Positions 1 through 64,000 of a stretch of 64,000 bases of DNA are shown here, piece by piece. This DNA is from a virus. The notes under the pieces were generated by a model. That model saw only the letters and a list, made by a program, of their open reading frames with translations, was not told the origin of the DNA and did no database searches. The stretch is from positions 1 through 64,000 of IMG/VR virus record IMGVR_UViG_3300021963_009993; one strand, given 5' to 3'. Each line of letters starts with the position of its first letter. The stretch's first letter is position 1. Both the position numbers and the translations under genes were made by a program.

Positions 1-761
1 CCAAATGTATCAAATTTACTTGGGAATACAAAGATGTCATGGGAAGCCAATTCAGTTGCTAATTCCTTGCCATGTAGGAATCCTGTGAATCTAATTTCTG
101 GATGAATAAACTGATAAGAATCCAAACAGATTCCATCTCCTATGATTGTCTTTTCATAAAGGTTATCCAGTTGAACAAAATCATTGAGTCCTTTTTCTGG
201 ACTAACTCTACCACAATAAACCAGACGAATCCTATCTGACTTTTCTTTTGCAACAGGAACAAACAGATCAGTATCGACTCCTCTGCTCCAAATTTTTATT
301 GGTGCAGTAAACCCATAAGATTTCAAAATAAGTATATTCTGTTCAGTAGTGGCCATGACACAGTCTGATTTGTTATGAAACCATCTTAGATACTTTTTAG
401 ATAATCTTAGTCCAAAGCCAAATGTCTTGTAGAAGAAGTTGGGAATATCTGTGTGATAAGCTGTGGTAAATTTATAACCTTTTTTGATACAATATTTTCT
501 AACAGCAAGTCCTATAATTCCTTCTGTGCTAATATGAATGTAATCTGCCCATTCTATTTGATCTTTGATTGTTTTGGTTCTGACCCAATATGGAGAACGG
601 ATATCTTTGGTGAATGGAACTTTGAAGCACCAGTAATCCAGAGGTGTTATTACTTTTACTGTATGTCCCATTTCTTCTAGTTTTTGAATGGTATTTTTTA
701 GTGTTTTAACAACGCCGTTTACTTGTGGTTCCCAAGCGTCTGTGGCTATTAATATGTTCAT
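1..761 (-). CDS. GT4-family glycosyltransferase, 3' end runs off the window
   Basis: Not in the ORF track; read by hand. ATG at 761 overlaps the TGA of the upstream gene (ATGA). Begins MNILIATDAWEPQVNGVVKTL and reaches LASHDIFVFPSKFDTFG at the window edge, both typical GT4 motifs. Confidence 0.9.
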   Translation of the reverse strand, partial: MNILIATDAWEPQVNGVVKTLKNTIQKLEEMGHTVKVITPLDYWCFKVPFTKDIRSPYWVRTKTIKDQIEWADYIHISTEGIIGLAVRKYCIKKGYKFTTAYHTDIPNFFYKTFGFGLRLSKKYLRWFHNKSDCVMATTEQNILILKSYGFTAPIKIWSRGVDTDLFVPVAKEKSDRIRLVYCGRVSPEKGLNDFVQLDNLYEKTIIGDGICLDSYQFIHPEIRFTGFLHGKELATELASHDIFVFPSKFDTF

Positions 762-1429
762 ATATAATTCAGGGTAACTGCTCCTTGGTAAACGGTTAAA
801 TAGGAGCATTGTTTGTCCGTCCAGCAACCAGAATTGCCGTACCATACACCATCAACTAGAGTTGTTTCTGGGAAATGAGTATGACCACACAGGACTATAT
901 CTGCTCCGTTTTCTTTCGCATATTTCACCGCTTCATTCTTTATTCTTTCACTATTTCTCAGGAATGTCTTGCTGTTCTTTTTGGCATATACAGCCAATGA
1001 GTGACTTCGATCTAACTTTTGCATCAACCAATAAATTCCATCAGCCATAGCGGTAATTACTGGATATTTTTGTATAAAGCTATCGAATCTATCTCCATGC
1101 AGGCAAATTATTTTTTTATTATCACTTTGAAATGTATATTCTTGGAAAAATTCAAGTCCTAGAAGGTTGCTGACATATTCGTAGTGTCCATCGTGATTGC
1201 CGTTAAGCCAAATTACTTCTGTGTGTTTTGATAATTTTCTAAGGTCTTTGAGAATATGCCAATGGTGTTTAGGGAGTTTGTTGAAATTGAGACAATCGAA
1301 CAGATCACCATTGACTATGAGTCTTTGTGGCTGTAATTTATCAATTCTTTTCAGGAATTTGTCCAATACTTCTGCTTGGCAGACATCAGAGCCGAGGTGA
1401 ATGTCAGAAATGATAATTGCGTCAAGCAT
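758..1429 (-). CDS. Calcineurin-like metallophosphoesterase (LpxH/UDP-2,3-diacylglucosamine hydrolase-like)
   Basis: Motifs SDIHLG, VNGDLFD, GNHD, LHGDRFD, CGHTH, GNSGCW; translationally coupled to the GT4 gene. Confidence 0.88.
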   Translation of the reverse strand: MLDAIIISDIHLGSDVCQAEVLDKFLKRIDKLQPQRLIVNGDLFDCLNFNKLPKHHWHILKDLRKLSKHTEVIWLNGNHDGHYEYVSNLLGLEFFQEYTFQSDNKKIICLHGDRFDSFIQKYPVITAMADGIYWLMQKLDRSHSLAVYAKKNSKTFLRNSERIKNEAVKYAKENGADIVLCGHTHFPETTLVDGVWYGNSGCWTDKQCSYLTVYQGAVTLNYI

Positions 1430-1508
1430 ACTTTATTTAATCATAAAGTTGCTTGGAAGTGTGTTAAATATAGAAGAAGATATATTGAAGATTTTATGAA
1501 GGAGAATT

Positions 1509-1622
1509 ATGGAAGAATATAAACCAACTTGGTGGGAACTTATAATAATGTGGAGTATTATTTTATTAATTCCAGCGTTAATTTTCTGGGCTGGTTATCT
1601 GGTTGGAAAGGATAATAAATGA
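1509..1622 (+). CDS. Small membrane protein (37 aa)
   Basis: GGAG RBS; MEEYKPTWWELIIMWSIILLIPALIFWAGYLVGKDNK; stop overlaps the next ATG. Confidence 0.55.
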   Translation: MEEYKPTWWELIIMWSIILLIPALIFWAGYLVGKDNK

Positions 1623-1966
1623 TTACATTCAAAACATTTATGGAAAACAATTCTTCAAAAGTTTTCTACCATGTAACTACTCAAGAAAATTACCATAAAA
1701 TTATGCAACATGGTCTTGTGCCAAATGTTGGAGCAAGATCGGCAAAATTAGAAGAGCAGCCTCAAATTTTTTTATTTACTGATAAAGAATCGATGGAAGA
1801 TGCAGTTGCAAATTGGCTTGGCGATGAGTTTGACGAGGATAAAGAGCTTGTTGTTTTACAAGTATCTTTACCTCAAGACTTCCCAATTCAAGTAAACGGT
1901 GGAGAGGCTACGACAACAACACCAATTCCTGCAAAATACATTCAATTAACAAACATACAAGTATGA
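1619..1966 (+). CDS. ADP-ribosyltransferase-fold (Tpt1/KptA-like) protein with N-terminal head-targeting-like tag
   Basis: MITFKTFME tag; FYHVT...IMQHGLVP, IFLFTD and VVLQVSLP match the ART-fold strand pattern. Confidence 0.55.
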   Translation: MITFKTFMENNSSKVFYHVTTQENYHKIMQHGLVPNVGARSAKLEEQPQIFLFTDKESMEDAVANWLGDEFDEDKELVVLQVSLPQDFPIQVNGGEATTTTPIPAKYIQLTNIQV

Positions 1967-2139
1967 TCCTTAAACACGCAGCAATCCCTGAAGGAGACAC
2001 ATTCCCAAATGGAACATTCTTTTTTAAGAGAAGAGTTTTTGGATTCTTGTGCCCTCAGAGTGCAGCGTTTAGGACACACCAAGCATTAGGATTTGGGAAT
2101 TGGTACACTAGTCATTGCTGGAAGTTTGAGGATTTGTAA
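1963..2139 (+). CDS. Hypothetical protein (58 aa)
   Basis: ATGA-coupled to the previous gene; open frame MILKHAAIPEG...WKFEDL fills the gap. Confidence 0.4.
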   Translation: MILKHAAIPEGDTFPNGTFFFKRRVFGFLCPQSAAFRTHQALGFGNWYTSHCWKFEDL

Positions 2140-2146
2140 TAATCAG

Positions 2147-2154
2147 CATAAATA
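2147..2154 (+). promoter_or_regulatory. T4-type late promoter (CATAAATA)
   Basis: 6 nt before the ATG of a tagged gene; no SD sequence. Confidence 0.6.
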
Positions 2155-2160
2155 AATATT

Positions 2161-4350
2161 ATGAATTTCAAAGAATGGTTTTTGATTATTGAATCAAAAG
2201 AAGAAAAAGAATTAGCCCTGCAATTAGCTGGAGATCAAGAAATCTTACAGCAATTAAACAACGAAATACCACAAAATCAAAAAGATACTGATAAATTACT
2301 GCTTTTGGCAGCTTATTACTACTCACAAAACAATAATCTCAATCAAATAAAAACGGATATTAAAGACTACATAGCTCTACTTAAAAACAACAGAATTCCT
2401 TTGATAATGGTGGATTTAAAAACCAAAAAGCCACCAAAAGACTATTTGACATGGACTCAAGAAATTCACGGACACCAAGCTGAGGAAGAATTCAAGCAAA
2501 AAAAGAAATACACACCCAGCGATATTGATTTTCAAAGTGAAAAACCAATAATGACTAGTCCAGATGGCAAAATAAAAGTCTATGAATCCAATTCACCACA
2601 ACAATGCATCATACTTGGAAAAGGTCAGAAATTTTGTGTTTCACAACCGGGAAACACAATGTGGAAAAGTTATAGAGATACTAAAGGTAGCACATTTTAC
2701 TTCGTCTATGACTATACAAGAAATGATGAGTTGAGTATCGTGGTTATTGATCAAAACTATCATGGAACACAATTAACAGACATAAGAAACAAAACAGGAA
2801 CAACAAAAGACCCGTTTACTGGCGAAAATACAAACAAACCAGATTCTTATTTAAAGTATCTTCAACAAAATGGAATTGATGTTAAAAAATTGATTAATAA
2901 GCCAAAAACAAAACAGGAAAAACTAGAAGATAAAAAACTAGGGGAAGAGAATGACAAATTGGATTGGTTCGTTTCATTGACACCACAGGAAAAATCAAAT
3001 TACATCGGAAGAGGACATCTTTTGTCCAATAAACAATTTGACTATTTGTGGAAGAACAGATTCATGAGTTTGTTGGAACAATATGTCAAGACTGGATTGA
3101 AATTACAACCATATCAAATAAGCAAAATTGCTACCAATATAGACCTGAAGAAGAATTATGTTCACAACAGAATGATTGCAAACAATCATGATTTTAACAT
3201 AAGTGAATATGAATGGGATTTGTTGAACGATCAACAAAAAAATGAAATTAGTGAATATCCCAAGGCGAATATTAGGAAAGCGTTTGAACTAAACAATAAT
3301 AAACTTATCAAATACTTGGTTGAAAAGGGTGCTGAGATTGGAGATTTGGCAAAAACTGCTGCCATAAACAAAAACATTGACCTTATGAAATATCTGATTG
3401 ACAAGGGTGCGGACATTGAAGGAACCACAGTAGACGATTTAGCCTACTGGGGAGATTTAAGTCTTATGAAATATTTGATTGATGAAAAGAAAGTCAAGTT
3501 TACAGATCGGATACTTACTCAAGCAGCAGGTTCAGGAAACTTAGAACTTGTTAAATATTTAATAAAGAAAGTTGCCAAAATTGAATCCGACACAGTAAGG
3601 TATGCAGCGGATAGTGGTAACTTTGAACTGGTTAAATACTTGGTGGACGAGGGTGGTGAAATCGATGAGCATGCAGTAAGCAGAGCAGCAAAGAGTGGAA
3701 ATCAAGAATTAGTTGAATACCTAGTAGATCGTCATGGCCAAATTGATGATAAAGCCTTGGATAACGCATCAAAAAGTGGAAATTTAGAACTAGTAAAATA
3801 TTTGGTACAAAAAGGTGCCAAGATTGACAAAGAAATAAAACCTACATCAGTATTTAGTATTGATCCTGTTAATTCAGCAATAAGGTCTGGCAATGCCGAG
3901 CTTGTAGAATACTTGGTTGATACAGAAAAAATGCATATGAATAGAACATATGCATTATATCATGCATTGCATTCTGGAAGTGTGCCTTTGGTCAAATATT
4001 TGGTAGACAAAAAACATCTTCCAATTGAAGACAACGCATTGGGAATAGCAGCAAGAGAAGGACACTTGGATTTAACAAAATACTTACTTGATGAAAAACA
4101 TGTGCCCTTAGATGAAAGAATAGTCTCTGAGGCAGCAAGTTCTGGAAACTTAGAACTTGTTAAATATTTAATTGATGTCAAAAAAGCAAAAATACCAGAT
4201 GACACATTACGATATGCCCTGTCCTCAACAAATATGGAACTAATAAAATATCTTGTTGATGAAAAAAATGTCCCAGTAGAAGAAGATGTGGTATTTGAAT
4301 TTTCTAGAAACCCAGAGATAAAACAATATCTCATGAATAAAATTAAATAG
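2161..4350 (+). CDS. Tagged ankyrin-repeat protein, copy 1
   Basis: MNFKEWFLIIE tag; about 13 repeats of type AA.SGNLELVKYLVxxGA; the N-terminal ~360 aa closely match 42656..44332. Confidence 0.9.
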   Translation: MNFKEWFLIIESKEEKELALQLAGDQEILQQLNNEIPQNQKDTDKLLLLAAYYYSQNNNLNQIKTDIKDYIALLKNNRIPLIMVDLKTKKPPKDYLTWTQEIHGHQAEEEFKQKKKYTPSDIDFQSEKPIMTSPDGKIKVYESNSPQQCIILGKGQKFCVSQPGNTMWKSYRDTKGSTFYFVYDYTRNDELSIVVIDQNYHGTQLTDIRNKTGTTKDPFTGENTNKPDSYLKYLQQNGIDVKKLINKPKTKQEKLEDKKLGEENDKLDWFVSLTPQEKSNYIGRGHLLSNKQFDYLWKNRFMSLLEQYVKTGLKLQPYQISKIATNIDLKKNYVHNRMIANNHDFNISEYEWDLLNDQQKNEISEYPKANIRKAFELNNNKLIKYLVEKGAEIGDLAKTAAINKNIDLMKYLIDKGADIEGTTVDDLAYWGDLSLMKYLIDEKKVKFTDRILTQAAGSGNLELVKYLIKKVAKIESDTVRYAADSGNFELVKYLVDEGGEIDEHAVSRAAKSGNQELVEYLVDRHGQIDDKALDNASKSGNLELVKYLVQKGAKIDKEIKPTSVFSIDPVNSAIRSGNAELVEYLVDTEKMHMNRTYALYHALHSGSVPLVKYLVDKKHLPIEDNALGIAAREGHLDLTKYLLDEKHVPLDERIVSEAASSGNLELVKYLIDVKKAKIPDDTLRYALSSTNMELIKYLVDEKNVPVEEDVVFEFSRNPEIKQYLMNKIK

Positions 4351-4409
4351 AGTTGATTCAAAAAACACTTTTTGCTTTAATAGTTGTTGTTTGAGGATTT
4401 GTTCTAACG

Positions 4410-4589
4410 ATGCATGCTTTCAACTTTCATAAAAATGTCCTAAGCGACTTGAATGGCTATCACTTTTCTGTTAACTTTTGCGACGAAGTTTACAGCAACA
4501 GTTTCGTTGCAGTTTTAAATTTATTTTCAAGACCAACGGCAAGCAGAGCTTTTGGTTATCAAGTTAATTCAATCATATTGGTGTCTTAA
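4410..4589 (+). CDS. Small hypothetical protein
   Basis: GAGGA RBS; TAATG coupling to the next ORF. Confidence 0.4.
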   Translation: MHAFNFHKNVLSDLNGYHFSVNFCDEVYSNSFVAVLNLFSRPTASRAFGYQVNSIILVS

Positions 4590-4771
4590 TGCGACTAGAT
4601 ATGATTTTTCAAAAAAGCAGAGCATATCTTTTTGCCAGAGGGGAACAAATTTCTTGGCATAATGGCAGTTGGGCTAGTGGCCTAAAAGAAAAAAAGCCAA
4701 GATCAGAATGTTTTTCTACCAGCCAACAGGATATGATTGTTTACGGTAAAATCTTCAACAAGTGGTTCTAA
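4589..4771 (+). CDS. Small hypothetical protein
   Basis: ORF track; coupled at both ends. Confidence 0.4.
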   Translation: MRLDMIFQKSRAYLFARGEQISWHNGSWASGLKEKKPRSECFSTSQQDMIVYGKIFNKWF

Positions 4772-4772
4772 C

Positions 4773-4919
4773 ATGGAAACTCGCATTAAAGCTTTTAGTT
4801 ATCGAATAGGATTCAGTAGTTTTATCAGAATGTACCCTAAATCATGTTTTATTGGAATTACTTACTACTCAGGGGCATTTAACAGAGATAAAATAAGAAG
4901 TGAAATTTGGGGTGATTAA
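4773..4919 (+). CDS. Small hypothetical protein
   Basis: ATG 1 nt after the preceding stop. Confidence 0.35.
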   Translation: METRIKAFSYRIGFSSFIRMYPKSCFIGITYYSGAFNRDKIRSEIWGD

Positions 4920-4923
4920 TCGC

Positions 4924-5052
4924 TTGACAAAAGAGATTAATTTGTTAGTCTAGTTAAGTCGGTTTGTCTTGTAGACAGATTGGCGTTAGGAATCCTGTGG
5001 GAAACCTATCCGAGCCACAAAGACCCCTGTCAGCAATGATTGGGGTCTTTGT
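4924..5052 (+). ncRNA. Candidate small structured RNA between a sigma70-like promoter and a terminator-like hairpin
   Basis: TTGACA at 4924 with a TAGTCT-like -10; hairpin GTCGGTTTGTCT/AGACAGATTGGC with G-U pairs; ends in an 11-bp stem ACAAAGACCCC/GGGGTCTTTGT; no ORF inside. Confidence 0.3.
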
Positions 5053-5066
5053 GTATGGAGACTTGT

Positions 5067-5255
5067 ATGATCTTAAGAAATACAAGCTGGTCATCAGTCT
5101 ATTTGTTCAGCAATGGATTCATGTATAGCTTTGCACACTTAGGTGAAATGGATTATTCATTCAATTGGACAAGACATTATCAGCAATCAACAGAAATTAG
5201 CCATGCCTTTTCTACCAAGACTTGGCGTGGTAGATGCTGGAGCAAAAACATATGA
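5067..5255 (+). CDS. Small hypothetical protein
   Basis: GGAG RBS; ATGA-coupled to 5252..5425. Confidence 0.35.
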   Translation: MILRNTSWSSVYLFSNGFMYSFAHLGEMDYSFNWTRHYQQSTEISHAFSTKTWRGRCWSKNI

Positions 5256-5425
5256 TCCATAAAATAAACTGCCGGTGCAGAAACCCATCAAGAAGTTCTT
5301 GGCTTCACGGCAGAGGAATGAGTCCTTTGTTTGTCAATGAATATTATTATGTGCGTATTTTCGCAAATCATGTCTATTGGTGTAATGTCTTTTGCGGTAG
5401 TCAAGGTAGCTCCATGCGAATTTGA
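5252..5425 (+). CDS. Small hypothetical protein
   Basis: ATGA overlap; ends just before a terminator. Confidence 0.3.
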   Translation: MIHKINCRCRNPSRSSWLHGRGMSPLFVNEYYYVRIFANHVYWCNVFCGSQGSSMRI

Positions 5426-5441
5426 CATTTGCAAATCCAAT

Positions 5442-5472
5442 AAAAAAAGCCACCTAAAAAGGTGGCTTTTTT
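5442..5472. terminator. Bidirectional intrinsic terminator
   Basis: A7-GCCACC-taaaaa-GGTGGC-T6 between convergent genes. Confidence 0.8.
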
Positions 5473-5488
5473 CTGTAGTTTAAAATAC

Positions 5489-7762
5489 TTAATTGACTCT
5501 TTGGATGAATCCTAAATCTTCCAATTGTTGAATATCATTGTTGAATTCTTCTCCATCTTTAATTTCAACAACTTTGACTTTGTGACTGTCACTTGTATCT
5601 GTCAAAGTCATATAGCCAGTTCTCTGCATGGATTTCCCATTTATTATGGATGTATCCAAATTTCCAGAGCAAGCTTCGGTTGACATTAATGCTGGTGTGA
5701 GAACCAAATCGTAATCGGTAACAATATTTGTTGGGCCTATGGCACCATTCTTCATTATTTCAACAAAAGCTGATGCTAAGTTGACTCTTTCCTCAGATGT
5801 CAAAGGTTGGTGATCTCCCTTGGTAACAAGAATGTAAAATATTTCTCTTCTATCTGAAATGTTGGCAATTGCGTGATCATCTCTTTCTGTTGTCGGGTCA
5901 TACAAATGGTCTATTCCATTTGAGTTTCCAGGCACTATGATGATGCCGTTGTAGGATGGATCGCTAGTGTCCCATAAGCCTCTGTAATAGCATGTGTACT
6001 CTTGTCCATATGCTTGAATGGAAAAGACATCTATTTCGATTTCGCCACCACCATCTGCACCACTATTACCAGCTATCGAGAAGTCAACAACACTTGTATC
6101 GGTGGCAACTAATGCCAATAGACCCGGATACATAGCTGTAAAATAACGACTTCCAGCACCAAATTTATTGACAGAACTTACAGTAACACTATCGTTTCTG
6201 GTTGGTTTGTAAGCAAAACTATATTCTTCCAAACTGTTATATAAATCATCATTGTCAGCAGGTGTATGTGTGAAAGGTATTGAATTTACTTTAATAAAAT
6301 TAAAATATAAATTTTGAACAACAGCTGTGGCACCGATTCCATCACCTACTATTTGTATTTCAGGTGTGGCATAAAAACCATCTCCTTGGTTTGTTATGTC
6401 AATCGAGGTTATTGAACCAGCATCATCGAAATATACTAGTGTTTCTGCGCCTGTGTTGCCCCCACCAACAAAAACAACATTTGCTGTTGTATAGCCACTA
6501 CCACCATTTGTTACTTGTATGTAACTGATACTTCTTCTGAATGGTTGTGTCAATGATGTGTTGAAAAATGTGCCACCATCTTCAAGGTCTTCACCACCAT
6601 CGCTAATACCCCAATATGTGATCGTTGATAATTGTGGCAATCCACCACCCAAGAATTCTCCAGTAGTGACATTATATTTAACAAGTTTAAAATATGGCTT
6701 GTTGAATTCACCACCAATTAATACCTCGGTAGGAGAATACATCACTATTGAATAAACTTCTTCTTCTACATCGTAAGGGTTATTCCAAGGTTTGTGAGTA
6801 CCATCAGAATTCAAACAAGCAACTTTTAGTTGTATGGTATTCATGATGTTTGTGAAATCACCACCAACAATCATTGAATCGTCTGGAAGAACTTTTATGG
6901 CAAGAACGCCTGCATCTGATCCAGAATTCAAACCAAAACTGTCATCCAGAGAACCATCTGCATTCAACCTAGCTATTTTGTTGTGAGTAGAAGCATCAAC
7001 AGTATCAAAATACCCTACAACAATGATTTTGCCATCACTCTGAAAATCAAAATCTACTAATTCATCATTAAAATTAACACTACTGAAACTTCCATTGGGA
7101 ATTCCAAGAATATTACATGACTTCATATTGTCATATGATGCCAAATAAAGCATATTGCTTCTATTTTTAATACTAGATACTCCATTTGTCAGATAACCTG
7201 AAATGTTATTTGTGAATTCTGTGTCAAGAACACCGTAGGAATCTAACTTGACAAGATATTGAACTGGTGTGCCGTTATAAGAACTGAAAAAGCCACCAAC
7301 ATACATAGAGTTGTCATTGTTGACTAATATTGATTGACAATCACCATCAAAACCACTAAGACCACTAGCAAATGTCACATCAAGCGTACCATCAGAATTC
7401 AATCTTGCAATCTTGTTGCATGTAGTTGCTCCTACAGAAGTGAATGCCCCAACAATTATTATCTTACCGTCTGACTGCAAAGCAATTTCTCTTACATCAG
7501 AATCCAAGTCTAAATTAGGAAATGACTCATCCATGCTGAAATCAGCATTTAATCTGAATAAATATTGCCCAGAATCCGATGCAATCAATATCTTTCCGTC
7601 AGCTTGCTTGCACATGGCACGGACAGTTATTGAACAATTATTTCCAGTACTATTGCATCTGTCATAATCATCGCTAAAATAAAATTTATTCGATACTTGA
7701 TTGGTAATTAAAGCATGATACTGATTCAAATTATTCAAATATTGTTGTATTAATGTGGACAT
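5489..7762 (-). CDS. Delta-60 repeat (DUF5122-like) beta-propeller protein, probably virion or fibre associated
   Basis: Repeats QSDGKIIIVGAFT...IARLNSDGTLD and QSDGKIIVVGYF...IARLNADGSLD; later a VTNGGSGYT fibre-type motif. Confidence 0.8.
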   Translation of the reverse strand: MSTLIQQYLNNLNQYHALITNQVSNKFYFSDDYDRCNSTGNNCSITVRAMCKQADGKILIASDSGQYLFRLNADFSMDESFPNLDLDSDVREIALQSDGKIIIVGAFTSVGATTCNKIARLNSDGTLDVTFASGLSGFDGDCQSILVNNDNSMYVGGFFSSYNGTPVQYLVKLDSYGVLDTEFTNNISGYLTNGVSSIKNRSNMLYLASYDNMKSCNILGIPNGSFSSVNFNDELVDFDFQSDGKIIVVGYFDTVDASTHNKIARLNADGSLDDSFGLNSGSDAGVLAIKVLPDDSMIVGGDFTNIMNTIQLKVACLNSDGTHKPWNNPYDVEEEVYSIVMYSPTEVLIGGEFNKPYFKLVKYNVTTGEFLGGGLPQLSTITYWGISDGGEDLEDGGTFFNTSLTQPFRRSISYIQVTNGGSGYTTANVVFVGGGNTGAETLVYFDDAGSITSIDITNQGDGFYATPEIQIVGDGIGATAVVQNLYFNFIKVNSIPFTHTPADNDDLYNSLEEYSFAYKPTRNDSVTVSSVNKFGAGSRYFTAMYPGLLALVATDTSVVDFSIAGNSGADGGGEIEIDVFSIQAYGQEYTCYYRGLWDTSDPSYNGIIIVPGNSNGIDHLYDPTTERDDHAIANISDRREIFYILVTKGDHQPLTSEERVNLASAFVEIMKNGAIGPTNIVTDYDLVLTPALMSTEACSGNLDTSIINGKSMQRTGYMTLTDTSDSHKVKVVEIKDGEEFNNDIQQLEDLGFIQRVN

Positions 7763-7782
7763 TATTTTTCCTTTGTATTATA

Positions 7783-8295
7783 TTACCAAGTTGACAAACC
7801 AGCCCTTTTCCATATTTGGGTAGTACCATCGTAATTACCCGTGCAATAATATACAAAACTACTATCAAAAGCCACCATTCCTAAAGTATCCCCAACAGCA
7901 CCAATAGAAGCGGTCGGAGCTACAGATGTTGGAAATGTTGTTCTGCCATTCGCATCAAAATTCCACTTCTTCTCACCAGCACCACCATTCTGCCAATTTG
8001 AAAACAATTGAACAGCATTTTCTGTAACATAAATATTGCCAGCACCAGTACCATTACCGTCTGAACCATAAGAATAAACATAAATATGGTCGGAACTTTG
8101 ACTTGATCTGATATTCAATCCAGTATCAGAAGCACCATCAAACAAATAATGACCCTTCTGAAGCATCAAACCCTCAGACTCCAATACAGATGAAGCCAAA
8201 TTCAAATTGTCGCTTTTCACAACATCATTGAATGATTTGGGCAGAATATTGTCTGCTGCACCCGGTCCAGTACCCTCAGTTGTTGTTGCACCCAT
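7783..8295 (-). CDS. Fibre or structural-type hypothetical protein
   Basis: AATAAATA and AGGAG precede ATG 8295 (MGATTTEGTG); the C-terminus GD.LG.VAFDSSFVYYC..NYDG..QIWKR..L.TW resembles tails of myovirus fibre proteins. Confidence 0.6.
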   Translation of the reverse strand: MGATTTEGTGPGAADNILPKSFNDVVKSDNLNLASSVLESEGLMLQKGHYLFDGASDTGLNIRSSQSSDHIYVYSYGSDGNGTGAGNIYVTENAVQLFSNWQNGGAGEKKWNFDANGRTTFPTSVAPTASIGAVGDTLGMVAFDSSFVYYCTGNYDGTTQIWKRAGLSTW

Positions 8296-8384
8296 AGTTT
8301 GCTCCTTTTCATGATATTTATTCAAATTTCGCTTTATTTTTAAATCAGATCAGTTAAAATCTACTGAATCAAGAGAGGGCTACT

Positions 8385-8732
8385 ATGATTGCGATTATTT
8401 GCACAGATGGACAATTAAGCCACAAAGACATTCAAAGAGAATGCATCAAACAAAAATGGATTCCATTGTTAACTCTTAAATCACAAGAAAAAACAATACT
8501 TCCAGTATTCAATCTTGCCGATATAGCTTACAAATTCGTTGTGAGAAATCTGCCAAAAGAATGGAAACATGGTTGTGTGCATCTGACAAATGATGACATT
8601 GCAACAATCATCAAAAAAAATTGGACTATACAACCAATGGATTTCCCCAGAAAAATAAAAGATAACCCAGAATTTGAAATGTCTTTTGAAATCCACGAAT
8701 TCACAGAAGAACCAGACTACAGGATGGGCTAA
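8385..8732 (+). CDS. Hypothetical protein
   Basis: GAGGG RBS, 115 aa. Confidence 0.7.
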   Translation: MIAIICTDGQLSHKDIQRECIKQKWIPLLTLKSQEKTILPVFNLADIAYKFVVRNLPKEWKHGCVHLTNDDIATIIKKNWTIQPMDFPRKIKDNPEFEMSFEIHEFTEEPDYRMG

Positions 8733-8806
8733 ATGATAGTTTTCGTCATAATTGTTTTGATATTTGTAATCGTAATAATCTCAAGCGAAAAACTAAGTTC
8801 TTCTGA

Positions 8807-9682
8807 TTAATCACCAAGAACAACACACGGATACAACTCATCAATTGAATCCGAACCTGCCGAATCCATTATGATTATCTTTCTGACTTCAGAAAGCCAA
8901 TCCGATGGTATGTTTTTCGTCACGATAAACTTTGTAGGATAATCCTTATCTGTTTCTATTTTCCACAACCTTAGTCCAGAATTACTGACGGCATGAAAGC
9001 CAGATTCTTCACCCAAGAACAATTCTTTTGCTGCTTTATCACGCTTTTGTATTATCTCATCGTATTGCTGCCTGTCATTGTTGTATATTGATATGATTTT
9101 GCCATCTTTAACCTTCTTCTTGCTCTTCAACCAGTCACACACAGTACCATCGCAAATGGGGTGATTTTTGCATACTATGTACTCATTGTTCATCCCCGCA
9201 ATGACCTTGTAATCCTTGATGGGGAATACACTTTCGCAATGAATACATTCAACTTTTGAATCAAAATCATATTTCATTGGTGAATGTTCATTGAAGTATG
9301 TTCGTTTATCCTTGATGTAAAGTTCACGAACTCCCCCCGTACCCAGAAACATCTTGTGTTTTTCATCTTCCTCCGCATACCAAGCATCCATCAATTTCTT
9401 GGTTGCCAAATACTCTTCCATGTTAATCTGCTCAGAATTCTCAAAAGCAAATTTGAAAACTGTGCTGATACCCTTGGACATGATGATATTGCCATTCAGA
9501 CAATTCATGTCTTTTATAAATTTCCTTAATATAAGATTGTCATTTTTGTTGCCAACACACTCATGCGACAAACCAACATCGGTGTCAATTTGTATTCGCA
9601 AATACCTACACAAACCACTTGCCGTGACAAATGAAATTAATTCTTCAACATCTTTAAAAAGTTTTGTTTTGATCCTAAACAT
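8807..9682 (-). CDS. Hypothetical protein with CxxC...C....C putative zinc site
   Basis: AGGAG RBS; ECIHC...VCKNHPIC. Confidence 0.7.
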   Translation of the reverse strand: MFRIKTKLFKDVEELISFVTASGLCRYLRIQIDTDVGLSHECVGNKNDNLILRKFIKDMNCLNGNIIMSKGISTVFKFAFENSEQINMEEYLATKKLMDAWYAEEDEKHKMFLGTGGVRELYIKDKRTYFNEHSPMKYDFDSKVECIHCESVFPIKDYKVIAGMNNEYIVCKNHPICDGTVCDWLKSKKKVKDGKIISIYNNDRQQYDEIIQKRDKAAKELFLGEESGFHAVSNSGLRLWKIETDKDYPTKFIVTKNIPSDWLSEVRKIIIMDSAGSDSIDELYPCVVLGD

Positions 9683-9746
9683 GATTGCTCCTTTTCTCTT
9701 CTTTGTCTTTTAACAAAAATAGAAAAAATAGCAAATATACAAACGA

Positions 9747-9775
9747 AAATCCCCTTGCTGTCAACAAGGGGATTT
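9747..9775 (-). terminator. Intrinsic terminator-like hairpin
   Basis: AAATCCCCTTG/CAAGGGGATTT stem downstream of the 9786..10385 gene. Confidence 0.6.
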
Positions 9776-9785
9776 AAACATTTAA

Positions 9786-10385
9786 TTAAATCTTGGGAAG
9801 TCTTGGCTTTTCTGGTCTTTTAACAGGCTTCGCATAAGCGTCAGGATTCAACCAACCCTTCTTGCCAAACAACTTGGAATAAATTCCTTCTTCTTCTGCT
9901 GGTTTTGCAGCTGGAGATGCAACTTTCAATTTCATGGAAGTCATATCAATCCACTTCTCAAGGTCTTCTGCTATGAATCTGATTTGTCTTGGCAACTCCC
10001 TCATCTTCTCAGCATGACCCGGATTTTTCAGGGAAGTATAAGGACTGGGGATTCCACAATTGTATGCCTCGCTTTGACGAACATTTACCTCAGCACCAAT
10101 TACTTTTTCTTTTAGCAATGTTAATGTTTTATCAACCATTTTCATGCCATATTGAGATGTTACCATGTTCAACTCACTAACAAGTCCATCCAATATTGTT
10201 TTTGTTTTTTTAATCATGGAATTATGTTGCTGCTTGAATTCTGTACACTCACTCTTGTCTGAATGGTCAATCTTAAGTAATAAATCTTGTAACTTGCTGT
10301 TGCCCTCATTTGCTATGTCAATAGCACCTTGCAAAACATCACTTGAATAAACCGACTCATTTAACCATTCATGAAAGTTTTTCAT
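9786..10385 (-). CDS. Tagged hypothetical protein
   Basis: GGAG RBS then MKNFHEWLNE; start refined from 10397. Confidence 0.75.
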   Translation of the reverse strand: MKNFHEWLNESVYSSDVLQGAIDIANEGNSKLQDLLLKIDHSDKSECTEFKQQHNSMIKKTKTILDGLVSELNMVTSQYGMKMVDKTLTLLKEKVIGAEVNVRQSEAYNCGIPSPYTSLKNPGHAEKMRELPRQIRFIAEDLEKWIDMTSMKLKVASPAAKPAEEEGIYSKLFGKKGWLNPDAYAKPVKRPEKPRLPKI

Positions 10386-10453
10386 TGATTTCTCCAAATA
10401 ATTAACTTATAATTGCCATAAACTATATCATATATAGATGAAAAAGGTGAAAA

Positions 10454-10723
10454 ATGGACATCAAATTTATCAATTGGCTCAACAACAGACTCTACAACGA
10501 ATACAATATGGCAGATGCAAAAGAAATGGCTGCATCACTAAAAATCGATATTTCAAAATACGATCCAAAAGAATTAGTCATGGGAATCAATGTTGAAAAG
10601 GAACACAACAAAGACAAGGACATTGATGTTGTAAAAAAGAAAGAAGATGTTTTAAAAATAGCCTTGGCACATTTGCGTGAAGACCCCAAGTATTACACCA
10701 AACTCAAAAAAGTAGAAGCATGA
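10454..10723 (+). CDS. DUF5661-like phage protein, tagged
   Basis: LVMGINVEKEH...IALAHLREDPKYYTKL; N-terminus MDIKFINWL. Confidence 0.75.
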   Translation: MDIKFINWLNNRLYNEYNMADAKEMAASLKIDISKYDPKELVMGINVEKEHNKDKDIDVVKKKEDVLKIALAHLREDPKYYTKLKKVEA

Positions 10724-10893
10724 CACTCGTCATACAACAAAAAGTAATTGATGATGCCTATGTCAACAAATGGGTCTGGCACATCATCGATGAAGAAAGA
10801 AAAATACATATCAAAGGCGAAGAAAAAACCCTCAAAGAATGCCACGAAAAAGGTTTGGTTCACCTACACAAATTAAATAAAAAGAAAAAATGA
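10720..10893 (+). CDS. Hypothetical protein (57 aa)
   Basis: ATGA overlap; MTLVIQQKVIDDAYVNKWVWHII... Confidence 0.55.
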   Translation: MTLVIQQKVIDDAYVNKWVWHIIDEERKIHIKGEEKTLKECHEKGLVHLHKLNKKKK

Positions 10894-10958
10894 TATAGTT
10901 TTATATCAAGATATATCACAAAAAAAGTTGTAATGAATTGGTTCATCCTTAACACTAG
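10891..10958 (+). promoter_or_regulatory. Early promoter family member (AAAAG-TTGTAA-N17-AACACT-AG) with upstream ATATC/GATAT boxes
   Basis: 17-nt spacer counted; the -10 lies in a near-perfect 28-bp palindrome TCATCCTTAACACTAGTGTTAGGGATGA. Confidence 0.75.
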
Positions 10959-11112
10959 TGTTAGGGATGATTCCGTTTACTACAACCACTCGGTGCGCCA
11001 TGTATGAAAATGCGGTAGTTACTGATAAATCTGTATGGGATGTTGGATTTTGTACAATCGCTGAAATCAGTCACTACGGCAACGAAGGATTCTGTGCATA
11101 AAGGAGAACAAC

Positions 11113-11454
11113 ATGGACGCTGAATGCATCAAGAATCGTATTTCTTCTTTGCTACCACCAGAAATACAAGCAGTAGTTGGGCTGGAGGCAGACCTATTGG
11201 GTGAAGTGTGTGTAGTTTCCCGTAAATTTGAAAAGCCCGTTGAGGAGCGTAGACTGGCTGCGCTTGGCCCCAAGCCCACAACAATTGATGAAATTCTAGC
11301 TTACAAAAAGCGAAGATGTGCAATGGGATATGATGAGGTATGTGAAACTATAGCCAAGATAAAAGAGACGGCCAAAATCTTGCGGAAAAATGGTATCCGC
11401 TATAAGACTATCGACAGAGGAATGCGATTGATAGTCCTATCCATCCGGTCTTAA
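11113..11454 (+). CDS. Hypothetical protein
   Basis: AAGGAG RBS. Confidence 0.75.
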   Translation: MDAECIKNRISSLLPPEIQAVVGLEADLLGEVCVVSRKFEKPVEERRLAALGPKPTTIDEILAYKKRRCAMGYDEVCETIAKIKETAKILRKNGIRYKTIDRGMRLIVLSIRS

Positions 11455-11549
11455 ATTGGAAATACGGGGGAACGCCCCTTCCCCCGCTTTCTTGTGCTAT
11501 CATAAAAAACCACTCTACAGGTGTCCTTACCACTAACTGGGAGAACAGC

Positions 11550-11999
11550 ATGGCAAGCAAGAAGCAACGGATTAAGAACATCAATGCAATCCTTGCCAAC
11601 ATGAGTGCGAGTGATCTGCCCCAATTACAAAGGAATGTCTACAAGTACACAAAATGCGGTGCATTCGTTGAATTCAATACTTTTGCCAATGTTGTATACA
11701 CAGAAGATGTTGATGAACTAAAACCAGAAGACATCGAATCAGTTGTTGTCGGTTCTATTGTCGAAGGAACCGATGTGCAAACAGAAAGCCATGTTGTCGA
11801 TATCAATGTCACTTCCATGAAGAAGGTGGTGAAGGCATTCTCTGATGCACTAGAAAGTGTCGAGGAAGAAGCACTACAAATATGGAATGACACACATGGA
11901 TGTGAAGGTTGTCAAAAACATTTGGAACTTGATGAACATGATGTTGTGCCTGTGTGGAGCGATTGCCCTGAATGCAAAGGTCAAGGCACAATAATCTGA
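11550..11999 (+). CDS. Hypothetical protein with C-terminal CxxC...CxxCxG zinc motif
   Basis: GGAG RBS; HGCEGC...DCPECKGQG. Confidence 0.75.
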   Translation: MASKKQRIKNINAILANMSASDLPQLQRNVYKYTKCGAFVEFNTFANVVYTEDVDELKPEDIESVVVGSIVEGTDVQTESHVVDINVTSMKKVVKAFSDALESVEEEALQIWNDTHGCEGCQKHLELDEHDVVPVWSDCPECKGQGTII

Positions 12000-12635
12000 A
12001 TGGAGTCTACCATGTACGATATTGACTACGATTATGACACTAATCTCACCAAAGCCGTTGTTGTGTCTAATTTTGCTATGGATGAAATACTTGACTATGA
12101 CCTTATGGAAATCGTTAATGCAGATGTTGACTTTTTCAAAAGGATGATAGTTTGGGCAAATAAAAAAATGGGTTTAAAGCAGCCAAAAATAATAAATTTT
12201 AATTTTGAAGAAATGTATCCAGTTCAATTAGAAGATGAGAATGTAAGAAAAAACCTTGGCGAAAAAGGTTGGGGTTTTGCATGCTTCCAACAAAAAGATT
12301 TGTTTCGTATTACTATAGACAAGCAAACAACCTCTTTCGAGTCATGTATAACCAAGGATAAAATTTGCTTGGTTGAGATTCTATTGGAATTAGTTTCTTG
12401 GTCACTTGTTATGAGTGCATTAAATGGATTAAAAAAACAAGAAATCATTCAACTAATCAAAACTAAAATATGCTCTGCTTACAAGGCAGATGGCAAAAAC
12501 TTGTTTAAGGCTTTCTCCAATCATCCAATAGAAATGCCTACAGACAAGAGAATACCCAATTTATACTTGGAACTTTACAACAAGCTGCCACCCGATCAAC
12601 AAAAGTCTCTCATGGAAGCACTTGGAATCAAATAA
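12000..12635 (+). CDS. Hypothetical protein with shared C-terminal YNKLPP tail (1 of 4)
   Basis: Ends IPNLYLELYNKLPPDQQKSLMEALGIK. Confidence 0.8.
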   Translation: MESTMYDIDYDYDTNLTKAVVVSNFAMDEILDYDLMEIVNADVDFFKRMIVWANKKMGLKQPKIINFNFEEMYPVQLEDENVRKNLGEKGWGFACFQQKDLFRITIDKQTTSFESCITKDKICLVEILLELVSWSLVMSALNGLKKQEIIQLIKTKICSAYKADGKNLFKAFSNHPIEMPTDKRIPNLYLELYNKLPPDQQKSLMEALGIK

Positions 12636-12648
12636 AAAGGAGTTTGTC

Positions 12649-13224
12649 ATGTCTGATTTTTTCACAAATGATGATATTGAAATTGAAAACAACCTTTCAC
12701 CAGAATTTGGTTTTAATAACAAATTGCTTAAAGCTTATGTTGAATGGACTCAAAAGCAGTTGGATTTTGTGAACGAAAACAAAAAAAAATTCATATTTTA
12801 TTCAATCAAATTGGAAGATTGCGAGAATGAATTAATCCGTCAGATCATTTCGGAAAAGGGTTATTACTACAAAGGAGGTTGGAGAAACACAACCGAAATA
12901 ACCTTCTTGGAAAATCACAAATCATTCGTTTCTTTAGTAAGTTTAACTCCAAAAATTGTCGATTTTAAAACCATACTTTTAGAATTAATTGGATGGGGTT
13001 TTTTCCCAGAACAGTTTTTATCATACGAAAGAAACATAATAGTTTGCAAGAAAATGATACAAAAAAAAGTGATTGATGCTTATGAATTGTTTAATGAAAA
13101 GGAATTCATATTAAATGTTGCTGATGTTGTCCTAACAAAAATACCAGATGCATATTTGGAAATGTATAACAAGTTGCCACCCGATCAACAAAAGTCTCTC
13201 ATGGAAGCACTTGGAGTAAAATAA
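12649..13224 (+). CDS. Hypothetical protein with shared C-terminal YNKLPP tail (2 of 4)
   Basis: AAGGAG RBS before ATG 12649; ends IPDAYLEMYNKLPPDQQKSLMEALGVK. Confidence 0.8.
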   Translation: MSDFFTNDDIEIENNLSPEFGFNNKLLKAYVEWTQKQLDFVNENKKKFIFYSIKLEDCENELIRQIISEKGYYYKGGWRNTTEITFLENHKSFVSLVSLTPKIVDFKTILLELIGWGFFPEQFLSYERNIIVCKKMIQKKVIDAYELFNEKEFILNVADVVLTKIPDAYLEMYNKLPPDQQKSLMEALGVK

Positions 13225-13572
13225 GTGTTCAGTTTTAAAACAAAAGAATTTAAAAAAGATGAATGGCTGATAACATTGAGCTACGAAGGAGATGGTTTAA
13301 TAGGCAAATATAAAAACGAAGTAGATGATGAAGAAGGGGATGTTCCTCTTCTGACATTGAAAGTGTTTGAATCAAATACCCAAAGGCTGAAAACGAAATG
13401 CTATTTGAGGCCAACAGATGATTCCAAAAAACTGAATTCTGCTCTGCCGATGGTACATGAAGCTATTGTCAACCAAAAGAACCGTGATAAATTCTTTTGG
13501 GAAAGATTCATGTACCTCCATATCCACCAAGGAAAAGTCAAACTAGACTGCCCCAAGGGAGAACCAGAGTGA
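13225..13572 (+). CDS. Hypothetical phage protein
   Basis: GTG start abutting the previous stop; SYEGDG..G.Y....D....VPLL motif. Confidence 0.7.
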   Translation: MFSFKTKEFKKDEWLITLSYEGDGLIGKYKNEVDDEEGDVPLLTLKVFESNTQRLKTKCYLRPTDDSKKLNSALPMVHEAIVNQKNRDKFFWERFMYLHIHQGKVKLDCPKGEPE

Positions 13573-14135
13573 GTGATATCATCCCAATATCTGAAGGAGA
13601 TAACATTCAAAATGTATTTAATTTTGTTTACTCAAGTCAGGTAATATCCAAAGAGAATCCAATCAAACTAAAGGCTTCCAAAATATTAATACCGGGGTAC
13701 ACACTCTATGTAACATCTTCAAATCCACAATCACTATCAGTTGTAAGCATGTGTATTTATTCAAATAGAAGTTGGGAAGACGATACTGTTGAATACTTCT
13801 CGCTGGATGAGAAATTCAAAATAATTGATGATTGCGTCTTTGTTGAATCATTCAACAAAAAACTAGTCAAACTATTTCAAAAAGGTGCAGAACTTGTTTT
13901 CTTGTGCAACAACTATTCAACGGATGGAGAATGGTGGGATGATTCATATGAGCAAAGAATCAAATTGTCAGAAAATTCAGATTATTTTGAGATCGCTCTG
14001 CCAAGAACAATTGAATTTTGCAGAAAGAATGTAACATTCAGAAATGAGAAAGGAATTCCACCAGAATACATGGAACTCTACAACAAGCTACCACCAGAAC
14101 AAAAAGAATCGCTTCTACAAGGATTTAAACAATGA
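13569..14135 (+). CDS. Hypothetical protein with shared C-terminal YNKLPP tail (3 of 4)
   Basis: GTGA overlap start; ends IPPEYMELYNKLPPEQKESLLQGFKQ. Confidence 0.75.
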   Translation: MSDIIPISEGDNIQNVFNFVYSSQVISKENPIKLKASKILIPGYTLYVTSSNPQSLSVVSMCIYSNRSWEDDTVEYFSLDEKFKIIDDCVFVESFNKKLVKLFQKGAELVFLCNNYSTDGEWWDDSYEQRIKLSENSDYFEIALPRTIEFCRKNVTFRNEKGIPPEYMELYNKLPPEQKESLLQGFKQ

Positions 14136-14710
14136 ATACAATTTTTTTATTGTTTTTGTTCTTCCAAACCCCATACAACAAGTACATCCTAATCAAATCG
14201 AATGATGTATCTTTTTACCTCAATCCAAGTTTCGCACACAAAAAGAATGATGTTTTCAATCTAGTTGATATGCAAACATCCAATCTAAGATTGAAACTCA
14301 ACAACAGAACATACGACTTGCTGAGAAAAACCAAGGTATTTCTTAATTTCAAAGACAATTCAAAAGCACTTTCTTACTTCCATCCAGCAAAATCAAAAGC
14401 CTTCGACATACCACAAAAGGCAGAAAGCATCGAGTTTCTTGATGAAGATGGGTTTTTCAAAGACAAAAAAGGTTTGATATTATTGCATGAATTAGCCCAC
14501 GCATATCACTACACATTCTTGAGGGATAATACTGTTAGTGCTACTTACAAGAAGGCAAAAGACAATCAATTGTATGATTCAAATGCTTATATCATGTCTG
14601 ACCACAGGGAATACTTCGCTGAACTTGCTGTTTTGTATGCGAGGGATAGAATTGCCTTGAGAAAGAAAGACAGTAACGGCTACGATCTTGTTAAACAACT
14701 TTTTAACTAG
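14132..14710 (+). CDS. Zincin-like metallopeptidase with N-terminal hydrophobic segment
   Basis: ILLHELAHAYH (HExxH) plus YIMSDHREYFAEL, a lethal-factor-like third ligand pattern. Confidence 0.75.
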   Translation: MNTIFLLFLFFQTPYNKYILIKSNDVSFYLNPSFAHKKNDVFNLVDMQTSNLRLKLNNRTYDLLRKTKVFLNFKDNSKALSYFHPAKSKAFDIPQKAESIEFLDEDGFFKDKKGLILLHELAHAYHYTFLRDNTVSATYKKAKDNQLYDSNAYIMSDHREYFAELAVLYARDRIALRKKDSNGYDLVKQLFN

Positions 14711-14721
14711 CGAGGTCAATC

Positions 14722-15117
14722 ATGACTATCAAGAAGTATGCTTCAAATCCAAAAAGGGAAATATTCCTCAAAAGAGCGGAAGGTAATGCTTTTGTCATTT
14801 TGGCTACCGCCATGCATTATGCTCCCATGTTTGGCATAGATAAAAAACATTTGCACAAAGAAATGACGAGTGGAAATTACGAAAACCTTATTCAAGTTTT
14901 TGACAAATACTTTGGTGTTTTGTTTGACATCATCTTGGAAGATGAGGAAGAAATAGATGAAGAACAAGAAGATTTGCTAGAATTTCTGCTTCAGAAGAAG
15001 AGGGAAGAAAATAAGATAACTAAGATACCTGAAGAATACCGCAATTTATATCACAAATTGCCACCTGAACAACAAAGGATACTCATGGAAGAATTTGTCA
15101 AACAAAATAAAGGTTGA
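14722..15117 (+). CDS. Conserved phage protein with shared C-terminal YHKLPP tail (4 of 4)
   Basis: GNAFVILA...EMTSGNYENLIQVFDKYFG core, acidic linker, then IPEEYRNLYHKLPPEQQRILMEEF. Confidence 0.75.
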   Translation: MTIKKYASNPKREIFLKRAEGNAFVILATAMHYAPMFGIDKKHLHKEMTSGNYENLIQVFDKYFGVLFDIILEDEEEIDEEQEDLLEFLLQKKREENKITKIPEEYRNLYHKLPPEQQRILMEEFVKQNKG

Positions 15118-15901
15118 TGCAAGAGAGGAACTCACCATGTTGAAAAGAGGAACAACAAGAGAAGATGGAAAGATTTTTTATGCCTACAGAAAGAGGAAAA
15201 ACAAACCAACCAAGGAAATTTGGTTGACCAAAGAACAATTTGAAAAATGGGAAACAACCAGAAAGAAATACAGAGATAATGGATTAAATGCATACAAAAA
15301 AGAACAAATGAAACTGCCCAAGGAAGAAAGGAATGTCCTCGGCAAATACAATCCTGAAAATGGTTTGTATTTCATTCAAATCTTCTGTAATGCCAAGATA
15401 CGATATGGAACATGGGAAGAAGTACAAGAATTCAGGGAAAGGCGCAAACGAAACCAAAGAATTGCATCCAAGAGAAGAAAAACCGAAACTCCTTTGCCAA
15501 CGGTCTGTGTGGGTGACAAACATCCAACCGATGAAAATCTTATTGTTATCAAGATAAGATACAACAAAGTCTTTTATGGGCCTCCAGAAAAGCTGGAGCA
15601 TAGGAAACAACAACAAAAAATTTGGCATAAGAAACATTGTGAGAAATTCAATAAAGTTGAACAATATAAAAAAATAAGACAAGAGAAGTTGAAATTTCTC
15701 AATGAAAATCCTCATCTCAAATTCAAGAGAGGAGATGTCAATCCCGTCACATCTCAAAGATTTTGGGGATACACCACACTTGGCAATGAAAATTGGCTAA
15801 CAATAGAAAATTTTGAAAAAAAGAAGGAGAGAGAAAGGCAGAAAGGAAAAAGAAGACAGCTGGTGCTTCAAAACAAAAAGTTGCAAAGTAAAGCAACTTA
15901 A
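15095..15901 (+). CDS. Basic repeat protein (KRG..REDG / KRGDVNP repeats), probable nucleic-acid binder
   Basis: Lys/Arg-rich; shares KRG.xREDG, YNPEN.LYF, KRGDV.P and E.WLT.E.F blocks with 21602..22075. The true start may be downstream. Confidence 0.7.
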   Translation: MSNKIKVDAREELTMLKRGTTREDGKIFYAYRKRKNKPTKEIWLTKEQFEKWETTRKKYRDNGLNAYKKEQMKLPKEERNVLGKYNPENGLYFIQIFCNAKIRYGTWEEVQEFRERRKRNQRIASKRRKTETPLPTVCVGDKHPTDENLIVIKIRYNKVFYGPPEKLEHRKQQQKIWHKKHCEKFNKVEQYKKIRQEKLKFLNENPHLKFKRGDVNPVTSQRFWGYTTLGNENWLTIENFEKKKERERQKGKRRQLVLQNKKLQSKAT

Positions 15902-15936
15902 TATACACTACTCTTGTGTTTAAACCACACAAGAGG
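15876..15936 (+). promoter_or_regulatory. Early promoter family member followed by a stem-loop
   Basis: AAAAG-TTGCAA-N17-TACACT, then stem CTCTTGTGT/ACACAAGAG just before the RBS. Confidence 0.65.
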
Positions 15937-15944
15937 GTGCAGCA

Positions 15945-16154
15945 ATGAAGACAGATTCAGGCTACAATGTTGCAGAATCATTCCATGTCGATAATGGAAT
16001 ACAATTGATTCGTGTTGAGAGGGATGGATTCCTTCACAACCATGTAACATGGCTGATGAATGAGCAAGGCAATTGCTCTGATGGCAACTACTTTGAAACC
16101 AAAGAAGCTGCCGAAAAGGATTTCCAAAATAGGAAAAATAGCTACAAGGTGTAA
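15945..16154 (+). CDS. Hypothetical protein
   Basis: GAGGG RBS; VTW...GNYF...AEKDF motif. Confidence 0.65.
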   Translation: MKTDSGYNVAESFHVDNGIQLIRVERDGFLHNHVTWLMNEQGNCSDGNYFETKEAAEKDFQNRKNSYKV

Positions 16155-16158
16155 TATC

Positions 16159-16431
16159 ATGCCTAGCAAGATCATCAAGGTTAACCCGGAACATGATGCC
16201 GTCAAGGGTTCTGAAAAACATGACATACCCAAGCCTTTTGAGGTTGGGCACTACAAGTTCTTTCCTTGCAGTTTGAGTGTAAACACCAAGAATGGTCTTA
16301 AATACTTCCTTCTCTGTCGTGGAATATCTGGCTTGTGGTTGCCCGAAACCAAATCACCCAGATTCAAAAATAAACAAGAAGCAACTGCATTTGCAGAAAA
16401 AAACAAAGACCTGTCAATTAAGCCTTGGTAA
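16159..16431 (+). CDS. Hypothetical protein
   Basis: AAGGTG RBS before ATG 16159. Confidence 0.65.
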   Translation: MPSKIIKVNPEHDAVKGSEKHDIPKPFEVGHYKFFPCSLSVNTKNGLKYFLLCRGISGLWLPETKSPRFKNKQEATAFAEKNKDLSIKPW

Positions 16432-16433
16432 AC

Positions 16434-16491
16434 TGATATCAAAAGATATAACAATAAAAGTTGTTGTGTAGTTTCTGATTGATTACACTAG
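16434..16491 (+). promoter_or_regulatory. Early promoter family member
   Basis: TGATATCAAAAGATAT box, then AAAAG-TTGTTG-N17-TACACT-AG. Confidence 0.8.
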
Positions 16492-16514
16492 TTTTGTAAT
16501 AACGGGGGCTGCAC

Positions 16515-16697
16515 ATGGAAGACCTTAAGTGTAATTGCCCAAACTGTGGCAAACGAATTAATGTTGAGCTTTATCGTGTTGCAGTCATGCAATTCAAAAG
16601 GAAATGCCGTAATTGCGGTGATAGGTGGCAAATTCTGGCTAAACCACTCCAAAACAAAGGTTGTTTAGTTCATGTGCTTTCTTTCGTCAAGATTTAG
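16515..16697 (+). CDS. Small zinc-ribbon protein
   Basis: CPNCG...CRNCG. Confidence 0.65.
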   Translation: MEDLKCNCPNCGKRINVELYRVAVMQFKRKCRNCGDRWQILAKPLQNKGCLVHVLSFVKI

Positions 16698-16706
16698 GAG
16701 CATCTG

Positions 16707-16889
16707 ATGAAACCAAGGATTAGGTACAAGGTTGAACTGGAATACGAAACGATGTCAGGCAACAAAGCTGTGCGTGTCTATGCTGTTGCTGCAACCAATG
16801 ACAAAAGTGCAATCAACTACGCACAAATCCGCATAGAAAGGCTCAAAGACTTCAAGAAAACAATATCTGCTACCGCTGTTGAAGTTTAA
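16707..16889 (+). CDS. Hypothetical protein
   Basis: AGGAG RBS. Confidence 0.65.
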   Translation: MKPRIRYKVELEYETMSGNKAVRVYAVAATNDKSAINYAQIRIERLKDFKKTISATAVEV

Positions 16890-17292
16890 TCGGTGTCTCA
16901 TGTGCAAGAAGTCATTGGCTGAATCCCATCCAGAACTTGCCAAACAAGCCTATGGATGGGATGCCTCAAAAATAAGTCGTGGTAGTGCCAAAAAACTACC
17001 TTGGATATGTGAAAAAGGACATATCTGGGAATCCGTAGTTGGAAACAGAACAGTTAAAAACTATGGTTGCCCAGTTTGTTCTAACAAAAAAGTTCTCGTA
17101 GGATTCAACGATCTAAAAACCACTCATCCAGAAATATCAGCACAAGCACATGGTTGGAATCCAGAAGAAGTCACAGCTGGATCAAGCAACAATAAACTAC
17201 CTTGGATATGTGATAAAGGACATATCTGGCACTCAACACCTAATAACAGACTCCAAGGAAGAGGATGCCCCTACTGTGCAGGTAGGAAATAA
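16879..17292 (+). CDS. Tandem zinc-ribbon repeat protein (DUF4379-like)
   Basis: Two repeats HPEL..QA.GW...GS..KLPWIC.KGH.W...GCP.C. Confidence 0.8.
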   Translation: MKFNRCLMCKKSLAESHPELAKQAYGWDASKISRGSAKKLPWICEKGHIWESVVGNRTVKNYGCPVCSNKKVLVGFNDLKTTHPEISAQAHGWNPEEVTAGSSNNKLPWICDKGHIWHSTPNNRLQGRGCPYCAGRK

Positions 17293-17334
17293 TTGATGTG
17301 ATATCAGTAAATAATCAACAACAAGGGGATTTAC

Positions 17335-17853
17335 ATGAAGACATTCAGAGAGTTTGTTGAAATGATGCAAGAAAACAACGGTGTTGATATAAACACATTA
17401 GCTCTATCCATGAAGTTCTTACCCACATCAAAAAAGAAAATTGTTTATAACTTTGTTGATTCTGTTGAAAATATGCCACCAATGACTTACGCAGTAGCAA
17501 CCCAACCAAAAGAAGTTGTAACTGTAACCGCCGATGGAAAAGAAACAAAAAATGTAGCACAACCAAACGATATCATAATGAGTGGGCCAAGTCGTGAAAA
17601 CTATGTAATAAAAGCTGCTAAATTCCCCAAACTTTATAACGGTAATATTGGTGGAGAAGTTTTCCCAGATCAAAGCCCAAGAAATGTAGCTCGTTATACT
17701 GGTCAAGAAACTGTCATGTTCAAAGCACCTTGGGGCGAAGATATGGTACTCAAACCCGGAGACTATCTCGTAAAGGAAGATGAAGGCAAATACTATCGCA
17801 TAGCCAAATCAGAATACGAACAAACCTACAATACCCCCGGCAAGATTGGCTAA
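17335..17853 (+). CDS. PGDYG-domain-like protein, tagged
   Basis: MKTFREFVE tag; APWGEDMVLKPGDYLVK...YYRIAKSEYEQTY. Confidence 0.75.
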   Translation: MKTFREFVEMMQENNGVDINTLALSMKFLPTSKKKIVYNFVDSVENMPPMTYAVATQPKEVVTVTADGKETKNVAQPNDIIMSGPSRENYVIKAAKFPKLYNGNIGGEVFPDQSPRNVARYTGQETVMFKAPWGEDMVLKPGDYLVKEDEGKYYRIAKSEYEQTYNTPGKIG

Positions 17854-17871
17854 AATTCCATACAGTTAATC

Positions 17872-17879
17872 CATAAATA
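17872..17879 (+). promoter_or_regulatory. T4-type late promoter (CATAAATA)
   Basis: 5 nt before ATG 17885. Confidence 0.6.
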
Positions 17880-17884
17880 ACAGT

Positions 17885-18700
17885 ATGGAATTCTCAAATT
17901 GGTTAATTAAAGAAGAACTATCACTAAAAGGTTCATTCAAAGGAAGCTGGTTTCAAAGACTCGTGGCAGCTATGTATGTGCTGGCACCAGAAGCCGAACC
18001 AGAAGCACTCAAACTCTACCACCAAAAAGATGGATTAACTGACAAAATAGCCAAACAATTCAAACAACTTCAATCAAGATTCACACACCAACTAAGCAAA
18101 GATGATCCTTTTCAATCAAGCAAAGAACTCATCAAACATATTGACACACAAAAAGAACAAGGAAAAAGAAAACCATCTGTACCAGCATACGACGCAGAAC
18201 TAGGCCCAAACGAAACACCCGGAAAAAAAGGACACCCTGCATGGACTAAGGAAGAAGATTCCAAATTCGGTTGGGTACACGATCTCCTAACACACTACCA
18301 AAAGAAATTAGCTTTCGATGCCAGAGGCGAGGCAAGAGCATACCTGACCCATATCAAAACCCTGCCACCAAAATTAGCCCCAATCATGTTCACAGAAGTT
18401 ATCGCACAAACCTCTTACTACTACATCTATGGCGATTTCCCAAAACAAAAAGCCACAATCCTAAACGATTTCGACTTCTTCAATGTCGGCAAACTAAACC
18501 CATCTTCAAAATTAAACAAATTCTTTGAATACAAAAACAAAGAACTAAAACCAAAATATAAATTCAATATCAATGAACTCTCAATAGTTCATCCAAACCT
18601 TCCAACAGTACTCAAAGAACAAGAAAAAAGATGGAACCAAGAAACAAAACCCAAACACAAACTAGACACAATAACTCAGGATAATTATGAAAAATTATAA
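17885..18700 (+). CDS. Tagged protein with possible metallopeptidase-like core seen in polyvalent proteins
   Basis: MEFSNWLIKEE; WVHDLLTH...FDARGE.RA...H...FTEV..Q...GDFPKQK. Confidence 0.6.
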   Translation: MEFSNWLIKEELSLKGSFKGSWFQRLVAAMYVLAPEAEPEALKLYHQKDGLTDKIAKQFKQLQSRFTHQLSKDDPFQSSKELIKHIDTQKEQGKRKPSVPAYDAELGPNETPGKKGHPAWTKEEDSKFGWVHDLLTHYQKKLAFDARGEARAYLTHIKTLPPKLAPIMFTEVIAQTSYYYIYGDFPKQKATILNDFDFFNVGKLNPSSKLNKFFEYKNKELKPKYKFNINELSIVHPNLPTVLKEQEKRWNQETKPKHKLDTITQDNYEKL

Positions 18701-19277
18701 CTTTAAAACATGGATCAATCTAAAAGAAGCATTCCTACCACCAGACGCTCCCCCACCAGCTATGGTTCAAAAAGCACCAGAAAATGATACTTTAAGAGTA
18801 TTAAAAGGTTTACAACCACTCAAGAAAATAGATTCCATGCAAAATTACTTGGACAAAATCCAATCAGTAAACCAAAATCTAAATAAACTCGCTCAACAAA
18901 CACACGATAATCCAATATTGTGGACAAAACTACACTCAGAACAACCAAATATAAACGGTCTAACACACCAAGAAGCTCTGGAATCCTTCATCAATGAATT
19001 CCAAAGCATAACAAATAACATTCTCAGCAATCCAGAAAAACATATTGAGGAATACAGAAAACTCGCAAGCAAACCAAAATCATTGGATGAAGATGAATTC
19101 GATAAACTACTTGCCTACACCGTATTGTTCAGATTAACCTCGCAAATCAATATGGAACTGAGAGATTTGTCAAAAGACAACTTGGTCAACACACTCAATC
19201 AATTAGATTATTATTTGTTCAAATCGCCAACAGGTTACCAAAAATCAATTAAATATGTTAACCCTATCCTAAAATAA
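18687..19277 (+). CDS. Tagged hypothetical protein
   Basis: MKNYNFKTWINLKE. Confidence 0.75.
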   Translation: MKNYNFKTWINLKEAFLPPDAPPPAMVQKAPENDTLRVLKGLQPLKKIDSMQNYLDKIQSVNQNLNKLAQQTHDNPILWTKLHSEQPNINGLTHQEALESFINEFQSITNNILSNPEKHIEEYRKLASKPKSLDEDEFDKLLAYTVLFRLTSQINMELRDLSKDNLVNTLNQLDYYLFKSPTGYQKSIKYVNPILK

Positions 19278-19306
19278 AAAAAGCCCCCTGTATCAGAGGG
19301 CTTTTT
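19277..19306. terminator. Bidirectional terminator
   Basis: A-tract, GCCC-ctgtatcaga-GGGC, T-tract between convergent genes. Confidence 0.6.
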
Positions 19307-19316
19307 CTTATCCACA

Positions 19317-19673
19317 TCAATCCTTTTTCTTTTCTTCCCTGCCCTTGCCACCTTTGAAACGATCCATTAATTTCTTTTGATAATCATTAAATTCCTTCTC
19401 ACTCAATTTTCCATCCATATCAACATCTGCCTTGCTCCAACGACTCCACATATCCCTTCCACCAGATAACTCTTCCTTGCTCAACAAACCATCCTTATCC
19501 TTGTCACTAGTCTCCAATAACTTCTTCCAACTAATCGGGCCAAACCTCTCACCACCCCTTTTTTCTCCCTTGGGAGGAAACTTATCCTTTTTGTCCTGAA
19601 CAGGTTCCTGTGCCAACAAAACTCCCATACCCACAAATAATCCCAATAACGCTAATGCTCTCATGTTTCTCAC
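19317..19673 (-). CDS. Secreted EF-hand protein
   Basis: Signal peptide MRALALLGLFVGMGVLLA; EF-hands DKDKDGLLSKEE and DVDMDGKLSEKE. Confidence 0.8.
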   Translation of the reverse strand: MRNMRALALLGLFVGMGVLLAQEPVQDKKDKFPPKGEKRGGERFGPISWKKLLETSDKDKDGLLSKEELSGGRDMWSRWSKADVDMDGKLSEKEFNDYQKKLMDRFKGGKGREEKKKD

Positions 19674-19784
19674 TCTCTTTCTTTTTTAAAAAATTGTTAA
19701 ACCCCCATACTAAGAGGTTAACTTCTTAGATGCCCTAATTCAAATTATGACTCAAAAATTAAAAAAATAAATAATTGATATAAC

Positions 19785-19842
19785 TTGATATCATTTGATA
19801 TATTCATAAAAGTTGTTGACTTTCAATAACCCCTTTACACTA
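19785..19842 (+). promoter_or_regulatory. Early promoter; 58-bp exact direct repeat, copy 1
   Basis: TTGATATCATTTGATATATTCATAAAAGTTGTTGACTTTCAATAACCCCTTTACACTA. Confidence 0.85.
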
Positions 19843-19877
19843 ATAAAAGAAAGAACACCACAAAAGGAGAAACAAAC

Positions 19878-20201
19878 ATGTGTTTTTTAAATGAAAAAAG
19901 CAAAGATGCTTTTGTTGATTTCCCCAAACCAAAACAAAGAAAAAAAGTTTGTCAAAAATGCAAGGGACATGGAGGATGGAACCTAAAACTCAATGCTTAT
20001 CCACTCCATGACAAAAAGAATACTAAGAAAAACCGCCATCTCTTTTCACACTTTCGAGCATCTTGCTCTGCCTGTTGGGGTTACGGGTTCTTGCAAAACT
20101 CTACAATCTGCCCCAAATCCAAAAACCAAGGTCACGATTTTGATCATAATTTCAAATGCAAAAAATGCAAAAAACAACTCCATGTCGATTCCTCTGATTG
20201 A
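19878..20201 (+). CDS. DnaJ-type zinc-finger-like small protein
   Basis: CQKCKGHGG...CSACWGYG; flanked by identical 58-bp promoters. Confidence 0.7.
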   Translation: MCFLNEKSKDAFVDFPKPKQRKKVCQKCKGHGGWNLKLNAYPLHDKKNTKKNRHLFSHFRASCSACWGYGFLQNSTICPKSKNQGHDFDHNFKCKKCKKQLHVDSSD

Positions 20202-20257
20202 TATCATTTGATATATTCATAAAAGTTGTTGACTTTCAATAACCCCTTTACACTAGG
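20198..20257 (+). promoter_or_regulatory. Early promoter; 58-bp exact direct repeat, copy 2
   Basis: Identical to 19785..19842. Confidence 0.85.
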
Positions 20258-20274
20258 TAGAGGAGGACAAACTT

Positions 20275-20589
20275 ATGGCAACACCAGCTGAAGTCAGAAA
20301 ACTCCTCAAACAACACCGACTTCCTTTCGATGTCAAAAAGGAAGAAAAGTGCTGGTTTGTCACAGGGGCAGAACCCAAACTTTGGCGGGAAACTAGCCTC
20401 AATGTCTACAACTTCAGAGATTTCTCCACCCAAGAAGTTGTTGACGAAATCATAGATCTCGCCCAAGAAAACCGAAAATTAGTCCTACAAGCCTTGGAGG
20501 CATTAGAACAAGATTGGAAAAAAGATGTTCTTGATTCCATTAACCAAGTAGACCTCTACATCAATTGGAGGGATAAAAATGTCGGATGA
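20275..20589 (+). CDS. Hypothetical protein
   Basis: GGAGG RBS right after the promoter. Confidence 0.75.
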   Translation: MATPAEVRKLLKQHRLPFDVKKEEKCWFVTGAEPKLWRETSLNVYNFRDFSTQEVVDEIIDLAQENRKLVLQALEALEQDWKKDVLDSINQVDLYINWRDKNVG

Positions 20590-20660
20590 AGTCTACGACG
20601 ATTACAAATACAACCAGTTCATCGTCAATGGCATTGTTGTCATCAAGAAGGAGCATAACA

Positions 20661-20969
20661 ATGGATAAGCTCAAAGAGTCAATCAGCAAATTCAACAATC
20701 TGTGGAAACAATACACCAAGTACGGAACAAACGATTCCGAACCCAGATGGGTCAAGAACAAAGTATTCCAGCAAGCCTTTGATTTAAAGTACCCAAAATT
20801 CCCCGAAACGGCGAACGATTGGGAAATCTACTCTTCGGTCAAAGGAGCAGAAGAAGCTGCCAAAAACCTCACAAAAGCCCTTAAAGAAGTGGTAAACAAC
20901 TTGCTTGCTCTGCCAGTTCGTGATTTCATCCATGTCAAGCAAAATACTTACAAGTTTTTGGGAGAATGA
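20661..20969 (+). CDS. Hypothetical protein
   Basis: AAGGAG RBS before ATG 20661. Confidence 0.7.
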   Translation: MDKLKESISKFNNLWKQYTKYGTNDSEPRWVKNKVFQQAFDLKYPKFPETANDWEIYSSVKGAEEAAKNLTKALKEVVNNLLALPVRDFIHVKQNTYKFLGE

Positions 20970-21006
20970 TTCCTCAATCTGCAAACCCATAACTAGGAGA
21001 ATACAC

Positions 21007-21546
21007 ATGGCTACCCGTGCCACCTACCATTTTGTTGATGATGATAATCTCAAAACAACTGTCTATATCCATTGGGATGGATACCAAGAAGGTGCTGCAA
21101 ATTACTTCTACCAAATGCTCACAAACCCCTCAAAAGGCAATCTAGCCACACAATTCATTCGTGCGAACCCAAACGCCGAAATTACCAGTTCACACAACGC
21201 TCACGCAGATACCGAATACCAGTACAACATCATCGGAAATGATGGTGGTGCCACTCTCGTCGTCAAACAAAAAAGGAAAAAAAAGTTTGTCTACAATGGA
21301 AAACTCTTTGAATTCATCAACCAAAACCCATTTATCATCGAGAATTTCAAACCTATCAAAATGTTGTTGAACGAATGGTTCTACGCCACCTACCTCAATA
21401 GCGACATGGCCCAAAAACTTATCAACGAAAAACAAAAATACATCGAAAATTGGAAGGATAAACTACACCAAGGAGTCAGAAGTGCCAATGAACAAATCGA
21501 ACAACTAAAGAAACTGTTCCCAGAACTAGAAACTCAATCCATTTGA
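21007..21546 (+). CDS. Conserved phage hypothetical protein
   Basis: AGGAG RBS; MATRAT...VYIHWDGY.EG motif. Confidence 0.75.
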   Translation: MATRATYHFVDDDNLKTTVYIHWDGYQEGAANYFYQMLTNPSKGNLATQFIRANPNAEITSSHNAHADTEYQYNIIGNDGGATLVVKQKRKKKFVYNGKLFEFINQNPFIIENFKPIKMLLNEWFYATYLNSDMAQKLINEKQKYIENWKDKLHQGVRSANEQIEQLKKLFPELETQSI

Positions 21547-21601
21547 TTTTTTTTAAATCATAAATTATGATGCGCTTCCCACCACAAAGGATCGCATCAT
21601 C

Positions 21602-22075
21602 ATGCCACTACACAAAAGAGGATACCAAAGAGAAGATGGTCTGGTTCTAATCAGAAGAAAACACGGTCAGGAAATCTATGGCACCATTCAAGAACTAGAA
21701 GATATGCGACAAAAACACAGAGAATACATGGCAAAATTAAGAATCATAAACAAAGACCAAAAGAAATGGAAAATAGGCGAATTTAACCCCGAAAACAATC
21801 TCTACTTCATCAGAAAGTCTGGAAACCTTAAACCCATGTGGGGAACCATTGAACAACTCCAAATCCATATCAAAAAAAGAAAACAAATCAAAATCAATTA
21901 CATCCAAAAGATGAAAGCAATCAAATCAATCCCAGAACAAAAAAGAAAAAGAGGTGATGTCGATCCAATACTCAACCTCTACTTCTGGAAATACAACTAC
22001 ATAAGCGGAAAAGAAATCTGGCTCACCAAGGAAAAATTCATCATCCAACGAATCAAAGAATCAAAAAACAAATAA
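21602..22075 (+). CDS. Basic repeat protein, paralogue of 15095..15901
   Basis: KRGYQREDG, FNPENNLYF, KRGDVDP...KEIWLTKEKF. Confidence 0.7.
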   Translation: MPLHKRGYQREDGLVLIRRKHGQEIYGTIQELEDMRQKHREYMAKLRIINKDQKKWKIGEFNPENNLYFIRKSGNLKPMWGTIEQLQIHIKKRKQIKINYIQKMKAIKSIPEQKRKRGDVDPILNLYFWKYNYISGKEIWLTKEKFIIQRIKESKNK

Positions 22076-22087
22076 AGGAGTCTGGCT

Positions 22088-22936
22088 ATGGAAAGGGAAT
22101 TCCACTTCAATGACAATTGTAAAAGCACTATCTACAACGAAGATTGTCTCAATGGTCTTAAAAAATTGACCAACGATTCAGTTGATCTAGTCATAACATC
22201 ACCACCTTACGCTGACCAAAGGTCTGATACATACGCTTCAATAAACCCAAATGATTATGTTCAATGGTTTTTAAACATATCCAATGAATTATTAAGAGTC
22301 TTGAAACCAAGCGGAACATTCATCCTAAATATAAAAGAGAAAGTCTGTGGTGGAGAAAGACACACTTATGTTATTGAACTTATCCTCGCCATGAGACAAC
22401 AAGGATGGTTGTGGACGGAAGAATTCATTTGGCATAAAAAAAATTCCTACCCCGGCAAATGGCCAAATAGATTCAGAGATTCATGGGAAAGAATTCTGCA
22501 ATTCAACAAAAACAAAAAGTTTAATATGTACCAAGATGAAGTCATGGTTCCAGTAGGAGACTGGGCAGGTACAAGATTAAAAAACTTAAGCGAAATTGAT
22601 AACACCAGAGATGCATCCAAAGTCGGTAGCGGTTTCGGAAAAAAAATATCAAACTGGATCGGTAGAGATAAAGCATATCCATCAAATGTCTTACATCTCG
22701 CTACAGAATGCGGAAACAAAGGTCATAGCGCAGCTTTCCCCAAATCAATACCAGAATGGTTCATTAAACTGTTTACCATCGAAGGGGATACTGTCCTAGA
22801 CCCATTCTTGGGGTCTGGAACAACCTGCCATGTCGCATCCACACTCAATAGAAACTCAATCGGCTACGAAATAGAAAACAAATATTACAATGTTTCTGTT
22901 GATTCCTTGGAAAAATTAAAACAAACACATACATAA
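22088..22936 (+). CDS. Orphan site-specific DNA methyltransferase (beta class, N4-mC/N6-mA)
   Basis: DLVITSPPY catalytic motif precedes the VLDPFLGSGTT SAM-binding motif; no adjacent restriction enzyme. Confidence 0.93.
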   Translation: MEREFHFNDNCKSTIYNEDCLNGLKKLTNDSVDLVITSPPYADQRSDTYASINPNDYVQWFLNISNELLRVLKPSGTFILNIKEKVCGGERHTYVIELILAMRQQGWLWTEEFIWHKKNSYPGKWPNRFRDSWERILQFNKNKKFNMYQDEVMVPVGDWAGTRLKNLSEIDNTRDASKVGSGFGKKISNWIGRDKAYPSNVLHLATECGNKGHSAAFPKSIPEWFIKLFTIEGDTVLDPFLGSGTTCHVASTLNRNSIGYEIENKYYNVSVDSLEKLKQTHT

Positions 22937-22961
22937 AGGAACTAAATGTTGAGGAATTCAT

Positions 22962-23210
22962 ATTAAAAAAATAACTCTATTGCTCATCCTTTTTGTAGCT
23001 ATTGTCCTATCCACCCACGCTAATCCACCAACAGATGTCCAATGGATTAGATTGTTGAGCATCTTCGACTCAAATAGAGATCAACAACTATCCAATATCG
23101 AACTTAAAACACTCTGGAATACCTACGGCAAATTTGACTTCAATAGAAATAACCAATTAACAAAAACAGAATTCCAAGAAAAACGAATACCACCCGGTAT
23201 CAAGAAATAA
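22962..23210 (+). CDS. Secreted EF-hand protein (possible ATT start)
   Basis: DSNRDQQLSNIE and DFNRNNQLTKTE EF-hands. GAGGA lies 6 nt before an in-frame ATT, giving (M)KKITLLLILFVAIVLSTHA. Confidence 0.6.
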   Translation: MKKITLLLILFVAIVLSTHANPPTDVQWIRLLSIFDSNRDQQLSNIELKTLWNTYGKFDFNRNNQLTKTEFQEKRIPPGIKK

Positions 23211-23212
23211 AA

Positions 23213-23270
23213 ATATATCAAAGTATATCAACATAAAAGTTGTTGACTTCCAACCACCCGCTTACACTAG
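23213..23270 (+). promoter_or_regulatory. Early promoter family member
   Basis: ATATATCAAAGTATATCA boxes; AAAAG-TTGTTG-N17-TACACT-AG. Confidence 0.8.
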
Positions 23271-23304
23271 TTATGTGAATGAATTTACAAACTAGGAGAA
23301 TGAG

Positions 23305-23586
23305 ATGGAAACCCCAATCCTTTCCCACCTGCTCACTCCCAACAGCCTTTCCCTAACCGCCCAATTGGCCATGAGAAAGCTTGCAAAATGGGACAACAAG
23401 AAGGAAAGGTGGGAAACATTGCCACTCCCGCAAAGCATCACCGTCGAATTCCAAGAGGATGATCAGTTTCACCCAGTCTGCACCGAAATGGAAGAAGTAA
23501 TGAAACAAAACGGATTCGGTGCAGTTATCTTCAAGAAGGATCGGAACAGATTCATCATCTCCACCTTCTACAAACTGCAAAAATAA
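23305..23586 (+). CDS. Hypothetical protein
   Basis: AGGAG RBS. Confidence 0.7.
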   Translation: METPILSHLLTPNSLSLTAQLAMRKLAKWDNKKERWETLPLPQSITVEFQEDDQFHPVCTEMEEVMKQNGFGAVIFKKDRNRFIISTFYKLQK

Positions 23587-23611
23587 ACCATTAAATCGTA
23601 AGGAGGCGACC

Positions 23612-24079
23612 ATGAAAGTATACATTTCAAATTGCGACGAACACAGCCAAGAATTCTACTACGATATTCTAAAAAACCAAAAGGAGGTGGAAAATGCTTT
23701 CATATTCTGCCTCGGCACAAACCTCGTCAACAGATACTACAACTTGACTGATAAGTTAAACAAGAATGATTCCTACATATCAAATCCACATAGAATTGTT
23801 GAACTCAATGACAAGGTAGCTAATTACCTGTTGGCATACGATAATTGGACAAAACTTGAGAAAAACAAGAATATTCAAGGATGGGAATACCTCTTCCCAT
23901 ACAAACTACAAGCCATGATCTGCCAGTCCAAAGATGCGGGAATTGATTCTATATCCAATCCCAATTCCTTCAGCAGAAAGTTGTTGACCCAAGTTAGACT
24001 GTCCAACAAAATCAAAATCAAAAACAGAAAGATGATTGAAGAAATAATGAAACAAGTTGAGGAGAAATTAATAAAATGA
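23612..24079 (+). CDS. Hypothetical protein
   Basis: AAGGAGG RBS before ATG 23612. Confidence 0.75.
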   Translation: MKVYISNCDEHSQEFYYDILKNQKEVENAFIFCLGTNLVNRYYNLTDKLNKNDSYISNPHRIVELNDKVANYLLAYDNWTKLEKNKNIQGWEYLFPYKLQAMICQSKDAGIDSISNPNSFSRKLLTQVRLSNKIKIKNRKMIEEIMKQVEEKLIK

Positions 24080-24276
24080 CACTCATTTGCGAACGATGTA
24101 AAAACAAGGCTAATCCACACATAATGTCAATGTTCAACGAAGATATCATTTGCCTCAAGTGCAAAGACAAGGAAATCAAACACCCACTCTACAAACTTGC
24201 CTTGGAAGCAGAAAACAAAAGCCTAAAAAGAGGCGAAACAAACTTCAAAGGCATAGGAAAACCAAGCGACCTGTAA
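24076..24276 (+). CDS. Small conserved phage zinc-binding protein
   Basis: CERC...MSMFNEDIICLKC...EAE...NFKGIG. Confidence 0.7.
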   Translation: MTLICERCKNKANPHIMSMFNEDIICLKCKDKEIKHPLYKLALEAENKSLKRGETNFKGIGKPSDL

Positions 24277-24331
24277 TTTCAATACACCCGTTATGGGAAA
24301 TACTCAGGTTCCTTACAGAGGAGGATTTAAC

Positions 24332-24568
24332 ATGGATGAATGCAAGGGCACTTATCTTGAAATCCCAACTGCATTGGTTGCTGCATATGATAGGTTGGGT
24401 ATTATCAAAGACTATTTGAGTGAACAAGGATTTGTAAAAGATTCTCAAAATGATCTTAAAGCCACAACTGTACTTAAAACCCCAAAGAATTTGAGCATGA
24501 AGAAAATCAAGGAAATTATGTCAAATGTGGCAAAATATAGTTGCGTTTTTTGGCATGATGAAAAATAA
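24332..24568 (+). CDS. Hypothetical protein
   Basis: GGAGG RBS before ATG 24332. Confidence 0.65.
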   Translation: MDECKGTYLEIPTALVAAYDRLGIIKDYLSEQGFVKDSQNDLKATTVLKTPKNLSMKKIKEIMSNVAKYSCVFWHDEK

Positions 24569-24578
24569 ATTGAATCAA

Positions 24579-24621
24579 ACCCCGGTGTGCTTATCATCAA
24601 CAACCTAGCATTAAGGAGGAT
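24579..24621 (+). repeat. Intergenic cassette repeat, partial copy
   Basis: CCCGGTGTG..TATCATCAACAACCTAG then AAGGAGG. Confidence 0.65.
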
Positions 24622-24626
24622 TCAAA

Positions 24627-24857
24627 ATGCCAAAAACACAAAATACCGTTCATCTTGTTGTGCCAGTAAAAGTCCCCGAAGGATTTCATATGGCAAATGA
24701 ACTACCAGACTACCTAAGAAAATTTATCGAAATCGGTTTGGCTAAACTCCAAAAAGATGTCAAAGAAGATGAAGGAGCATTCTGCACTATTGGTATCGAT
24801 GAAGATGATATATTAGTCGCCACAAAAACCGAATGGGGACAACCTTCCATCAAGTAA
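24627..24857 (+). CDS. Hypothetical protein
   Basis: AAGGAGG RBS. Confidence 0.7.
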   Translation: MPKTQNTVHLVVPVKVPEGFHMANELPDYLRKFIEIGLAKLQKDVKEDEGAFCTIGIDEDDILVATKTEWGQPSIK

Positions 24858-24862
24858 ATCTC

Positions 24863-24922
24863 TACTCCCGGTGTGGGAATAATCAACAACCTAGGGCACA
24901 CCACCTAGGTTTTTTATGGAGG
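24863..24922 (+). repeat. Intergenic cassette repeat with two hairpins, copy 1
   Basis: TACTCCCGGTGTGGGAATAATCAACAACCTAGGGCACACCACCTAGGTTTTTTATGGAGG. Confidence 0.85.
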
Positions 24923-24929
24923 ATTTGAG

Positions 24930-25271
24930 ATGAGCAAGGTTTATTTTGATTTGCGTGTACAAGCAACAGTCAATCTTGGGGAAGTAAGCCTTGAGGAGTT
25001 TTTAGATGAAATTGAGATAACAATTACCGATAAATCCGGCAAGGGTGAGATTATCGAAGATGCCTTAGAGACTTGCAGAAACCTGCCGTATTCAGATACT
25101 TCAACTTGGAAAGAAAAGTACCTTTTTGTATTCAAAGTAATTGCCATTGTCGATGTAAACAACTTCGATAAGTGGGCTATGAAATTGAAAGTCCATTTCG
25201 ATAACATTCCAGATGGTGTCAAAGTCAAAGCTGTTAAGGTGTTGGGATATGATGTAGAAGATTCAAAGTAA
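24930..25271 (+). CDS. Hypothetical protein, paralogue of 28401..28727
   Basis: MSKVYFDLRV...LGEVSLEEF...W..KYLFV..V.A.VD..NFD.W. Confidence 0.8.
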   Translation: MSKVYFDLRVQATVNLGEVSLEEFLDEIEITITDKSGKGEIIEDALETCRNLPYSDTSTWKEKYLFVFKVIAIVDVNNFDKWAMKLKVHFDNIPDGVKVKAVKVLGYDVEDSK

Positions 25272-25276
25272 TTTCC

Positions 25277-25336
25277 TACTCCCGGTGTGGGGATAATCAA
25301 CAACCTAGGACACACCACCTAGGCTTTTATTTAGGA
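25277..25336 (+). repeat. Intergenic cassette repeat with two hairpins, copy 2
   Basis: CTACTCCCGGTGTGGGGATAATCAACAACCTAGGACACACCACCTAGGCTTTTATTTAGGAG. Confidence 0.85.
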
Positions 25337-25345
25337 GATTGCGTC

Positions 25346-25723
25346 ATGGGTTTGTCTTACGATTTGACTAATGTACCAAATGCTTTCGATTCCAAAGGCA
25401 ATATCACAGAGTTTGCCGATCAACTAATTTGGCTAACTATGTTTGTCAACCTCCAAGAAATTAACAAAAATAATATCGATGAATGGTATCATCGACTCCA
25501 ATTCTACGCTTTGATCGATGGCTTTAGAGCTTTGGAAAACATCACAAAGGAAGATTTGCAAGACCATATCGGTCTGTCCACCAATGCACCATACAAAACT
25601 TGGAACCAATTCGTCGCCAAAATGACAAAAAAATGGTGCCAAAAAAAGAACTTCAAACCCTGCAACAAACGCAATCCACTTAAACTCAAGGACATTGTAC
25701 GCTCCATACACACAACCAAATAA
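25346..25723 (+). CDS. Hypothetical protein
   Basis: AGGAG RBS. Confidence 0.75.
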   Translation: MGLSYDLTNVPNAFDSKGNITEFADQLIWLTMFVNLQEINKNNIDEWYHRLQFYALIDGFRALENITKEDLQDHIGLSTNAPYKTWNQFVAKMTKKWCQKKNFKPCNKRNPLKLKDIVRSIHTTK

Positions 25724-25778
25724 AATACAAGATTTAATCTATCAAAAATGTAACAAATTATTCGCTTAAAATAAATAA

Positions 25779-25811
25779 AAAACCTGCGGTCAATATCTGA
25801 CCGCAGGTTTT
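25779..25811. terminator. Bidirectional terminator
   Basis: AAAACCTGCGGTCA/TGACCGCAGGTTTT 14-bp stem between convergent genes. Confidence 0.8.
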
Positions 25812-25835
25812 AAATAACTCACATGTTTTCTAATT

Positions 25836-26390
25836 TTAACTATGCGATCTGTAAAGCTTGTCTAAATTATATCCCCTTTCCCTCGCAACAACTTCTCTAG
25901 GTGATTCACTACTCTTCATAGGATATATTGCACCATCATGTGCTTGTGCATACATGCCACCTATCCCCATACTCTTCTCTGATTTGTCTAATGAACTCAA
26001 TATGTCTTTAACATTTTCCTTGCCATGATCCTGCATCAATCTTTTGATTCCACGAACGATAGTCTCTACCTTGTTTGACTTGTCCCTGCTTAATCCACCA
26101 CCTAGCGGTGCAGGCTTCATTTGGTTAAAATTATATTCCAATTCCCTAGCTATCTTGTTAAGGAAATATGGAGAATGATAATCTGGTTCATTCTTGGCTT
26201 TATTAAGCTGGCCAATTATCAAATCCAACTCTTCATCAGCAACCTTATACAACTTGTTCGTCTTGTCCAAAATTTGCTTCAACTTGTGCATCCCACCCTT
26301 CTCCAATGCACTCATCAAAAAACCCTTGTCTGCTATAGCCTCAACCAAATTCAAATCCCTGTTCATAAGCCATTCTGAAAAGTTTGTCAT
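25836..26390 (-). CDS. Tagged hypothetical protein
   Basis: MTNFSEWL...NLVE; AGGAG RBS. Confidence 0.75.
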   Translation of the reverse strand: MTNFSEWLMNRDLNLVEAIADKGFLMSALEKGGMHKLKQILDKTNKLYKVADEELDLIIGQLNKAKNEPDYHSPYFLNKIARELEYNFNQMKPAPLGGGLSRDKSNKVETIVRGIKRLMQDHGKENVKDILSSLDKSEKSMGIGGMYAQAHDGAIYPMKSSESPREVVARERGYNLDKLYRSHS

Positions 26391-26450
26391 AATAGTACTC
26401 CTAAATAATTAAATTTATATATTTTAAATCTTCATTTTTTTAAAAAAAAA

Positions 26451-26807
26451 TCAAAGCCTCTTCAACAACTCATGCCTCAAATAACCCAAAAAACCATCCA
26501 ACATATCCCCATTCTCATATCGACCCATATCAGCAAAACCCGTATCCCTCAACACCCCATACAATATCCAAAAGAAATCCTCTATTACCAACTTCTCCAT
26601 ATCAATACCACATAACTTCACCCTCATCTCCAACTCATCATAAAATCCCTTGAAACTCTCCATATAACCCTTCTCATATCCATTTAAACCCATAACATAT
26701 AACATCTCTCCACTTCCCAACCTCAAACACTCCAACCATATCTCCAAACCCAAACTACCCTCACCCATACCCACCAAATAATCATAATAACTCTTGTAGT
26801 TCTTCAC
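26451..26807 (-). CDS. Hypothetical protein with extreme cytosine-poor coding strand
   Basis: GAGGTG RBS; the + strand has 60-nt stretches with no G. Confidence 0.65.
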   Translation of the reverse strand: MKNYKSYYDYLVGMGEGSLGLEIWLECLRLGSGEMLYVMGLNGYEKGYMESFKGFYDELEMRVKLCGIDMEKLVIEDFFWILYGVLRDTGFADMGRYENGDMLDGFLGYLRHELLKRL

Positions 26808-26816
26808 ATAATCACC

Positions 26817-27410
26817 TCACTTAGGATCATAGCCCCACTCCAATATCACATCTCCATTCGTGTATAAATCACCCACACGAACATTCTTCCTCAATACCTT
26901 GTACCTGCCACCCAATCGACCCTCACCATGCTCTCTGGCATACATCGGTGATAATGTCACCCAGTCACCTTTATTTATCACCAACCTAGGAACCAATCCC
27001 TTCTCCAACTCTCCTATCTCATCACCCAAATAACCTATCAAACTACTCTTGTTATATCCAAATTCAACAAACTTACCCCTAGCCCACTCATCTCCCATCG
27101 GCGCAAATCCAAACTTGTCAACATACATTATTAAATTCGATAACTTTTTGATTTTGTTGTTGATTTCTTTGTTGAGGTCTGGGACTGCACGATAGACAAC
27201 CACGCTTCGATTTGGTTTGTTGTGGTAGGCTCTGATCAGACCGATTATGAGTGTGTCGGCTGGATGATGACTTCCGAAATATTGGATAGCTTTGTTCAGG
27301 GGCAACTCGTATATTTCATTCCCGTATAGTTCAGTCAAATCATCCATAGGATAACCGCTTGTCCTGTCCGGTGCCTTGTGATTGCCACGATAGTCTTCTG
27401 ATTCACTCAT
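26817..27410 (-). CDS. ART-like domain protein of the kind found in phage polyvalent proteins
   Basis: DYRG.H.AP, VVVYRAVP, INKGDWVTLSP.YA.EHG, TNGD..LEWGYDP; CATAAATA and GGAG upstream of ATG 27410. Confidence 0.6.
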   Translation of the reverse strand: MSESEDYRGNHKAPDRTSGYPMDDLTELYGNEIYELPLNKAIQYFGSHHPADTLIIGLIRAYHNKPNRSVVVYRAVPDLNKEINNKIKKLSNLIMYVDKFGFAPMGDEWARGKFVEFGYNKSSLIGYLGDEIGELEKGLVPRLVINKGDWVTLSPMYAREHGEGRLGGRYKVLRKNVRVGDLYTNGDVILEWGYDPK

Positions 27411-28255
27411 TATTATTAATCTCCAACTTGTGTACTTATTTATGACTATTAAATAACTTATTAATAACACTCAATAACTTTGAATTTTCTGTTCTAAAAA
27501 ATCTAATTCAAGACTTTTTTTATAGTTTTAATTGGTTTATTGAGTTGTTGAAAAGGGTTTTAAATAAAAACGGATAAAAATGGATTTTAGTGGGAGAAAA
27601 TGGGGGAAAGTGGGGAAAAGTTAGAAACATTTGGAATGATTTTGAAAGTAGAGTGATGATTGATGTAGTTTAGTGTCGTGTAGTATGACGGGGTTATACC
27701 GGGTCTGGCCTCTTTTTTATACTCTAAAAATATTAAATACATTTAAAGTGTAAAAATATGAATATAAAAAAACATTAAATACATTTGTAGTGTGAAAATA
27801 TTATGTGTAGTAGTTTTTGTGTGGTGGTAGAAAATTTGGGATAAAAATGGTATTTGACAGAGGAATAATATTTGATTAGAAGTATACAAAATAATTTTGT
27901 AACTAGACATAAAGAATATAAACTAAGTAGAATAATATTGTAACTATGTGGAATAATTTAGAATTTGGACAAAGTAAGTGGAATAATTTTGGGTAATCCC
28001 CCAAGTACAAACAATAATATTAGATTTAATTGAACATCTTCCAAATCTTCAATTAATTAGTAGGTGTGCATGGGGAATCTTACATCAAAGATTAATCCAC
28101 TTACCATATAGCCAATTAATTAATAAATGTACAACAACCCCTCATCAATTTTCGTATATCTTTTTATATCTTTCGATATATTTAAAAAAGTTGTAGTTAA
28201 TTGATTAGGAATAAACACTAGTGATGTTGAGGTAGTCACATGGAGGGATGTTGAT
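27411..28255. other. Large AT-rich non-coding spacer at the strand-skew switch; candidate replication origin
   Basis: No ORF; short direct repeats (ATTAAATACATTT x2, GTGGAATAATTT x2); skew changes polarity just left of it. Confidence 0.4.
28155..28221 (+). promoter_or_regulatory. Early promoter family member
   Basis: TATATCTTTCGATATA; AAAAG-TTGTAG-N17-AACACT-AG. Confidence 0.8.
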
Positions 28256-28378
28256 ATGACTCGTTTCGAAATTATTGCCAGTTACCGTCGTATATTTGGC
28301 CTCTCTTGGGCCGAGGCGGTAAGGATCGTTGATGAGGTCTTTGGGTTTGTCTCCTCAACCAATGGCATGGGGTACTAA
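28256..28378 (+). CDS. Small hypothetical protein (40 aa)
   Basis: GGAGG RBS after the promoter; MTRFEIIASYRRIFGLSWAEAVRIVDEVF. Confidence 0.6.
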   Translation: MTRFEIIASYRRIFGLSWAEAVRIVDEVFGFVSSTNGMGY

Positions 28379-28400
28379 GTCACACACAAGGAGAAACACA

Positions 28401-28727
28401 ATGAGCAAATTGCATTTTGATCTTGAGGTGCGTGTTGAGGCTGTTTTGGGGGAAATTTCCTTAGAGGAGTTTGTGGAAAATGCAGAGCCTTACATCGTGG
28501 ACAAATCTTTGGAGGGAGATGTTTACAGCGTTGTCATAAAAAGCGCAAATAATCTAAGGCATAGAGATGGCACATGGTGGAAGACCAAATACCTTTTTGT
28601 GCTTGAAGTTTCCGCAGCTGTCGATACCCGAAATTTTGACCGATGGGTTGAACAACTTGAAGTTAAATTCAAAAACTCCGAGGTCAAAGTGAAAACCAAA
28701 GTTACATTCAACCCCTGTATCAGTTGA
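28401..28727 (+). CDS. Hypothetical protein, paralogue of 24930..25271
   Basis: AAGGAG RBS; MSKLHFDLEV...LGEISLEEF. Confidence 0.8.
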   Translation: MSKLHFDLEVRVEAVLGEISLEEFVENAEPYIVDKSLEGDVYSVVIKSANNLRHRDGTWWKTKYLFVLEVSAAVDTRNFDRWVEQLEVKFKNSEVKVKTKVTFNPCIS

Positions 28728-28829
28728 AGTAGTGATTTTGCTTCATTTGTTTAGTAGTGCTGTTGATGTGAATGAAGAAGCGGTTGTTGAGCCAGAAGTT
28801 GATGAGGTCGCACACACTAGGAGTCAAAA

Positions 28830-29093
28830 ATGAGCAAGCGCATCGATGGTGTTGTTCGTCTGATGGAAGTTATTGAAACCTTTAGCCTTGATGGCAAGGA
28901 TATCAATGTTGGTACAACTTTCCCTGCCCGTGCATGGGCGTGGGTTGATACCAAACCAGAAATCCCAGTTGAAATGTGGCGGGTTCAAGTCATAACCGCA
29001 AAAAAAAATCGAAAGACGGGTAAGAGTAAATCGGTTCGACAAGAATTCTTCGTCCCTGCAAATAACCTCAAATACCATGAATTAGATGAATAA
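28830..29093 (+). CDS. Hypothetical protein
   Basis: AGGAG RBS. Confidence 0.75.
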   Translation: MSKRIDGVVRLMEVIETFSLDGKDINVGTTFPARAWAWVDTKPEIPVEMWRVQVITAKKNRKTGKSKSVRQEFFVPANNLKYHELDE

Positions 29094-29156
29094 TGTTATT
29101 GACAAAAAAGGGATGTGAAAAAAAGGAAAGTGAGTGCGAATAGGTGGTAGGCGATA

Positions 29157-30266
29157 GTGCCTCAAGGGGTGAGAGAAATGGGTAAGACATTTAGTAAGTT
29201 TTTGAAAAATCAGACCTCTACGATGGAGGGATTTGAATCTCTTGAGAACATGATGTTTGATACATATCGTTTAAAAACTGTTGATTACAAATTTGAGAAT
29301 GGATTTATTGATGTGTTTTTTGGGGTGTTTAAATTTATTCATGTGAATGACTTGGAGGACGAGTACAAGTATTTGGTTTGGAGTAGTGCCAACTATTCGT
29401 ATTGGAAGTATGGATTGGGGCACATCGAAGTTATTCAAAAGCATCGTTTGGATCAACTGTATAAAAATGGTGTTGATGAAAAGTTGTTCAAAAACATTTG
29501 TCATTTGATGGAAGTTGTGTATTTGAGTTTGGAGAAGGATCGTAGTTTTTTTAATACTCTGACGGTTGATGAATTTAAAAGTCTTTTGAAAAAGTGCCAT
29601 CTCGATGATCAATTACTTCATTTGTTTAGCAGTACTGTTGATTTGAATGAAGAAGCGGTTGTTGAGCCAGAAGTTGAAGAAGAAGAATACAAATTTGATG
29701 ATATGCGTCCTGAGTATTTGGCTTTGCTGAACAAGAAGTTGCCGTATGTGAATAACAGAAAAGATTTTGATGGGATAGTTTGGGCAACCTTGTCACTAAG
29801 TGATGCTGTAAGTGTTAAGCCTTGTGGAAAATTGGATAAGGCATTTTTTGATAACAGAAAAGACTTGAGTGATTTTTACAAAAATGAGTTTGGTAATGAT
29901 GTTGAGATGGATTGGCATTTGAGGCATCACATAACTTTGGAGATTATGCGAGCGGTTGGATTCCAAAAGATCGAAGAAGAGTATATTGAGTTGTTGAGGG
30001 ATTTGTTTATTTATCCTGACAAGGATCAGGAGGAGGTGATAAAGAATGGTTTCGAGAAGGTTCTGAGTAAGAGGGAGAGGAGGGTGTTGAGTTTCTTTGT
30101 TAGGGCGAATCGTGTGGTGTGGCGCATGGTTAGTGTTGTAGCGCATGTTGCCAAGAAGAAACCACAATATGGACTCTTGGTGATGTTTCTTGTGCGAACA
30201 ACTGAAAATGTTCAACAAATGAAAGAGATTAACAAAATATTTAAAATGATATGGAGGGGAAAATGA
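29157..30266 (+). CDS. Hypothetical protein
   Basis: 369-aa ORF; exact start uncertain. Confidence 0.75.
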   Translation: MPQGVREMGKTFSKFLKNQTSTMEGFESLENMMFDTYRLKTVDYKFENGFIDVFFGVFKFIHVNDLEDEYKYLVWSSANYSYWKYGLGHIEVIQKHRLDQLYKNGVDEKLFKNICHLMEVVYLSLEKDRSFFNTLTVDEFKSLLKKCHLDDQLLHLFSSTVDLNEEAVVEPEVEEEEYKFDDMRPEYLALLNKKLPYVNNRKDFDGIVWATLSLSDAVSVKPCGKLDKAFFDNRKDLSDFYKNEFGNDVEMDWHLRHHITLEIMRAVGFQKIEEEYIELLRDLFIYPDKDQEEVIKNGFEKVLSKRERRVLSFFVRANRVVWRMVSVVAHVAKKKPQYGLLVMFLVRTTENVQQMKEINKIFKMIWRGK

Positions 30267-30267
30267 C

Positions 30268-30315
30268 AGATATAATCTAAAAAGTTGTGTGGAAAAAATA
30301 AAAAAAATAATCTAC
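30268..30315 (+). promoter_or_regulatory. Variant early promoter
   Basis: AAAAG-TTGTGT-N17-TAATCT. Confidence 0.55.
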
Positions 30316-30364
30316 AAGGTGTAGAAATAGTGTCTATAGTGTAGATGGGTAGTTTAAAAACTTT

Positions 30365-30721
30365 ATGGAGGAATTTCAAATGGCTGTAAAGAGTGTGAAG
30401 AAGCGTGTGTATTTGAGGGATATGTTTCCGACAGAGGCGAAGCTTCGTCGGTTTGAGGCAGAGGTGGTTCGTGTTGGGAATATTCGTCAAGTGGCGAACA
30501 AGTATGGATTGTTGCCAATAACTGTGTGGCAGCATTGTCGGAGGAATGGGATTGAAACGAATGGTCGTGGTCGTCCAACCCGTTGGAATTTGAATGAGGC
30601 TAAGTTGTTGCCGAAGCTAAAAGAGGCATCAAAGGTGCGTGGTGGAATGCGAAAGATGGCTGATGCTCTTGGTGTGCCTTACTATGTTGTTTACAACCTA
30701 GCTGTAAAGAATGGTCTGTGA
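30365..30721 (+). CDS. Small protein with two helix-turn-helix-like motifs
   Basis: GNIRQVANKYGLLPITVWQHCRRNGI and GGMRKMADALGVPYYVVYNLAVKNGL. Confidence 0.7.
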   Translation: MEEFQMAVKSVKKRVYLRDMFPTEAKLRRFEAEVVRVGNIRQVANKYGLLPITVWQHCRRNGIETNGRGRPTRWNLNEAKLLPKLKEASKVRGGMRKMADALGVPYYVVYNLAVKNGL

Positions 30722-30739
30722 TCTCGTAGTGAAAGACTT

Positions 30740-30774
30740 AAGCCCTCCCCTAATTTTGGGGGAGGGCTTTTTTT
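30740..30774 (+). terminator. Intrinsic terminator
   Basis: AAGCCCTCCCC/GGGGAGGGCTT stem plus T-tract. Confidence 0.85.
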
Positions 30775-30915
30775 GTTCTAAAATTTCTACCATTTTTATC
30801 TCATACTCTACAAAACAAGTGCATTATACAAATATATCAAAATATATATTTTTTTTAAATAGTATCCTAGTACACCCAAGGATTAATTGACTACTTCGAT
30901 TATCTTAATTTTAAT

Positions 30916-31070
30916 TGATATACTTTGATATACTTAAAAAAGTTGTTGAGTTAAACAAGATGGTTTACACTAGTGTTACTTAAACCGCATTCGTTTTTGT
31001 AATATATCATTTGATATACATTGATATATTTAAAAAAGTTGTGTGGTTTATTGAATTGGTTTACACTAGG
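30916..31070 (+). promoter_or_regulatory. Two tandem early promoters
   Basis: TTGTTG-N17-TACACT (30943-30971) and TTGTGT-N17-TACACT (31039-31067), each with GATAT boxes. Confidence 0.85.
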
Positions 31071-31125
31071 TTTGTTGGTGTTGTTGTGTTGTTGTTTGGA
31101 ATCAAAACTCCAAGAGGGTAGTAAC

Positions 31126-32310
31126 ATGTCTCGTCAGCAAGGTGTTGGTCCTATCGTTCGTAAGGCTCTCGACCTCAATGCCAATGTTGGCTATGAGACG
31201 GTTGCTTCAATGTGTGCCAAGGAAGGGTTAACGCTAGGGATCGCAACATTCCGAACTCTTCGTTCCGCATGGAGGAGTGCAAGTGGCAAGGGTCGGGCTC
31301 CCTCCCTCCCTGCGGAGCCGATTGTTGTTCCATCTGTGGTTGTGCGGGTGCCCGAAGTGGCACCTGTTGCCGAGGTGGTTTCCGATCTGTCCAGCTACGA
31401 CGAATACTACACGCCCAAGAGCGTGTCTGTGTTTTCCAAAACTGTGGACGAAGAGGCAATGTTCGTCGTCCCGAAGCGTGACCCTCACTTTGTCATGTCT
31501 GAGGGGGTCAAGAAACTCCTCAAGACGGTGGAGGAAGATTCCCAGATCAAGCCCCAGAATGTCCGCCTCACGGGGCCAGCGGGGTGCGGTAAGACTTCTT
31601 TGGCAGCTGAGTTCGCTGCCATGTACAATCGCCCCCTCATCGTGATGGACTCTCCCCTCATTCGGGAGCCGAAGGATTGGTACGGTCACAAGACCGTTCG
31701 CAAGGAGGGTGAAGAAACCACTATCGAGTGGGTTGATTCCACCTTCTCGAAATTCATCCGCACCGAAAGGGCGGTCATCGTTCTTGATGAGATCAATCGT
31801 GTTAGCCCCTTGGTGGCTAACGCATTGCTGCCTCTGCTCGACCATCGTCGGGCATCTTTTTGCCAAGATGCCAATAAACTTTATTCTGTGGCAAAAGGTG
31901 TGGTCTTCTTCGCAACGACCAACGAGGGTCGTGAATTTACGGGAACGATTGCAATGGACGCTGCCAATCGTGACCGTCTTGGCACGGTTGTCGAGGTGGA
32001 CTACCTTCCTGAAGAGAAGGAGACTGAACTTCTCCACAATAGGACAAAGCTCGATGTTGGCACCTGCCTCAAGCTGTGCCAAGTTGCCAGCGTGGTACGC
32101 AAGAAGGTGAAGGCTGATAACGCCGACTCCTTCAGTCATGCGATTAGCACCCGCATGTTGCAGAACGCTGCGGAGAAGATTGTGCGTGGTGGTTTGACTA
32201 CCCTGAATTTCACTCTCTTGAATCACTACTCCAATGCGGGTGGTGACAAGAGTGAGCGGTCTGCCCTCATGCAGTTGTTGATGGGAAAATTTGGCGACCT
32301 GAACAAATAA
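31126..32310 (+). CDS. MoxR-type AAA+ ATPase (CbbQ/NorQ/CobS-like)
   Basis: Walker A GPAGCGKT, Walker B IVLDEINR, ATTNEG, MDAANRDR, ISTR; GAGGG RBS before ATG 31126. Confidence 0.92.
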   Translation: MSRQQGVGPIVRKALDLNANVGYETVASMCAKEGLTLGIATFRTLRSAWRSASGKGRAPSLPAEPIVVPSVVVRVPEVAPVAEVVSDLSSYDEYYTPKSVSVFSKTVDEEAMFVVPKRDPHFVMSEGVKKLLKTVEEDSQIKPQNVRLTGPAGCGKTSLAAEFAAMYNRPLIVMDSPLIREPKDWYGHKTVRKEGEETTIEWVDSTFSKFIRTERAVIVLDEINRVSPLVANALLPLLDHRRASFCQDANKLYSVAKGVVFFATTNEGREFTGTIAMDAANRDRLGTVVEVDYLPEEKETELLHNRTKLDVGTCLKLCQVASVVRKKVKADNADSFSHAISTRMLQNAAEKIVRGGLTTLNFTLLNHYSNAGGDKSERSALMQLLMGKFGDLNK

Positions 32311-32333
32311 ACCTGCGTTTTTGGTTTCCTCCT

Positions 32334-32363
32334 CCCCCGGACTATATGTCCGGGGGTTTTTTT
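32334..32363 (+). terminator. Intrinsic terminator
   Basis: CCCCCGGAC/GTCCGGGGG stem plus T7. Confidence 0.85.
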
Positions 32364-32447
32364 ATTTTGTTTTTTACATGGGTCAATTTTTGTGGTGCAG
32401 GCAAAAAACGAGTATGTAAATTCATCAATAACTTTCAACAACTTTAA

Positions 32448-32494
32448 TCAGGTGTTGGAGTAGGTGTTGGAGTAGGTGTTGGAGTAGCACCTGA
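32448..32494. repeat. 3 x 12-bp tandem repeat AGGTGTTGGAGT enclosed by TCAGGTG/CACCTGA
   Basis: Direct reading. Confidence 0.85.
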
Positions 32495-32535
32495 TTTCAA
32501 CAAAATCCACCCGGCTCAACAACTCAATTAAATCA

Positions 32536-32604
32536 ATATATCACTTGATATCAAAAGATATACTTAAAAAAGTTGTGTGGTTTATTGGGGTGGAATACAC
32601 TAGG
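32536..32604 (+). promoter_or_regulatory. Early promoter family member
   Basis: GATATCAAAAGATAT; AAAAG-TTGTGT-N17-TACACT-AG. Confidence 0.85.
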
Positions 32605-32647
32605 TGTAGGTAACTAGGACTACTAGGACTACATGGAGGGTTTCAAA

Positions 32648-34708
32648 ATGGCTTACACCACTTGGGGCGACTACTGGAACAAAAGGGATTCGTTTTCCTA
32701 CACCCCTGTGACCAATTGGTCACCATCCCGCAGCGTTAACTCCCTGTACGGGATTGACAATTACGAAGACCGCAAAACCAAGGAAAATGCGACTTCCGAA
32801 GCTTTGAGGGAGGCCTTGGAGGTCTTCCAAAAGAATGCCAACATCCTGAGCAACGACAAGGATGGTAATGAGGTCAACATCCTTGTCCGATTCAAGGGTG
32901 CCAACAACAAAGAGTTGACGGGCAACGATGTTGTACTCAACCCTGCCCTTCTTTTGAAAGGCAACAAGGTTAAAGAAGGGGATGATTATTGGGATGCAAT
33001 GGATGCCATGAATGGCAGACTGCTCCTGAAACAAGTAATTCGGCGTGAATGCAGCAAGAAGGACTTGGCTGCCTTGGCAAAGGCTCCAGTTCCTTCAAGG
33101 GACTTGTTTGCAACCCTCGCCAGCAGAATGGCTGAGGCTCAGATCAGCGAGGAATGGGTTGGTTTCCGACCCTACATGCAGAAACACGGGGAACTGTGCC
33201 ACTCTAAGGCATCTGACTTCGATGCCAACATGGAGGCAACCAAGAATAACCTTGAGCCTATCACTCAAGCGTTGTGCCACAACGCTCTCAACGAGGACAA
33301 AATCGATTTTGCAGATGCGAACCTCCATGAGGTTCAAGATTGGTTCAACAACAAAATCAACTCTATGAGGAATCTCACCCTCGAAGGGTGCAGAAGGATC
33401 GTTGAAGACTTAGAGGAGATGCTTCGCCTCAAGGAAGAGGAAAGCAAGGGCGAGGGCGAAGGTGAAGGTGAAGAGGGTGAGGGTGAAAAGTCAGAAGAAA
33501 TGGGAGGCTCACCTGAGAAGGATGGCGGTGAAGAAGCATCCTCTTCTCCCGACGACGATGAGGAGAGCAAACTTGAGGGGGGTTCCAAGTCTTCGGGGGA
33601 TGACAAAAAAGAAACCCCTGCCCCTTCGAAAGAAGAAGGCAAGGACAAGGCAACCGAGGACAAAGAATCCAAGGTCAGCGAAGAAAAACCAAAGGCCAAG
33701 GTTCCCTTTGACCGAGAGGTTTTTGATATTGCTGATGACACCATCCCCGAAGCTTCGGGAGCGGATATGGACTACTCCGCTCTTGATCCTGAGAAAATCC
33801 CTGAAGCAAAGGGTTGCTTCTCCAAAATGGAGTTTGACCGAATCATTCCCAGCGTTCTGTTGAAGCAGAACGGCAAGGGCTACAACGCCCGTATGATGGT
33901 TGACCCTTACACCGATGAAGTCAAAATCAACAACCTCTACAAAGAACACATTCAAAAAAGAAGGAATGTCATCGGTGAGGTGACCAATGCATTCCACTTC
34001 CAAAACAATGAAACCAGCTATTTTGACTACGGTCTTCAAAGCGGTGACATTGATGAGCATGCATTCACCAAGTTTGCGATGGATGATTTCGACACCATCT
34101 ACCAACGCAAGGAAGTGTTGGGCAAACCAAGCGTGTTGATTGGTCTGCTCATCGACCAGAGCGGTTCGATGGGAAGTGGCTATGAAAGCAAGATGGCTAA
34201 GGCGATTGATGTTGCCATCGTGATGAGCGAGGCGATCAAGAACCTTAACGGTGTTGAATTGTTGGTTTATGGGCATACTGCTCAAGCAAAAAGGTCTGCT
34301 GAACAGACCAACATGTTGATTTACCAAGACAAGGAGGTGAAGGAGCTTCATCATCTGAAGAATGCTTGCGCCATCTATGAGAACTTGGATGGCTATGCTA
34401 TCCAATACACCTCTGACAAGATGGCGGAGTATGACGAGGACAAAAAGATCCTCTTCGTCATCTCTGATGGTAGCCCTCATGGTCGTGATGGTTATCACGG
34501 GTACTCTGCCCTGAAGCACACCGCCAAGGCAGTCGAAACTGCCCGTAAGAAGGGCATCAAGGTGTTTGGGATTGGCATTGCGAATGCTTATGACCAAGAC
34601 ACCAGCGACATCCTGTTTGGAAAGGGGAACGGGGTTGTGATTGGGGATGTTGAATCCTCGATTGGAATCCTGACCCGCAAGATTAAGAGTTTCATCAACA
34701 ACCTGTAG
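32648..34708 (+). CDS. vWA-domain protein (CobT/NorD-like partner of the AAA+ ATPase)
   Basis: MIDAS LLIDQSGSM, ENLDGYAI, LFVISDGSP, VFGIGI; central acidic linker. Confidence 0.9.
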   Translation: MAYTTWGDYWNKRDSFSYTPVTNWSPSRSVNSLYGIDNYEDRKTKENATSEALREALEVFQKNANILSNDKDGNEVNILVRFKGANNKELTGNDVVLNPALLLKGNKVKEGDDYWDAMDAMNGRLLLKQVIRRECSKKDLAALAKAPVPSRDLFATLASRMAEAQISEEWVGFRPYMQKHGELCHSKASDFDANMEATKNNLEPITQALCHNALNEDKIDFADANLHEVQDWFNNKINSMRNLTLEGCRRIVEDLEEMLRLKEEESKGEGEGEGEEGEGEKSEEMGGSPEKDGGEEASSSPDDDEESKLEGGSKSSGDDKKETPAPSKEEGKDKATEDKESKVSEEKPKAKVPFDREVFDIADDTIPEASGADMDYSALDPEKIPEAKGCFSKMEFDRIIPSVLLKQNGKGYNARMMVDPYTDEVKINNLYKEHIQKRRNVIGEVTNAFHFQNNETSYFDYGLQSGDIDEHAFTKFAMDDFDTIYQRKEVLGKPSVLIGLLIDQSGSMGSGYESKMAKAIDVAIVMSEAIKNLNGVELLVYGHTAQAKRSAEQTNMLIYQDKEVKELHHLKNACAIYENLDGYAIQYTSDKMAEYDEDKKILFVISDGSPHGRDGYHGYSALKHTAKAVETARKKGIKVFGIGIANAYDQDTSDILFGKGNGVVIGDVESSIGILTRKIKSFINNL

Positions 34709-34752
34709 ATGATTGGTGGATTGAGTGAAACCAAACAAAGGAGGAAACAGTC

Positions 34753-35199
34753 ATGGCAGCAGAATACACCCCCATCTCCCTGAATGAAATGAAAGAGGTC
34801 TTGGAGCCTCTCGGGTTCACCGTTGTTCAAATGAATGGTGTACGGGAGGTGGTCTTTGGAAAACGAGTTGACCAAGAGGGTGCTGATCCCCTTTCCTTGA
34901 GGGTATTTTCGTCGATTGAGGCGGGTATCTCCCGTGAGTGCGGTGCTGATGCCATTCGGGTTCAGCTAGCCTCAAAACTCAAAAATGGGGCTATTAAAAT
35001 CGTTGGCAAACAAAAGCGGGTGAATCGAACCCAAGGGTGGAAAGATAACCTTTTGGAAAGGGTGAATCATTTAGAGGCAATGATGGGGCCAGTTTGTCCT
35101 TGTGGGGCACATATGGTCGAACGCAAAGGCAAGAATGGTTTCTTTTGGGGATGCTGCCGTTTTCCCGATTGTCGGCAAACGATGAAGATCGTGGAGTGA
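34753..35199 (+). CDS. Protein with C-terminal topoisomerase-IA-type C4 zinc ribbon
   Basis: CPCGAHMVERKGKNGFFWGCCRFPDCR. Confidence 0.8.
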   Translation: MAAEYTPISLNEMKEVLEPLGFTVVQMNGVREVVFGKRVDQEGADPLSLRVFSSIEAGISRECGADAIRVQLASKLKNGAIKIVGKQKRVNRTQGWKDNLLERVNHLEAMMGPVCPCGAHMVERKGKNGFFWGCCRFPDCRQTMKIVE

Positions 35200-35275
35200 G
35201 TGAGTGAGTGAGTGAATGTGTGCATAGTCACACCCCCGATTGTCGAGAAACCATGAAGATCGTGGAGTGAGTGTC
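35165..35275 (+). repeat. Imperfect ~38-bp duplication of the gene 3' end plus a GAGT microsatellite
   Basis: CCCGATTGTCG..AAAC.ATGAAGATCGTGGAGTGAGT occurs twice. Confidence 0.75.
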
Positions 35276-35404
35276 GATATGTGACCCAGCTATATCATCA
35301 AGAACATATCCACAAGTCGCATATCGACATGTCCATATCGACACATCTGCGACTTGTGTTTTTTTGAGTGAATGTGTGCGTAGGTCACATACTGACCAAT
35401 CATC

Positions 35405-36025
35405 ATGAGGTTTACAACCATGAAACCAGTAATGACTCCGATTATTGTTTCAGTTGATGATTTGATTGATGAGATTAATGTACTCCGCAAGAGGGTTACT
35501 GCTGTATCAACCATAAAGGGAAGTACTGAGTTGGTTTCTTTTACTGCATTCACTCCTGTTGAGTTATTGAGGGATACTGGCAATCCTTATTTGGAACGAA
35601 ACATATGGAAGTTATCAAAGGTTAGTGCAATCGTTGGCAACTTCAGTTACACCAAGATCATCAACAACAGACTTAAACAAGAATGGGCATCATCATCTAG
35701 TCATCATCCAGTTCCTCCTCGTTTCGTTGCCAAGAAAAGGGCGTGGGGTATCAGTCGAGTTGGTCAACCTTTTGTTGAACATCGTGGTGATGAAAACTAT
35801 GCCTTGAGAGTTATTGTCAACAAGGTTCTTTCCAAACCAATCTTTTATGAAATAAAAACGGATGGCAAACATGTTGTATTGCGAGGCAATGTTGGCAAAT
35901 GGGTAAGGAAGAAGAATCCACCCAAGACCCAAAAGCTTTTAAAGAACAAAGTTATTTATCGAGATTATTGGCCTGAGAATATCCGTGAAATCAAAATCAA
36001 TGGCAAACATCTCATCATCCGCTAA
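35405..36025 (+). CDS. Hypothetical phage protein
   Basis: GNPY...K...Y...INNRL..E...WG...VEH pattern. Confidence 0.75.
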   Translation: MRFTTMKPVMTPIIVSVDDLIDEINVLRKRVTAVSTIKGSTELVSFTAFTPVELLRDTGNPYLERNIWKLSKVSAIVGNFSYTKIINNRLKQEWASSSSHHPVPPRFVAKKRAWGISRVGQPFVEHRGDENYALRVIVNKVLSKPIFYEIKTDGKHVVLRGNVGKWVRKKNPPKTQKLLKNKVIYRDYWPENIREIKINGKHLIIR

Positions 36026-36172
36026 TCAACAACCAATCATCATCAATAAATTTATCCTGTACATAGTCACACAATTGCCAACGCTGTCATGACAATAAAA
36101 TATTAAATAACTATTGTGAAAATAAAATAAAACATACTACTACTAAATGTGTAGCCATATCTGAAATCAATC

Positions 36173-36337
36173 ATGAAGACCAAAAAAGAAATCGAATCAA
36201 TAATCAAAGAATACGAGATGTACTGTATTAGCCTGAACATAATTGGCTACACAAACATCAGCAACAAATTCAAAACACTTATTGAACTAATCAAAGAAAA
36301 CATGTTGCCTGAAGAACAGGATACTCTCACCAATTGA
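36173..36337 (+). CDS. Possible small protein (54 aa)
   Basis: Open frame MKTKKEIESIIKEY...; no clear RBS. Confidence 0.35.
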   Translation: MKTKKEIESIIKEYEMYCISLNIIGYTNISNKFKTLIELIKENMLPEEQDTLTN

Positions 36338-36576
36338 TTCAACAAAACTTTTTTAAGATTTATAAAACATAAACCATATCGTTTAGTGGTAGACTACTTT
36401 TGTAGCTTATTTGAATTTTTATAATTTATAAAACATAAAAAAACAATCAATAATGAAAGACTAGTTTTATAGCTTATTCAAGAAATTTAAAATTTAAAAA
36501 TCATAAAAACTTTTTAAGATTTTTAAAATCAAATACAAATCATATCCTCAAATAATTATTAGTTGTGCGTAATCCT

Positions 36577-36645
36577 CTTAAGAATTTAATTCTTAAGAAG
36601 AATTAAATTCTTAAGTCTTAAGACTTAAATTCTTAATTCTTAAAG
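36577..36645. repeat. CTTAAG-rich palindrome cluster
   Basis: Perfect 18-bp inverted repeat CTTAAGAATTTAATTCTT-aag-AAGAATTAAATTCTTAAG followed by degenerate copies. Confidence 0.85.
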
Positions 36646-36864
36646 ACATTAGCACACCAAATAATTAAATCCCATAAAGACACCCGAACAGGTAGAAAAA
36701 TTTAAACCCCCCAATGCACACCCAATAATTATTTTCCAAATAGCTACCAAAGTCGGTAGACAATACATCCCCCATTAATAGGCAACCAATTAATTTTGAT
36801 ATCTTTTGATATCAATCAAACCTCTCTGGAAACGCAGAGTGCTGGAAAACAAGGGGTTTTGTGG

Positions 36865-36931
36865 TATATCACTTTATATCAAAAGATATATTTACAAATG
36901 TTGCTGGGTTCTGGAAGGGCGAAAACACTAG
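36865..36931 (+). promoter_or_regulatory. Early promoter family member
   Basis: ATATCAAAAGATAT; TTGCTG-N17-AACACT-AG. Confidence 0.8.
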
Positions 36932-36994
36932 TTTCACGCTGGAAACACTTCGTCCCAGCGAAGGGAATCACAACTCCCAGTCGAGGATTTTTCG

Positions 36995-45693: not shown

Positions 45694-46387
45694 ATTTGTA
45701 TATTAATTTCCCAATGGATTCCAAGTGTTTGATGGTTGAAGGTTGTTTTTGGTATACAAGAAATACGGTTGGGTATCTATCTTTATGATCATTTTTGTCC
45801 ATTTGTTGCAAATATGATAATTCTCTAACTTGTCTTTTTATCCATTTTTTATATTCTTCAGTATTTTCTGGTGGAGGTGGTGTGATATAAGGATCTAGTC
45901 TATCATTTTTTATATTATTTGAAATGATTTGATCGTTAATTTCTTGTGTAGTTTTATTAGTTTTGATCCAAGTTTCTATTGGTATGGCGATAACATCATG
46001 TCTATTTTTGAATATTGAGTTCCAAAGTCTATAGGCATTTGAGCTTGTGTCATCTTCATTTATGGAGGCGCATGGCATAACACCTTGTTTATTTTGTGTT
46101 GCTAGTTCTAATGCTATTTCGTATAGTGTGGTTCCTATTTTTTTGTTTCTTAGTTGTGGTTCTAGCCAAGCGTTATTGATGCAGGTTGGATTAATATCGG
46201 TTCTGAATTCAACATTTCCTAGTGGTTTTGGTTTTCCGTTTTCATATAGATCTGGTTGTTTTGTAGAATCGAAGAGGTTTATTGTTGTAATATCTTTTCC
46301 ATCCTCGTTTTTTTCTTTAGTTACGACGAACTGAAAGTTATCGAGTGTATCGTATTGTTGTTTAGACAGCCATTCTTTGAATTTCAT
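45692..46387 (-). CDS. Tagged GNAT-fold acetyltransferase-like protein
   Basis: MKFKEWL; INNAWLEPQLRNKKIGTTLYE resembles GNAT motif A; SSNAYRLW. Confidence 0.6.
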   Translation of the reverse strand: MKFKEWLSKQQYDTLDNFQFVVTKEKNEDGKDITTINLFDSTKQPDLYENGKPKPLGNVEFRTDINPTCINNAWLEPQLRNKKIGTTLYEIALELATQNKQGVMPCASINEDDTSSNAYRLWNSIFKNRHDVIAIPIETWIKTNKTTQEINDQIISNNIKNDRLDPYITPPPPENTEEYKKWIKRQVRELSYLQQMDKNDHKDRYPTVFLVYQKQPSTIKHLESIGKLIYK

Positions 46388-46431
46388 AATGAATATTTAT
46401 GTATTATTTAAGAAAATATGGTTGCTAGTTT

Positions 46432-47682
46432 TTATTCCTTTACTTCAATATCTACATCTTGAGGTACTATGGTATTGGCGAAATCTACATAAACTGATTT
46501 TTCGCTTGGGCTCTTTAGTTCTCTTCCGTCTGGGAATGTTACGGCATGGAATGTAGTTGGGAACTGGTAGAATAGATTTCCCAAGACACTTTCTTTGAGT
46601 ACGGATTTTTGGCGAACGCTTAAGGAGCTATTATCGGTAAATTTGATTAACAAATCGGCCCAGATGGAAGGGCCATCGACGGAAACATATTTTGGTATCA
46701 TATCGAAATCTGCGCCGTGTAGAGTTTTCTTTGCTTGGACAATTGGACCCAATTTGGAAACAATTCTGTGCATGAAAGCAATTTTGATTCCATTGAATAT
46801 TCTTTTAATTTCCTTTTTGGTTTCTTGTTCGGATTTTCCAACGATGTATTTGTACCATGTTTGTTTTTTGGCATCATCGGGATTTATTTTGCCATCTGAA
46901 AGAAGTTTATAATTATTGAGCCATAGATTGTATTTTTCTTCCGTGAATTTTTCTTCCAAGGAGGAGAGCATTTCTTCCAATTTTTGTGTAAGTTTTACAA
47001 GTGTATTTGCATCACCTATTCTATTTGCTTCGGCACTTGCTTGAACTTTTATTTCTTCCTTTTCTCTTGCTTTATCTTCTTTCTTTTGTGTTTTAATTTC
47101 TGTGTTAGCTTTATCTATTTTGGGTAATAATATTTTGAAGTCATGTATAGCTTTGTTGATGATATAGGCTGGTTTTCTTTCTTTTCCCATGCCCATAAAT
47201 GATTTCACATTTGTTTTAACGCCATTGATTTCGACTTCTCTTACGAGGTTTCCTGTTTGAATAAGTTTTTTAATATCTTCAAGTTTTTCTGGGTAGATAT
47301 AATCTGTTGCTTTTGTTGTGTTCAATAGATTGACTGCTTTTTCTATTTCATCGAAAAGTTTTTGATTTTCCGTATCCCCTTCTGGTGGTTTTGGCATTAT
47401 ATTTTTCCAAGTGCCGTATGGTAAAAATTTTATATCGTATGGAGAAGTGCTATTGAGGTTTATAAAATCCTGCATTTTCAAATCGCCAAGTTTGTTTCTT
47501 GCTACTCTTATTGCGCTGGCTGCTTTTTGAGCCCATCTTTTAGTTGGATTCATTTTATCGAAGCTTGATTCGATATAATCCAAATCTGCCAACAAGTCAG
47601 TCATATCATTTTTGAGTTGATTGACATCAGATTTTTCGGAATTTTCTTCGTTTACAAGAAGCCAATTTTTAAAATTTAGCAT
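46432..47682 (-). CDS. Tagged protein; C-terminal domain shared with 54492..55952
   Basis: MLNFKNWLLVNEE; RI..KLGPIV...F.D.SS.SV...FYQFPTTFH.V..P.G..LK.PS..SVY..FA. Confidence 0.8.
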   Translation of the reverse strand: MLNFKNWLLVNEENSEKSDVNQLKNDMTDLLADLDYIESSFDKMNPTKRWAQKAASAIRVARNKLGDLKMQDFINLNSTSPYDIKFLPYGTWKNIMPKPPEGDTENQKLFDEIEKAVNLLNTTKATDYIYPEKLEDIKKLIQTGNLVREVEINGVKTNVKSFMGMGKERKPAYIINKAIHDFKILLPKIDKANTEIKTQKKEDKAREKEEIKVQASAEANRIGDANTLVKLTQKLEEMLSSLEEKFTEEKYNLWLNNYKLLSDGKINPDDAKKQTWYKYIVGKSEQETKKEIKRIFNGIKIAFMHRIVSKLGPIVQAKKTLHGADFDMIPKYVSVDGPSIWADLLIKFTDNSSLSVRQKSVLKESVLGNLFYQFPTTFHAVTFPDGRELKSPSEKSVYVDFANTIVPQDVDIEVKE

Positions 47683-47750
47683 ATAATATCCTAAAATAAT
47701 TTATTTTTTATATTTATGTTTATGTTTTATATTTATTTTAGCGATATGGA

Positions 47751-49154
47751 TTATTTATATTGGATCATATCATTCAATACTGATGTCAATTCTTGGGTTT
47801 GTTCTGGTGTCAATTGGATGAGTGGTTTATCGTTGATTGTGATGGTATTTCCTTTGAGTTTAACGGTTTCAGATCCGTTGGTTAATTGTTTATTGACATT
47901 GAAGTATTTTGCGGTAACTTCTCTTGCTTTTTTTCTCCAATCAATTCTTGGTGGTGCTGTGCCGAAGATAGGAGTTTCTGTTGATTCAGATTTAATTCCT
48001 GTCAATTGTTGCATTTGTTGAGGATTAAGAGTTAATGTATAGTCGCCTCTTGATCCGTGGAATTTTAATTGTCTTCCTACTAAATCTAAGTTTATTTTGC
48101 CTAGGACATAAGATTTGATTTGTTTTGGTTGCTGGCTAGCGTCACCGACAAGCAAACAGTAATCACCGCCTTTTGTCTGTACGCAGAATTTGTCGCCTGA
48201 ATTGAGCGGGGTTTTGTTGTTTGGTGTTAGTTGTTTACCATTGAGTGTAAATGTGTTTCTTTTTGTTTTGACAACTGCATACCATTGTTTTTCATCGAGG
48301 TATGTGAAGGTGATGGGTGGATCGTTTTTATCGATGATTGCTGATCTTAGTTCTCCGGGCCATTTTAATGTTATTGAATCATGAACAAATCTTGTTGGTG
48401 ATAGTTTGAAAGTTCTTGGTTCGTTTGCAAAATTGATTGGGTTCATAACTAGCGGAGGTGCTTTAATCACCTTATCAGATATATCTCTGCCTGAAATCTT
48501 GGCTTGGTAAAGGCTTTTGACGCTGGTTCCTTTCATGGTATTTTTCCATTCAAGGTTATTGATTGTAGATGGATCAAGATTAATGTTATCACTTTCCGCA
48601 TAACCAAGGAATTTTACACCATCTTCGACTGGGGGGTATTTAAGGATACAAAGCCCGAATCTTGGTCCTGATAGACCCATGTCCATGTAGATGGCACCTT
48701 TTAAATTTTTCTCACACCAGTTTTTATAATTTCCTAAAAAACTGTCGTTCATATTTTTATCGTAATCATTTAGTTTTTCTTGCCAATCCGGTCCGGCTTC
48801 TTTTTTCCAACTCTCTAGAACCTTGAGTTTTTTGAGTTGGCTGCTGACTAGGTAATCTGGGCCGTGCATTTTCATCGCTTCATTTTTTGAGAGGACAAGG
48901 AAGTTTTCTAGTCCTGATATTTTCCATTTTGTAATATATCTGCCATAGTCTTCTGCATGTGAAGTGAATTGCGACTCTAGGTTTACCATAGTGTATAGAC
49001 CGCATCCGAGGGCGCATCCACCGGATTTACCTGCTTCAAATATTTGCGATATGAGAGATGATACGGTTCCTAGGTCTGTAGTTCTGTGGTAAACGACAGC
49101 GGTGTTGTTTTGCAGATATAGTTCTTCAGTAAGTAGCCATTGTGAAAAGTTCAT
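47751..49154 (-). CDS. Tagged PARP/ART-like protein with a possible FHA-like C-terminal region
   Basis: MNFSQWLLTEE; VVYHRT...GCGLYT...YGRYI; later FTLNGKQLTPNNKTPLNSGDKF. Confidence 0.55.
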   Translation of the reverse strand: MNFSQWLLTEELYLQNNTAVVYHRTTDLGTVSSLISQIFEAGKSGGCALGCGLYTMVNLESQFTSHAEDYGRYITKWKISGLENFLVLSKNEAMKMHGPDYLVSSQLKKLKVLESWKKEAGPDWQEKLNDYDKNMNDSFLGNYKNWCEKNLKGAIYMDMGLSGPRFGLCILKYPPVEDGVKFLGYAESDNINLDPSTINNLEWKNTMKGTSVKSLYQAKISGRDISDKVIKAPPLVMNPINFANEPRTFKLSPTRFVHDSITLKWPGELRSAIIDKNDPPITFTYLDEKQWYAVVKTKRNTFTLNGKQLTPNNKTPLNSGDKFCVQTKGGDYCLLVGDASQQPKQIKSYVLGKINLDLVGRQLKFHGSRGDYTLTLNPQQMQQLTGIKSESTETPIFGTAPPRIDWRKKAREVTAKYFNVNKQLTNGSETVKLKGNTITINDKPLIQLTPEQTQELTSVLNDMIQYK

Positions 49155-49160
49155 AATGTA

Positions 49161-49168
49161 TATTTATA
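49161..49168 (-). promoter_or_regulatory. T4-type late promoter (TATAAATA)
   Basis: 6 nt before ATG 49154. Confidence 0.65.
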
Positions 49169-49189
49169 ATTTAAAAAATAGTTTTTAAT

Positions 49190-49272
49190 TGGTGAGAGAG
49201 GGATTCGAACCCCCGAAGGCATAAGCCGTCAGATTTACAGTCTGATCCAATTGTCCACTCTGGCATCTCACC
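49190..49272 (-). tRNA. trnY: tRNA-Tyr (GTA), long variable arm, CCA not encoded
   Basis: GGTGAGA/TCTCACC acceptor stem, TCAGA-CTGTAAA-TCTGA anticodon arm, GGGGG-TTCGAAT-CCCTC T arm. Confidence 0.95.
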
Positions 49273-49297
49273 ATGATTTTAATTGAGTGGAATTAGT

Positions 49298-49693
49298 TTA
49301 AATCTTTCTGGCGATTATACCTTTGGATGTGATTATTTTTTCTGTAGTTTTTTGTGGGTTTGTTATTGGGTATCCCCATTTACCTTTATTTGATATATTG
49401 TATGGGGAATCTTTATCAACGAGGTGTTTGTCTTGATCTTTTTTGAATTCATTTTCATTGTTGTAGAATTTTGGTTTATTGAAAGTGGCGTAGCCAACTA
49501 GTGTTGCTGGGCCTTTTCCGGTTCGTATGATACCAACTTTTTTGTTTACATATGGGTTGAGTGATGGTGTATCTCTGGTTTCGATGGTTTTTTCACCTGC
49601 CATTATTTGTTTGGTGAATGGTTGGTGTTTATCGTTTATATTGATGCCGATTTTGGGTTGGTCGTTTTCTTTTAGCCATAGTTTAAAGTTCAT
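49298..49693 (-). CDS. Tagged ASCH-domain protein
   Basis: MNFKLWLKE; IMAGEKTIETR...LVGYATF...WGYPITNP. Confidence 0.8.
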   Translation of the reverse strand: MNFKLWLKENDQPKIGININDKHQPFTKQIMAGEKTIETRDTPSLNPYVNKKVGIIRTGKGPATLVGYATFNKPKFYNNENEFKKDQDKHLVDKDSPYNISNKGKWGYPITNPQKTTEKIITSKGIIARKI

Positions 49694-49713
49694 GATTTAT
49701 TATATATAAAATT

Positions 49714-49881
49714 ATGAAAACATTTATGGAATGGTTGAATGAGTACAATGCGCCTAGGGCTGGGATGAAGTCTCGTTGGTCTGTTAAGTACAAGAAGTCT
49801 ATTAATTGCAGTAATCCCAAGGGATTCAGTCAGAAGAATTATTGCAAGCGCAAGAAGCGTGGTGGTGGTTATCGTTCTTGA
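49714..49881 (+). CDS. Tagged small basic protein (WSxKYKKSIxCxNPKGFSQ family)
   Basis: Missed by the ORF track (55 aa): MKTFMEWLNE...RWSVKYKKSINCSNPKGFSQKNYCKRKKRGG. Confidence 0.8.
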   Translation: MKTFMEWLNEYNAPRAGMKSRWSVKYKKSINCSNPKGFSQKNYCKRKKRGGGYRS

Positions 49882-51170
49882 CTTGGTTGTGCTTGATCTT
49901 TTTTAAGTATTTTTATTTGTTTTGGGTCGAACACGGCGATATTACTTGCGCCTCTTTCTTTTGTCATAATTGAGTCGAATCCTTGTTTTTTGATGAAGTC
50001 TATGATTGGTTTTGATTCGACGAATCTCCAGCTTTTGTTTTCAATTCTCCAGAGGATGTGTTCTATTGCATCTTCGATTGTTTGGACTGGTTGGTTTGTT
50101 TTTGGGTTGTTTAATGTTGGCGAGATGTTGAAATTAGCCCCTGTAACTGGGTCTTTGTATTTGTTTTCGATTGCTTTTTTGATTGCTGGGACGAGTATGA
50201 GTCGATGTTTTTCATCTTGTGGTTTGAATGGATTTTTGGCATTGAGGCAAGCTGTGAATACATTTCCTTTTGATGTTTCGCCTGCGAACCCTTCGCCTGT
50301 AGCGAACATGTGTGCGAATTTCGGATCATCTGTGAAGTAGATGGTGCCGTAGTAGTTTGATTTGCCGGGATCGAAGTTATCGAAATCTTTTTGTGTGCCG
50401 TGGTAGACTGGTCCGAATAGTCCATCGCATTGGTTTTCTTCCTGTAGGGTGAGGAATGTTTTGAAAGAGAAATCTAGTGATGGGTTGTATGAATCGCCTG
50501 TGAATCTTTGTTGGAAGGCTTTTAGGTCACCTCTGGTATTTGCGAATGGTGATTGGTAGTATCTGCCTCTGACTTCCTTTTCATCTGTATCGACATTTGA
50601 TTTGACTGAGAATGGTTCGTAGAGGATATCTTTTACTTTTTCTGTCCATTTTCTTTTTGTTGTGTAGTCGAAAATGTTGACATCGATGTCATCGAATATT
50701 TGTTCATTGTCCATGTATTTTGGTTTTTCTTTTATTTTATTGATGCAATCAGCTAGTTGTTTCTTTTTGTCTTGTCCCCAATCTGCCAATTCGACATTGT
50801 TGTTTCTGGTTAGTATGAATCCGAATTTTTTTACACCGTCGCCAACGGTGTCATATTTCTTTGAATCGAGGGTGGAATATTTGGAATAGAAGTCGTATAG
50901 TGGCCATTTTTTGATATTGGGTTGGAATTTTTCAATGAATCTGACTGTTTCTGGGAATATCCAACCTACGCTTTTTAGATCTTTGATTTTGCTTAGTTCG
51001 CTTGGATTTGCTTCGTTGATGTGTTCATCGATAGTTGGCATGAATCTTTCTTTGAAGTCTTTGATAATGAGTATGTTTGTAGCGATGCCGTGGTCACCGC
51101 TACCGACAACATTGACATCGATAAGTTCTTTGGTGTTTGGGTTGTATAGATGTTCGCCTAGTTCGTTCAT
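49869..51170 (-). CDS. Two-part protein with C-terminal ART-PolyVal-like ADP-ribosyltransferase domain
   Basis: VYHGT..DF..FD...GTIYFTDD...A..FA...NVF...LN.KNP...GFDSI...IAVFDPKQIK; an internal tag-like FSFKTFLTLQEE precedes it. Confidence 0.75.
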   Translation of the reverse strand: MNELGEHLYNPNTKELIDVNVVGSGDHGIATNILIIKDFKERFMPTIDEHINEANPSELSKIKDLKSVGWIFPETVRFIEKFQPNIKKWPLYDFYSKYSTLDSKKYDTVGDGVKKFGFILTRNNNVELADWGQDKKKQLADCINKIKEKPKYMDNEQIFDDIDVNIFDYTTKRKWTEKVKDILYEPFSVKSNVDTDEKEVRGRYYQSPFANTRGDLKAFQQRFTGDSYNPSLDFSFKTFLTLQEENQCDGLFGPVYHGTQKDFDNFDPGKSNYYGTIYFTDDPKFAHMFATGEGFAGETSKGNVFTACLNAKNPFKPQDEKHRLILVPAIKKAIENKYKDPVTGANFNISPTLNNPKTNQPVQTIEDAIEHILWRIENKSWRFVESKPIIDFIKKQGFDSIMTKERGASNIAVFDPKQIKILKKDQAQPSQER

Positions 51171-51198
51171 GTCAGACCTTTTTGTTGTTCATTGAAAT

Positions 51199-51217
51199 TA
51201 TTTATGTTTTATAAATA
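51199..51217. promoter_or_regulatory. Back-to-back late promoters (CATAAATA on -, TATAAATA on +)
   Basis: Lie between the divergent ART and Nudix genes. Confidence 0.6.
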
Positions 51218-51234
51218 CAAAAAAGGGTGTAATT

Positions 51235-51966
51235 ATGAATTTTAAATCTTGGTTTTTGAATGAAGAGAGTGGTGGCAAGGAGTATTGGGGTCCATTCAGT
51301 TATGTCACAAGGGAAGGTGATTATCTTAGGGTGACGGCAGATTTGTTGGACAAACCGCTTTACATACCTGTTAATGGCGGTGTCACATATGTTGAAAAGT
51401 ATCCTTTAGATAAGCGTTTGAATCCACCTTGGAACAAGTATTTTCGTTATTCTGTTTCCGGTGATGGCAGGTATGTTGTCAATTATGTCGAGAACAGGGC
51501 TGTTGATTGTGTTTGTTATTCGCCAAAGTATGATGCTATTTATTTGATAAACCGCAAAGCATCTCCTGTTGGTTTGGCTATTCCCGGCGGTTTTTTTGAT
51601 ACGCATGACGGAATTGATTCAAACAATCCAACTGATCCAGAATCTATTGGAAGAAAAGCAGCTGCCAGAGAGTTGCAAGAAGAGACTGGGGCGAAAATAA
51701 ATCCCGGTGAGCTTTCTTATATTGGTCGTTTTAGGACGGGTGATTCTGACAGCAGGGAAAAGAACTTCTATGTGTGGGCTTACTTCTACAGGGTGCCAGA
51801 TGAAAGTATTCGTTCTTTCAAGTTTGGTGATGATGCTGGTCAGGCACCGGGTAGTCCTTCTTTGCAGCGTGATGGTTTGAAGGGTTGGTACAAGTTGGAT
51901 GAGATTCCAAGTCTGGCATTTCCCCATCACATGGACATCATAAAACAAGCTACCCATCTTGTGTAA
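51235..51966 (+). CDS. Tagged Nudix hydrolase (ADP-ribose pyrophosphatase-like)
   Basis: MNFKSWFLNEE; AVDCV...LAIPGGF...AAARELQEETG...FGDDA...LAFPHH. Confidence 0.85.
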   Translation: MNFKSWFLNEESGGKEYWGPFSYVTREGDYLRVTADLLDKPLYIPVNGGVTYVEKYPLDKRLNPPWNKYFRYSVSGDGRYVVNYVENRAVDCVCYSPKYDAIYLINRKASPVGLAIPGGFFDTHDGIDSNNPTDPESIGRKAAARELQEETGAKINPGELSYIGRFRTGDSDSREKNFYVWAYFYRVPDESIRSFKFGDDAGQAPGSPSLQRDGLKGWYKLDEIPSLAFPHHMDIIKQATHLV

Positions 51967-52060
51967 AATCTAATTCTTTTATTGCATTTAATTAGATTTT
52001 TTTCAGAAAATGCTTGTTTTCCCGAATAAAATCTAATTCTTTTATTACATTTAATTAGAC
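51965..52060. repeat. ~33-bp duplicated self-complementary element
   Basis: AAAATCTAATTCTTTTATT.CATTTAATTAGA x2, with ATCTAATT/AATTAGAT arms. Confidence 0.75.
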
Positions 52061-52095
52061 TTGCGAGGTATAAAATTATATCCTTGTCTATTGGG

Positions 52096-52133
52096 AAAAA
52101 AGTTGTATTGGGAATTTTTTGTATTTACACTAG
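52096..52133 (+). promoter_or_regulatory. Early promoter family member lacking clear GATAT boxes
   Basis: AAAAG-TTGTAT-N17-TACACT-AG. Confidence 0.75.
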
Positions 52134-52194
52134 TGATGTCGATGGGACTTGTGTCCTGTCGAGCCAAGTTAATTTATCAATGGAGTGATTTGTC

Positions 52195-52674
52195 ATGGGT
52201 GTTAAGAATAAGAAGGTGACAATCAGTTTGGGCAAGGTTGTGAGCTTGTTGGAGAGTTTTTTCTATAGGGTTTATTTGAAGCCCGATATGAAGCCCAAGA
52301 AGATGGAGGATTATGCTTTTTCAAGACGGTCATCATATGATGGGTATCGTTACACAACTGTGACTCTTAGTAATGGTGCTTTTTGTTTGAAGACAGACAA
52401 CACCAAAAGGTTTGCTGTGCCAGCGGGTGTGTTCATTCCTTTTGTGATTGACCAGTTGGTAGGAAAGGGAAGAATCAAGAGTGCCAATCATGTTGTCGAT
52501 ATTTTCATGAGGAGTCCTGTTCGTGGAGGGCCGATGGTGGTATCGATGTTAGGCATCTTGAGTGGATTGACATTTCTTGTATCCGATGAGCCTCTTCCAG
52601 AACCCATGAATTGGGATTTTGGGAATATCGATGCGATAGAAGAGTTTTGCCGAAATTCATATGAGATGATGTGA
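52195..52674 (+). CDS. Hypothetical protein
   Basis: GGAG RBS after the early promoter. Confidence 0.75.
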   Translation: MGVKNKKVTISLGKVVSLLESFFYRVYLKPDMKPKKMEDYAFSRRSSYDGYRYTTVTLSNGAFCLKTDNTKRFAVPAGVFIPFVIDQLVGKGRIKSANHVVDIFMRSPVRGGPMVVSMLGILSGLTFLVSDEPLPEPMNWDFGNIDAIEEFCRNSYEMM

Positions 52675-52702
52675 TTTTTATTTAACACAAGGAGGAATTG
52701 TC

Positions 52703-53476
52703 ATGGGTATCAAGACTGAGATTGCGTGGACTGAAAGCACCATCAACTTTTGGTGGGGTTGCTGCAAAGTTTCCGAGGGTTGCAAGCATTGCTATGCCGA
52801 AAAGGACAATGATCGTTATCAATTGGCAGAGTGGGGACCAGACACTTTGCGTACATGGATTAAGACCTGTTATGCGAATGCCAGCAGAGCCAACAAGATT
52901 GGTAGGGAGAGTGGCATCAAGAGAAGGGTCTTTACCTTGTCTATGGGTGATTTCTTTGAAACTCATGCTGTTTTGGATGAGTATCGTGCTAGGGCTTGGA
53001 AGCACATCAAATCTTTGACTCATATCAATTGGCTAGTGTTGACCAAGCGTCCAGAGAACATTGCTTCGATGTTGCCAAAGGATTTCCATAATGGTGACTA
53101 CAAGCATGTTCATTTGGGCACTACTTGTGAGCATGAGAAGTATGTTGATCGTTTGGATTATCTTCGTGATATTCCTGAGTGGGGAGGAATCCGTTGGGTA
53201 AGTTACGAGCCTGCTCTGAGTCCTATTGATCATGTTGTTGATTTGACCAAGATTGATTGGTTGATTTATGGTGGGGAGAGTAGTCGTAGTTATCTTGGGT
53301 TCCGCAAGGACAATGATGAGTGGGCTAGGAGGATCAAGGTTTTGTGTGAGAAGGAGGGTACTGTTTTCTTTTACAAACAAAATAGTGGTTTGAAAAGGAA
53401 GCTACTCAAGAAGTTGGATGGTGTTCAGCATTACAATTTCCCAGACTTTGACAAGAATCATCTGGAAGTTGTTTAG
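52703..53476 (+). CDS. DUF5131 / phage Gp37-Gp68 family protein
   Basis: TEIAWT..T.N.WWGC.KVSEGCKHCYAE, LTKRPEN, WVSYEP, IDWLI.GGES, FFYKQ. Confidence 0.9.
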   Translation: MGIKTEIAWTESTINFWWGCCKVSEGCKHCYAEKDNDRYQLAEWGPDTLRTWIKTCYANASRANKIGRESGIKRRVFTLSMGDFFETHAVLDEYRARAWKHIKSLTHINWLVLTKRPENIASMLPKDFHNGDYKHVHLGTTCEHEKYVDRLDYLRDIPEWGGIRWVSYEPALSPIDHVVDLTKIDWLIYGGESSRSYLGFRKDNDEWARRIKVLCEKEGTVFFYKQNSGLKRKLLKKLDGVQHYNFPDFDKNHLEVV

Positions 53477-53937
53477 TATCCTTCTTCAACTTCTATGATT
53501 TCGGCTGCGTTGGTCAGGTATTCCCATACGCTTTCATTAGGGTGTGGGATGCCTGACCAATAGTTATTTGCTGCTTCGATTACTTCCATGCTATTTTCAT
53601 CATGGCCCGATGACAGAAGACTTTCTATTTCTGAATTCCAATTGACATCATGTCTTTCTACTTTCCCCAACGGTTTTAGTTTGAATATCCAATCTGTAAC
53701 GGCACCTGCCAATTCTAGATCATCTGTGTTATCTGTCATGAATACTGCATCTTTGTGAGATATCATGTTCTTTGGTCTATATTTTTCCAGTATTTTGTAC
53801 CAAGGATTAAATCCCCAATCTTTTTCGTATTGTTCAGTCCTACCTTTCAATATTGTTCCTACTGGTATTTCTTTTGAACTACCATGAAAGAAAATACGGG
53901 ATTCAATGCTTTCCAAGAACTGTTTGAATGTTTTCAT
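53473..53937 (-). CDS. Tagged Arr-like ADP-ribosyltransferase-fold protein
   Basis: MKTFKQFLE; FFHGS...VG.IL...AVFMT...IFKLKP.G.VE...WEYL. Confidence 0.55.
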   Translation of the reverse strand: MKTFKQFLESIESRIFFHGSSKEIPVGTILKGRTEQYEKDWGFNPWYKILEKYRPKNMISHKDAVFMTDNTDDLELAGAVTDWIFKLKPLGKVERHDVNWNSEIESLLSSGHDENSMEVIEAANNYWSGIPHPNESVWEYLTNAAEIIEVEEGY

Positions 53938-53940
53938 GTT

Positions 53941-54489
53941 TTAGATTGTTCGTATTCCCTTGTTAGTCAATTCAAATTTCATATTTATTTTGAATGGTTG
54001 TACTTGGTTTTCACCTAATTTGTGTACTTGCATGCCTTTGGTATCGAGCATTTTTTGCAGGTTTCCACCCTTGCTGAATTTGCCTACTGCTGCCATGACA
54101 TCCCTTGTGACCATTTGTTTTGCCTGTTGTTCATTTTCGGCATTTACTATTGCATTTACTTCTACAACCAAAGCGGTTTGACCTTGTTCTTTTGATTCTA
54201 TTATTTCGATGTTGAATTCTGAGTAGTATGCTTTTGATTGTGCGTGGTGTTTGATTGTTTCCTTGAGTGAATTAATAGATCTGATGTTAATTTCATCGGC
54301 TTGGATATTTTGATGAATGGCTGGTTTTTCGTTATAGCTTTGTGATTGCACCATGTATTGTTGTAGGTTGTTGTTTTTTGCTTGTGCAGCACTAGCCATG
54401 CCTAAACCAGCTGCCAGACCCAAGGCACCTGTTTTCAATAGGTTTTCATCATATTGTTCTTGATTTTCTAGCCAGTTTTTGAATTGCAT
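53941..54489 (-). CDS. Tagged protein with an internal signal-peptide-like segment
   Basis: MQFKNWLE...DENLLKTGALGLAAGLGMASAAQA. Confidence 0.7.
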   Translation of the reverse strand: MQFKNWLENQEQYDENLLKTGALGLAAGLGMASAAQAKNNNLQQYMVQSQSYNEKPAIHQNIQADEINIRSINSLKETIKHHAQSKAYYSEFNIEIIESKEQGQTALVVEVNAIVNAENEQQAKQMVTRDVMAAVGKFSKGGNLQKMLDTKGMQVHKLGENQVQPFKINMKFELTNKGIRTI

Positions 54490-54491
54490 GA

Positions 54492-55952
54492 TTATCCTAA
54501 GTCATTTACTTCTGTTTCTTCATCTTTTTCTATTTCAGGTGGTTTATCGAGTCCAGCGAATGCTAGGTAAACGGACATTGCCGATGGGTGTTTGAGTGAT
54601 TCACCATTTGGCAATATTACATTGTGGAATGTGGTTGGGAATCTATAGAATCGTTTTCCACCACCTGAGCTAAACATGGCACCTCTTCTTGCACCACTTA
54701 TGGCTGCGACCATTTTGTGAACTACGCTGAAGGATGAGCCGTCAGCGAATTGGATTTTCAATCTAGCTTCTAGTGATCCATAATTTGCGCTTGAATAAAT
54801 CAATTTGATATTGGCTTGTTTGCCTGTCGTTGCAGCTTTCTTGGCAACTATTGGTGCCAATTTTCCTGTGATGCGACTGAAGAATATTTGTGATACATTT
54901 CTCCATGATTGTTCTGCCACCTTTTCAAGCTTATCCTCTGGTGGTCTTGTAAATGCATCATCTTTGGTAACAACTAATTGTGCGCCTAGTGGATATCTTG
55001 CTCTCAAATCCCTCTTCATCTTGATGGCAGGTTCTGAATAATCTCTTGGTTTTGGTGAACTGGCGATGAACTTGTCTATTTGTTCATTTGCCACTATCAA
55101 GAAATTTTTCTTGTATTCATCTTTTTGATTTGACAATAGAACATCGATTTCCTTTCCAAGTTCTTCTACAGCCTTAAAAGATATAACGGGAGTTTCTGCT
55201 CTTACTTTTTCTGCTGCGACTTCCTTGGCTTTTACTTTTTCTTTTTGAGCTTCTTCTTTCTTTTCTCTCTTGATATCTGCATCTTTTTTAGCTTTGCTTT
55301 GGATGTTTTCCTTGATGAAATCGGATAGTGTCTTCCATAAATTACCAGCATCTTCCATCCAATCTGCTATGCTTACTACCTTGCCAGATTTGAGTTGAAC
55401 ATTCATGAGTGCTTCTGTATTTGGATAGTTTTCTGCTTTTTCGCCTTCTATTGGCTTCATGAATGGGAAGTCATTTGCGTATTTGGCATACTTCTTCAAA
55501 TTTTTAGCTATTTTTTCAGAATTGGGTGATACTCCTTGAGCCCATAAAAATTGAATAAATGCATCTTTGTATTTGTTCCAATTTTCAAATTTGTCTGTGC
55601 CTAAAGCTTTGTAGAAAGGATTTGGTTTTCCATCTACTTCTGGGTTATTTTGGTTATCAAGTCCACGATATCCTCCACCGGACTGAAGGGGCAATGGAAC
55701 AAGATTGTGTACTGTTACTGCTCTGTATATATTTGTTGCGAAATCGGGATGGACTTTGAATTTTTCTTTTGCAGCATTTAATTCTGAATTAGGGACAACA
55801 TCCTTGTTTTTCAATTCCATCAATTCTTTCATTCCCATATCGATTTCTGCTGAACTTTTTTCATCAAGGTATGCTTTCACTTTGTTTACGGCATTGGCCA
55901 GATCTGATTCTGTTGTTGCCTCTGTGATAATTAGCCAGTCTGAAAAGTTCAT
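54492..55952 (-). CDS. Tagged protein; C-terminal domain shared with 46432..47682
   Basis: MNFSDWLIITE; FYRFPTTFHNV.LPNG..LK.PS..SVY..FA. Confidence 0.8.
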   Translation of the reverse strand: MNFSDWLIITEATTESDLANAVNKVKAYLDEKSSAEIDMGMKELMELKNKDVVPNSELNAAKEKFKVHPDFATNIYRAVTVHNLVPLPLQSGGGYRGLDNQNNPEVDGKPNPFYKALGTDKFENWNKYKDAFIQFLWAQGVSPNSEKIAKNLKKYAKYANDFPFMKPIEGEKAENYPNTEALMNVQLKSGKVVSIADWMEDAGNLWKTLSDFIKENIQSKAKKDADIKREKKEEAQKEKVKAKEVAAEKVRAETPVISFKAVEELGKEIDVLLSNQKDEYKKNFLIVANEQIDKFIASSPKPRDYSEPAIKMKRDLRARYPLGAQLVVTKDDAFTRPPEDKLEKVAEQSWRNVSQIFFSRITGKLAPIVAKKAATTGKQANIKLIYSSANYGSLEARLKIQFADGSSFSVVHKMVAAISGARRGAMFSSGGGKRFYRFPTTFHNVILPNGESLKHPSAMSVYLAFAGLDKPPEIEKDEETEVNDLG

Positions 55953-55990
55953 TTTACACCTTTTTGAATTTCAAAATATATATATTTACT

Positions 55991-56773
55991 ATGAAAAGTT
56001 TTATGAATTGGCTTAGAGAGAGTTATGCTCCTAGAAACCTTAATTGGTTGCTTGTTAGAAATTACTTGAAGAATGCTGAAAAGAATTTTGATGTTTTGGA
56101 CAGTTGGGAGCAGTTCAAGAACTGGGATGAATCCGAGGAGATAGCCAACAATCTTTCTTTGGATTTGGAAGATGAAGACAAACTTTATGACAATGCTGCA
56201 AAAATAAACAAGTACATGATGGATAATCCAGAATTACTGGATAATTTTTTATATCAATATTTGGATAGTGAAGAATCGCCTGCTTATTTGAATATGAATT
56301 ACATTAGAGATTTACCGCCAAACACATGGTTGGTTCATTTTTCAGACAAGGCTGGCAATATTGCCGACGATGGTTTCAAGCATGGTGTCTCAGATGTTAG
56401 GAAAATGCATTACACTAGGGGAGAAACCTACAGCAGTAGGACATCTGATTCTGGTTACAATTTTGCTTTTTTGGCTAATTCAAAAGAGGCAGCTTCAGCA
56501 GCCAAGGATTCCAAGTATGGTTCTGATGCGGTTATGTTCATGAGTGCTGGTGTTTTGACCTATCATGCTGGTGATAACGAGAATCAAGTTGTGTTTGATG
56601 GAACTAATGTAAAGCCAAAAGACATAGTGTATTTGGAAAGAACTGCGTATGACTGGGTTGTCAAGTCAAAGGATTCAAATAAAAGAGATCCATATATAAA
56701 CAACGATTTCGGGGAAGTTGTTAAATGGGTCATGAACAACTGGCAGCAGTATAGAAAAATAATAATGGGATAA
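55991..56773 (+). CDS. Tagged protein, possible ART-fold C-terminal half
   Basis: MKSFMNWLRE; WLVHFSD...I..DGF..G...YNFAF...YG..AVMF...E.QVVF. Confidence 0.55.
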   Translation: MKSFMNWLRESYAPRNLNWLLVRNYLKNAEKNFDVLDSWEQFKNWDESEEIANNLSLDLEDEDKLYDNAAKINKYMMDNPELLDNFLYQYLDSEESPAYLNMNYIRDLPPNTWLVHFSDKAGNIADDGFKHGVSDVRKMHYTRGETYSSRTSDSGYNFAFLANSKEAASAAKDSKYGSDAVMFMSAGVLTYHAGDNENQVVFDGTNVKPKDIVYLERTAYDWVVKSKDSNKRDPYINNDFGEVVKWVMNNWQQYRKIIMG

Positions 56774-56774
56774 A

Positions 56775-57122
56775 ATGCAATTCAAAAAGTGGCTAATAGA
56801 ATCCAGATTTAATGACATGCATTCGTGGTTGGATGTTAGTGGGGAATTTCATCCGGTTACTGCAACTACCCATTCTGATGACGCAGTAAAGTATTCTGAT
56901 TATACTAATAGTGCTGAAGCCAAAGATGATCTGATGAAAAGGGGTTGGCAAAGGGTTAGTCACTACAATCATATTCTTTATGTTGCGAATCCTATTGTTG
57001 CTCCCAACAGGGTTCAGAAGAGTGAGCTTGTTGATTTGGCTTTGACTAGGGATTTGCGTAAAGTTGTGTATGACAATGATGTGAGTGAAATTGTTTTGTG
57101 GGATGCTTCTGAAAAATTTTAA
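56775..57122 (+). CDS. Tagged hypothetical protein
   Basis: MQFKKWLIE; WLD.SG.F...H...LMKRGWQRV. Confidence 0.75.
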   Translation: MQFKKWLIESRFNDMHSWLDVSGEFHPVTATTHSDDAVKYSDYTNSAEAKDDLMKRGWQRVSHYNHILYVANPIVAPNRVQKSELVDLALTRDLRKVVYDNDVSEIVLWDASEKF

Positions 57123-57146
57123 TTGTTAAATTGCATATAATATTTA

Positions 57147-57500
57147 ATGCAGAAGAGTTGTAGGAATTGTAAAGAATATAAGAACATAGAAGACTTTCCT
57201 TATTTCTCAACGAATGAAGCTGGTCGTAAAAACACTTGCAAGGAATGTTCAAAGAAGCTTGGTGTTTTGCGAAGGGAGTTGAAGTCCAAGAATCCACCAC
57301 CGCCTTCTGGCAAATGTCCCATATGTGATATGCATACTGAGAATTGGATATTGGATCATTGTCATTTTTCAAACAATTTTCGTGGTTACATCTGCAACAG
57401 CTGTAACTTGGGTCTTGGCAGATTCAACGATGATGTTGAGATTCTTAGAAAAGCTATTTTGTATTTGGAAAATATCAATCAAGAATCACATCGTAGCTGA
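57147..57500 (+). CDS. Endonuclease VII-like (His-Me finger) nuclease
   Basis: CxxC...CxxC, then CPIC...LDHCH...FRGYICNSCNLGLG.F.DD. Confidence 0.88.
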   Translation: MQKSCRNCKEYKNIEDFPYFSTNEAGRKNTCKECSKKLGVLRRELKSKNPPPPSGKCPICDMHTENWILDHCHFSNNFRGYICNSCNLGLGRFNDDVEILRKAILYLENINQESHRS

Positions 57501-57609
57501 TGTAATCTGTTGTAGTGGTTTCGGCTTCTGGTTCTTGTTCCATAATTGCCTCCTGAATTTATATATAAGATGAATTTTAAAGATTAATTTAATTAGAGAT
57601 AGGTTTATA

Positions 57610-58101
57610 ATGTTTAATATGCGTTTCATTGATTTTATGGAAAACAATGTTGAAGACTATTTTGATTCTTCTGCCTTGTCTATGGCCAAAAATCAAGGCA
57701 GCAAGTCGAGAGAGTTATTGATTGACATGTCTATTGATGATTTCTTGAGATTGGCAGAAGAAGGTCGTAGTTTTTCCAAGGAATCAGGTGTTGATTCTTT
57801 GTTGTCTAAGGGCATTAAGTTTGAGAGTATACCTTTTTTGGGTGTTGGTTTTTATTCAGGTGATCCTTTGGCGATGAAGGTCAAGAGTCATGAGGGAAGG
57901 CATAGGGCTAGGGCTTTGAGGAAACTTGGATTCAAGATGATGCCTGTGAAAGTGGTACATGATTCGATACGGTGGGGTGGTCAATTAAATCCCAATAATT
58001 ATGATTATGTTGATAATTTTCCCACTCATTTTGTATCTGAGGATGGTTCTGTTGTTGTGCCATTTGCGATAACAAGAGAGGATTTGAATGATAGATTTTA
58101 A
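57610..58101 (+). CDS. Tagged ParB/sulfiredoxin-like protein
   Basis: MRFIDFME; VKSHEGRHRARALRKLG...MPV. Confidence 0.65.
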   Translation: MFNMRFIDFMENNVEDYFDSSALSMAKNQGSKSRELLIDMSIDDFLRLAEEGRSFSKESGVDSLLSKGIKFESIPFLGVGFYSGDPLAMKVKSHEGRHRARALRKLGFKMMPVKVVHDSIRWGGQLNPNNYDYVDNFPTHFVSEDGSVVVPFAITREDLNDRF

Positions 58102-58729
58102 AACATGGCTTGAGAATGTTTCTACTGATGAAACTAAAGTTTCAGGTTATTCACAGGATGGCACTAGTGTTGTTCCCCAAAGTGAATGGAAGAATCTGAT
58201 AATTGATGCCATTTTTGAATTGCCTGTTGACAGGCGTTTTCAATGGTCTATACCAGTTAAAAAAATAGCTGAGGGCTCTCAGGCCAACATATACAGCACA
58301 ATAGATCCGAGAAAAGTCATAAGGATATCAAGGGAAAACAAAGAAAATGCATGTGAGAAGGCGATAAATGATCCTTTGTTACAAGCAACTGGTGGTGTCA
58401 ACAAGGTTTACGATCATATTGTCTACAACAAATACATTATTACCTTGAAGGAAAAGCTCAGGACAAATTGGTATGATATTTTGCGTAAAAAGTATTCAGG
58501 CAATAGACAAGTATGGCATCTTCTGGACAAGATTTATACATTTTATGCAACAAAAAACCTTGCTGACTTTGATGAAATACTTATTGATATGAGCAAGGTG
58601 CCAGAGATGAAGAATTTGGTGGAAGCAATCAAAGTTGGAAAGACTATTCCTTTATTTACTATGCGGGATTTGCATGATGAGAATTTTGCCTTGGATAAAG
58701 ACGATAATATAGTGATTATTGATTGTTAG
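58088..58729 (+). CDS. Tagged protein-kinase-like (PKL fold) enzyme
   Basis: MIDFKTWLE; Gly-loop-like IAEGSQANIY, VIRI, catalytic RDLHDEN, terminal VIID. Confidence 0.7.
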   Translation: MIDFKTWLENVSTDETKVSGYSQDGTSVVPQSEWKNLIIDAIFELPVDRRFQWSIPVKKIAEGSQANIYSTIDPRKVIRISRENKENACEKAINDPLLQATGGVNKVYDHIVYNKYIITLKEKLRTNWYDILRKKYSGNRQVWHLLDKIYTFYATKNLADFDEILIDMSKVPEMKNLVEAIKVGKTIPLFTMRDLHDENFALDKDDNIVIIDC

Positions 58730-59010
58730 ATGTTTAGGTTATTGGGGGTTGGAGGTACTTCTCTGTCCACCATGTACCACAAAACGCAGTTGTTATCGAT
58801 AAGAATATAGGGTCTTGGTTTCACGATATTGTCTGTATCTGTGAAGAAACCCAAGGGATCTGTTCCAGAGTATTGTTGAACAGTTTGAGTGTTAAAAACT
58901 ATTTGGTTTTTTAGTGGATATCTTCTAACCCAAGATGAATCTGGCAATATAACATCTACTTCAAAACCTACTGGCATTGTTATTGTTGCGAAATTTTCTT
59001 CTTGTGACAT
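58726..59010 (-). CDS. Hypothetical protein
   Basis: AAGGAG RBS. Confidence 0.7.
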   Translation of the reverse strand: MSQEENFATITMPVGFEVDVILPDSSWVRRYPLKNQIVFNTQTVQQYSGTDPLGFFTDTDNIVKPRPYILIDNNCVLWYMVDREVPPTPNNLNI

Positions 59011-59020
59011 GGGATCTCCT

Positions 59021-59206
59021 TTACTTTAAGATAGTTAATTTTTTTGAAAGTATTTGCAGGAGTTTGCCCAATCTGATCATCTCTGGTTCATTGATTATGT
59101 TTGGTTCCAATTCATTCAATTTTTCTTTGATTTCCTTGATGTTCTTTTCTATGAATTTTCTTGAATCCATAGATTTAGTTTGAAACCATTGTTTGAAGTC
59201 AAGCAT
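59021..59206 (-). CDS. Tagged small coiled-coil protein
   Basis: MLDFKQWF; AATAAATA 4 nt upstream. Confidence 0.65.
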   Translation of the reverse strand: MLDFKQWFQTKSMDSRKFIEKNIKEIKEKLNELEPNIINEPEMIRLGKLLQILSKKLTILK

Positions 59207-59263
59207 GTTTTATTTATTGAGTCGTTTTTATTTTTTTGGCATCTTGTTAGTAGGAGGTATTTT

Positions 59264-59473
59264 ATGTTTTACATTTATTTTCTTTTGGGTATTTTGTGTA
59301 TTGTTGGGTTAATGCTGCTTGGTTTTGTTGGATTGATTTTAATGGATGAGAGGAAGTTTAAAAGGGAGAGGGAAGATATCGTCAAGGTTCAAGCCATTAT
59401 GAAAAAGTATGAGCATTTTGTTTCTTTGAAGAAAAAGAAGGATGAGGGTAGTAGTGTTAATTGGAGGGGATAG
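59264..59473 (+). CDS. Small single-pass membrane protein
   Basis: AGGAGGT RBS; hydrophobic N-terminus, basic tail. Confidence 0.7.
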   Translation: MFYIYFLLGILCIVGLMLLGFVGLILMDERKFKREREDIVKVQAIMKKYEHFVSLKKKKDEGSSVNWRG

Positions 59474-59502
59474 GGGGGAAGCGGAAATCCGCTTCCCCTT
59501 TT
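59473..59502. terminator. Terminator between convergent genes
   Basis: GGGGAAGCGG-aaat-CCGCTTCCCC stem. Confidence 0.8.
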
Positions 59503-59514
59503 GCTTATTGGAAC

Positions 59515-59970
59515 TCACTCAGACTTAAGTTGTATGCGAATTTTGTTTTTGGTGTCTTTGGGTGTGAGTTTCCAAGTCAGCGTTAAAATTCCATCGGCTA
59601 GTACAGCGTTTACTGGTTCTCCGTTGACACCTTCGGGCAATTGCACACTTCTTTCGAAGGAACTTAGTCTGATTTCCCTAGTTGTGTAGGAAGCAGTTGC
59701 AGACTGGTATTTATGTGCTGTTTTTCCGAAGATGGTTACGATGCGATTATCACCGTATTCAACTTCAAGTTCATCAGTTGTTAATCCGGGTACAGCGAAG
59801 CAGATCTTGTAGGTATCATCTTCAAAATATGTGTTTATTTTTGGATAGCCTAAGTTGCTTTTTGCCACATTGACATTCGCTCTGGTATTGAAGAAATCGT
59901 CGAAGAATTTATTGAATGTTTGTTCCAGAGGAAAGTAGAATTCATCACGCAATGGTATCATTGGTTTCAT
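59515..59970 (-). CDS. Small heat-shock protein (Hsp20/alpha-crystallin)
   Basis: YPKIN...FAVPGL...L.VE...REIRLSSFERSVQLP...AVLADGILTL. Confidence 0.93.
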   Translation of the reverse strand: MKPMIPLRDEFYFPLEQTFNKFFDDFFNTRANVNVAKSNLGYPKINTYFEDDTYKICFAVPGLTTDELEVEYGDNRIVTIFGKTAHKYQSATASYTTREIRLSSFERSVQLPEGVNGEPVNAVLADGILTLTWKLTPKDTKNKIRIQLKSE

Positions 59971-60323
59971 AAATCACCTATAATTTTCATCAGGTCACAA
60001 TGACTCTGAAGGACGGTCTAAGCCTGTCAATAATATTATATGATTGTACTTTTAATTTTGTTCAATAAAATTTTGATTTTTTGTTATAGTATGTTTTTGT
60101 GGAGAATAGATAGATGAACATGATAAGACGAGTTTGGTCGGAATCTAGCAGTAGTTGTTGGCAAGAGCGTGGTGTGCATCATTCTATTAAATCTTTTTGT
60201 ACATTTAATAAATCTAGAAATTTCACTTCGCTGACACAATTTTACAGCAAGTCTTTTCACAGATTTTGGCTTTCCATGTGTTGGGAAAGCTGGATGGAAA
60301 GCTGTAAGAGGAGTGAATGTTGG

Positions 60324-61340
60324 TCAAGTGATGTTTAGGTTATTCAAGAATATTTCCATGAAATTTTTAATATCTTTCGTATTTTTTTCTTTTACACTTA
60401 CTGGATCATACTTTTCAAAGTTCTTTTGATTAATGTCATTGTTTTTGTAGAAAAATTTTTCCAAGCTATTATCTTTCATGAAGTAATAACATTTATCTTC
60501 GCCGTAATCATAAACATTTATGTAGTAGACTGGTATTCCTTCGGATATGCCAAATACTAATGGATGAAATCTTCCCATCGAAAAGACAAAATCTGATTCA
60601 GCAATTATTCCTTTGACTTTTTTTGGTTCCCAATGATGATTGATAATATCATGATCTTTAAAGAATTCTTTTGCCACACTAACATCAGCATTATCAAATG
60701 GTAATATTTTTAGTTTTGTTTTATTTTCTCTGCAAAATATGAGTATTTTGGTTATCCATTCCTTAATTTTATTTTTATATACTTCATCTTCAAATTTTCC
60801 ATCATGTCTGATTGTAATCAAAGAAAATTTATCATCTTTATTTTCGTATTTTTCTTTATCAAGTAAAAAAGCCAAATCGGGTATTAGATGAGATTTAATA
60901 TTTAATTTATCTAAGTTTGATTTTGAGTGTGAATCTCTTACTGCAATTAAGTCAAATAGATTGAAGAATTCCTTGTTTATTTTTTCAAGATTCTTATTTT
61001 CTGTGAATTCATCGTGTGTTGCAACGCCTATATAATATGTTTTTTTATTTCTAAGTTTTGCATGAAGAAGTTGACTTAACCCGAAACCTAATCCCAGACC
61101 TCCTCCACCAAGTATGTATGCATGGACATCTTCATCGCAAAAAATGGAATTATTTGTTTCCCATATTATTTTGTTTTTTGAATATATTTCATAATTGTTA
61201 AAATATTGATGACAGTTCAAGTAATGTTCTAAGCATATTATTTTTTCATAATTTTGCAAAAGGTCTACCCAGACATTCAATATTGCCTCATCACCACAAT
61301 TACCTTTTCCATAAAAGCCATTTAAAATTATTTTTTTCAT
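60324..61340 (-). CDS. Polysaccharide pyruvyl transferase-family protein
   Basis: GFYGKGNCGDEAIL, ILGGGG, IAVRDSHS, PDLAF, SMGRFHPLVFG; start refined to 61340. Confidence 0.85.
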   Translation of the reverse strand: MKKIILNGFYGKGNCGDEAILNVWVDLLQNYEKIICLEHYLNCHQYFNNYEIYSKNKIIWETNNSIFCDEDVHAYILGGGGLGLGFGLSQLLHAKLRNKKTYYIGVATHDEFTENKNLEKINKEFFNLFDLIAVRDSHSKSNLDKLNIKSHLIPDLAFLLDKEKYENKDDKFSLITIRHDGKFEDEVYKNKIKEWITKILIFCRENKTKLKILPFDNADVSVAKEFFKDHDIINHHWEPKKVKGIIAESDFVFSMGRFHPLVFGISEGIPVYYINVYDYGEDKCYYFMKDNSLEKFFYKNNDINQKNFEKYDPVSVKEKNTKDIKNFMEIFLNNLNIT

Positions 61341-61375
61341 TGCATTTATTAAAGTAATTATCAATAAATAATAAA

Positions 61376-62455
61376 ATGAGAATAAATGTAAACAAACCTT
61401 GGATTCCAAATATAGAAGAATATTTCGATTATTTGGAAATGATATGGAAGAATAATATTCTTACAAATTGTGGTCCTTTACATGAAGAGTTTGAAAAGAA
61501 GATAATTCAATATTTAGATATAAAAAATGGTATATTAATTAACAATTGTACAAATGGATTGTTGATGGCATTAAGCAAATATGAATGTGGTGATGAAATA
61601 ATAACAACCCCATTTTCATTTGCAGCAACAGCTAGTACTATAAGCTGGTCGAAGTTAAAACCAATTTTCTGTGATATAGATGAAAATAATCTTTTTATAA
61701 ATACAAATTCTATAGAGAATATGATTTCCAAAAATACCAAAGCTGTTTTGGCAACACACATATACGGGAATACAGGAGATATAGATCATTTGGAGAATGT
61801 GTGCAAGTATCACAAAATAGATTTACTGTTTGATGCAGCACATGCATTTGGAGTTTTGTACAAGAATAAATCAATAATGAATTATGGTGATGTTTCTATA
61901 TTGAGTTTCCATGCAACCAAAGTTTTTCACAGTATTGAAGGTGGAATTATATCTTGCAAAGAAAATAGTGTTGAAGAAACAATGAGATTGAAAAGAAATT
62001 TTGGATACAAGGATTTTGACATAGTGGAAACTGGGATCAATTCAAAAATGTCTGAATTTCATGCAGCTATGGGTTTATGTTGTTTGAAACATATAGATGA
62101 AATAATAACCAAGCGAAAAACCATATCTGACTATTACGATTTGCATTTTAAAAATAGTTTTGAAAATAATTCATTTAAAAAACCGGAACATAATTTGAAT
62201 TGTACAAAAAACTATTCTTATTATCCATTAATATTTAATGACGAAGAATGTTTGACACGAATATTGAAAGAAATGAATGGAAGAAACATATATCCAAGGA
62301 GATATTTTAATCCTTCTTTGGATGAAATTTTTGGAAATGATATTTGTCCTATTTCCAGATCAACATGCAAAAGAATAGTTTGCTTGCCACTTTACTATGA
62401 TCTTGATTATGAGACATGCGATAATATAATAAATATTATAAATAAAAATCTATAA
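61376..62455 (+). CDS. DegT/DnrJ/EryC1/StrS PLP-dependent sugar aminotransferase (VioA/RffA-like)
   Basis: TPFSFAAT, LLFDAAHAFG, SFHATKVFHSIEGG, NSKMSEFHAAMG. Confidence 0.93.
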   Translation: MRINVNKPWIPNIEEYFDYLEMIWKNNILTNCGPLHEEFEKKIIQYLDIKNGILINNCTNGLLMALSKYECGDEIITTPFSFAATASTISWSKLKPIFCDIDENNLFINTNSIENMISKNTKAVLATHIYGNTGDIDHLENVCKYHKIDLLFDAAHAFGVLYKNKSIMNYGDVSILSFHATKVFHSIEGGIISCKENSVEETMRLKRNFGYKDFDIVETGINSKMSEFHAAMGLCCLKHIDEIITKRKTISDYYDLHFKNSFENNSFKKPEHNLNCTKNYSYYPLIFNDEECLTRILKEMNGRNIYPRRYFNPSLDEIFGNDICPISRSTCKRIVCLPLYYDLDYETCDNIINIINKNL

Positions 62456-63073
62456 TTTTCTTATTCCTTTTCTGTATCCATCAATTATTACTTGGCAATA
62501 TCCATCGAAAATTTCAATAAAATAATCTATGGATATCTTAGGTCTTAAAGTTGGTTTGAAATGCATATTCCAAAGATAATCATCAAAAATCATAATTCCA
62601 TTTTTTTTAAGAAGCTGCCATGACATTACTGCATCCATAAGTACATATGGTGCCACATGATTGCCATCTACATAAATCATATCATATTTTTTATTTTCAC
62701 AAATTAATTGAGGTAAAATAACATTTGAAAGTCCTTGTTTTACTATTACTTTATTTGATTTACCTGTTTGTTCGATATTGTGCAAAAATGTATTTTTTAT
62801 TTTTTTTGTTCCGAATTTCCATTCTACATTTTCTTTATCATATGATTCTAAACTATCTTCTTTCTGAGAGTAATCAAGCCAAGGATCAACACATGTTATA
62901 GTAGACTTTTCATTTAGTAGTAAATTTTCAATAAACCAAATCGTACTTTTACCTTCAAAACATCCTATTTCAAGTATATGAAATTCTTCTTTTTCATTTA
63001 TATTTGAATATTTCATTATTTCTAAAGCACTATCATGACTCCCAAACCAATCTGCTGTAAAAGTATAGGTCAT
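62450..63073 (-). CDS. Class I SAM-dependent methyltransferase (Methyltransf_24-like)
   Basis: ILEIGCFEGKST, YDMIYVDGNH, GIMIFDDY. Confidence 0.9.
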   Translation of the reverse strand: MTYTFTADWFGSHDSALEIMKYSNINEKEEFHILEIGCFEGKSTIWFIENLLLNEKSTITCVDPWLDYSQKEDSLESYDKENVEWKFGTKKIKNTFLHNIEQTGKSNKVIVKQGLSNVILPQLICENKKYDMIYVDGNHVAPYVLMDAVMSWQLLKKNGIMIFDDYLWNMHFKPTLRPKISIDYFIEIFDGYCQVIIDGYRKGIRKL

Positions 63074-63081
63074 TTCTACCT

Positions 63082-64000
63082 CTATTTAAGGAAATCTTCT
63101 TCATACCATGAGTTATTAAGTATAGTTACTTTTTCTTGAAAATTTTTGTTCTCAATAGCCAATTTTATTTTTTCTAAATTTCTTCCTAGCTTATAATCTC
63201 CTTTTCCAATTCCAACAGATGCTTTAATTCTTGAAAAAGGTATTTTCTCATACCAATGATATGTCTCTGATACCAAATTGCATTTGTTGCAATAATATCT
63301 GATAATTCCATGTTGTTTGTCTAATTTTGGATTATTAATCTTACTTATGTAATCGTCGTATTTTGTTACAGATAATTGTTGGTATTGACCTTCTTTTATT
63401 TTATCGACAACATAATTTGTATGTTGCAGATCATTGAAGCCACCTTGATTATGACAACAATTTAGATGCTTTTGGTTGACATTATAATCGATAGGTATGT
63501 TTGAGGTTCCAAAATAATTACCTTTTTGATGCATGGTACGAAACATAACATTTTCTATTTTTGGAACATTGAATGGTTTGTTTTTTAACTTATAAAAATT
63601 CTCTAATCTTCTTTCCAAATCCAAATCAGCATAATGTTTAGTGTTTGTTGCTAGTTCATCGATACCATTAATTTCTATAAGCAAGTTTTTTGAAATGCAC
63701 CAATGTCCCCATATCCCTTCGGGAGGATTTTTAATACTTGTTTTTTCTTTTAATTCAGGCATCATACCTGTTTGAAGCATTTTTTGTGCTTGATCAAACT
63801 GTATTATTTTTTCATAGTTATTAATATTGTATGTAATTAAATCTTCTTCTTTAGGTATGCAAAGCTGCCATTTCAAACCAATATAATCATATTGGTGGAA
63901 TGAATTTAATACATCTAGAATATTTCTATTTACAAATCTCCAGTCTTGAAAAGTGATTATTGTTTCTGAGCTTGCCATCAAAATTCCATGATTTAATATT
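63082..64000 (-). CDS. GT2-like glycosyltransferase, 5' end off the window
   Basis: Frame stays open to the window edge: LNHGILMASSETIITFQD (GT2-like), INGIDE...YADLDLERRL. Confidence 0.65.
   Translation of the reverse strand, partial: ILNHGILMASSETIITFQDWRFVNRNILDVLNSFHQYDYIGLKWQLCIPKEEDLITYNINNYEKIIQFDQAQKMLQTGMMPELKEKTSIKNPPEGIWGHWCISKNLLIEINGIDELATNTKHYADLDLERRLENFYKLKNKPFNVPKIENVMFRTMHQKGNYFGTSNIPIDYNVNQKHLNCCHNQGGFNDLQHTNYVVDKIKEGQYQQLSVTKYDDYISKINNPKLDKQHGIIRYYCNKCNLVSETYHWYEKIPFSRIKASVGIGKGDYKLGRNLEKIKLAIENKNFQEKVTILNNSWYEEDFLK

Follow-up and report, generated by a model that had tools for sequence, protein, structure and literature searches.

Many genes of an uncultured T4-like phage begin with the same short peptide, M-x(1-4)-F-x-x-[W/F]-[L/F/M/I/V]-x(0-3)-E. 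We consider this tag, with a probability of about 65%, to be the clade's version of the T4 capsid targeting sequence (CTS), which would load a large and fast-changing protein cargo into the capsid. On the sequence evidence, the phage probably packages an unusually large set of proteins and perhaps injects them. The record is a 181,260-bp fragment of a genome of roughly half a megabase, and the window is the whole 64,000-nucleotide stretch analyzed here. Gene calling over the entire record yielded 232 genes, 95 of them inside the window. Gene starts were scored with the pattern ^M.{0,4}F..[WF][LFMIV], which opened 34 of the 232 genes and 25 of the 95 genes in the window. Shuffling of whole proteins gave an expectation of 1.1 genes (maximum 5) and shuffling of the first 20 residues one of 2.0 genes (maximum 7), so that the enrichment which an earlier note on this DNA had proposed to check against shuffled controls (34 genes versus 1-2 expected) was borne out. 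At internal methionines the pattern matched only 5 of 1003 positions (Fisher p = 6e-21). Together, the shuffles and the internal-Met control rule out a chance or low-complexity origin of the motif.

Two of the 25 window matches are probably false: the start of 14132 is hydrophobic and membrane-like, and 29178 lies inside the early block and carries no Glu. Conversely, the tagged 55-aa ORF at 49714 was missed by the gene caller and is not among the 25. The window encodes at least 24 tagged proteins, most of them unrelated to each other (Table 1; ORFs are referred to by the position of their first codon). All 24 N-termini listed in the earlier note belong to open ORFs of 55-729 aa, with coordinates and strands as given there. 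Phenylalanine occupies residue 3 or 4 in 26 of 33 tags and is followed by an aromatic residue at +3 and an aliphatic one at +4. A Glu is found 5-8 residues past the first aromatic in 25 of 33 tags, compared to a background of 23% (p = 1e-10). About a quarter of the tags have no Glu inside 8 residues; in four, none occurs within 13 residues of the first aromatic, and in four others it appears only at +10 to +13. The P3 position is Leu, Ile or Val in 17 of 29 tags and aromatic in 10 of 29; these aromatic P3 residues, present in about one third of the Glu-bearing tags, arise because Glu directly follows W-L or F-L. Three tags, MKTFREFVE, MKTFKQFLE and MKTFTEWLE, are near-copies of the T4 CTS.

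Table 1. Tagged ORFs and shared DNA elements in the 64,000-nucleotide window.
Feature	Coordinates	Strand	Description
Tagged ORF	1619..1966	+	115 aa, MITFKTFME; orphan
Tagged ORF	2161..4350	+	729 aa, MNFKEWFLIIE; C-terminal ankyrin repeats
Tagged ORF	9786..10385	-	199 aa, MKNFHEWLNE; orphan
Tagged ORF	10454..10723	+	89 aa, MDIKFINWL, no nearby Glu; DUF5661
Tagged ORF	17335..17853	+	172 aa, MKTFREFVE, closest to T4 CTS
Tagged ORF	17885..18700	+	271 aa, MEFSNWLIKE; CATAAATA 5 nt upstream of ATG
Tagged ORF	18687..19277	+	196 aa, MKNYNFKTWINLKE
Tagged ORF	25836..26390	-	184 aa, MTNFSEWL; first [LI]-x-E-type site at residue 17
Tagged ORF	42656..44332	-	558 aa, MNFKEWFIITE; ankyrin paralogue of 2161, 57% identity
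Tagged ORF	44396..45589	-	397 aa, MQSFKQWLLNE; orphan
Tagged ORF	45692..46387	-	231 aa, MKFKEWL; shares 48-nt 5' cassette with 44332, 96% identical
Tagged ORF	46432..47682	-	416 aa, MLNFKNWLLVNE; C-terminal domain shared with 55952
Tagged ORF	47751..49154	-	467 aa, MNFSQWLLTEE; putative ART-fold + FHA
Tagged ORF	49298..49693	-	131 aa, MNFKLWLKE; divergent to 49714, ATGs 20 nt apart
Tagged small ORF	49714..49881	+	55 aa, MKTFMEWLNE
Tagged ORF	51235..51966	+	243 aa, MNFKSWFLNE; NUDIX
Tagged ORF	53473..53937	-	154 aa, MKTFKQFLE
Tagged ORF	53941..54489	-	182 aa, MQFKNWLE
Tagged ORF	54492..55952	-	486 aa, MNFSDWLIITE; orphan
Tagged ORF	55991..56773	+	260 aa, MKSFMNWLRE; divergent to 55952, ATGs 38 nt apart
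Tagged ORF	56775..57122	+	115 aa, MQFKKWLIE
Tagged ORF	57610..58101	+	160-163 aa, (MFN)MRFIDFME
Tagged ORF	58088..58729	+	213 aa, MIDFKTWLE
Tagged ORF	59021..59206	-	61 aa, MLDFKQWF; first site F-I-E at residue 20
Untagged protein	49869..51170	-	433 aa, ART-PolyVal domain at residues 254-424
5' cassette (family D4)	44315..44362	-	late-type promoter element, 6-nt spacer, ATG, first tag codons
5' cassette, other copies	46370-46417, 49137-49184		96% and 69%, respectively
Shared 3' element (family D3)	42589..42652	-	with terminator hairpin, after gene
Shared 3' element, other copies	44334-44397, 45630-45693		
Early-type promoter	19810..19842	+	AAGTTGTTGAC-N-TACACTA; pattern search
Early-type promoter, other pattern copies	16458, 20223, 23237, 30940		five in window in total

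Comparison with the T4 system revealed a close match. The T4 CTS reads MKTYQEFIAE (PMC8442874); its residues 4 and 7 are needed for targeting and residues 8 and 10 for processing (PMC9026906). The tag agrees with it at these experimentally tested positions, less uniformly so at the two processing residues than at the two targeting ones, in line with the likeness described in the earlier note. The head module for which that note suggested searching is also present in the record. A Peptidase_S77 (gp21-type) protease gene (100.8 bits; G000 129421-130092) lies between the portal and scaffold genes. An acidic 301-aa protein with 19 [LI]-x-E sites, encoded between the protease and capsid genes and without a Pfam match, is the candidate scaffold. 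The Gp23-family capsid protein (294.8 bits) displays L-I-N-E at residues 45-48, ahead of the Pfam domain starting at residue 56. Moreover, a tagged acidic 109-aa protein adjoins the portal gene (G000 127126-127455), a position resembling that of the T4 core proteins gp67 and gp68. Cleavage-type sites are depleted in the bodies of tagged proteins: the observed/expected ratio of [LI]-x-E was 0.88 versus 1.29 (p = 0.014), and none of seven control motifs was depleted. The depletion is modest, and in a 595-kb relative it was weaker (0.98 versus 1.17, p = 0.056).

The tagged proteins themselves are mostly orphans with a median net charge of about 0. Pfam and PHROGs named only the NUDIX protein, the two ankyrin proteins, DUF5661 and a sub-threshold PGDYG-like match in 17335 (26.7 bits, cut-off 27); PHROGs gave just four weak or uninformative matches for 20 tagged proteins. 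The assertion that the tag accompanies dozens of enzymes found no support, as few cargo domains were named by Pfam, PHROGs or folding. That the bodies are unrelated, also asserted earlier, was correct at the BLAST level; exceptions are the ankyrin paralogues 2161 and 44332 and the C-terminal domain common to 47682 and 55952. ESM Atlas returned nothing for 55952, and for 45589 viral hypothetical clusters only, plus a weak ART-PolyVal lead at 0.81. The untagged ART-PolyVal protein 49869..51170 contains an internal tag-like peptide, FKTFLTLQEE (residues 236-245), directly ahead of its ART-PolyVal domain.

Folding suggested that 49154 is an ART-fold protein with an FHA domain, arranged as tag, ART-fold domain (residues 16-201) and FHA domain (residues 230-345). 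In the AF2 model the tag forms a detached helix (residues 3-9, pLDDT <50), and the ART-fold domain modeled alone reached a pLDDT of 79 and a pTM of 0.79. Foldseek placed structures of the ART superfamily (ParT, MbcT, PARPs, tankyrases, cholix, diphtheria-type and pertussis toxins) in nearly all of its 50 top rows, yet the E-values all lie between 0.04 and 0.4; the VIA Z score to MbcT and ParT was 7.2. Inspection for the ART triad (H-Y-E or R-S-E) showed that H23, R24, T25 and Y54 are invariant in the family, while for the third position only a variable E/Q in a P-V-E/Q-D-G stretch is available. A profile search of the family against PDB sequences came back empty, solved ARTs included, and hhalign of the profile detected no kinship to the ART-like-looking tagged proteins 53937 and 1619. 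The tag was present in all 38 full-length homologues aligned (51 matches in total). F3, W6 and E10 are invariant throughout the alignment of 39 sequences and the C-terminal parts diverge. Likewise, all 21 full-length homologues found for the NUDIX protein carry the tag, with variable spacing from Met to F and from L to E. One of them has an extra domain between tag and NUDIX with the tag still N-terminal, and distant homologues display a T4-like [FY]-x-x-[FY]-I-x-E version. These data support the view, from sequence, that the tag is a portable N-terminal module whose position is independent of the body, a view to which the depletion of [LI]-x-E in cargo bodies and the variability of the cargo also lend support.

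The cargo set is hypervariable. The nearest relative, the 595-kb genome LR756511, has a homologue for only 4 of the 34 tagged genes, compared to 61 of 177 untagged genes (p = 0.008), and carries 45 tagged genes of its own where about 6 are expected. Both observations support a fast turnover of cargo between relatives that retain the tag. Exact MNFKEW[LF] matches in IMG/VR fell at ORF starts in 50 of 87 cases; five contigs of 40-101 kb were checked, and CheckV rates them as pieces of huge phages, 12-30% complete. In five large records (373-527 kb, four of them at least 97% complete) the tag pattern occurred 38-41 times versus 10-24 for the control. A scan of the cultured jumbo phage XacN1, which has a distantly related gp23-type capsid protein and was considered as a possible source of published virion data, showed no enrichment (17 versus 24 for the control). 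No tag was found in cultured relatives with a virion proteome. Megablast with 22 kb as query matched none of the cultured and deposited phages. The same was true of a tblastn search against deposited phages with a widespread family of small tagged proteins, in which G-L-Y-P follows the tag, and no cultured carrier of this family is therefore known.

Tagged genes are also distinguished by their upstream regions. A late-type TAAATA/TATATA element 1-6 nt upstream of the ATG, without a Shine-Dalgarno (SD) sequence, precedes 12 of the 34 tagged genes versus 5 of 198 others. Within 16 nt of the ATG, the element was found in 13 of 34 tagged and 11 of 187 untagged genes (p = 2e-6), and in the 595-kb relative in 12 of 45 and 28 of 1009, respectively (p = 2e-8). 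Upstream of 2161, which has no SD, a CATAAATA-type element lies 2 nt from the ATG by scan, or 6 nt counting the first ATAAATA alone. The ATGs of divergent genes are just 17-38 nt apart. The T4 late promoter has its TATAAATA-type element at -13 to -6 (PMC1524935); this spacing applied to the tagged genes would place the start site at the ATG. A late-type element abutting the ATG without an SD points to late transcripts that lack a leader and to a compact cassette of promoter and tag. The runs listed for the window are all DNA runs (estuary, marine, fresh water), with no RNA run among them, and contigs of four runs over 42-60 kb gave fragmentary cover with nothing usable on cassette exchange. 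None of the early promoter copies in the window stands ahead of a tagged gene, which agrees with the earlier statement that early-promoter genes are free of the tag. A sixth, looser early-promoter copy was spotted by eye upstream of 32633.

The conserved 5' end might be a nucleic-acid or translation feature, either a recombining cassette or a leaderless-initiation sequence, with the peptide as by-product. The strong link to a promoter-like element 1-6 nt from an ATG without SD would fit, as would the 48-nt cassette common to two genes (96% identity) and the A-rich codons at residue 2, mostly for Lys or Asn. However, synonymous codons vary freely at the conserved Phe (22 TTT, 12 TTC) and Leu (all six codons), demonstrating conservation of the peptide and not of the DNA. 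The conservation of Trp, Phe and Glu is at the amino-acid level, two protein families keep the motif while the ATG spacing shifts by 1-4 codons, and an ordinary SD without any late-type element close by precedes 19 of the 34 tagged genes. We regard this reading as very improbable. Somewhat less remote is recognition of the tag by another phage or host machine unrelated to the capsid, for example as a ClpP degron, a chaperone or localization signal or the site of a modifying enzyme. The record does contain a CLP_protease gene (73380-73874), as do all four other tag-rich genomes tested. The S77 protease was seen in just two of five large records; in the three tag-rich huge genomes without an S77 match, this phage's own protease as query also found no relative. 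With ClpP in 5/5 genomes and S77 missed in three, co-occurrence does not single out gp21. A degron, in contrast, leaves both the Glu at 5-8 residues with Leu/Ile at P3 and the depletion of [LI]-x-E in cargo bodies unexplained. The ClpP gene adjoins a poly(A)-polymerase/CCA-type gene with no unfoldase beside it, and a radical-SAM maturase is disfavored by the absence of radical SAM enzymes from two tag-rich genomes that are 97-100% complete. With any such machine, the agreement with each of the tested T4 CTS positions would be a coincidence, and we consider this reading quite unlikely.

Also unlikely, in our estimate, is that the tag targets the head but the proteins have their role within the capsid, as parts of the core or inner body or in DNA condensation, or are degraded and expelled, instead of being injected as effectors. 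The tagged acidic protein next to the portal gene points in this direction, most cargo lacks a recognizable enzymatic domain, and very large heads hold internal protein bodies (PMC9026906). However, the ART-fold+FHA, NUDIX, ART-PolyVal and ankyrin domains are typical of host-directed effectors and not of structural proteins (PMC5512222), and fast turnover between relatives suits conflict genes more than structural parts.

According to the favored CTS reading, tagged genes would be transcribed late, many of them from a gp55-type TAAATA/TATATA element abutting the ATG, and their mRNA should be leaderless. The short N-terminal tag, as an amphipathic helix, would bind the scaffolding core of the assembling prohead, and the gp21-type serine protease would cleave after the Glu of the tag. 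The mature cargo would be retained in the head alongside the DNA, from where it could be ejected into the host and may take on an effector role. Tagged genes number at least 24 in the window, at least 34 in the 181 kb and about 45 in the 595-kb relative, and the cargo includes ART-fold, NUDIX and ankyrin proteins. The earlier interpretation of the tag as a generic head-loading address is supported in part, by the CTS fit, the head module and the late-type elements; its dozens of enzymes are not supported. Against the CTS reading stand the large size of some cargo (486-729 aa), which would need to unfold in order to traverse a tail tube, the tags with no close Glu or with an aromatic P3, the three tag-rich genomes without an S77 match and the modest depletion of cut sites.

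More tentatively, and at less than even odds, the CTS may have become a general loading system in huge aquatic T4-like phages by way of a portable element of about 35-45 nt. In this element a gp55-type late promoter would be followed by a spacer of 4-6 nt and then by AUG and the address tag; it would provide a leaderless late mRNA and capsid delivery of its product in one step. A captured gene recombining behind it would turn into packaged cargo. If true, this would explain 50-100 fast-turnover cargo species per genome, including the expanding ART-fold+FHA families.

Loading by a CTS is known from T4; new are the number of tagged proteins and the promoter-plus-tag cassette. If the proposed function is correct, the largest T4-like phages bring dozens of pre-made proteins into the cell, in a set that differs per lineage, which would constitute a large unexplored pool of candidate host-takeover and anti-defense proteins and help to account for some of the extra genes of half-megabase phages. 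With the address tag, candidate virion cargo can be listed from sequence alone in metagenomic phage genomes. The cassette would then be the smallest known unit conferring late expression plus encapsidation, a feature of practical interest where proteins are to be loaded into capsids.

The closest known system is that of T4, in which the CTS is the sole conserved element on hypervariable internal proteins (PMC3012670) and has already been proposed as a possible general loading mechanism (PMC9026906). Both tags are N-terminal, comprise about 10 residues and share aromatics near positions 4 and 7, an aliphatic residue near 8 and, here in most tags, Glu near 10. In both phages a gp21-family protease, a scaffold (here a candidate) and a gp23 capsid protein are encoded, and nothing but the tag is conserved in an otherwise hypervariable cargo. 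The putative ART fold of one cargo family here parallels T4 Alt, which is an ART. In contrast to the handful of T4 proteins, 24 tagged proteins are encoded in 64 kb, probably corresponding to 50-100 per genome. Furthermore, the second aromatic is Trp here and Phe in T4, the distance from the aliphatic residue to Glu varies from 0 to 3 residues, and the cargo proteins are up to 729 aa long, with no marked basic character. Many genes here look leaderless, with a late promoter against the ATG. In phiKZ-like jumbo phages (phiKZ, 201phi2-1, SPN3US), inner-body and ejection proteins are cut by a gp21-related protease at S/A-x-E. They resemble the present phage in having a very large head and many proteins that are trimmed after Glu and partly ejected (PMC9026906, PMC7411985). 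Their propeptides, however, are long and dissimilar with no common short address described, whereas one short motif is used here, and they are not gp23/T4-core phages. Polyvalent proteins and MuF-fused effectors (Iyer et al. 2017, PMC5512222) have an overlapping repertoire of ART-PolyVal, NUDIX-associated modules and ankyrin, and delivery with the DNA has been proposed for both. Those systems chain many domains in one giant polypeptide anchored to a head protein, whereas in the present phage the modules are encoded by separate genes, each with a tag; in one case, 49869-51170, a tag-like peptide lies inside a two-part protein.

The earlier note had proposed that a T4-like N-terminal tag marks about 25 unrelated proteins as a virion-packaged effector arsenal, and all 24 N-termini that it listed do start ORFs of 55-729 aa at the positions it assigned. 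Genes of the whole record were called with a simple codon-model caller (232 genes, 91% coding) and their starts were compared with the pattern ^M.{0,4}F..[WF][LFMIV]. It matched 34 genes, 25 of them inside the window by our own calls, whereas shuffled controls gave 1-2 matches, at most 7, and just 5 fits were found among 1003 internal Met positions (p 6e-21). Two window matches, 14132 (hydrophobic) and 29178, are probable false positives; looser variants containing Tyr also exist, such as MKSFLNYLEE adjoining the portal gene. A Glu follows 5-8 residues past the first aromatic in 25/33 tags compared with 23% at random positions, with L, I or V two residues ahead of this Glu in 17/29. BLAST bore out the claim that the tagged bodies are unrelated, except for an ankyrin pair and one common C-terminal domain.

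The T4 capsid targeting sequence (CTS) reads MKTYQEFIAE (PMC8442874). Suppressor studies assigned targeting to residues 4 and 7 and processing to residues 8 and 10, and the prohead protease gp21 cuts after L/I-x-E (PMC9026906). Compared with the CTS, the consensus found here has an aromatic at residue 3-4, a second aromatic three residues on and then an aliphatic residue, with the Glu 1-4 residues after the aliphatic. Near-copies of the T4 sequence occur among the tags (MKTFREFVE, MKTFKQFLE and MKTFTEWLE). A gp21-type protease (Peptidase_S77, hereafter S77), a putative scaffold and gp23 were sought in the record and are present in T4 order. The predicted propeptide of Gp23 ends L-I-N-E at residue 48, immediately ahead of the Pfam domain start, and L/I-N-E turns up again in many tags as well as in the protease, the putative scaffold and the portal protein (its N-terminal part).

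Cargo sharing a prohead with an L/I-x-E protease should avoid [LI]-x-E in its body. The observed/expected ratio of this motif in the record was 0.88 in tagged bodies versus 1.29 in other proteins (p 0.014), and none of seven control motifs showed such a deficit in the tagged bodies. LR756511.1, the nearest relative, displayed the same direction more weakly (0.98 versus 1.17, p 0.056). Neither this depletion nor the downstream Glu is accounted for if the tag is a degron for a ClpP-family protease. Each of the five tag-rich huge-phage genomes tested had a ClpP-family gene, a co-occurrence compatible with a degron, but in the record it lies outside the head module with no unfoldase adjoining. Recognition of the tag by a radical-SAM enzyme is disfavoured, since two tag-rich genomes with a completeness of 97-100% contain no such enzyme. 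Codons at conserved tag positions vary freely (Phe is TTT in 22 cases and TTC in 12, and every one of the six Leu codons is used), indicating that selection acts on the peptide; this synonymous variation, together with tags placed behind ordinary ribosome-binding sites, contradicts a purely nucleic-acid signal.

The CTS-like peptide behaves as a portable N-terminal module. For the 467-aa protein 47751-49154, 51 database matches were obtained, and F3, W6 and E10 are invariant in an alignment of the 39 full-length sequences, while the C-terminal halves are wholly different (FHA, NUDIX, ankyrin and long arrays of repeats among them). A single ~90-kb contig carries four paralogues. The NUDIX protein 51235 gave 22 matches, and all 21 full-length ones start with the tag, although its Met-to-Phe and Leu-to-Glu distances shift by indels. 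One homologue carries an extra domain between tag and NUDIX, and the tag is still at the extreme N-terminus; the remotest homologues show [FY]-x-x-[FY]-I-x-E, even closer to the T4 sequence. In AlphaFold2 models based on the 39-sequence alignment, the tag forms a short helix (residues 3-9, pLDDT <50) detached from the first domain.

Pfam and PHROGs recognised only two ankyrin proteins, a NUDIX protein, a DUF5661 protein and a sub-threshold PGDYG among the tagged proteins; the others are orphans in both collections. The modelled protein 47751-49154 contains an FHA domain (Z ~10-11). Nearly all Foldseek matches listed for its N-terminal domain are ADP-ribosyltransferase (ART)-fold proteins, every one with a weak E-value, and a VIA Z of 7.2 was obtained to MbcT and ParT; from the model, an ART fold is a candidate assignment. 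As recognised cargo is scarce and the rest are orphans, the proposed loading of "dozens of enzymes" overreaches. An untagged ART-PolyVal protein bears an internal tag-like FKTFLTLQEE at residues 236-245, directly before that domain. This arrangement resembles the fusion of a tagged ART gene downstream of a second domain, which hints that tagged modules can become joined to other domains in this way. The paralogues of the putative ART-fold family (at least four, P0012, P0017, P0023 and P0028, on one 89,919-bp contig) end in long variable arrays of ~34-residue repeats (...DKDKIAELII.K.PELSD.NV..LL...), which look like diversifying target-binding modules. Turnover of the cargo set is fast: only 4/34 tagged genes have a homologue in LR756511 versus 61/177 untagged genes (p 0.008), although that phage carries its own 45 tagged genes versus ~6 expected.

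Early promoters do not drive tagged genes, as the earlier note had stated: the window holds five copies of the sigma-70-like early family AAGTTGTTGAC-N-TACACTA, none of them ahead of a tagged gene. In structural genes, ATAAATA stands ~17-30 nt ahead of the ATG, with a Shine-Dalgarno sequence after it. TAAATA/TATATA at 1-6 nt from the ATG, without a Shine-Dalgarno sequence, was found in 12/34 tagged versus 5/198 other genes, and a looser count of this ATG-proximal late-type element in tagged genes gave p 2e-6 in the record and 2e-8 in LR756511. Many other IMG/VR contigs have the same element ahead of their MNFKEW... ORFs. Since the late motif of T4 occupies positions -13 to -6 (PMC1524935), these mRNAs should start at or beside the AUG; leaderless late mRNAs are predicted from the sequence for tagged genes with this element. 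Start codons of divergent tagged pairs are only 17-38 nt apart (49693/49714, 55952/55991 and G000 140401/140419, G000 being the whole record). Two genes have in common a 48-nt promoter-plus-tag cassette (96% identity), and a 64-nt terminator element with copies 75-84% identical ends three consecutive cargo genes, so that a common 5′ cassette and a common 3′ element give a cassette-like gene build. The untagged genes 52195 and 52703 in the cargo array have a different upstream element in common, with a strong Shine-Dalgarno sequence, which suggests a separate expression class interleaved among the cargo genes.

Coordinates and features of the record and its relatives (window positions unless stated)
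Feature	Position	Strand	Remarks
Portal gene	record head module		first in T4 order
Peptidase_S77	record head module		after portal gene; 100.8 bits
Acidic protein, 301 aa	record head module		after S77; putative scaffold; 19 [LI]-x-E sites
Gp23	record head module		after acidic protein; 294.8 bits
Untagged 757-aa protein	5489-7762	-	five DUF5122 beta-propeller repeats, Rax2-like propeller; between tagged genes
MoxR/CbbQ-like AAA ATPase	31021-32310		28000-42600 block
VWA/CobT-like protein	32633-34708		28000-42600 block
UvrD-type helicase with Top1 zinc ribbon	36995-38779		28000-42600 block
64-nt 3′ element with terminator hairpin	42589-42652, 44334-44397, 45630-45693		
Late-type element and ATG region	44315-44362, 46370-46417, 49137-49184		
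tRNA-Tyr (GTA) gene	49189-49273	-	within cargo array
Untagged 433-aa protein	49869-51170	-	ART-PolyVal domain (Pfam)
Upstream elements of 52195 and 52703	52169-52213, 52677-52721		
ClpP-family protease gene	G000 73380-73874	-	outside window; adjoins poly(A)-polymerase/CCA-adding-type gene
Tag + G-x-K-x-G-L-Y-P family	IMG/VR loci L032, L040, L053, L077, L089; LR756511 71311, 502604		

The 28000-42600 block has a G+C content of 41-46% versus ~35% and different codon use, and was under-called by the gene caller. It also encodes another zinc-ribbon protein, and early-type promoters stand ahead of two of the genes named for this block. In public runs the tRNA-Tyr gene was covered many times more deeply than its flanks, which fits a conserved tRNA.

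The record, an IMG/VR virus entry whose first 64 kb form the window, is 181,260 bp long and 38% complete by CheckV. The gp23-family capsid protein that it encodes shares 77% identity with the one from LR756511.1 (595 kb, uncultured, unannotated), but only 30-35% with its counterparts in XacN1, Flavobacterium and Microcystis phages and cyanophages; the record thus derives from a T4-core phage of about half a megabase. Near-identical DNA was found in estuary, marine and freshwater metagenomes. Scanning IMG/VR for the exact pattern MNFKEW[LF] yielded 87 matches, 50 of which begin at the first ATG of an ORF no shorter than 50 aa, many then followed by [LI]-x-E. Five of these contigs are rated 12-30% complete at 40-101 kb and thus represent pieces of huge phages. 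The degenerate tag pattern occurred 38-41 times per record in five large records (373-527 kb, four of them at least 97% complete) versus 10-24 times in the reversed control. S77 was detected in two of them and Gp23 without detectable S77 in two; neither was detected in the fifth. XacN1 showed no enrichment of the pattern. A small protein family in which the tag precedes a conserved ...G-x-K-x-G-L-Y-P... motif is widespread, with no match among deposited phage genomes.

The most interesting parts are the scale of the tag set, the compact promoter-plus-tag cassette with its predicted leaderless transcripts, and the tagged, putatively ART-fold+FHA family with its paralogue expansions. The phrase "capsid targeting" did not appear in the leading results of the huge-/jumbo-phage literature searched. 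That T-even internal proteins are hypervariable, with the CTS as their sole conserved part, is textbook knowledge (PMC3012670), and the CTS has already been proposed as a general loading device (PMC9026906). In phiKZ-like phages many processed proteins are packaged without a common short address. The tag set described here is particularly dense.

Follow-up and report, generated by a model that had tools for sequence, protein, structure and literature searches.

ART-PolyVal, a family of ADP-ribosyltransferases (ARTs), is named after the polyvalent proteins. These proteins, found in phages and conjugative elements, combine two to fifteen effector domains in each polypeptide (Iyer et al. 2017, PMC5512222). 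Packaging in phage heads has also been predicted for ARTs, Nudix and Macro proteins, above all for those of myoviruses (Iyer et al. 2022, PMC9503650). In T4, the capsid targeting sequence (CTS) MKTYQEFIAE has been functionally mapped, with residues 4 and 7 involved in targeting and residues 8 and 10 in processing (PMC8442874, PMC9026906).

Here we analyze the leading 64 kb (the window) of a 181-kb fragment from an uncultured phage. The record is 38% complete, and genomes of the phage's clade reach ~0.5 Mb; judged by sequence, the source is a T4-head-type myovirus, with a head module of T4 type. Within the window, 42.6-59.2 kb forms a hypervariable island of tagged cargo genes, with outliers at 1.6-4.4, 9.8 and 17.9 kb (Table 1, in which genes are named by their first coordinate). 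The original prediction described a polyvalent toolkit distributed over separate genes, comprising about seven ARTs, an ADP-ribose Nudix hydrolase, a GNAT, a kinase and an HD/peptidase-like protein. The separate-gene arrangement is upheld: structurally different ART-fold proteins and a Nudix hydrolase are encoded as genes of their own, and almost all of these genes carry the same N-terminal tag. Every motif string quoted in that prediction was recovered from the translations at its given position. The figure of seven ARTs is nevertheless an overcount, comprising three that were shown, one that is probable, two at the level of motifs only and one without support.

Table 1. Cargo genes and ART candidates of the window, in order of position
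Coordinates	Strand	Length (aa)	Feature	Basis
1619-1966	+	115	tagged orphan, FYHVTT...HGLVP...IFLFTD	motifs
2161-4350	+	729	ankyrin-repeat protein, tagged	Ank_2 E 4.7e-40
9786-10385	-	199	tagged protein	tag
17885-18700	+	271	tagged protein with HDLLTH	phrog_3170 E 2.4e-9 (annotation: unknown function)
26817-27410	-	197	untagged protein, outside the cargo cluster	phrog_2579 E 6.9e-27
42656-44332	-	558	ankyrin-repeat protein, tagged	Ank_2 E 1.9e-20
44396-45589	-	397	tagged protein, probable divergent ART-PolyVal relative	ESM Atlas, hhalign
45692-46387	-	231	tagged GNAT-like protein	sub-threshold matches
46432-47682	-	416	tagged protein	tag; paralogue 54492-55952
47751-49154	-	467	tagged protein, N-terminal ART fold and FHA-like C-terminal part	AlphaFold model, structure search
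49298-49693	-	131	tagged protein	tag; weak ASCH-like match, PF04266 E 0.02, sub-threshold
49869-51170	-	433	ART-PolyVal protein	Pfam PF18760 E 8.9e-17
51235-51966	+	243	tagged Nudix hydrolase	PF00293 E 6.5e-8, above cut-off
53473-53937	-	154	tagged ART-fold protein, BC2332/Arr-like	AlphaFold model, structure search
53941-54489	-	182	tagged protein	tag
54492-55952	-	486	tagged protein	tag; paralogue 46432-47682
55991-56773	+	260	tagged protein, possible ART	conserved motifs
56775-57122	+	115	tagged protein	tag
57619-58101	+	160	tagged protein, N-terminus MRFIDFME	tag
58088-58729	+	213	tagged protein, RDLHDEN...IIDC at extreme C-terminus	kinase-like motifs only

Two of the predicted ARTs, 53473 and the N-terminal domain of 47751 (47751N, aa ~13-200), belong to families without any Pfam model. 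Their AlphaFold models are confident and their structural neighbours are almost exclusively ARTs, which bears out both calls at the level of the modelled fold. The invariant columns of 53473 are H18-G19-S20, V65-F66 and W138-E139, and its putative triad as read from the alignment is H18, F66 and E139, with Phe replacing the middle Tyr. Structurally this protein resembles the BC2332-like family (SCOP d.166.1.6; PDB 2aua) and Arr, with 19-22% identity and no match to either at the sequence level. The rifampin ADP-ribosyltransferase Arr acts on an antibiotic, and nothing here points to such a role for 53473. In 47751N, H23-R24-T25 and G50-x-G52-L53-Y54 are invariant; no Glu is invariant, and the alignment suggests D178, present in 89% of sequences, as the third residue. 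Its best structural neighbours include MbcT and the RES-domain toxin NatT, with ParT, diphtheria toxin and PARPs scoring almost equally; identity to the MbcT/ParT/RES-type toxins and to the diphtheria-toxin-group/PARP ARTs is 9-12%. MbcT and NatT are NAD+-degrading or small-target toxins. Unlike the MbcT/ParT/RES-type toxins, 47751 possesses a tag and an FHA-like tail and lacks an invariant catalytic Glu, and no antitoxin-like partner is evident. Sequence profiles revealed no links among the ART candidates.

The ART-fold proteins need not be macromolecule ADP-ribosyltransferases. They could instead cleave NAD+ as glycohydrolases or phosphorylases, act on small immune signals derived from NAD, or serve as non-catalytic domains for binding or as decoys. 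Such functions would suit the substituted Phe of 53473, the lack of an invariant Glu in 47751N and the general lack of the His in the family of 44396N (the N-terminal domain of 44396), and would also be in keeping with the proximity of 47751N to MbcT and NatT and with the small-molecule target of Arr. We nevertheless regard this as unlikely: His is invariant, as are the G-x-G-L-Y or HGS motifs, a pattern that NAD+ binding would predict; 47751N has almost equally good neighbours in ParT, diphtheria toxin and PARPs; and fusion to FHA-like and ankyrin modules suggests protein targets. The atypical triads of 53473, 47751N and most of the 44396N family also weigh against the explanation of the island that we favour below, as do the missing profile links among the ART candidates and the incompleteness of the record.

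The feature common to the island is its tag. Some 25 otherwise unrelated genes open with the pattern M-x-(x)-F-K-x-W-L-x-x-E, 9-12 residues in length; such a start occurs in 26 ORFs of the record, compared with 0-1 in 20 codon-shuffled genomes. The first Phe is at position 3 or 4, W/F follows three residues on and L/F/I/M comes next, while the closing Glu lies between positions 8 and 12, with [LIVF]-x before it in about 20 of the 25 tags. Because synonymous codons vary and the Phe may be at either 3 or 4, the constraint falls on the tag peptide and not on the DNA. The 47751N family has the tag in every one of its 49 members, the 44396N family in 44 of 150, the 55991 family in five of seven and the 53473 family in only 7 of 102. 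Most members of the 53473 family have a different N-terminus, a point against the explanation favoured below. The tag therefore behaves as a portable module.

The four positions conserved in the tag are the same four that were functionally mapped in the T4 CTS, and the two peptides share an aromatic at 3/4, an aromatic at 6/7, then an aliphatic residue, and a Glu at ~10. The CTS differs in having F where the tag has W, and the tag is often one residue longer. Like T4, this phage encodes a gp21-type prohead protease (Peptidase_S77, PF03420 E 6.3e-30; G000 129508-129924). Its gene lies upstream of that for the major head protein (phrog_138) and adjoins a putative scaffold gene, recognised by its location alone. 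Within their first 80 residues, the portal candidate, the protease, the putative scaffold and the major capsid protein have sites of the form [LI]-N-E, and the tag itself ends in [L/I]-x-E, the cleavage rule of gp21-type proteases such as the one encoded here. These data strengthen the analogy to T4 Alt drawn in the original prediction.

Boxes resembling T4 late promoters ([TC]ATAAATA/TATATAWA) are found <=40 nt upstream of 17 of the 25 tagged genes, versus 17 of 193 others (Fisher p 1.5e-10), which favours late expression of the tagged set. The start region of the tagged genes also invites a reading unrelated to the capsid. In many of them the box is just 6-8 nt from the ATG, with no Shine-Dalgarno, which might make the opening codons part of an expression cassette. 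The tag might then have come along with a promoter and near-leaderless start cassette that these genes share, or else be the recognition site of a modifying enzyme or a membrane or secretion signal, and the tagged proteins would act in the infected cell after de novo synthesis. We give these possibilities little credence, since the peptide is conserved despite variation in synonymous codons and in the distance from M to F, does not vary at the protein level among the 49 metagenomic homologues of 47751N, and agrees with both the mapped CTS residues and the rule of the encoded protease. No radical-SAM gene, a candidate for such a modifying enzyme, was found in this 38%-complete record. A capsid-loading tag is thus the reading that we carry forward.

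The third ART, 49869, was likewise correctly called from its motifs, YHGT and IYFTD. Its PF18760 match covers aa 254-424 and scores 62.6 bits against a gathering threshold of 31.2; PF18760 has no match at E<=10 in the other six ART candidates. The ART-PolyVal domain is C-terminal (aa ~246-433) and follows a 233-aa N-terminal extension without the tag. A tag remnant, FSFKTFLTLQEE, is found internally at aa 234, where a search for a start codon found none, and head loading of this protein is uncertain because the remnant is its only trace of the tag. The missing N-terminal tag in this genome is a further point against the favoured explanation. A relative (L002:10001-10594) comprises a stand-alone, tagged 197-aa version of the domain with 73% identity.

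The remaining ART candidates are of decreasing strength. The N-terminal domain of 44396 (aa ~40-225) carries KLGINP, TPGGIYFYP and IHPNEPEQ; in the ESM Atlas its neighbours, at 0.93, are clusters of ART-PolyVal, and hhalign matches it to a small ART-PolyVal alignment with E 0.004 over 155 columns. PF18760 was not among the HMMER matches listed at E<=1 for 60 members of the family. The family is large (1691 representative clusters at E<=0.001), with fusion partners comprising LRV, HEAT, ankyrin, NUDIX, SLT, PBECR5 and MazG, and its consensus, like most of its members, lacks the conserved His. Together these data suggest that 44396N is probably a divergent ART-PolyVal relative without the conserved histidine, and the ART call is retained as probable only. 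A possible ART is encoded by 55991, in which W-L-V-H, G-Y-N-F-A-F and H-x-G-D-x-E/Q-x-Q-V-I-F are conserved, with invariant columns across six homologues; weak Atlas leads point to DarT/PARP and Arr clusters (0.89), structural TM is 0.30-0.34 to enterotoxin/Scabin-like and Tox-ART-HYD1 clusters, and no PDB sequence matched. Orphan 1619, for which a search found no relatives, is possibly a minimal ART-like domain, with sub-threshold ART-clan matches to Pfam PARP (E 0.11, aa 4-36) and to the NCBIfam RNA 2'-phosphotransferase KptA (E 0.04, aa 8-35); the 99-aa product of L002:9518-9817 resembles it and matches Tox-ART-HYD1 at E 0.084.

Gene 26817, also predicted to be an ART, gained no support: it matches phrog_2579, annotated as 'ParB C-terminal domain', its phage homologues are either hypothetical or carry that same annotation, it is untagged, it has no Pfam match and is absent from clade relatives, and no ART evidence was found.

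That most of the 'ARTs' are chance motif matches, in a region of unrelated orphans with one ART-PolyVal gene, is highly improbable even though just one of the seven calls (49869) reaches Pfam significance and 1619, 55991 and 26817 have no significant support, as the confident models and neighbours of 53473 and 47751N already partly refute it and the language-model and profile-profile leads for 44396N are concordant.

Of the accompanying enzymes, the Nudix domain of 51235 is secure, with a Nudix-box sequence (RELQEETG) and a match to phrog_1198 (MutT/NUDIX), with ADP-ribose as a candidate substrate only; the best PDB sequence is 2yyh, an '8-oxo-dGTPase domain' (E 1.9e-5), and the sole NCBIfam match is a weak one to YtkD (E 0.001), far below its cut-off. 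The GNAT call for 45692 stays below threshold, with two GNAT-type Pfam families matching weakly (E 0.14-0.19) over the region read as the acetyl-CoA motif; its homologue L002:8710-9486 (E 3e-23) features RGKGVGG and matches three GNAT families at E 0.014-0.05. Neither of the other two calls gained support. The supposed kinase, 58088, has no match in Pfam (E<=10), PHROGs, NCBIfam or PDB sequences, which lowers the case for a kinase, and it may at most have a remote kinase-like fold; the HD/peptidase-like 17885 matches only its PHROG, with nothing in Pfam, NCBIfam or PDB. The tagged cargo also features paralogous pairs, namely the two ankyrin-repeat proteins (E 3e-187) and 46432 with 54492 (phmmer E 6.5e-16).

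Two members of the tagged cargo, 53473 and 47751N, are thus ART-fold enzymes from separate families, the latter fused to an FHA-like module, and they are accompanied by a Nudix hydrolase, a sub-threshold GNAT-like protein, ankyrin-repeat proteins, a probable ART-PolyVal relative and two possible ARTs. A T4-style loading tag on some 25 unrelated proteins suggests that an assortment of enzymes is probably injected together with the phage DNA. We therefore favour, with some reservation, an explanation in which the island encodes separately tagged, head-packaged and injected effectors, which would make it a counterpart of T4 Alt and its internal proteins on a larger scale and in unbundled form. 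For this cargo we infer packaging, cleavage, injection, catalytic activity and targets as follows. The tagged proteins would be made late and dock through the tag on the prohead scaffolding core, where the Peptidase_S77 protease would clip the tag after [L/I/V/F]-x-E. The mature proteins would stay within the head and be ejected into the host alongside the DNA, and the ARTs would most likely use NAD+ on host proteins, nucleic acids or defence components at the onset of infection, as T4 Alt does. More tentatively, a single head may deliver four to six structurally different ARTs along with Nudix, GNAT and ankyrin adaptors, each a free-standing gene with the same portable 10-residue capsid-loading tag, such that the tag system forms a plug-in platform for injected effectors and at least two ART families (47751N-type and 53473-type) are undescribed, with new targets. 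If true, the tag platform would invite comparison with the sets of effectors that bacterial secretion systems deliver.

Among described systems, T4 is similar in that Alt and IPI, IPII and IPIII carry an N-terminal peptide of ~10 residues on otherwise unrelated proteins, in that one of its cargo classes is an ART, and in that its internal-protein genes, like this cargo, are hypervariable between relatives. It differs in having a handful of tagged genes, compared with ~25 in 181 kb here, and the several ART folds here are of non-Alt families, with no match to the Alt/VIP2-type PF03496 in this phage. Polyvalent proteins share the ART-PolyVal domain of 49869, and 44396N-type domains are found with PBECR5, NUDIX, SLT and MazG in long proteins. 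Nudix, FHA, ankyrin or PBECR5 modules occur as fusion partners in relatives of two other ART-like domains, and from motifs read in translation, one polypeptide of viral contig L095 appears to combine Nudix-box-like, ParB-like and ART-PolyVal segments with YHVTT. However, the defining polyvalent architecture is absent here because the domains sit in ORFs of their own, which have separate tags and promoter-like boxes, and not in one chain; only the two-part 49869 resembles a fusion. The systems of Iyer et al. (2022, PMC9503650) are alike in comprising ARTs and Nudix proteins predicted to be virion-delivered in a large-genome myovirus. There, packaging was inferred from MuF/portal fusions and gene neighbourhood, whereas we read it from a CTS-like tag carried by genes that stand alone.

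Beyond the window, which covers bases 1-64,000 of a source record of 181,260 bp (CheckV completeness 38%), the record encodes a baseplate wedge protein, a large terminase and a major head protein (phrog_138). A prohead protease gene of the T4 gp21 type lies upstream of the major head protein gene, and the single ORF between the two is taken, by position only, as a putative scaffold. Among viral contigs, 389 relatives of the major head protein were found at about 80-90% identity, including one 532,729-bp record with a rated completeness of 100%. By these head and baseplate genes, the protease and the large relative, the source is an uncultured myovirus whose head morphogenesis is of the T4 type and whose clade has genomes of about 0.5 Mb.

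Positions of the features discussed, in the window or, where marked G000, in the whole source record
Feature	Position	Strand	Match or description
Candidate 1619	1619-1966	+	
DUF5122 beta-propeller protein, 757 aa	5489-7762	-	
Candidate 26817	26817-27410	-	phrog_2579 'ParB C-terminal domain'
Protein with N-terminal domain 44396N	44396-45589	-	
Protein with N-terminal domain 47751N, 467 aa	47751-49154	-	predicted ART fold, aa ~13-200; FHA-like C-terminal part
ART-PolyVal protein	49869-51170	-	Pfam ART-PolyVal, E 8.9e-17, aa 254-424
DUF5131 protein, untagged, within cargo cluster	52703-53476	+	E 5e-51
Predicted ART-fold protein 53473	53473-53937	-	
Candidate 55991	55991-56773	+	
Endonuclease VII, untagged, mid tagged cargo cluster	57147-57500	+	PF02945, E 6.2e-15
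T4 gp21-type prohead protease	G000 129508-129924		Pfam Peptidase_S77, E 6.3e-30
Major capsid protein	G000 131032-132474		begins MNANARFLNE

The ART-PolyVal protein is the only ADP-ribosyltransferase (ART) candidate with a significant family match, scoring 62.6 bits (cut-off 31.2), and tblastn returned no match to it in phage and plasmid collections. Its domain follows in frame after 233 untagged residues, with a remnant of the shared N-terminal tag, FSFKTFLTLQEE, at the fusion junction. The remnant has no start codon, and initiation at this internal tag is therefore ruled out. A 92-kb relative encodes a free-standing ART-PolyVal protein of 197 aa, starting MNFKQWLNEQ, that is 73% identical to the domain.

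Protein 53473 has 102 metagenomic homologues, none of them (0/102) with a Pfam domain, in which H18-G19-S20, V65-F66 and W138-E139 are invariant. Its AlphaFold model is confident (mean pLDDT 95.3), and Foldseek matched it to 2aua (E 3.6e-5) and Arr (E 7.7e-3); within BFVD, uncharacterized phage proteins were recovered at E 1e-7, with ART-PolyVal-like and PARP-domain phage proteins lower down. SCOP lists 'BC2332-like' as a family within the ADP-ribosylation superfamily (PMC3000352). On the strength of the model and the structure searches, we accept 53473 as an ART fold.

Domain 44396N belongs to an unannotated and very large family (1691 representative clusters at E<=0.001) with conserved KLGINP, TPxGIYxYP and GIIHxNEPxQ motifs. 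Elsewhere, the domain is fused to LRV, HEAT and ankyrin repeats, NUDIX, SLT, MazG, and the polyvalent-protein nuclease PBECR5. In the ESM Atlas it adjoins ART-PolyVal clusters at 0.93, a similarity possibly inflated by the shared tag, and family-bearing neighbors agree in 10/10 cases. When the four candidate family alignments were compared by hhalign with each other and with a nine-sequence ART-PolyVal alignment, the one suggestive value was that of 44396N against ART-PolyVal (E 0.004 over 155 columns), where GIYFYP pairs with IYFTD and both C-terminal motifs are paired too. The 44396N consensus lacks a His in the first motif, and HMMER detected PF18760 in 0/60 members scanned, at E<=0.001 or E<=1. 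Profile searches of PDB sequences with the other three alignments likewise found no ART. The two fold-confirmed families, 53473 and 47751N, do not match each other in sequence-profile comparison either, and missing sequence matches therefore carry little weight. On balance, 44396N is probably a divergent ART-PolyVal relative. The ART folds could alternatively be NADases, small-molecule modifiers or decoys, to which their atypical triads and the neighbors MbcT, RES and Arr lend some support; we regard this as unlikely.

No feature of the region is more robust than the one described by the original prediction as separately tagged genes. Across the record, 26 ORFs start M-x-(x)-F-K-x-W/F-L/F/I/M-x(0-3)-E/Q, compared with 0 or 1 in 20 codon-shuffled genomes; 20 of the 26 are in the window, 15 of them between 42.6 and 59.2 kb. 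In ten relatives, a DNA pattern encoding F-K-x-W-L was counted 70 times, whereas the reversed control was counted 21 times. Both Phe codons are used (TTC 10 times, TTT 15 times), the aliphatic position is encoded by seven different codons, and the first Phe falls at position 3 or 4; the constraint is therefore on the peptide rather than the DNA. The closing Glu is found at positions 8-12, most commonly 10, with [L/I/V/F]-x just before it in about 20/25. The tag is portable: by family, it is carried by 49/49 members of 47751N, 44/150 of 44396N, 5/7 of 55991, and only 7/102 of 53473. Most 53473 homologues have another short leader (MRISQL..., MKISEL...) immediately before the [FY]HGS motif, and this leader may serve a different phage group as its address tag. 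The T4 capsid targeting sequence, MKTYQEFIAE (PMC8442874), directs targeting through residues 4 and 7 and gp21 processing through residues 8 and 10 (PMC9026906), and the same four positions are conserved in the phage tag. Both this agreement with mapped residues and the peptide-level conservation speak against the tag being something other than a capsid signal, which we consider distinctly improbable. A role as a radical-SAM recognition site is likewise unsupported, as the partner gene is absent from the 38%-complete record.

Sites of the form [L/I]-N-E are frequent in the N-terminal parts of the portal candidate, the protease, the putative scaffold and the major capsid protein. The FLNE at the start of the capsid protein resembles the W-F/L-L-N-E ending of the cargo tag, a likeness that suggests recognition of one site on both by the protease.

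Boxes of the form [TC]ATAAATA/TATATAWA lie within 40 nt of the start in 17/25 tagged genes versus 17/193 others (p 1.5e-10), often only 6-8 nt from the ATG and without a ribosome-binding site. The T4 late-promoter consensus is TATAAATA. Within the upstream 25 nt of the tagged genes 2161, 17885, 42656, 45692, and 47751, a CATAAATA/TATAAATA box is found 6-8 nt before the ATG with no Shine-Dalgarno sequence, a spacing from which these mRNAs may be near-leaderless products of T4-late-type promoters. AAGGTG ribosome-binding sites are, however, present at structural genes that share this box.

All motif strings quoted in the original prediction are present in the translations at the coordinates it gave, and their meaning varies from gene to gene. 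Its count of about seven ARTs is only partly upheld. Candidate 55991 has six homologues with conserved WLVH, GYNFAF and H-x-GD-x-E/Q-x-Q, and its Atlas leads to ART families are weak (DarT/PARP and Arr at 0.89; TM 0.30-0.34 to enterotoxin/Scabin-like and Tox-ART-HYD1 clusters). For 1619, the YHVTT region gives sub-threshold matches to the ART-clan families PARP (E 0.11) and KptA (E 0.04); a similar 99-aa protein in the 92-kb relative matches Tox-ART-HYD1 at E 0.084, and a polyvalent protein of IMGVR_UViG_3300030618_000009 has a similar 'LKLYHVTT...HGF' motif after its ART-PolyVal domain. For 26817, which is untagged and outside the cargo cluster, a search for ART evidence found none, and its homologues in phages carry the annotation hypothetical or 'ParB C-terminal domain'. 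Scans of viral and metagenome contigs returned no relatives of 26817 or of 1619, leaving the latter an orphan. Moreover, 53473, 1619 and 26817 are found in 0/25 large clade contigs, which are therefore of little use for alignments. That most ART calls are chance motifs is highly improbable, being refuted for three genes with 44396N a probable fourth ART, and could still apply to two or three.

The Nudix call was confirmed (PF00293, E 6.5e-8), with nothing to tie the protein to ADP-ribose, and the GNAT call draws concordant, sub-threshold matches in the window protein and a homologue. The proposed kinase-like protein 58088 has no family match, and the 'HD' protein 17885 matches only phrog_3170, a family of unassigned function. 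Neither an Alt/VIP2-type ART nor a Macro domain is present in the record. Elsewhere in the window, neighboring small proteins at 12000-15117 (+) share a C-terminal ~25-30 aa (all-against-all phmmer, E 1e-6 to 1e-4). A higher-GC stretch (41-46%; 31021-34708 and 36995-38779, +) encodes a MoxR/AAA_5 ATPase with a VWA protein after it, as well as a UvrD-type helicase whose N-terminus bears a topoisomerase-type zinc ribbon. The very AT-rich segment 60324-63073 (28% GC) encodes sugar-modification genes, namely a polysaccharide pyruvyl transferase, a DegT/DnrJ aminotransferase and a methyltransferase.

A T4-style head-cargo system is the best-supported reading of the tagged genes. Cargo proteins would be made late and docked by their tag on the scaffolding core, trimmed after the tag Glu by the Peptidase_S77 protease, retained in the head, and ejected together with the DNA. 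The predicted cargo comprises two tagged ART folds, the Nudix, the GNAT-like protein and ankyrin-repeat proteins; the third ART of the set, the ART-PolyVal protein, has the internal tag remnant only. By analogy with T4 Alt, which acts on RNA polymerase (PMC9026906), the ARTs may target host proteins, nucleic acids or defence components at the very start of infection. This reading agrees with published work that predicts frequent head packaging of ARTs, Nudix and Macro proteins in myoviruses, and injection of polyvalent proteins (PMC9503650). The analysis itself establishes the folds, family matches, tag counts, protease gene and promoter-like boxes; the packaging, trimming and injection of the cargo, its catalysis and its targets are inferred.

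New here are the number of tagged genes (about 25 in 181 kb), the presence of several ART folds of different families within one cargo set, and two ART-fold families plus one very large ART-PolyVal-like family, all without a Pfam model. The two ART-fold families, each of which has some 50-100 or more members in metagenomes, are candidates for new host-takeover or anti-defence chemistry, and 44396N adds a third widespread domain, recurrently joined to Nudix, PBECR5 and repeat modules. Should the tag function as it does in T4, the scheme known from Alt and three internal proteins would grow to cover dozens of interchangeable effectors injected by environmental megaphages, and the genome sequence would be enough to list a phage's injected proteins by a simple sequence rule.

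Polyvalent proteins share with this system the ART-PolyVal domain and several partner domains, but their defining single-chain architecture is absent here; the window system is therefore not a polyvalent protein, and the proposed 'unbundled polyvalent toolkit' is a fair analogy rather than family membership. One polyvalent-type ORF of >839 aa (IMGVR_UViG_3300030618_000009, 2-2518) combines in one chain a BLAST-confirmed ART-PolyVal domain with motifs readable as a Nudix box, ParB-like DGNHR, 'LYHVTT...HGF' and R-S-E-like 'VYRGM'. The same domains thus appear to circulate both bundled in polyvalent proteins and unbundled as tagged genes, which supports virion delivery of polyvalent proteins. 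Overall, the closest comparison is with T4 Alt and IPI-III and their capsid targeting sequence, a system whose in silico testable features were all found here.
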